Virus record (IMG/VR): IMGVR_UViG_3300034019_002140
Strand: one strand, 5' to 3'
Length of the DNA stretch: 16,947 nucleotides
Source of the DNA: a virus
Lineage: Duplodnaviria > Heunggongvirae > Uroviricota > Caudoviricetes
Positions 1-16,947 of the stretch are shown piece by piece. How positions within the stretch are numbered: position 1 is the first letter of the stretch; every line of letters begins with the position of its first letter. Position numbers and translations under genes: made by a program. The notes beneath the pieces were generated by a model. It saw only the letters and a list, made by a program, of their open reading frames with translations. It did not search any database and had not been told where the DNA came from.

Positions 1-1011
1 AGCTCAGGTTCTTCAGGAACAAGCGGAAGCTCAGGTAGCTCAGGAACGTCTGGTTCATCTGGTACGAGCGGTTCATCAGGAACATCTGGCTCATCAGGTT
101 CATCAGGAACATCTGGCTCTTCTGGCTCAAGTGGAACATCAGGTAGCTCAGGTTCAAGTGGAACATCAGGTAGCTCAGGTTCAAGTGGAACATCTGGTTC
201 ATCTGGAACAAGTGGTAGCTCAGGTTCTTCAGGAACAAGCGGAAGCTCAGGAACCTCTGGTTCATCGGGTACTAGTGGAGTTAGTGGAGCAAGTGGAACA
301 TCAGGTTCATCAGGAACAAGTGGCTCGAGTGGTACATCTGGTTCTTCAGGAACATCTGGTTCGAGTGGTTTATCAGGTACGAGCGGTAGCTCAGGAACGT
401 CTGGTTCATCAGGAACCTCAGGTAGCTCAGGAACGTCTGGTTCATCAGGAACCTCAGGTAGCTCAGGAACGTCTGGTTCATCTGGTACGAGCGGTAGCTC
501 AGGTACATCAGGAACTGCAACAATCAATAACAACACAAACAACTACATTCTTACCGCAACAGGAACTGCTGGTGTCATAAATGGTGAACAAAACTTTACG
601 TTTGATGGTACAAACGCTGTAATGGGATTACAGACAGAAGCAACATTCACTTTGTATGGAGACTTTACAGCGTCTTCTAAATCATTCGACATTCCTCACC
701 CAACAAAATCTGGAATGAGGTTGAGATACGGTGTGTTGGAAGGTCCTGAACATGGTGTATATGTCAGAGGTGTTGTAACTTCAAATGTAATTGAATTACC
801 AGATTATTGGACCGAGTTAGTTGATTCAAATAGTATAACGGTTCAGTTTACATCAATCGGAGAACCAAACACTCACTTTGTTGTTAAAATTGAAGATAAT
901 AAAGTTTATGTTGATTCAGAAAAAGGAAATATAAACGCTTACTTCTTCATACAAGCTGAACGTAAAGACGTAAATCCACCACTACTCGAATACATTCCAA
1001 CGAAACCTTAA
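1..1011 (+). CDS. 5'-truncated collagen-like (X-Ser-Gly)n virion fibre/appendage protein with C-terminal putative intramolecular-chaperone (Peptidase_S74-like) domain
   Basis: Frame 1 is open from base 1 to TAA at 1009-1011; track ORF 622..1011 is only its tail. Translation: SSGSSGTSG...(1-513), then TATINNNTNNYILTATGTAGVINGEQNFTFDG, then SKSFDIPHPTK..LRYGVLEGPEHGVYVRG..IELPDYW..AERKD, a C-terminal signature I recognise from phage fibre proteins. The chaperone assignment is inference. Confidence 0.85.
   Translation, partial: SSGSSGTSGSSGSSGTSGSSGTSGSSGTSGSSGSSGTSGSSGSSGTSGSSGSSGTSGSSGSSGTSGSSGTSGSSGSSGTSGSSGTSGSSGTSGVSGASGTSGSSGTSGSSGTSGSSGTSGSSGLSGTSGSSGTSGSSGTSGSSGTSGSSGTSGSSGTSGSSGTSGSSGTSGTATINNNTNNYILTATGTAGVINGEQNFTFDGTNAVMGLQTEATFTLYGDFTASSKSFDIPHPTKSGMRLRYGVLEGPEHGVYVRGVVTSNVIELPDYWTELVDSNSITVQFTSIGEPNTHFVVKIEDNKVYVDSEKGNINAYFFIQAERKDVNPPLLEYIPTKP
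127..194 (+). repeat. Exact 27-bp tandem repeat, ~2.5 copies
   Basis: tcaagtggaacatcaggtagctcaggt at 127-153 and 154-180, partial copy from 181. Confidence 0.9.
385..482 (+). repeat. Exact 36-bp tandem repeat, ~2.7 copies
   Basis: ggtagctcaggaacgtctggttcatcaggaacctca at 385-420 and 421-456, partial copy at 457-482. Confidence 0.9.
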
Positions 1012-1021
1012 AAATAAATTC

Positions 1022-1052
1022 AAGGAGAGAAGAAATTCTCTCCTTTTTTTTT
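1022..1052 (+). terminator. Rho-independent terminator after the fibre gene
   Basis: Perfect 10-bp stem AAGGAGAGAA (1022-1031) / TTCTCTCCTT (1036-1045), GAAA tetraloop, T9 tract at 1044-1052, 10 nt after the stop codon. Confidence 0.9.
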
Positions 1053-1080
1053 ATTTAATTGTTATATTAAAAGAAAAAAC

Positions 1081-1467
1081 ATGAGGAAACCTTCAGTTGT
1101 AAATGTTCATGAGTGTCCCGAATGCAAAATACCAAAGGGTTGGGGGCATGAAATTATTATAATAAATGACCCACTTTATTGTGGTAAAGTTTTAGTATTC
1201 AAAAAGGGTGCAAAGTTCTCTATGCATTATCATATGATTAAAGACGAAACTTGGTATGTAAATTCAGGTGAGTTTATTTATAGATGGATTGATGTGGAAA
1301 CCGCAGATACTATGGAAACAATACTAAAACCTGGTGATACTGTTAGACAATTACCTGGTCAACCACATCAATTAGAAGCTATCACTGATGGCGAAGTATT
1401 TGAAGTATCAACTCAACATTTTGATTCAGATTCATATAGAGTATGGAAAGGGGACAGCCAAAAATAA
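1081..1467 (+). CDS. Single-domain metal-binding cupin, sugar(-phosphate) isomerase/epimerase-like
   Basis: Cupin motif 1 SMHYH-x3-DETWYVNSG and motif 2 GDTVRQLPGQPHQL (His/His/Glu/His ligands intact); N-terminal KGWG resembles the KPWG of PMI-type cupins; first gene of the heptose module. Confidence 0.8.
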   Translation: MRKPSVVNVHECPECKIPKGWGHEIIIINDPLYCGKVLVFKKGAKFSMHYHMIKDETWYVNSGEFIYRWIDVETADTMETILKPGDTVRQLPGQPHQLEAITDGEVFEVSTQHFDSDSYRVWKGDSQK

Positions 1468-1748
1468 TATACGTAGATATAGATGGGACTATTTGTAGTT
1501 TAGTCAAAGATTATAACGAAGCGGAACCATTCCCTCATCATATTGATAAAATAAATAAATTGTATGATGAAGGTCACACGATTGTTTATTATACTGCAAG
1601 AGGGCAGAAAACAAAACGTGATTGGAGTGAACTGACATTCAAACAATTGAATGAGTGGGGTTGTAAGTTTCACGAATTAAAAATGAACCACAAACCCCAT
1701 TATGATTTGATAATTTGTGACAAATCAAAAAGAATTGAAGAATTATGA
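1443..1748 (+). CDS. Small HAD-superfamily phosphatase (capsule-biosynthesis phosphatase, BcbF/EcbF-like)
   Basis: Motif I IYVDIDGTIC, motif II YYTARG, C-terminal KPHYDLIICDK. The ATG overlaps the cupin gene by 25 nt, so the exact start is uncertain. Confidence 0.8.
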   Translation: MERGQPKIIYVDIDGTICSLVKDYNEAEPFPHHIDKINKLYDEGHTIVYYTARGQKTKRDWSELTFKQLNEWGCKFHELKMNHKPHYDLIICDKSKRIEEL

Positions 1749-2134
1749 AAGTTTGGGTAAATGGTACATTTGACATATTACACATAGGTCATATAAAACT
1801 TTTGGAATTTGCATCTCAATTTGGTTATTTAAGAGTAGGAATAGACACAGATAAAAGAGTTAAAGAATTGAAAGGGGAAGACAGACCCTTCAACACTCAA
1901 GATGATAGAAAAAAAATGCTAGAATCCATAAAATTTGTTGATGAAGTGGTGTTATTCGATTCAAGAGAAGAACTCATCGAAAACGTAAAAAACTTCTCAC
2001 CTGACATTATGGTCATCGGTGATGATTATAAAGAACAAATAGTGTACGGAAGTGAACACGCAAAAAAACTTGTTTTCTTTGAAAAAATACCAAACTATAG
2101 TTCAACAAAAATTTTAAATTATTATAAAAAATGA
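1745..2134 (+). CDS. hldC: D-glycero-beta-D-manno-heptose 1-phosphate nucleotidyl(adenylyl)transferase, RfaE domain II/HldC-like
   Basis: HIGH motif NGTFDILHIGH, GIDTDKRVKELKGEDRP (cf. GLNSDxSVxRLKGxxRP of HldC), GDDY, C-terminal SSTKI; adjacent to an HldA-like kinase. Confidence 0.8.
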   Translation: MKVWVNGTFDILHIGHIKLLEFASQFGYLRVGIDTDKRVKELKGEDRPFNTQDDRKKMLESIKFVDEVVLFDSREELIENVKNFSPDIMVIGDDYKEQIVYGSEHAKKLVFFEKIPNYSSTKILNYYKK

Positions 2135-2871
2135 TAAAAATACTTGTTGTTGGAGAACTTTGTGAAGATAATTTCATATACGGAGAGTGTAAAAGACTTT
2201 GTCCTGAAGCTCCAGTTCCTGTAATGAATCCTGTACAAACCATACAAAATCCTGGAATGTCAGGTAATGTTGTGGAGAACCTCAAGGCTCTTGAGCAAGA
2301 TTGTAGTATTGAGCATTGGTATCAAAGTGAAAGAGTATTCAAAACTAGATTTGTTGATAGAAAAACTAATCACATGTTTTTGAGATTGGATGACGGTGAG
2401 TCATATATTTCACCTATGACCCATTCACAGGAAAGATTGTCTAGTATAAAAAATTTCGATATTGTTATTGTATCTGATTATAATAAAGGTTTTTTAGATG
2501 ATGAATGGTTAAAATATTTGGGGAAATTCTCCAAACTTTCCATTCTCGACTCCAAAAGAAAACTAAATAGAGAAATAGTCGATTCATTTACGTTTGTAAA
2601 GTTGAATGAAAAAGAGGCTAATAACAATTTAGATTTACAAAATTGTAAAAACATAATAGTCACTTTAGGGGAAAAAGGTGCTAAGTATGACGGTACCATT
2701 TATAAAAGCCCCAAACCACAAGAAACGATAGATGTCAGTGGAGCTGGTGATACATTCACTACTGCCTTTATATTGGCTTATTTCAAAACAAAAGACATTG
2801 AAGAGTCAATAATCTATGCTAATGAAAAATCTTCGATAGTGGTTTCTAAAAGAGGAGTAGCAACCCCTTAA
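2131..2871 (+). CDS. hldA: D-glycero-beta-D-manno-heptose 7-phosphate kinase, RfaE domain I/HldA-like (PfkB family), compact 246 aa
   Basis: HldA-specific RLCPEAPVPV (cf. RISPEAPVPV), GMSGNV, KTRF, SDYNKG, VTLGEKG, and the PfkB anion-hole motif DVSGAGDTF. Confidence 0.85.
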   Translation: MIKILVVGELCEDNFIYGECKRLCPEAPVPVMNPVQTIQNPGMSGNVVENLKALEQDCSIEHWYQSERVFKTRFVDRKTNHMFLRLDDGESYISPMTHSQERLSSIKNFDIVIVSDYNKGFLDDEWLKYLGKFSKLSILDSKRKLNREIVDSFTFVKLNEKEANNNLDLQNCKNIIVTLGEKGAKYDGTIYKSPKPQETIDVSGAGDTFTTAFILAYFKTKDIEESIIYANEKSSIVVSKRGVATP

Positions 2872-3500
2872 TATTTATAAAAATTTTCTTGATGTCTTCG
2901 ATAATAGAGGAGACCCTCTTCCACATGACTTAAAGTCGCACCTCTTTTTATCATTTTTTCCCATAGATTCAGGTCCTCATCTGTCCTTATACTTGTAAAA
3001 TTATTTGCATAACCACCACTTTCTAATGCAAGTTTTGTGTTATATAACATAGACCCATGATGTTTGAATTTTCTGGACCAATAAAAATCACCCATAGTTT
3101 TAGTTATTTCATTTGGGTAAGTAGTAATTATTTCATGTCTTAGTGTTCCTGTAACTATAACATCAAAAGTTACAATATCGGTGTGAGGTTTCATATAAGT
3201 TAAACGCTCTAGTGTATCTGCACGCAACCAATTATCCGCACCTAAAAACATTACGAAATCAGTATCTACTTTTTGGAGCATATCTTGGAAATTTTTGACA
3301 ACCCCATAATTTTCTTTCCTGAAAACAAAATGTATTGTAGGATATAATTTTTCAAGAAAATAACAATCACCTACACCATCGTCTACAAACCATATTTTGT
3401 CAAATTTTTTTGTTTGACATAGAACTGATTCTATGCAATGGGATGCTAAGTGACCATATTTGTATGAACTAATAACTAAACCGTAAGTTTTATTTTTCAT
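2868..3500 (-). CDS. GT2-family (GT-A fold) glycosyltransferase
   Basis: ISSYKYGHLASHCIESVLCQT, FVDDG, FVMFLGADNWL (degenerate DxD), TDEDLNLW, YYRRH. Confidence 0.85.
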   Translation of the reverse strand: MKNKTYGLVISSYKYGHLASHCIESVLCQTKKFDKIWFVDDGVGDCYFLEKLYPTIHFVFRKENYGVVKNFQDMLQKVDTDFVMFLGADNWLRADTLERLTYMKPHTDIVTFDVIVTGTLRHEIITTYPNEITKTMGDFYWSRKFKHHGSMLYNTKLALESGGYANNFTSIRTDEDLNLWEKMIKRGATLSHVEEGLLYYRRHQENFYKY

Positions 3501-4380
3501 AATTTAACCAATTATTTATTTTATCCATCACCATTTGTGGTGTTATTGATGTGTGACATTCAAACTGTCTCTCAGTACCTTTATGTTTGGGACACCAATA
3601 CCAGTCTTCATTGTCAAAATATAGTCCCTTTCCGACCTGATTCCAACATCCATGACAAACAGATTTATTTGTAATTCTAACGTAATCATTTGTTGATAAA
3701 TCAAATTCATGTGATTCTTCGGTGAAATTAGAAATCATACAAACCTTTTTTCCCATGGCATGAGCCAACCATGAAAGTCCTGAAGAAAGTCCAATAAAAA
3801 ACTCTGAGTGGTGAATGTAATTCATAGTATCCAAAAGGGATATACCAAAAACTTTTTGGGCTTTTGTTGGCATTCCATTTCTGAATGGAGGTAGTCCGAA
3901 CATTTCATCCCTTTCAATTATTACAGGGGTATATCCCTTTTTTCTTATCATACCTGAAAGTTCGGACCAATTTGGTGATAATGGTTGAACAGAGATACCA
4001 TCTTTATGATTCCAATATTTTAACTGTGATGTTGAGTGTATACTCATGGAAACATATTTATTTTTTATTGGTCTATCAGATGTGAATGAATCAACTTTTG
4101 GTCTAATATATGACCAATCTATAAATCCGAGTTGATTGGCGTATCCTGTTTGTAATGGTTTAGTGTGGTTATAGACCAAATCAATTTTTTTATCAAAATT
4201 CATATCCTCCGAAAAATATTTTATTTTCGGAAAAGAATTTCTAAATAAAAATTCGAAGTTTTTGTTTATTTGTAACAAAACATTATCACTACTTCGCTCA
4301 ATGAAATAATCAACACATGGCATGATGGCGATTGTATCTCCTAATGAGTTTGAAAGTAGTTTAATCAAGATTGTTTTCAT
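3490..4380 (-). CDS. aah: Aah/TibC-family (autotransporter strand-loop-strand) O-heptosyltransferase, catalytic part only
   Basis: SLGDTIA catalytic-Asp motif, HSTSQLKYWN, FFIGLSSGLSWLAHA, ISNFT..HEF, and the Fe-binding Cys4 segment VCHGCWN..FDNEDWYWCPKHKGTERQFECHTSITP (Cys codons at 3657, 3648, 3594, 3558). The symbol is family-level only. Confidence 0.85.
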   Translation of the reverse strand: MKTILIKLLSNSLGDTIAIMPCVDYFIERSSDNVLLQINKNFEFLFRNSFPKIKYFSEDMNFDKKIDLVYNHTKPLQTGYANQLGFIDWSYIRPKVDSFTSDRPIKNKYVSMSIHSTSQLKYWNHKDGISVQPLSPNWSELSGMIRKKGYTPVIIERDEMFGLPPFRNGMPTKAQKVFGISLLDTMNYIHHSEFFIGLSSGLSWLAHAMGKKVCMISNFTEESHEFDLSTNDYVRITNKSVCHGCWNQVGKGLYFDNEDWYWCPKHKGTERQFECHTSITPQMVMDKINNWLNYEK

Positions 4381-6659
4381 AATTCTAAACTTTGGAAAAC
4401 TTGTAATGGTGTTATTGACCTTTGACAGATGTGCTGTTTTTTAGTTCCCTTATAGACGGGACACCAATCCCAATCTCCAGCATCAAAAACAAATACTTCA
4501 TCATTCCAACAAAATATACAAACGTTGTTTTGAATACGTGTTATTTTACTTGTGAATTCATGACCAGGTTTAGAAAAACCATTTATCATGTAAGTATGTT
4601 TACCCAAACCCCAATTCAACCAAGAAAGTCCTGAACCTAACCCTATGAATGCTTTTGCATGATATAAGTAATTTGCAACCACATTCAAACTTTCACCCCA
4701 AATATTTGTCGTACCTTCAATCATGAAAGGGTTTTTTGTTATGATAACAACTTCATATCCTATTTCTTGCAACAATTTTGATAAGGTTACCCAACTATTA
4801 TAGTCCCATTCTTTACAACCTGAAGTTGCGTTTGGTCCAAATACAACATAATCTTTATCTAATGGAGAATCACCTTTTTTGAAATCTAAACCTAAGTTCA
4901 ATTCTTGAAAATCTAATCCCAAAATGTCTGAGGATGTCTGTTGTATTGGGATTAAATTTACTTGATTTGGGTATTTGTCAAAAACTTCCCATTTATTATT
5001 TTCTTTGAACCAGCCAATCCTGTATATTGCATGACACGTATGAGAAACACCTGGTTTAATAAATTTGATATTTTCGTATGTCTTTAAATTTTGGAAAAAC
5101 TCATTATGAAAGGTTGCCATAATAACTTTACATTTATGTTTTTCTGCAAATTTTACGGCATATGGTGTCCAAGCTATTGTGTCACCAAGAGAACTTGACT
5201 CCAAGGTTATCATCACTTCTTTACCCTCTAAGTCTAACTTATCGAATAATTTTCCATTTATCTTTATTTCCCATGGAATGTAATATTTTTTTCCGCAAGC
5301 GGTCCACATGTTATTACTTATTGTTTGTGAATGTATAACTTCTCCTGTATCCGAATTTATAAATTCAACAAGATAATTTTCCTTATCGTCTCCCAAAACC
5401 TCAACTCTCGGACCATCTAAATATGAAACAATAATTTCATTTTTTTTCTTTGGTTTGGGGGGTAATGATTTATGTCTTTTCAAAAAATCTTTGATTGTAT
5501 CTAACCCAATCTTAGCAACATTTTCCCAATTGAAATCTTTTCTAATTTTTTCGGAATCAATCAACGCAGTTTTTTTAATGGATTCGTAATTTTCGTAGGC
5601 GTATTTCATTACTCTCGATAAATCCTCAAAATCAGGTTCATAGTAATTCCCAACATTGTCGTTAAAATGGTTGTAAGTACTTGCACTTACAGGTAGCTCG
5701 TGTGATATTTTTACAGGAAGACCTTTGTTTTTTGCAAATTCTAACTGACCTGAACAGTTCGAATATATTGATGGTGTACCACAAGCCATAGATTCAATTA
5801 GAGGAAGGTTCCAACCTTCAGACCTCGCACATGAAACAAATACACTACATGATTTTAGAAGTTTGATGTACTCTTCTCTTGGTGGAAAATGTAAAATTTT
5901 TATTCTTTCATCTTCAAGTTCATAATGTTTCAATCTTTCTTCAGTGGAGCTCAATCCATCGTTGGAAAAAGGATTATCTACTGATATTATCAATTCAACA
6001 TTTACAGTTTTATCAAACGTTTTTATAAATGTTTCGATAATTTCCTTTATCGATTTCCTGTAGTCCCAACGACCGGCTAAGAAGAATGTAAATTTTCCTT
6101 CGGTCAAAGGGTGTTTTGCATTCTTATCGGGATAAAAAGTTTTGATGTCTACACCTTCAGGGACAACTTTTATTTTATCTGAGGGATATCCTTGTTTCAC
6201 AGTACAATCTTTCTGCCATTCAGAAGGAACCCACAATTCGTCAAACTCTAATAATTTATTAAAATAACCCTGTGGTTGTAGTGTAGACTCCCAAACATTA
6301 TATGCAATCTTTGGACCCTCGTATTCATCATAAAAAAGATTATGATTAGTTTCACACAAAACTATGTTCAAGTCCTGTTCGAACTCTTTGGATTCATCAG
6401 GATAGATTTTATAATTACTTCTTTTACCTCTAGCGGCATCATCCCAAAGTACTTGTTCATATAATAATTCTCTATCTGTTTGGTTGAAATATGGTTCTTC
6501 ATTGTGAGGTTCTAAGTTGTAACCTTTCCAAGAGTTTCCAACGGTAAAATTTCGGAACTTTATTTTGGCATGTTTTGATAAATGTCTAAAAAAATCCCTC
6601 GTGTGTTGATTATAACCTGTATTTCCAACGTAGGAACCGTGTGCATATATTTTAATCAT
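4377..6659 (-). CDS. Fusion: N-terminal GT4 glycosyltransferase + complete Aah/TibC-family O-heptosyltransferase
   Basis: GT4 part (~5480-6659): WVPSEW, VVPEGVD, ARSEGWNLPLIESMACGTPSIYSN. Basic linker PPKPKKK. Then beta-rich module IIVSYLDGPRVEV (~5441-5230), SLGDTIAWTPYAVKF, FIGLGSGLSWL and Cys4 motif C-x2-C-x15-C-x11-C (Cys codons at 4520, 4511, 4463, 4427). Confidence 0.88.
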   Translation of the reverse strand: MIKIYAHGSYVGNTGYNQHTRDFFRHLSKHAKIKFRNFTVGNSWKGYNLEPHNEEPYFNQTDRELLYEQVLWDDAARGKRSNYKIYPDESKEFEQDLNIVLCETNHNLFYDEYEGPKIAYNVWESTLQPQGYFNKLLEFDELWVPSEWQKDCTVKQGYPSDKIKVVPEGVDIKTFYPDKNAKHPLTEGKFTFFLAGRWDYRKSIKEIIETFIKTFDKTVNVELIISVDNPFSNDGLSSTEERLKHYELEDERIKILHFPPREEYIKLLKSCSVFVSCARSEGWNLPLIESMACGTPSIYSNCSGQLEFAKNKGLPVKISHELPVSASTYNHFNDNVGNYYEPDFEDLSRVMKYAYENYESIKKTALIDSEKIRKDFNWENVAKIGLDTIKDFLKRHKSLPPKPKKKNEIIVSYLDGPRVEVLGDDKENYLVEFINSDTGEVIHSQTISNNMWTACGKKYYIPWEIKINGKLFDKLDLEGKEVMITLESSSLGDTIAWTPYAVKFAEKHKCKVIMATFHNEFFQNLKTYENIKFIKPGVSHTCHAIYRIGWFKENNKWEVFDKYPNQVNLIPIQQTSSDILGLDFQELNLGLDFKKGDSPLDKDYVVFGPNATSGCKEWDYNSWVTLSKLLQEIGYEVVIITKNPFMIEGTTNIWGESLNVVANYLYHAKAFIGLGSGLSWLNWGLGKHTYMINGFSKPGHEFTSKITRIQNNVCIFCWNDEVFVFDAGDWDWCPVYKGTKKQHICQRSITPLQVFQSLEL

Positions 6660-6711
6660 TAGGACAAATTTTATTGAAATATAGTTAAATTCAAACTATA
6701 ATTAAAGTAGA
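6660..6711. promoter_or_regulatory. 52-bp divergent promoter region with a central inverted repeat
   Basis: Plus strand: TTGAAA (6674-6679)-17 bp-TATAAT (6697-6702), 9 nt before ATG 6712. Minus strand: TTTG (6695-6692)-19 bp-AAAATTTG (6672-6665), one mismatch from the Bacteroidota TAnnTTTG -7 box, 5 nt before ATG 6659. Inverted repeat TATAGTT (6680-6686)/AACTATA (6694-6700). AT richness raises the chance of coincidental matches. Confidence 0.55.
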
Positions 6712-8574
6712 ATGCAGATAAAAAACCCCAACATAATCCTTATTCAACTTTGGATTGGAAAAATACCTGATTATTTTTGGTATCACTATGAAACAACTAA
6801 AAATCTAAATATAGATTTTCTTTTTGTAACTGACCAAGATATTGATTTGAATAGTAAAAATTACAAAGTTATTAAAGTAGGGATAGAATCCTTAAAAAAA
6901 CTCATCAAGTCGAAAATTGGGATAGACTACAAAATTAATAATCTCAGGAATGTTTGTATTTTAAAATCATCTTTGGGTGATTTGTTTTCTGAACATCTGA
7001 GAGGTTATGATTTTTTTGGGCATTACGACATTGATACTCTTTTTGGTGACTTGAGAAAATTTGTTGACCCGTATTTGGAATCTTTCGATGTTATTTCTTT
7101 TGGAGAACGAAACTATCATGATAGAATTTCTGGACCCCTTACCATAATTAAAAACACCGAGCAAAACAGAACTATTTACAAAATAAAGTTTGCTGAATTC
7201 GTAAACAATTTAATAAACTACGATGTAATTGCTTTCGATGAAAATGAATTAAACGAACTTCATCAAAAAAATTCCAAAGTAAAAATTCTTTATGATTGTT
7301 CAAATTTTGATGTTATAGAAGGAAAGTTGATTCCAAATTGTAAATGGTTTGGAGGAAAGGTTTATGTAAACTCGGAAGAAAAATTACTACATCATTTTTA
7401 TAATAAGAATAACACAAAACTGAGTCGAATTGGTAATACGATAACTTGCACAAACTCCAAAAAATTTTCTGATGACTTCATGTGGGTGACCTACTTCACT
7501 GAAAATTATGAAAAATTACTCGAGGGTTTTATCGATTCCATTCGAAAATATTCAAACAGAAAATGTCTTTTGTATACAATAAACTATACCTCTGAACTTA
7601 TTACTAATTTAGATGAACAGTTCATAGTTAGGAGATTAGATTTACCAAAAGGTGATTTAGACGTAAATGGAAGAGATATAACTGTGTTATCATCAAAACC
7701 AATTATTCTTTCGGATGCGATAAACTATCTAAGTGATACTAAATTTGTTTACATTGACACTGATGTTTATTTAACCAATGTTTCCGATGACTTAGGAAAC
7801 TTTTTCGATGAAATCGAAAATTATCCTTTGATGAATTCCCACGTCCATGATAGACTTTATGCTAACGATATATTACCTACACGTGAATGGGTAAGCACTT
7901 TAGATATATTGTCAGAGGTCACTAATATACCAATAAGAATATTTCCTAGAAGAAAATGCAACGTAATCCTTTTTGATAAAAATTCAAGATGGTTCTTTGA
8001 AGAACAGATGGAAATATACAACAAATACAAAAATACAAAACCAGGGATATTCAGATTACACGACGAAGACTCGGCTAATATATTATTATCTAAATATGAA
8101 TTAAAAAAATCACTTCCATTAATTGATATGGAAGAATCACCATTTTTAGATATGCAAAAAATTAAAAATTACAGCTACAATATAAGTTTAATTTCCGAAC
8201 ATGTTAAATTACCAAAAAATGAAAATGAGATTTATATATTTCACGGATTCAAAGACTTTGAATTCTACAAAAAAATAAGAGAAAACTACGGTAAAACTGT
8301 TTTGTGCGAGGATGATTTTTTGGTAAACTTTAAAAACAACACATTGTTCTTTCAAAGAAACTCTTTTTTAACAGGTAAAAAAATTGAAGATACTGTCAAC
8401 TTCGTTGTCAGAAATAGTGAAAAAAAAGAAATTCTAAATTTACAAAATCAAAAAATTTTTAATTATTGGACTTTTTTTATTTCGGACATAAATTTGCACC
8501 ACGGAAAATATTATATTGATATAATCGAGAAAAATAAAAATAGAATTATTCTAAAAACAATCTTGGAAATATGA
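6712..8574 (+). CDS. Two-domain putative glycosyltransferase (DUF6625-like N-domain + GT-A-like DxD domain) with C-terminal beta-rich module
   Basis: N-domain WIGKIPDYF..FLFVTD..GYDFFGHYDIDTLFGDLRKF resembles DUF6625; the second domain from ~7465 has FVYIDTDVY (7756-7764 DTD) and LHDEDSAN..IFHG. Confidence 0.65.
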   Translation: MQIKNPNIILIQLWIGKIPDYFWYHYETTKNLNIDFLFVTDQDIDLNSKNYKVIKVGIESLKKLIKSKIGIDYKINNLRNVCILKSSLGDLFSEHLRGYDFFGHYDIDTLFGDLRKFVDPYLESFDVISFGERNYHDRISGPLTIIKNTEQNRTIYKIKFAEFVNNLINYDVIAFDENELNELHQKNSKVKILYDCSNFDVIEGKLIPNCKWFGGKVYVNSEEKLLHHFYNKNNTKLSRIGNTITCTNSKKFSDDFMWVTYFTENYEKLLEGFIDSIRKYSNRKCLLYTINYTSELITNLDEQFIVRRLDLPKGDLDVNGRDITVLSSKPIILSDAINYLSDTKFVYIDTDVYLTNVSDDLGNFFDEIENYPLMNSHVHDRLYANDILPTREWVSTLDILSEVTNIPIRIFPRRKCNVILFDKNSRWFFEEQMEIYNKYKNTKPGIFRLHDEDSANILLSKYELKKSLPLIDMEESPFLDMQKIKNYSYNISLISEHVKLPKNENEIYIFHGFKDFEFYKKIRENYGKTVLCEDDFLVNFKNNTLFFQRNSFLTGKKIEDTVNFVVRNSEKKEILNLQNQKIFNYWTFFISDINLHHGKYYIDIIEKNKNRIILKTILEI

Positions 8575-10223
8575 TTAGGTTTATCGAGTATTCTGCATCA
8601 GAAAGAAAATTAAAATATTTAAATTGTTCGAATAAAAAACTACATGTTAGGATAGATTTATATGAAGGATACACCAATAGTTTTATGTTCAGTAATTACT
8701 TGGAACTTGACACAAATCCAAACATTCATTATTTCACATATATTCCTGGTAGTTGGAAAAATATGAGAGCTTTTTTTTACGATTTAGAAACCAACGAATT
8801 GATTGCTCCATTTGTTTTTGATGGAAATATAGATTTGAGAGAGTACGATTATGAAAACTATCTTACAAATGTTCAAAAACAAAATACTCTCGGACAACAA
8901 GCGGGTGTAAACGATGTTCTGAGAGAACATTTCTGCGATAGACAATACGAAAATATTGTAGATGTGGAAGAAGGAGATGTAGTTGTAGATATAGGATTCA
9001 ATCACGGTATTTTTTCTTTAGGGGCAATTATGAAGAAAGCTTCAAAAATTTACGGATTCGAACCAAATAAAAACATTTTTGAAAAGTTGAAAGATTACCC
9101 AAGAAAAGATATTGTTAAAGTTTTCAATCTTGCAGTTTCGGATAAAAATGAGACTTTAACTTTTTACGAGGGAGACAATACCTTGGGTTCATCTATTTAC
9201 GACAGTGTTGTTGATTATAAAGAATCCTACCAAGTCCAGTGTGTTAATTTTTATGATTTTATTAAATCACAAGGGATTGAAAAAATAGATTTTTTGAAAA
9301 TAGATTGTGAGGGTACGGAATACGAGGTTTTTGAATCTATACCTGACGTTTTTTTTAAAACAATAAAAAAAATACATGTTGAATTTCACTTCAACACTGA
9401 CTTCAGGATAAAATCTCTTATCGATAAATTAGAAAGAAATGAATTCGATTGGGAATTTGAGGAGGGAAAAGATTTTAATTCAGACATAGGATTAATTTTT
9501 GCAAAAAAGAAAGAAAAAAATTATTATGAGACTTTTGAAAAAATTAAACACATTCAACCTAAAAATGATTTCGAGAATTTTTTCTTGAATAAAAAGGGGA
9601 AAAAAAATATTCATAAGTGGTTTCATTATTTAGAGGTCTACGATAGGTATTTTTCTAAATTTAGAGGTAAAGAAATTTGTATTTTAGAAATTGGTGTAGA
9701 AAACGGAGGTTCACTTGAGATGTGGAAAAATTATTTCGGACCTAAGGTAAAAATTTATGGAGTAGATATAAACACTAATTGTAAAATATACGAAGAAGAA
9801 CAAATAGAAATATTCATAGGCTCCCAAGATGATGAAGAATTTTTAGAATCGCTAAAAACTAAAATTCCAAAATTGGATATAATAATAGACGATGGGGGGC
9901 ACACAATGAGTCAACAAATTATCACGTATGAACATATGATTGACCATATGACTGATGATTCCATATACATCTGCGAAGATTTACATACATCCTATTGGCC
10001 CAAATTCTACGGAGGAGGATTAAAAAAGGAGGGTACTTTTATAGAATATTCGAAAAACTTTATTGATTATATAAATGCGTGGCATTCCAAACAACAGGAG
10101 ATAAGATATGAAACTAAAAATATTTTTGGTATTCACTATTATGATAGTATGTTAGTTTTGGAAAAAAGAAAAATAAACGAACCGTTCCATTCAGATAATG
10201 GAATTATAAATGAAATGAGATGA
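8571..10223 (+). CDS. Double SAM-dependent methyltransferase: FkbM-family domain + MycE-like class I sugar O-methyltransferase domain
   Basis: Domain 1: VVVDIGFNHG, IYGFEPN, IDFLKIDCEGTEY. Domain 2 (from ~9520): HKWFHYLEVY, ILEIGVENGGSLEMW, IYGVDIN, DIIIDDGGH, YICEDLHTSYW. Confidence 0.85.
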   Translation: MIRFIEYSASERKLKYLNCSNKKLHVRIDLYEGYTNSFMFSNYLELDTNPNIHYFTYIPGSWKNMRAFFYDLETNELIAPFVFDGNIDLREYDYENYLTNVQKQNTLGQQAGVNDVLREHFCDRQYENIVDVEEGDVVVDIGFNHGIFSLGAIMKKASKIYGFEPNKNIFEKLKDYPRKDIVKVFNLAVSDKNETLTFYEGDNTLGSSIYDSVVDYKESYQVQCVNFYDFIKSQGIEKIDFLKIDCEGTEYEVFESIPDVFFKTIKKIHVEFHFNTDFRIKSLIDKLERNEFDWEFEEGKDFNSDIGLIFAKKKEKNYYETFEKIKHIQPKNDFENFFLNKKGKKNIHKWFHYLEVYDRYFSKFRGKEICILEIGVENGGSLEMWKNYFGPKVKIYGVDINTNCKIYEEEQIEIFIGSQDDEEFLESLKTKIPKLDIIIDDGGHTMSQQIITYEHMIDHMTDDSIYICEDLHTSYWPKFYGGGLKKEGTFIEYSKNFIDYINAWHSKQQEIRYETKNIFGIHYYDSMLVLEKRKINEPFHSDNGIINEMR

Positions 10224-11149
10224 ATAAAAAAATCGCACTAATAAGTTCCTTTTGTGATACAAATGAAAAGTTAGATGTTTTAAAAAAAAACATATCAATA
10301 GTCAAGTCCCAAGGTATTGATGTTTTGGTTATAAGTCCTTTTGTTATAGATAAGAAAATTACGGAAATGTGTGATTACTTTTTTATTACAAAAGATAATC
10401 CAATTTTAGATTGGCCTGAACGTTCGATGTTTTATTGGAGAATTCTAAGTAATAATAATTCTAGTTACAAATTATCTGTGACATACGCAGATTATGGTTT
10501 TGCGGGATTGTATCAAGTCAAACAATTGAGTGATATTGCACTAACCTTTGGATATGAACAATTTTTTCACATGATATATGATATTAAAATCACAGAGGAC
10601 TTCAAAGAATTTTTCAATTCCGATAGAAAATGTTCAATTTTTCCATCCAAAAGAGATAATCAAATTTGGCCCTTTGGATTACACTTTATGATATTCGATA
10701 GGTTAAACTTAGAAAAATTTTCTTCTATGATTACTTTGAAAAATTATTTAAGTGTGGAAAACAGTGATGCTTTTTCTTGGTTAGAGGTATATCGGAAACA
10801 ATTGAATTCTGACATAGAAAAAATACCGGTAGAAGATGAAATATTTTATTACGAGAATAAGGATTTTTTAAATTTTTCACCATTTGATTCCGTCAAGTTT
10901 TTTATAGAAAAAAATGATGAACAAGATGAAAATGTAAAATTATTTTTTTACGACATAACCGATGAAATCGAAGTCAAAATTATTATAGATAATATAAAAT
11001 ATACCCGTAAAATTAATAACCTTGATTTAATTGATTTGGGATATAAGAAAAATGAAATAAAGAATACTAGTATACAAATTGCTGATACAAATAAAAACAT
11101 TACAGAGATAATAAAAAAAATTAAACATAACACACTTCAGAAATTATGA
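10220..11149 (+). CDS. Hypothetical protein, possibly a divergent GT-A-like glycan enzyme
   Basis: 309-aa ORF coupled by ATGA overlaps on both sides; alternating beta/alpha N-terminus (IALISSFCD, VLVISP, YFFITKDNP) and FFHMIYD segment. No family recognised with certainty, so confidence applies to the CDS rather than the function. Confidence 0.75.
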   Translation: MNKKIALISSFCDTNEKLDVLKKNISIVKSQGIDVLVISPFVIDKKITEMCDYFFITKDNPILDWPERSMFYWRILSNNNSSYKLSVTYADYGFAGLYQVKQLSDIALTFGYEQFFHMIYDIKITEDFKEFFNSDRKCSIFPSKRDNQIWPFGLHFMIFDRLNLEKFSSMITLKNYLSVENSDAFSWLEVYRKQLNSDIEKIPVEDEIFYYENKDFLNFSPFDSVKFFIEKNDEQDENVKLFFYDITDEIEVKIIIDNIKYTRKINNLDLIDLGYKKNEIKNTSIQIADTNKNITEIIKKIKHNTLQKL

Positions 11150-11694
11150 TAGAAAATCTTCATTTATGGTTAGCCGACAGAGGAACTTATTTTGACAGGA
11201 ATGTCAATATAATTTCTTGGAGCGATGAGTATAAAGTTAGAGTTGGTAAATATTGTTCGATAGGTAGAGATTGTAATTTTTTCTTACACGCCAATCACCG
11301 ACCTGATTGGATTACAACTAGCTCACAACTTTGGGGACCTGTTACTCCTGAGATAGCATCTCTTCACATGCAAATGGGTCATCCATCTTGTAAAGGGGAT
11401 ATTATTGTGGGTAATGATGTTTGGATTGGTGCTAAATCAACAATTATGTCAGGAGTGAAAATAGGGGATGGTGCCATAGTAGCTGCGGGTGCGTTGGTGA
11501 CAAAAGATGTTGAACCATATTCCATAGTGGGTGGCAATCCTGCAAAATTATTAAAATACCGCTTCGATAAAAGTCAAATTGAAGAGTTACTGAAAATAGA
11601 ATGGTGGTCTTGGGATGAAAGCAAAATCAAAGAGGAGGGAATGATTCTTTGGAGTTCCGATATAAATTATTTCATTGAAAAACATAAAAAATGA
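11146..11694 (+). CDS. CatB/Vat-related hexapeptide-repeat O-acetyltransferase
   Basis: VGKYCSIG, KGDIIVGNDVWIGAKSTIMSGVKIGDGAIVAAGALVTKDVEPYSIVGGNPAK and C-terminal LLKIEWWSW typical of xenobiotic acyltransferase-type LbH proteins. Confidence 0.88.
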   Translation: MIENLHLWLADRGTYFDRNVNIISWSDEYKVRVGKYCSIGRDCNFFLHANHRPDWITTSSQLWGPVTPEIASLHMQMGHPSCKGDIIVGNDVWIGAKSTIMSGVKIGDGAIVAAGALVTKDVEPYSIVGGNPAKLLKYRFDKSQIEELLKIEWWSWDESKIKEEGMILWSSDINYFIEKHKK

Positions 11695-12527
11695 TAAATG
11701 TTACTTATAATAAAGACGGTATACGAGTTGACTTTGGTGAAATAAGTAAGTTCAACAATAATTTACCTTTGAGGCTAAAAATAAAAAAACATGTCAGTGG
11801 AGAGACACAATGGGAAACAAATGTTCATGATTTTTGGTTTGCAACTTATCCAAACACTGAGATGTTTGACGTAGAAATTTCTGACTCTTTTGGTCATATT
11901 TTGTATAGAAAAAATTGGGACGTCATAGAGCATGGTAACTATTTTTACAAGGCTTTATTTTTGTATAATAAAAAACTCATTTCTAATGGTATTTTTCCAA
12001 AAGGTTTGGTTATCGGTACACATGATGGGGAATTTGGTGAATGGGTACCAATTGCTTTGAGAAGAGAAGCTAAGATGTTTTTAGTTGAGGCGTCCGAAAA
12101 ACAATTTAACAAGTTGAACTTAAATTACAATAATAATTCTTGTATAAAAACATTTAGACAATTGATTACTCCAAATGGGGGTGAAGTAAAATTCTATGAA
12201 GGGGGTCAAGGTTATACAAATAGTGTGGATGAAACTGTGATTAAAAATTGGGAAAAAGAAGAGATAAATTGTACAGTCAGAGATTCTATGAGTATCAACG
12301 ACTTCATTGAAAAAAATTGCGATGGTAAACTAGATTGGATTCACTTAGATGTCGAAGGATTGGATGCAAATTTAATATTATCACTTCACCCTAAATTTCT
12401 AACAAATTTTATAATATTTGAAGATTATAATCTTGTGCCAGAGCAAAAAGAAATTCTTACCGATTATCTAAAATCGAACGGGTATCTTTTACATTCCCAC
12501 GAAGGAATTTGTTTAGCCTCAAAATAA
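11691..12527 (+). CDS. FkbM-like methyltransferase with N-terminal beta-rich accessory module
   Basis: Atypical motif I GLVIGTHDGEFG, FLVEAS, WIHLDVEGLD, IIFED; the first ~77 aa resemble the module preceding the heptosyltransferase domain of 4377..6659. Confidence 0.75.
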   Translation: MINVTYNKDGIRVDFGEISKFNNNLPLRLKIKKHVSGETQWETNVHDFWFATYPNTEMFDVEISDSFGHILYRKNWDVIEHGNYFYKALFLYNKKLISNGIFPKGLVIGTHDGEFGEWVPIALRREAKMFLVEASEKQFNKLNLNYNNNSCIKTFRQLITPNGGEVKFYEGGQGYTNSVDETVIKNWEKEEINCTVRDSMSINDFIEKNCDGKLDWIHLDVEGLDANLILSLHPKFLTNFIIFEDYNLVPEQKEILTDYLKSNGYLLHSHEGICLASK

Positions 12528-12534
12528 TAGGAAT

Positions 12535-12963
12535 ATGAAAATTATATCACACCGAGGAAATTTATTTGGTAATAAAGTGGACGAAGAGAACAAGAAATCA
12601 AGTGTGGTTAGAGCAATAGAATTAGGATTTGATGTTGAGATTGATTTTTGGCATACAGAAAAAGGTTTTTTTTTGGGTCACGATAGTCCTGAGGAATCTG
12701 TGACACTAGAATGGCTTTACGAAGTGAAAGATAATTTGTGGGTTCATTCAAAAAATTTAGATTCAATAAGAATTTTGAAACAAACAGAATTAAATTGGTT
12801 TTGGCACGAAAATGACAGAATGACAATTACGAGTAAAGGTTTTATTTGGTGTAATTACAACGTAATTGTCCCTGAGAGTATCATTGTTGAACTTGATTAT
12901 AAAATACTCCCTGATACATTATATGGGGTCTGTACTGATAAACCATTAGAATATAGAAAATGA
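12535..12963 (+). CDS. Short GDPD/PLC-like phosphodiesterase (142 aa)
   Basis: IISHRGN (catalytic His/Arg), GFDVEID, FLGHD (second His), WVHSKN, C-terminal GVCTD. Confidence 0.75.
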   Translation: MKIISHRGNLFGNKVDEENKKSSVVRAIELGFDVEIDFWHTEKGFFLGHDSPEESVTLEWLYEVKDNLWVHSKNLDSIRILKQTELNWFWHENDRMTITSKGFIWCNYNVIVPESIIVELDYKILPDTLYGVCTDKPLEYRK

Positions 12964-14324
12964 TAAAACTCATAATTTTTGATTTGGATGGGGTTTTAGT
13001 CGAAACTAAACACATACATTTTCTAACTTTAAATAACGCCATAGAGTCAATTGGGGGTTCTAATTTTATTATCTCAGAAAAGGAACATCTATCAATTTAC
13101 GACGGTTTGAAAACCTATGAAAAACTAAAAATTCTCACCAAAGAAAAGGGTTTATCGGAAGAGTTTTATAAAGAAATTTGGGAACTAAAACAGAATTTGA
13201 CTTTGAATTCTATCAGTAAACTTTCTCCAAACAATAGACTGATAGAAATAATGAAAAAACTTAGAGAAAAAAATTTTAAAATTGCATGTTGTTCTAATTC
13301 TATCCGTCGTTCTGTTCTTATCATGTTATCCAAGCTTGGATTGATTGAGTTCATGGATTTGATTCTTTCTAACGAAGATGTTAAAAACGGTAAACCACAT
13401 CCCGAAATTTATTGGTCTGCTATGAGTAGTATGGGTTTTTTACCTGACGAGACACTTATAATAGAGGATTCACCACACGGTTTGTTGGCTGCAAATAGAA
13501 GTAAAGCTCACGTACTCAGGGTCAACAATCCCGAGGATGTCACATACGAAAAAATTTTATCAATTTTGGAAAAAAATATAGTTTACAAAAAACCTAAGTG
13601 GAAAGATAATAATTTGAACGTACTAATTCCTATGGCGGGAGCTGGTTCTAGATTCGAAAATGCGGGATATACCTTCCCAAAACCATTGATTGATGTGAAT
13701 GGAGAGCCCATGATTAAAGTTATTGTCGAAAATTTGAATATTGATGCTAATTTTATTTATATCGTTCAGAGGAATCACAGGGAAAAATATAATCTTGATA
13801 CCCTATTAAACTTGATAACGCCAAATTGTCAAATTGTTGAGGTTGATGGTGTTACACAAGGTGCCGCAGTGACCACTCTTTTGGCTAAGAGTTTAATAAA
13901 TAATGAACGACCTCTTCTTATTTCAAACTCAGACCAATACGTAGAGTGGAACTCAAATGAGTTTCTTTATAAAGTTTATGAAACTAAATTAGATGCTGCT
14001 ATCCTCACTTTCAAATCCACCCATCCAAAATGGTCGTTCGTTAAATGTGATGAATTCGGATATGTTACCGAGGTTGCAGAAAAAAAACCTATTTCAGACA
14101 AAGCAACTGTTGGGATTTACTATTGGTCGAAAGGAAGTGATTATGTAAGATATGCAGAACAAATGATTTCAAAAAACATAAGAACCAATAATGAATTTTA
14201 TGTTTGTCCCGTTTTTAATGAGGCTATTGAGGATAAAAAAAGAATAAAGACCTATGATGTAGAAAAAATGTTCGGACTCGGTACTCCTGAAGATTTGAAG
14301 TTTTACTTAGAAAATTACAAATAA
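12960..14324 (+). CDS. Fusion: HAD-IA (beta-PGM/CbbY-like) phosphatase + BcbE-like nucleotidyltransferase
   Basis: HAD motifs FDLDGVL, CSNS, GKPHPE, IEDSPHG; NTP-transferase motifs IPMAGAGSRF..PKPLI, NSDQY, VGIYYW, LGTPEDL. Confidence 0.85.
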   Translation: MIKLIIFDLDGVLVETKHIHFLTLNNAIESIGGSNFIISEKEHLSIYDGLKTYEKLKILTKEKGLSEEFYKEIWELKQNLTLNSISKLSPNNRLIEIMKKLREKNFKIACCSNSIRRSVLIMLSKLGLIEFMDLILSNEDVKNGKPHPEIYWSAMSSMGFLPDETLIIEDSPHGLLAANRSKAHVLRVNNPEDVTYEKILSILEKNIVYKKPKWKDNNLNVLIPMAGAGSRFENAGYTFPKPLIDVNGEPMIKVIVENLNIDANFIYIVQRNHREKYNLDTLLNLITPNCQIVEVDGVTQGAAVTTLLAKSLINNERPLLISNSDQYVEWNSNEFLYKVYETKLDAAILTFKSTHPKWSFVKCDEFGYVTEVAEKKPISDKATVGIYYWSKGSDYVRYAEQMISKNIRTNNEFYVCPVFNEAIEDKKRIKTYDVEKMFGLGTPEDLKFYLENYK

Positions 14325-14326
14325 AA

Positions 14327-14512
14327 TTATTTAGAAGTTTTTTTCAAACTTTCTTTTTCTTTTCCATTATAAAGTTTCATCAGTCTGAGTGAATCTTTGT
14401 AATGCTTTTCAAGCCTATCTAACTCTTCAATAGGTGTATTACTCTCGCAGGCTAAATTATATTGTTCTTCGGCCTCTTGAATAATTTTCTTTATTGTCTT
14501 CAATAATTTCAT
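14327..14512 (-). CDS. Small helical hypothetical protein (61 aa)
   Basis: ATG at 14512 (MKLLKTIKKIIQEAEE...) is preferred over the track's TTG at 14530; amphipathic, charged helical sequence; TATTTATA lies 3 nt upstream on the coding strand. Confidence 0.65.
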   Translation of the reverse strand: MKLLKTIKKIIQEAEEQYNLACESNTPIEELDRLEKHYKDSLRLMKLYNGKEKESLKKTSK

Positions 14513-14593
14513 ACTTATAAATATTATCAAACCCTTCCTTTATTTAAATGTTTATGAAATTATATTTTAAATGTATAAAATCCTCAATCGGGT

Positions 14594-14610
14594 TATTTAT
14601 TGTATAAATA
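14594..14610 (+). promoter_or_regulatory. Candidate late-promoter element TATTTAT-TGT-ATAAATA (7-bp inverted repeat containing TATAAATA)
   Basis: TATAAATA (14603-14610) matches the T4-type late promoter consensus and lies 10 nt before ATG 14621; the same octamer occurs at 14516-14523 just upstream of the divergent small gene. The motif is all A/T, so chance occurrence is plausible. Confidence 0.4.
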
Positions 14611-14620
14611 GAATTTTTTA

Positions 14621-16947
14621 ATGGGTGTATTTTCCGCACTTTATGACCTTTCTTTGACTACTGGCTCAATAACCGGTATTACACCCTCATTGTATAGCAA
14701 TCTTGTTGGTAGTTTTCCAATTGGTCCTAGTGAATCAGGAAATTATGTTTCTGGAGATACTGAAAACTTTTCAGGTATTGTAGAAGTAGGATGGACTGGT
14801 GTAACCGACAGTTTTCCTTATTTGGAATTATATATTGATAATAGTTTAAACCAACAACTCAGTTGGACGGGAGATGGTATATACGATTTTACAACTATAA
14901 ATGTTACAACATCAAACGATGTTGAGATTGTTGCTAAAAACATCATACCTCCTACGTCCACACTTTCACCCACACCATCACCGACACCTATTTCTTGTGT
15001 AAACATTGTGGCTACTGAAATTTCTCCCATTCCACAATCAGGAATTTATAATTATTTTGGTGTAAACGTTGCTTTGAATCCTTGGCCTGTTGACGAAAGT
15101 GTCACAGTCAGTGGAACAATCAGCACCGACACAAATACTTCTGATTGGACTTTGACTATAGGGTCAGGTTCTCAATCGGCAGAAACCTCAAATACTTTCA
15201 TTCAGGGAAGTCCCACGTCAAGTGCTAACATCACAGTAACTGGGGTCACACCTACCCAAGTTACTTTCGAGGGTAATCCGTACTATATTTGTGGATTTGA
15301 ACCTGAACCATCGGCGACTCCGACAGAGACACCAACTCAAACTCCATCAGAAACTCCTACCAACACGCCTACTATTACAGAAAGTCCTACTGAAACACCA
15401 ACACAAACTCCAACAACCACTACCACTTTGACCGAAAGTCCTACTAACACACCTTCAACAACACCCACAATTACTGAGAAACCCACGGAAACACCCACCG
15501 AGACACCAACTCAAACGCCATCAGAAACACCAACACAAACTCCAACAACCACTACCACTTTGACCGAAAGTCCTACTAACACACCTTCAACAACACCTAC
15601 AACCACCGAGACACCAACTGAAACACCAACGCAGACTCCAACAAACACCGCATCAAATAGTCCGACACCCTCAACAACAGCTACAGTGGGAGGAACACCA
15701 ACTGCAACTGAAACGCCAACTGAAACGCCTACAGAAACTCCAACTGAAACACCTACAAATACACCCACAAACACAGAAACTCCAACTAATACACCCACAA
15801 ATACAGAAACTCCCACTAATACACCCACAAATACAGAAACACCAACACCTACCCCAACAGACCCAGACCCTCCAATTCCAGCTCCAACAGACACGCCAAC
15901 TGAAACGCCTACAGAAACTCCAACTGAAACACCTACTACAACTGAGACACCAACGACCACACCTACATTTGATTTGTCTCCAACTCCAACTAATACAGAA
16001 ACACCAACCCCAACACCTACCCCATCAACTCCTTGTAATTGTACATTCTTTGATGTTACGATTGCTCAGGCGGATTTAGATGATGCGACAGGTAATACAC
16101 CATCATCTTTGAACAACACAATTTTCGTTGATTATTATGATTGTTACAACGTATTGAACACGTTGAGTTATGTCGATGCGGGTACTTTTAATAATTCTTT
16201 TTGCGCGAATTATGTTCAGGCAACATATTATTATAAAAACAATACAGCGCTCTTTCCTGTATCGTCCTTTGATACGGACACATTTGTTGATTGTTGTATT
16301 ACACCTACTCCAACTACTACTCCCACTGAAACACCATCACAAACACCTACCGTTGATACCTCAGCAACACCAACTACTACAGAGACTCCAACACCTACCC
16401 CAACCACCACAGAAACCCCGACAAATACACCTACTGTTGATACATCGGCAACTCCGACCACTACAGAGACGCCAACACAAACTCCAACCCCTTCAACTCC
16501 CTGTAATTGCACATATTTCGATGTTACAATAGCTCAGGCCGACTTGGACGATGCTACAGGTAATACACCTTCGAGTCTCAATAATACCGTGTTTATCGAT
16601 TACTACGATTGTTATAATGTTCTCAATACTGCAAGTTTTGCGTATGCGGGAACATTTAACAATTCATTCTGTGCAAATTATGTTCAAGCAACATACTATT
16701 ACAAAAACAACATAACACTCTTTCCTGTAAGTTCTTACGGGACGGACACATTTGTTGATTGTTGTGTTACTCCGACACCAACTACCACCCCAACAGAAAC
16801 GCCAACGGAAACTCCAACTAATACACAAACACCAACTACCACCCCAACAGAAACGCCAACGGAAACTCCAACTAATACACAAACACCAACAACCACTTCA
16901 ACTATAGGAGCATCGCCCACAGCTACTGAAACACCCACCTCAACACC
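14621..16947 (+). CDS. 3'-truncated large mucin-like Thr/Pro-rich modular protein with Cys-bounded globular domains (probable virion surface fibre/adhesin); absent from the ORF track
   Basis: Frame 2 read codon by codon from ATG 14621 has no stop to the window end (775 codons). Layout: globular domain (~14621-14945), short PT linker, domain bounded by Cys 14996 and Cys 15290, long TPTETPT linker (~15302-16033), Cys6 domain copy 1 (16034-16297), linker, copy 2 (16502-16765), linker. Confidence 0.9.
15302..16033 (+). repeat. Thr/Pro/Glu low-complexity coding linker with internal exact duplications
   Basis: 74-bp exact duplicate 15392-15465 = 15524-15597; 44-bp exact duplicate 15713-15756 = 15893-15936; ~30-bp imperfect tandem x3 at ~15751-15846. 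Confidence 0.85.
16034..16765 (+). repeat. Dispersed duplication of an 88-aa six-Cys domain (16034-16297 and 16502-16765)
   Basis: CNCT(F/Y)[24 protein letters not shown]...TDTFVDCC; 77/88 aa identical; offset 468 nt. Confidence 0.95.
16775..16890 (+). repeat. Exact 54-bp tandem repeat, ~2.1 copies ([18 protein letters not shown])
   Basis: 16775-16828 = 16829-16882, partial third copy to 16890. Confidence 0.85.

Follow-up and report, generated by a model that had tools for sequence, protein, structure and literature searches.

What does a phage do with a set of sugar-related genes that lies beside a gene for a giant fibre? The locus considered here was analysed as one stretch of 16,947 nucleotides, referred to below as the window. 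Since genes for ADP-heptose synthesis, relatives of the transferases TibC and Aah, further sugar-modifying enzymes and the giant fibre gene are all found in one 16-kb block, this large uncultured phage most likely coats its own fibre with sugar. Judged from sequence, it is reasonably probable that a cytoplasmic system encoded by this jumbo phage attaches O-glycans to its giant, proline-free, collagen-like fibre. A literature search found no publication on such phage fibre heptosylation. A preliminary description of the window had proposed fibre glycosylation by the phage; those parts of this interpretation that computational analysis could test were supported, with all listed elements found where they had been placed (Table 1).

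Table 1. Features of the window, with strand and supporting matches
Position	Strand	Feature	Basis
1..1011	+	Collagen-like fibre gene, 3' end; proposed acceptor	5'-open; Pfam Collagen E 1.6e-25
1022..1045	+	Terminator-like hairpin	10-bp stem then T run, just 3' of the fibre stop codon
1081..1467	+	Metal-binding cupin, putative sedoheptulose-7-P isomerase in the place of GmhA	Cupin_2 E 1.9e-8; weak Lyx_isomer match
1443..1748	+	Small HAD phosphatase, putative GmhB analogue	DIDGT motif; HAD-IIIA E 2.3e-6; GmhB PRK08942 E 0.002
1745..2134	+	HldC-like heptose-1-P adenylyltransferase	TIGR02199 best match, 97.7 bits (below cut-off 181.5), E 5e-28
2131..2871	+	HldA-like heptose-7-P kinase, PfkB fold	TIGR02198 best match, 124.9 bits (below cut-off 345), E 3.5e-36
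2868..3500	-	GT2 glycosyltransferase	PF00535 E 3.4e-13
3490..4380	-	Short TibC/Aah-like transferase, 296 aa, without N-terminal barrel	
4377..6659	-	GT4 (residues ~100-390) fused to complete TibC/Aah-like unit (~406-758), 760 aa	
6674..6702	+	Promoter-like site, the best in the window	11/12 matches; in the 53-bp divergent gap between enzyme operons
6712..8574	+	DUF6625 domain and C-terminal half with GT8/GT34-like atlas lead	PF20330 E 7e-28
8571..10223	+	FkbM-type methyltransferase fused to Methyltransf_24-like domain	
10220..11149	+	Predicted GT-A glycosyltransferase with C-terminal beta-sandwich	AF2 model pLDDT 91
11146..11694	+	Hexapeptide-repeat O-acetyltransferase, Vat/CatB-like	
11691..12527	+	FkbM-type methyltransferase	
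12535..12963	+	142-aa protein	phrog_34507
12960..14324	+	Beta-phosphoglucomutase-like HAD fused to sugar-1-P nucleotidyltransferase	HAD_2 E 3e-30; NTP_transferase E 9e-9
14621..16945	+	Thr/Pro-rich protein, 5' part of gene	30% Thr, 14% Pro

Viral context and the collagen-like fibre gene

By its sequence, the context of the window is viral. The window has a relative at 72% identity in a 317-kb IMG/VR contig rated 100% complete by CheckV; synteny is kept, and the proteins of the two are 47-76% identical. The terminase proposed as a check of viral origin was found on this contig (Terminase_6N). Profile searches of the window, also proposed earlier, matched TIGR04414, GT2 and GT4 and returned HldA and HldC as best families.

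The fibre reading frame opens with exactly 57 unbroken XSG triplets (30 SSG, 24 TSG and 3 others), followed by a conserved C-terminal domain of 166 aa. The fibre had been described as (XSG)57, which holds for the window but is only the in-window portion of a longer repeat: in the longest assembly (L033), the repeat of this gene exceeds 1000 aa, and the 5' end is still open. The C-terminal domain has 1403 homologues, some of which are complete proteins with XSG triplets ahead of the domain, and this confirms the reading frame. In a fold search, no solved structure matched the domain significantly. The fibre is putatively a part of the virion, on the one ground that its collagen-type PHROG matches are annotated as tail fibre.

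Donor synthesis

HldC- and HldA-like genes had been noted at 1081-2871. Both are present, but the block consists of four genes, as the cupin and a HAD phosphatase of 101 aa precede them. Atlas neighbours of the cupin are themselves viral cupins, whose leads are Lyx_isomer or MannoseP_isomer, and a cupin accompanies HldA in 27 of 45 viral loci. As the window has no HldD epimerase, the expected product is the D,D form, the natural donor of TibC. The earlier term "self-contained" suits the phage of the window but not its relatives in general, as five of them (one complete) carry TibC genes and lack both HldA and HldC. This counts against heptosylation of the fibre and implies either that the donor genes are dispensable or that the donor may differ.

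TibC/Aah-like transferases

Two Aah/TibC-type units had been recognised before, and both indeed have the LGD aspartate and the four cysteines. The fusion protein scores 215.4 bits against TIGR04414, above the cut-off of 200, and matches PDB 4RAP (E 3.8e-37) and Glycos_transf_1 (E 4e-16). The short paralogue matches PDB 4RB4 (E 1.4e-31), stays below the same cut-off with 188 bits and has serine at the position of TibC Pro300, as in Aah. The key residues defined for TibC are Asp110, Thr226, Lys230, Trp305 and Cys339/342/358/370, of which the catalytic Asp lies in LGD, Thr226 and Lys230 contact the beta-phosphate, Trp305 contacts heptose O4 and the four cysteines form the iron finger (PMC4358343). 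All of them are invariant in 42 non-redundant phage homologues. Both transferases are real relatives of TibC and Aah, with catalytic and donor-phosphate residues intact at the sequence level.

Other features of TibC are not kept. Arg286 makes contact with adenine, and mutants at this position had little or no activity left; the hydrophobic thumb tip Phe265/Val266 is required both for dodecamer formation and for activity towards TibA (PMC4358343). All phage homologues have Val, Thr or Leu in place of Arg286, and the thumb tip in the window is Thr-Thr on a shorter hairpin. Both count against heptosylation of the fibre, and a dodecameric ring is therefore doubtful for the phage enzymes. As to the acceptor, TibC modifies serine only and accepts synthetic peptides, and its mapped site in TibA, Ser313, lies within N-S-G-G. 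The known BAHT substrates are beta-helix autotransporters and not collagen-like (PMC4358343), a further point against the fibre.

Further sugar-modifying enzymes

The preliminary description had listed further glycosyltransferases, methyltransferases and an acetyltransferase; profile matches confirmed a GT2 enzyme, FkbM and Methyltransf_24 methyltransferases and a hexapeptide acetyltransferase, and the window holds three methyltransferase domains. Searches of PDB sequences gave no match for the 142-aa protein or for the DUF6625 protein, the latter being probably a double GT-A protein. An additional enzyme, absent from the earlier list, is encoded at 10220..11149. No Pfam family matched it, but its model was similar in Foldseek to glycogenin, a PBCV-1 capsid glycosyltransferase and the LH3 glycosyltransferase domain (E 5e-5 to 2e-4), and it is predicted to be a further GT-A glycosyltransferase; its homologues are frequently fused to a class I methyltransferase. 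The HAD-nucleotidyltransferase fusion is a likely source of a second NDP-sugar.

Co-occurrence of transferase and fibre genes

The proposal that transferases and Ser/Thr-repeat genes co-occur across related phages was examined with a criterion of at least 30 Gly-X-Y triplets in a run. A Ser/Thr-rich reading frame of this kind lies within 5.2 kb in 22 of 42 TibC loci, compared with 1 of 35 HldA loci without TibC (Fisher p 8e-7, with loci not all independent). The pairing recurs in four divergent clades, three with 57-72%, 39-40% and 35-36% identity to the window and one represented by the isolate Microcystis phage Mel-JY01, and the other neighbours differ among these clades. In the complete 317-kb relative, the sole (S/T)SG gene runs across the contig junction and lies directly beside the enzyme block. 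This adjacency and the co-location across the four clades back the XSG fibre as acceptor candidate.

Three loci of another phage lineage (L048, L049 and L052) have GT4-TibC, cupin, HldC and HldA overlapping and co-directional in one operon, which faces a fibre reading frame as long as 2941 aa, with 634 consecutive Gly-X-Y triplets. In L058, the order is fibre, HAD, cupin, HldC, HldA and a GT9-like gene. In relatives, methyltransferase or other glycosyltransferase domains take the place of GT4. Two observations count against the fibre: 20 of the 42 TibC loci have no Ser/Thr-rich fibre in reach, many of these contigs being short or ending near the gene, and the adjoining collagen-like gene of L003 and L004 is not Ser/Thr-rich.

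Proposed pathway

In a first step, the cupin may act as isomerase instead of GmhA, and the HldA-like kinase, the small HAD phosphatase (possibly standing in for GmhB) and the HldC-like adenylyltransferase would complete the route to ADP-heptose. Family membership and gene linkage suggest that both TibC-like units, the fused one and the shorter paralogue, would then move heptose onto serines, and possibly threonines, of the (S/T)SG triplets. Next, the glycan might be lengthened by the fused GT4, the GT2, the DUF6625 protein and the GT-A protein, with the second NDP-sugar for extension presumably supplied by the HAD-nucleotidyltransferase fusion, and the three methyltransferase domains and the acetyltransferase could tailor it. 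More speculatively, the decorated trimeric fibre would finally be built into or onto the virion, where the glycan might stabilise or shield its proline-free triple helix.

Alternative explanations

It is unlikely, but deserves consideration, that the TibC-like enzymes heptosylate another protein (the Thr/Pro-rich modular proteins, another virion protein or a host surface adhesin) and that the collagen-like gene is a mere neighbour from the structural module. The nature of the known BAHT substrates and the 20 TibC loci without a Ser/Thr-rich fibre in their available flanks would fit this explanation. The Thr/Pro mucin-like gene is present as described earlier, encoding a protein of 1577-1639 aa at full length with two Cys-rich modules of ~110 aa, and such a gene lies beside the locus in the window and likewise in L010, L018, L020 and L030. 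However, at least seven are scattered over the genome of the complete relative (G001), so the gene is not specifically associated with the locus, and none was flagged in the 39% clade (L021-L029; the screen left out L048-L059). As a second acceptor, the Thr/Pro-rich protein is a weak candidate. The window gave no match to an autotransporter domain, and the pairing with Ser/Thr-rich collagen genes in four clades with otherwise differing neighbours also speaks for the fibre.

Remodelling of the host envelope (LPS core or capsule) by an auxiliary metabolic block, for instance against superinfection, is the usual reading of cyanophage "LPS genes" and is distinctly improbable here. ADP-heptose is the donor for the LPS core, GT9 LPS heptosyltransferases are homologues (PF01075 match), and marine-phage papers take such clusters as cell-surface modification (PMC12801897). 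The fusion, however, scores 215 bits with the TibC model and 22 bits with that of LPS heptosyltransferase I, and the TibC-specific Cys4 finger and N-terminal barrel are conserved. In agreement with the earlier claim that membrane segments and export genes are lacking, no 19-residue stretch of any window enzyme has a Kyte-Doolittle mean above 1.8, and profile searches of the window gave no family match for a flippase, polymerase, ABC exporter or initiating transferase. The complete relative has no reading frame with six or more hydrophobic segments, no polytopic membrane protein and no export machinery.

Just as improbable is the use of a donor other than ADP-heptose by the TibC-like units, with the heptose operon feeding a different transferase of the block. 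The loss of the adenine-contacting Arg286 and the close relatives with TibC but without HldA or HldC are in line with this idea, as is the putative nucleotide specificity of the HldC-like protein, which scores 79.5 bits as a TagD-type cytidylyltransferase versus 97.7 as HldC. On the other hand, no variation occurs at Trp305, Thr226 or Lys230, three loci have GT4-TibC in a single overlapping operon together with cupin, HldC and HldA, and the relatives could take ADP-heptose from a Gram-negative host.

Hypermodification of bases in the phage DNA, known from T-even phages and others, is extremely improbable: phage GT-B enzymes are often DNA-glycosylating (PMC12619734), but profile searches of the window gave neither a base-hydroxymethylase nor a DNA-modification gene, and the substrates of the TibC family are proteins. 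Glycan tailoring suits the FkbM methyltransferases and the sugar-type acetyltransferase, and the co-location with the fibre would be left unexplained.

Comparison with known systems

Glycosylation of the phage's own fibre would most closely resemble TibC/TibA and Aah/AIDA-I of E. coli (BAHT; TIGR04414; PDB 4RAP/4RB4; PMC4358343). The catalytic unit is homologous, with a GT-B-like core and, in the phage long form, the N-terminal barrel; the LGD aspartate, Thr226, Lys230, Trp305 and Cys4 iron finger are common to both. Enzymes of both kinds are cytoplasmic and soluble and target a repetitive Ser-rich protein (putatively so in the phage) in a Ser-Gly context such as NSGG of TibA, with a heptose nucleotide as likely donor. 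In contrast, the phage enzymes are phage-encoded and GT4-fused and have not kept Arg286 and the hydrophobic thumb tip. Where the E. coli enzymes act on a beta-helix autotransporter, the putative target in the phage is a collagen-like fibre without proline. The phage carries its own donor pathway, and extension of the monosaccharide, with methylation and acetylation to follow, is probable.

With the bacterial ADP-L-glycero-beta-D-manno-heptose pathway (GmhA, HldA/HldE, GmhB, HldC/HldE, HldD), the phage shares the HldA-like kinase, the HldC-like adenylyltransferase and a HAD phosphatase in the same operon, although the latter is a minimal form. SIS-type GmhA is absent, and a small metal-binding cupin would substitute for it; without HldD the product is presumably D,D-heptose.

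Cytoplasmic decoration of viral structural proteins by glycosyltransferases that the virus itself encodes has been described for mycobacteriophages (Freeman et al. 2023, as cited in PMC12619734); as summarised there, acceptors are capsid and tail-tube C-termini, and enzyme families and sugars differ. Among giant viruses, which glycosylate capsids and fibrils, Mimivirus L230 acts on the viral collagen-like protein L71, but with hydroxylysine-glucose chemistry and other enzyme families (PMC9614988). As far as these accounts describe them, none of the systems named has a BAHT-type enzyme or heptose.

A precedent for a densely O-glycosylated collagen-like fibre is BclA of the Bacillus anthracis exosporium filaments (PMC10050317). 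Its triplets are not (S/T)SG, it carries GalNAc, rhamnose and anthrose instead of heptose, its enzymes are unrelated, and the C-terminal domain of the phage fibre resembles no solved structure significantly. What is alike is a trimeric, collagen-like fibre at the surface, a repeat that varies in length, and triplets rich in hydroxy amino acids that are proposed to bear dense O-glycans added by dedicated enzymes.

Viral context and possible hosts

Megablast of the full window did not match any GenBank phage, and its viral context rests on relatives. The TibC unit, the domain resembling the bacterial autotransporter heptosyltransferases (BAHT) TibC and Aah, has relatives in 31 IMG/VR loci. Many assemblies, up to 102 kb in length, encode the identical GT4-TibC fusion protein, and in every assembly shown the locus lies about 7–9 kb from a contig end, with the break falling inside the XSG repeat of the fibre gene. 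In many relatives, too, assemblies break inside the repeat and the locus lies near a contig end. When five large relative contigs were searched whole, Terminase_6N was found on three. One of these, G001 (317,259 bp), was rated 100% complete by CheckV, and two contigs of 100 kb were rated about a third complete. G001 encodes proteins 47–76% identical to the GT4-TibC fusion, the short TibC paralogue, the DUF6625 protein, the acetyltransferase and FkbM of the window, in the same neighbourhood. This synteny and identity, together with the terminases of the relatives, place the window in a jumbo phage genome of roughly 300 kb and support the viral origin assumed in the preliminary description.

A profile search of genome contigs with the TibC alignment yielded only two short MAG contigs (Sediminibacterium and Lutibacter), both binned with Bacteroidota, which are at most a faint hint at the host. 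The Sediminibacterium contig (8 kb, L109) encodes a 1150-aa fusion with a TibC unit at its end and also a phage-type lysozyme-like ORF; it probably represents phage sequence that was assigned to a Bacteroidota MAG. A further host hint comes from the Microcystis phage Mel-JY01, the only cultured relative found, with a homologue 40% identical; its GT4-MT-TibC fusion lies 1.7 kb from a collagen-like gene. Nothing relevant on Mel-JY01 was found in a limited literature search.

Organisation of the locus

The GC content is about 30% across the 16,947 bp and about 44% in the two repeat-coding ends. Four transcription blocks were recognised, and the best promoter-like site of the window sits upstream of block 4. 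No tRNA genes were found in the window. Triplet count, profile searches and alignments confirmed the XSG fibre, the TibC domains with LGD and Cys4 motifs and the HldA- and HldC-like genes claimed earlier. New to that list are a cupin and a minimal HAD ahead of HldC and HldA, a predicted GT-A ORF and a longer repeat. The enzymes had also been described as free of transmembrane segments, with no flippase, polymerase, exporter or initiating transferase in the window. This was borne out, as no window enzyme contains a hydrophobic 19-mer with a Kyte-Doolittle mean above 1.8 and family searches of the window gave no match to export, flippase, polymerase or initiating-transferase families. In G001, ORFs with at least six hydrophobic segments were not found.

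Features of the window
Feature	Position	Strand	Remarks
Block 1, fibre gene	1-1011	+	3' end of gene
Terminator-like hairpin	1022-1045		10-bp stem, after fibre gene
Block 2, four-gene operon	1081-2871	+	cupin, 101-aa HAD, HldC-like, HldA-like; stops and starts overlap
HldC-like	1745-2134	+	block 2
HldA-like	2131-2871	+	block 2
Block 3, operon	6659 to 2868	-	GT4-TibC fusion, short TibC paralogue, GT2; convergent on block 2
GT4-TibC fusion (long form)	4377-6659	-	760 aa
Short TibC paralogue	3490-4380	-	296 aa
Block 4, operon	6712-14324	+	begins 53 bp from block 3; DUF6625, FkbM + Methyltransf_24 protein, 309-aa protein, hexapeptide acetyltransferase, second FkbM, 142-aa protein, HAD-nucleotidyltransferase fusion
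GT-A ORF	10220-11149	+	309 aa
142-aa ORF	12535-12963	+	
HAD-nucleotidyltransferase fusion	12960-14324	+	
Thr/Pro-rich gene	14621-16945	+	5' part, downstream of block 4

The TibC/Aah-like transferases

The long form reached 215.4 bits with TIGR04414, over the curated equivalog cut-off of 200, and the short paralogue 188 bits, just under it because its alignment starts at model position 83 and the first approximately 80 positions are missing. The Aah/TibC-type assignment was thus reproduced by the HMM search, above the cut-off for the long form and just below it for the short one. The sequence of the TibC crystal structure aligns to both (long form E 4e-37, short paralogue E 1e-31), and each of the two keeps the LGD Asp together with the four Cys. 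The TIGR04414 alignment of the long form begins at model position 9, covering a putative N-terminal beta-barrel, for which TibC_1st gave E 0.0015, below the Pfam cut-off; the short paralogue has no such barrel.

The TibC structure (eLife, PMC4358343) identified the catalytic base as Asp110 and placed Thr226 and Lys230 at the beta-phosphate, Trp305 at the heptose O4, and Cys339/342/358/370 in a ferric iron finger. In a residue comparison of 42 non-redundant phage homologues from four clades, Asp110, Thr226, Lys230, Trp305 and the four Cys of the predicted iron finger were invariant in all 42. At position 300, where Pro in TibC (Ser in Aah) selects between D,D and L,D (PMC4358343), the long forms carry Gly and the short paralogues Ser. 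Arg286 of TibC contacts adenine N1 and is highly conserved in BAHTs, and the R286A exchange abolished or largely diminished activity (PMC4358343). None of the 42 phage homologues keeps it; Val (long form of the window), Thr (short form) and Thr or Leu (other clades) were found instead, in a loop of uncertain alignment. Also not kept is the hydrophobic tip of the beta-hairpin thumb (Phe265/Val266), needed in TibC for the dodecamer and for activity (PMC4358343), which aligns to Thr-Thr in the window's long form within a hairpin region about 10 residues shorter. From this comparison, the sugar and phosphate chemistry appears conserved, whereas the adenine contact and the ring-forming element do not. 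Judged by their sequences, the phage proteins are a divergent BAHT branch and not TibC orthologues.

The branch comprises 1337 representatives at 50% identity (E up to 1e-3), and in most of the best 150 of these 1337 the TibC unit is C-terminal in a multi-domain fusion. Autotransporter or beta-helix adhesin families were not found in the window, and the recurrent neighbour is a collagen-like fibre rich in Ser and Thr.

The collagen-like fibre

The fibre ORF opens with 57 XSG triplets (30 SSG, 24 TSG and 3 others), with Gly at every third residue, and matches Pfam Collagen with E 1.6e-25; a collagen-like triple helix is predicted from this Gly-X-Y run. The count of 57 in the preliminary description is exact inside the window, but the repeat extends beyond it. 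In L033, the longest public assembly of this gene, the ORF is still open after more than 1000 aa and more than 330 triplets of (S/T)SG. Fibre ORFs in the compared loci reach about 3000 aa, with uninterrupted Gly-X-Y runs of up to 634 triplets. The fibre of G001, of at least 2100 aa, runs off both contig ends on the minus strand (4082 to 1 and 317258 to 314955). As both halves lie on the same strand, this is one gene across the junction of a contig that is a circle or circularly permuted and cut in the repeat. It is the sole (S/T)SG gene of G001 and directly adjoins the enzyme block; three other collagen-like ORFs lie 50 kb away and are not Ser/Thr-rich.

Annotation of such fibre genes suffers in that they are split, that the repeat is called on the wrong strand (L033 and Mel-JY01) and that assemblies are broken inside it. 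Public gene calls for L033:15649-19050 (-), corresponding to 1-1011 (+) of the window, include a spurious 977-aa ORF opposite the repeat and, in the true frame, no more than the final 129 aa. The GenBank annotation of Mel-JY01 (locus L032, 1-3052) is similarly mis-called; over these two loci, true-frame calls are limited to the last 129–178 aa. The plus-strand frame is taken as real because the run continues stop-free into a C-terminal domain with 1403 homologues, and because some complete homologues show XSG just ahead of this domain. The domain was modelled with pLDDT 79, and a Foldseek search did not bring up any PDB structure with E <0.001. A likeness to phage fibre or tailspike tips appeared in the top rows at E 0.2–0.5 and was not counted.

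Linkage between transferases and fibres

An ORF was counted as a candidate acceptor if it had an unbroken run of 30 or more Gly-X-Y triplets, with Ser or Thr making up at least 60% of X and Y, and every locus was scanned. Such an ORF lies at most 5.2 kb (often less than 2 kb) from the TibC unit in 22 of 42 TibC loci, compared with 1 of 35 HldA loci without TibC (Fisher p 8e-7, which overstates the significance, as the loci are not independent). The co-occurrence of transferases and S/T-repeat genes across related phages, which the earlier proposal had named as a check, was thus found in several clades. The positive loci belong to the window's clade (L001, L002, L005, L010, L018, L020, L030), the 39% clade (L021-24, 26, 29) and the 35–36% clade (L048-50, 53-56, 59), and include the isolate Mel-JY01; other neighbours differ among these clades. 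Many negative loci are short contigs or contigs ending beside the gene, a pattern that breakage of assemblies within the repeat would produce.

The residue modified by TibC is Ser, not Thr, and synthetic peptides also serve as its substrates. Two sites have been mapped in TibA, one of which, Ser313, lies in N-S-G-G, a context that fits the fibre as acceptor.

The Thr/Pro-rich protein had been proposed as a second, mucin-like acceptor, which found no specific support, as Thr/Pro-rich ORFs are spread over G001, at seven or more sites, and screening of the 39% clade (L021-L029) flagged none. The full gene encodes 1577–1639 aa, its length differing among assemblies, and the product matches phrog_15511 (unknown function) only. 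It contains a pair of nearly identical Cys-rich modules, each about 110 aa long and starting CNCT[FY]FDV, with TP linkers between them.

The putative donor pathway

TIGR02198 was clearly the best match of the HldA-like protein (124.9 bits, equivalog cut-off 345) and TIGR02199 that of the HldC-like protein (97.7 bits, cut-off 181.5), so both earlier assignments agree with the top family, at scores under the equivalog cut-offs. A SIS domain of the GmhA type was not found in the window, and a cupin, with only weak cupin matches in a PDB sequence search (about E 0.01), holds the first position of the operon. The 101-aa HAD carries a DIDGT motif and matches HAD-IIIA with E 2.3e-6 and GmhB with E 0.002, the latter far below the cut-off.

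Among 45 viral loci seeded with HldA, the cupin was alongside in 27 and HldC in 26, and owing to this co-occurrence cupin, HldC and HldA appear to form a travelling module. In ten of the 45 (L048-L056 and L059) a TibC unit is present as well, with only 35–36% identity to that of the window, whereas HldA reaches 60–63% and the cupin 71–73%. In L048, L049 and L052, the GT4-TibC fusion, cupin, (HldC) and HldA are co-directional with overlapping ends and hence form one operon. The order in L058 is fibre, HAD, cupin, HldC, HldA, a 427-aa GT9-type protein and a 1378-aa protein with GT17, methyltransferase, GT2 and GT4 domains. The phage TibC branch is predicted to use a heptose nucleotide, for which the operon linkage to HldA and HldC is the strongest available evidence.

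However, HldA was not found within 10 kb in any of the 31 TibC-seeded loci, and neither HldA nor HldC was found anywhere in the five large relatives, complete G001 included. Thus, the link between donor and transferase is not obligatory, and the earlier term "self-contained" holds for the phage of the window and the L048 group, but not as a general rule. In L048-L059, the cupin is 71–77% and HldC and HldA are 55–63% identical to those of the window. Since the donor genes match these loci better than the TibC unit does, and the closest relatives do not carry the module, transfer of the donor module between phage lineages is suggested.

Other enzymes of the window

The GT-A ORF had no Pfam family match. 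Its model (pLDDT 91) consists of a GT-A domain and a beta-sandwich and resembles glycogenin, the PBCV-1 capsid glycosyltransferase and the glycosyltransferase domain of collagen LH3 (E 5e-5 to 2e-4). Fusion to a class I methyltransferase is frequent among its homologues. A PDB sequence search with the DUF6625 protein was without match. The HAD-nucleotidyltransferase fusion joins a beta-phosphoglucomutase-like HAD to a sugar-1-P nucleotidyltransferase, its C-terminal half corresponding to phrog_3980 (unknown function, E 4.5e-76), and may provide a two-step route to a second NDP-sugar. The 142-aa ORF matches phrog_34507 only, with no Pfam, NCBIfam or PDB match, and has a 39%-identity homologue in the glyco-locus L058. 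An ISHRG motif at its start is reminiscent of glycerophosphodiester phosphodiesterases.

Proposed mechanism

Gene content, conserved catalytic residues, operon structure and recurrent linkage are observed directly, and a pathway may be proposed on them. Host sedoheptulose-7-P would be converted to ADP-D,D-heptose via cupin, HldA, HAD and HldC, no HldD being present. In the cytoplasm, the TibC units would O-heptosylate Ser of the (S/T)SG triplets. The glycan could then be extended by the fused GT4, GT2, DUF6625 and the GT-A protein, the second NDP-sugar coming from the HAD-nucleotidyltransferase fusion, and in a last step methyl and acetyl groups would be added. Speculatively, the glycan stabilises or shields a proline-free triple helix. 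The window encodes no recognised export machinery and G001 no ORF with at least six hydrophobic segments, which would fit modification before assembly and release by lysis. That the glycosyltransferases modify the phage DNA or the host LPS is ranked low. Overall, the proposed heptosylation of the fibre is well supported by comparative genomics.

A farther-reaching version might be considered, which we regard as rather unlikely. The (S/T)SG fibres would be collagen of a new type, forming a triple helix without proline, hundreds of nm long, whose folding or stability would need dense O-heptosylation by a BAHT branch working outside the dodecamer and beta-helix mode, fed by a fully phage-encoded ADP-heptose route with the cupin as an unrecognised sedoheptulose-7-P isomerase.

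Significance and comparison with known systems

To our knowledge, protein O-heptosylation has so far come only from enteric-bacterial autotransporter adhesins, and phage virion glycosylation only from mycobacteriophages. A limited literature search found nothing in which a BAHT-type enzyme and a collagen-like fibre are brought together in a phage. If the proposal is true, abundant aquatic jumbo phages coat their fibres by a complete pathway of their own, from the donor through the transferases to the tailoring enzymes, and the substrate range of BAHTs widens to collagen-like repeats. It could also explain how proline-free collagen-like fibres hundreds of nm long stay folded. The first step of heptose synthesis would then have an isomerase so far unrecognised, and virion modification would become the role of gene blocks that annotations often list as host "LPS genes".

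Glycosylated collagen-like fibres are represented by BclA (PMC10050317) and Mimivirus L71/L230 (PMC9614988), and virion glycosylation has been described for mycobacteriophages (cited in PMC12619734). Another close known system is the O-heptosylation of autotransporters (PMC4358343). With TibC and Aah, the phage units share the catalytic Asp, the phosphate and heptose contacts and the Cys4 motif, whereas they differ in the Arg286 position, the thumb tip and the type of neighbour.
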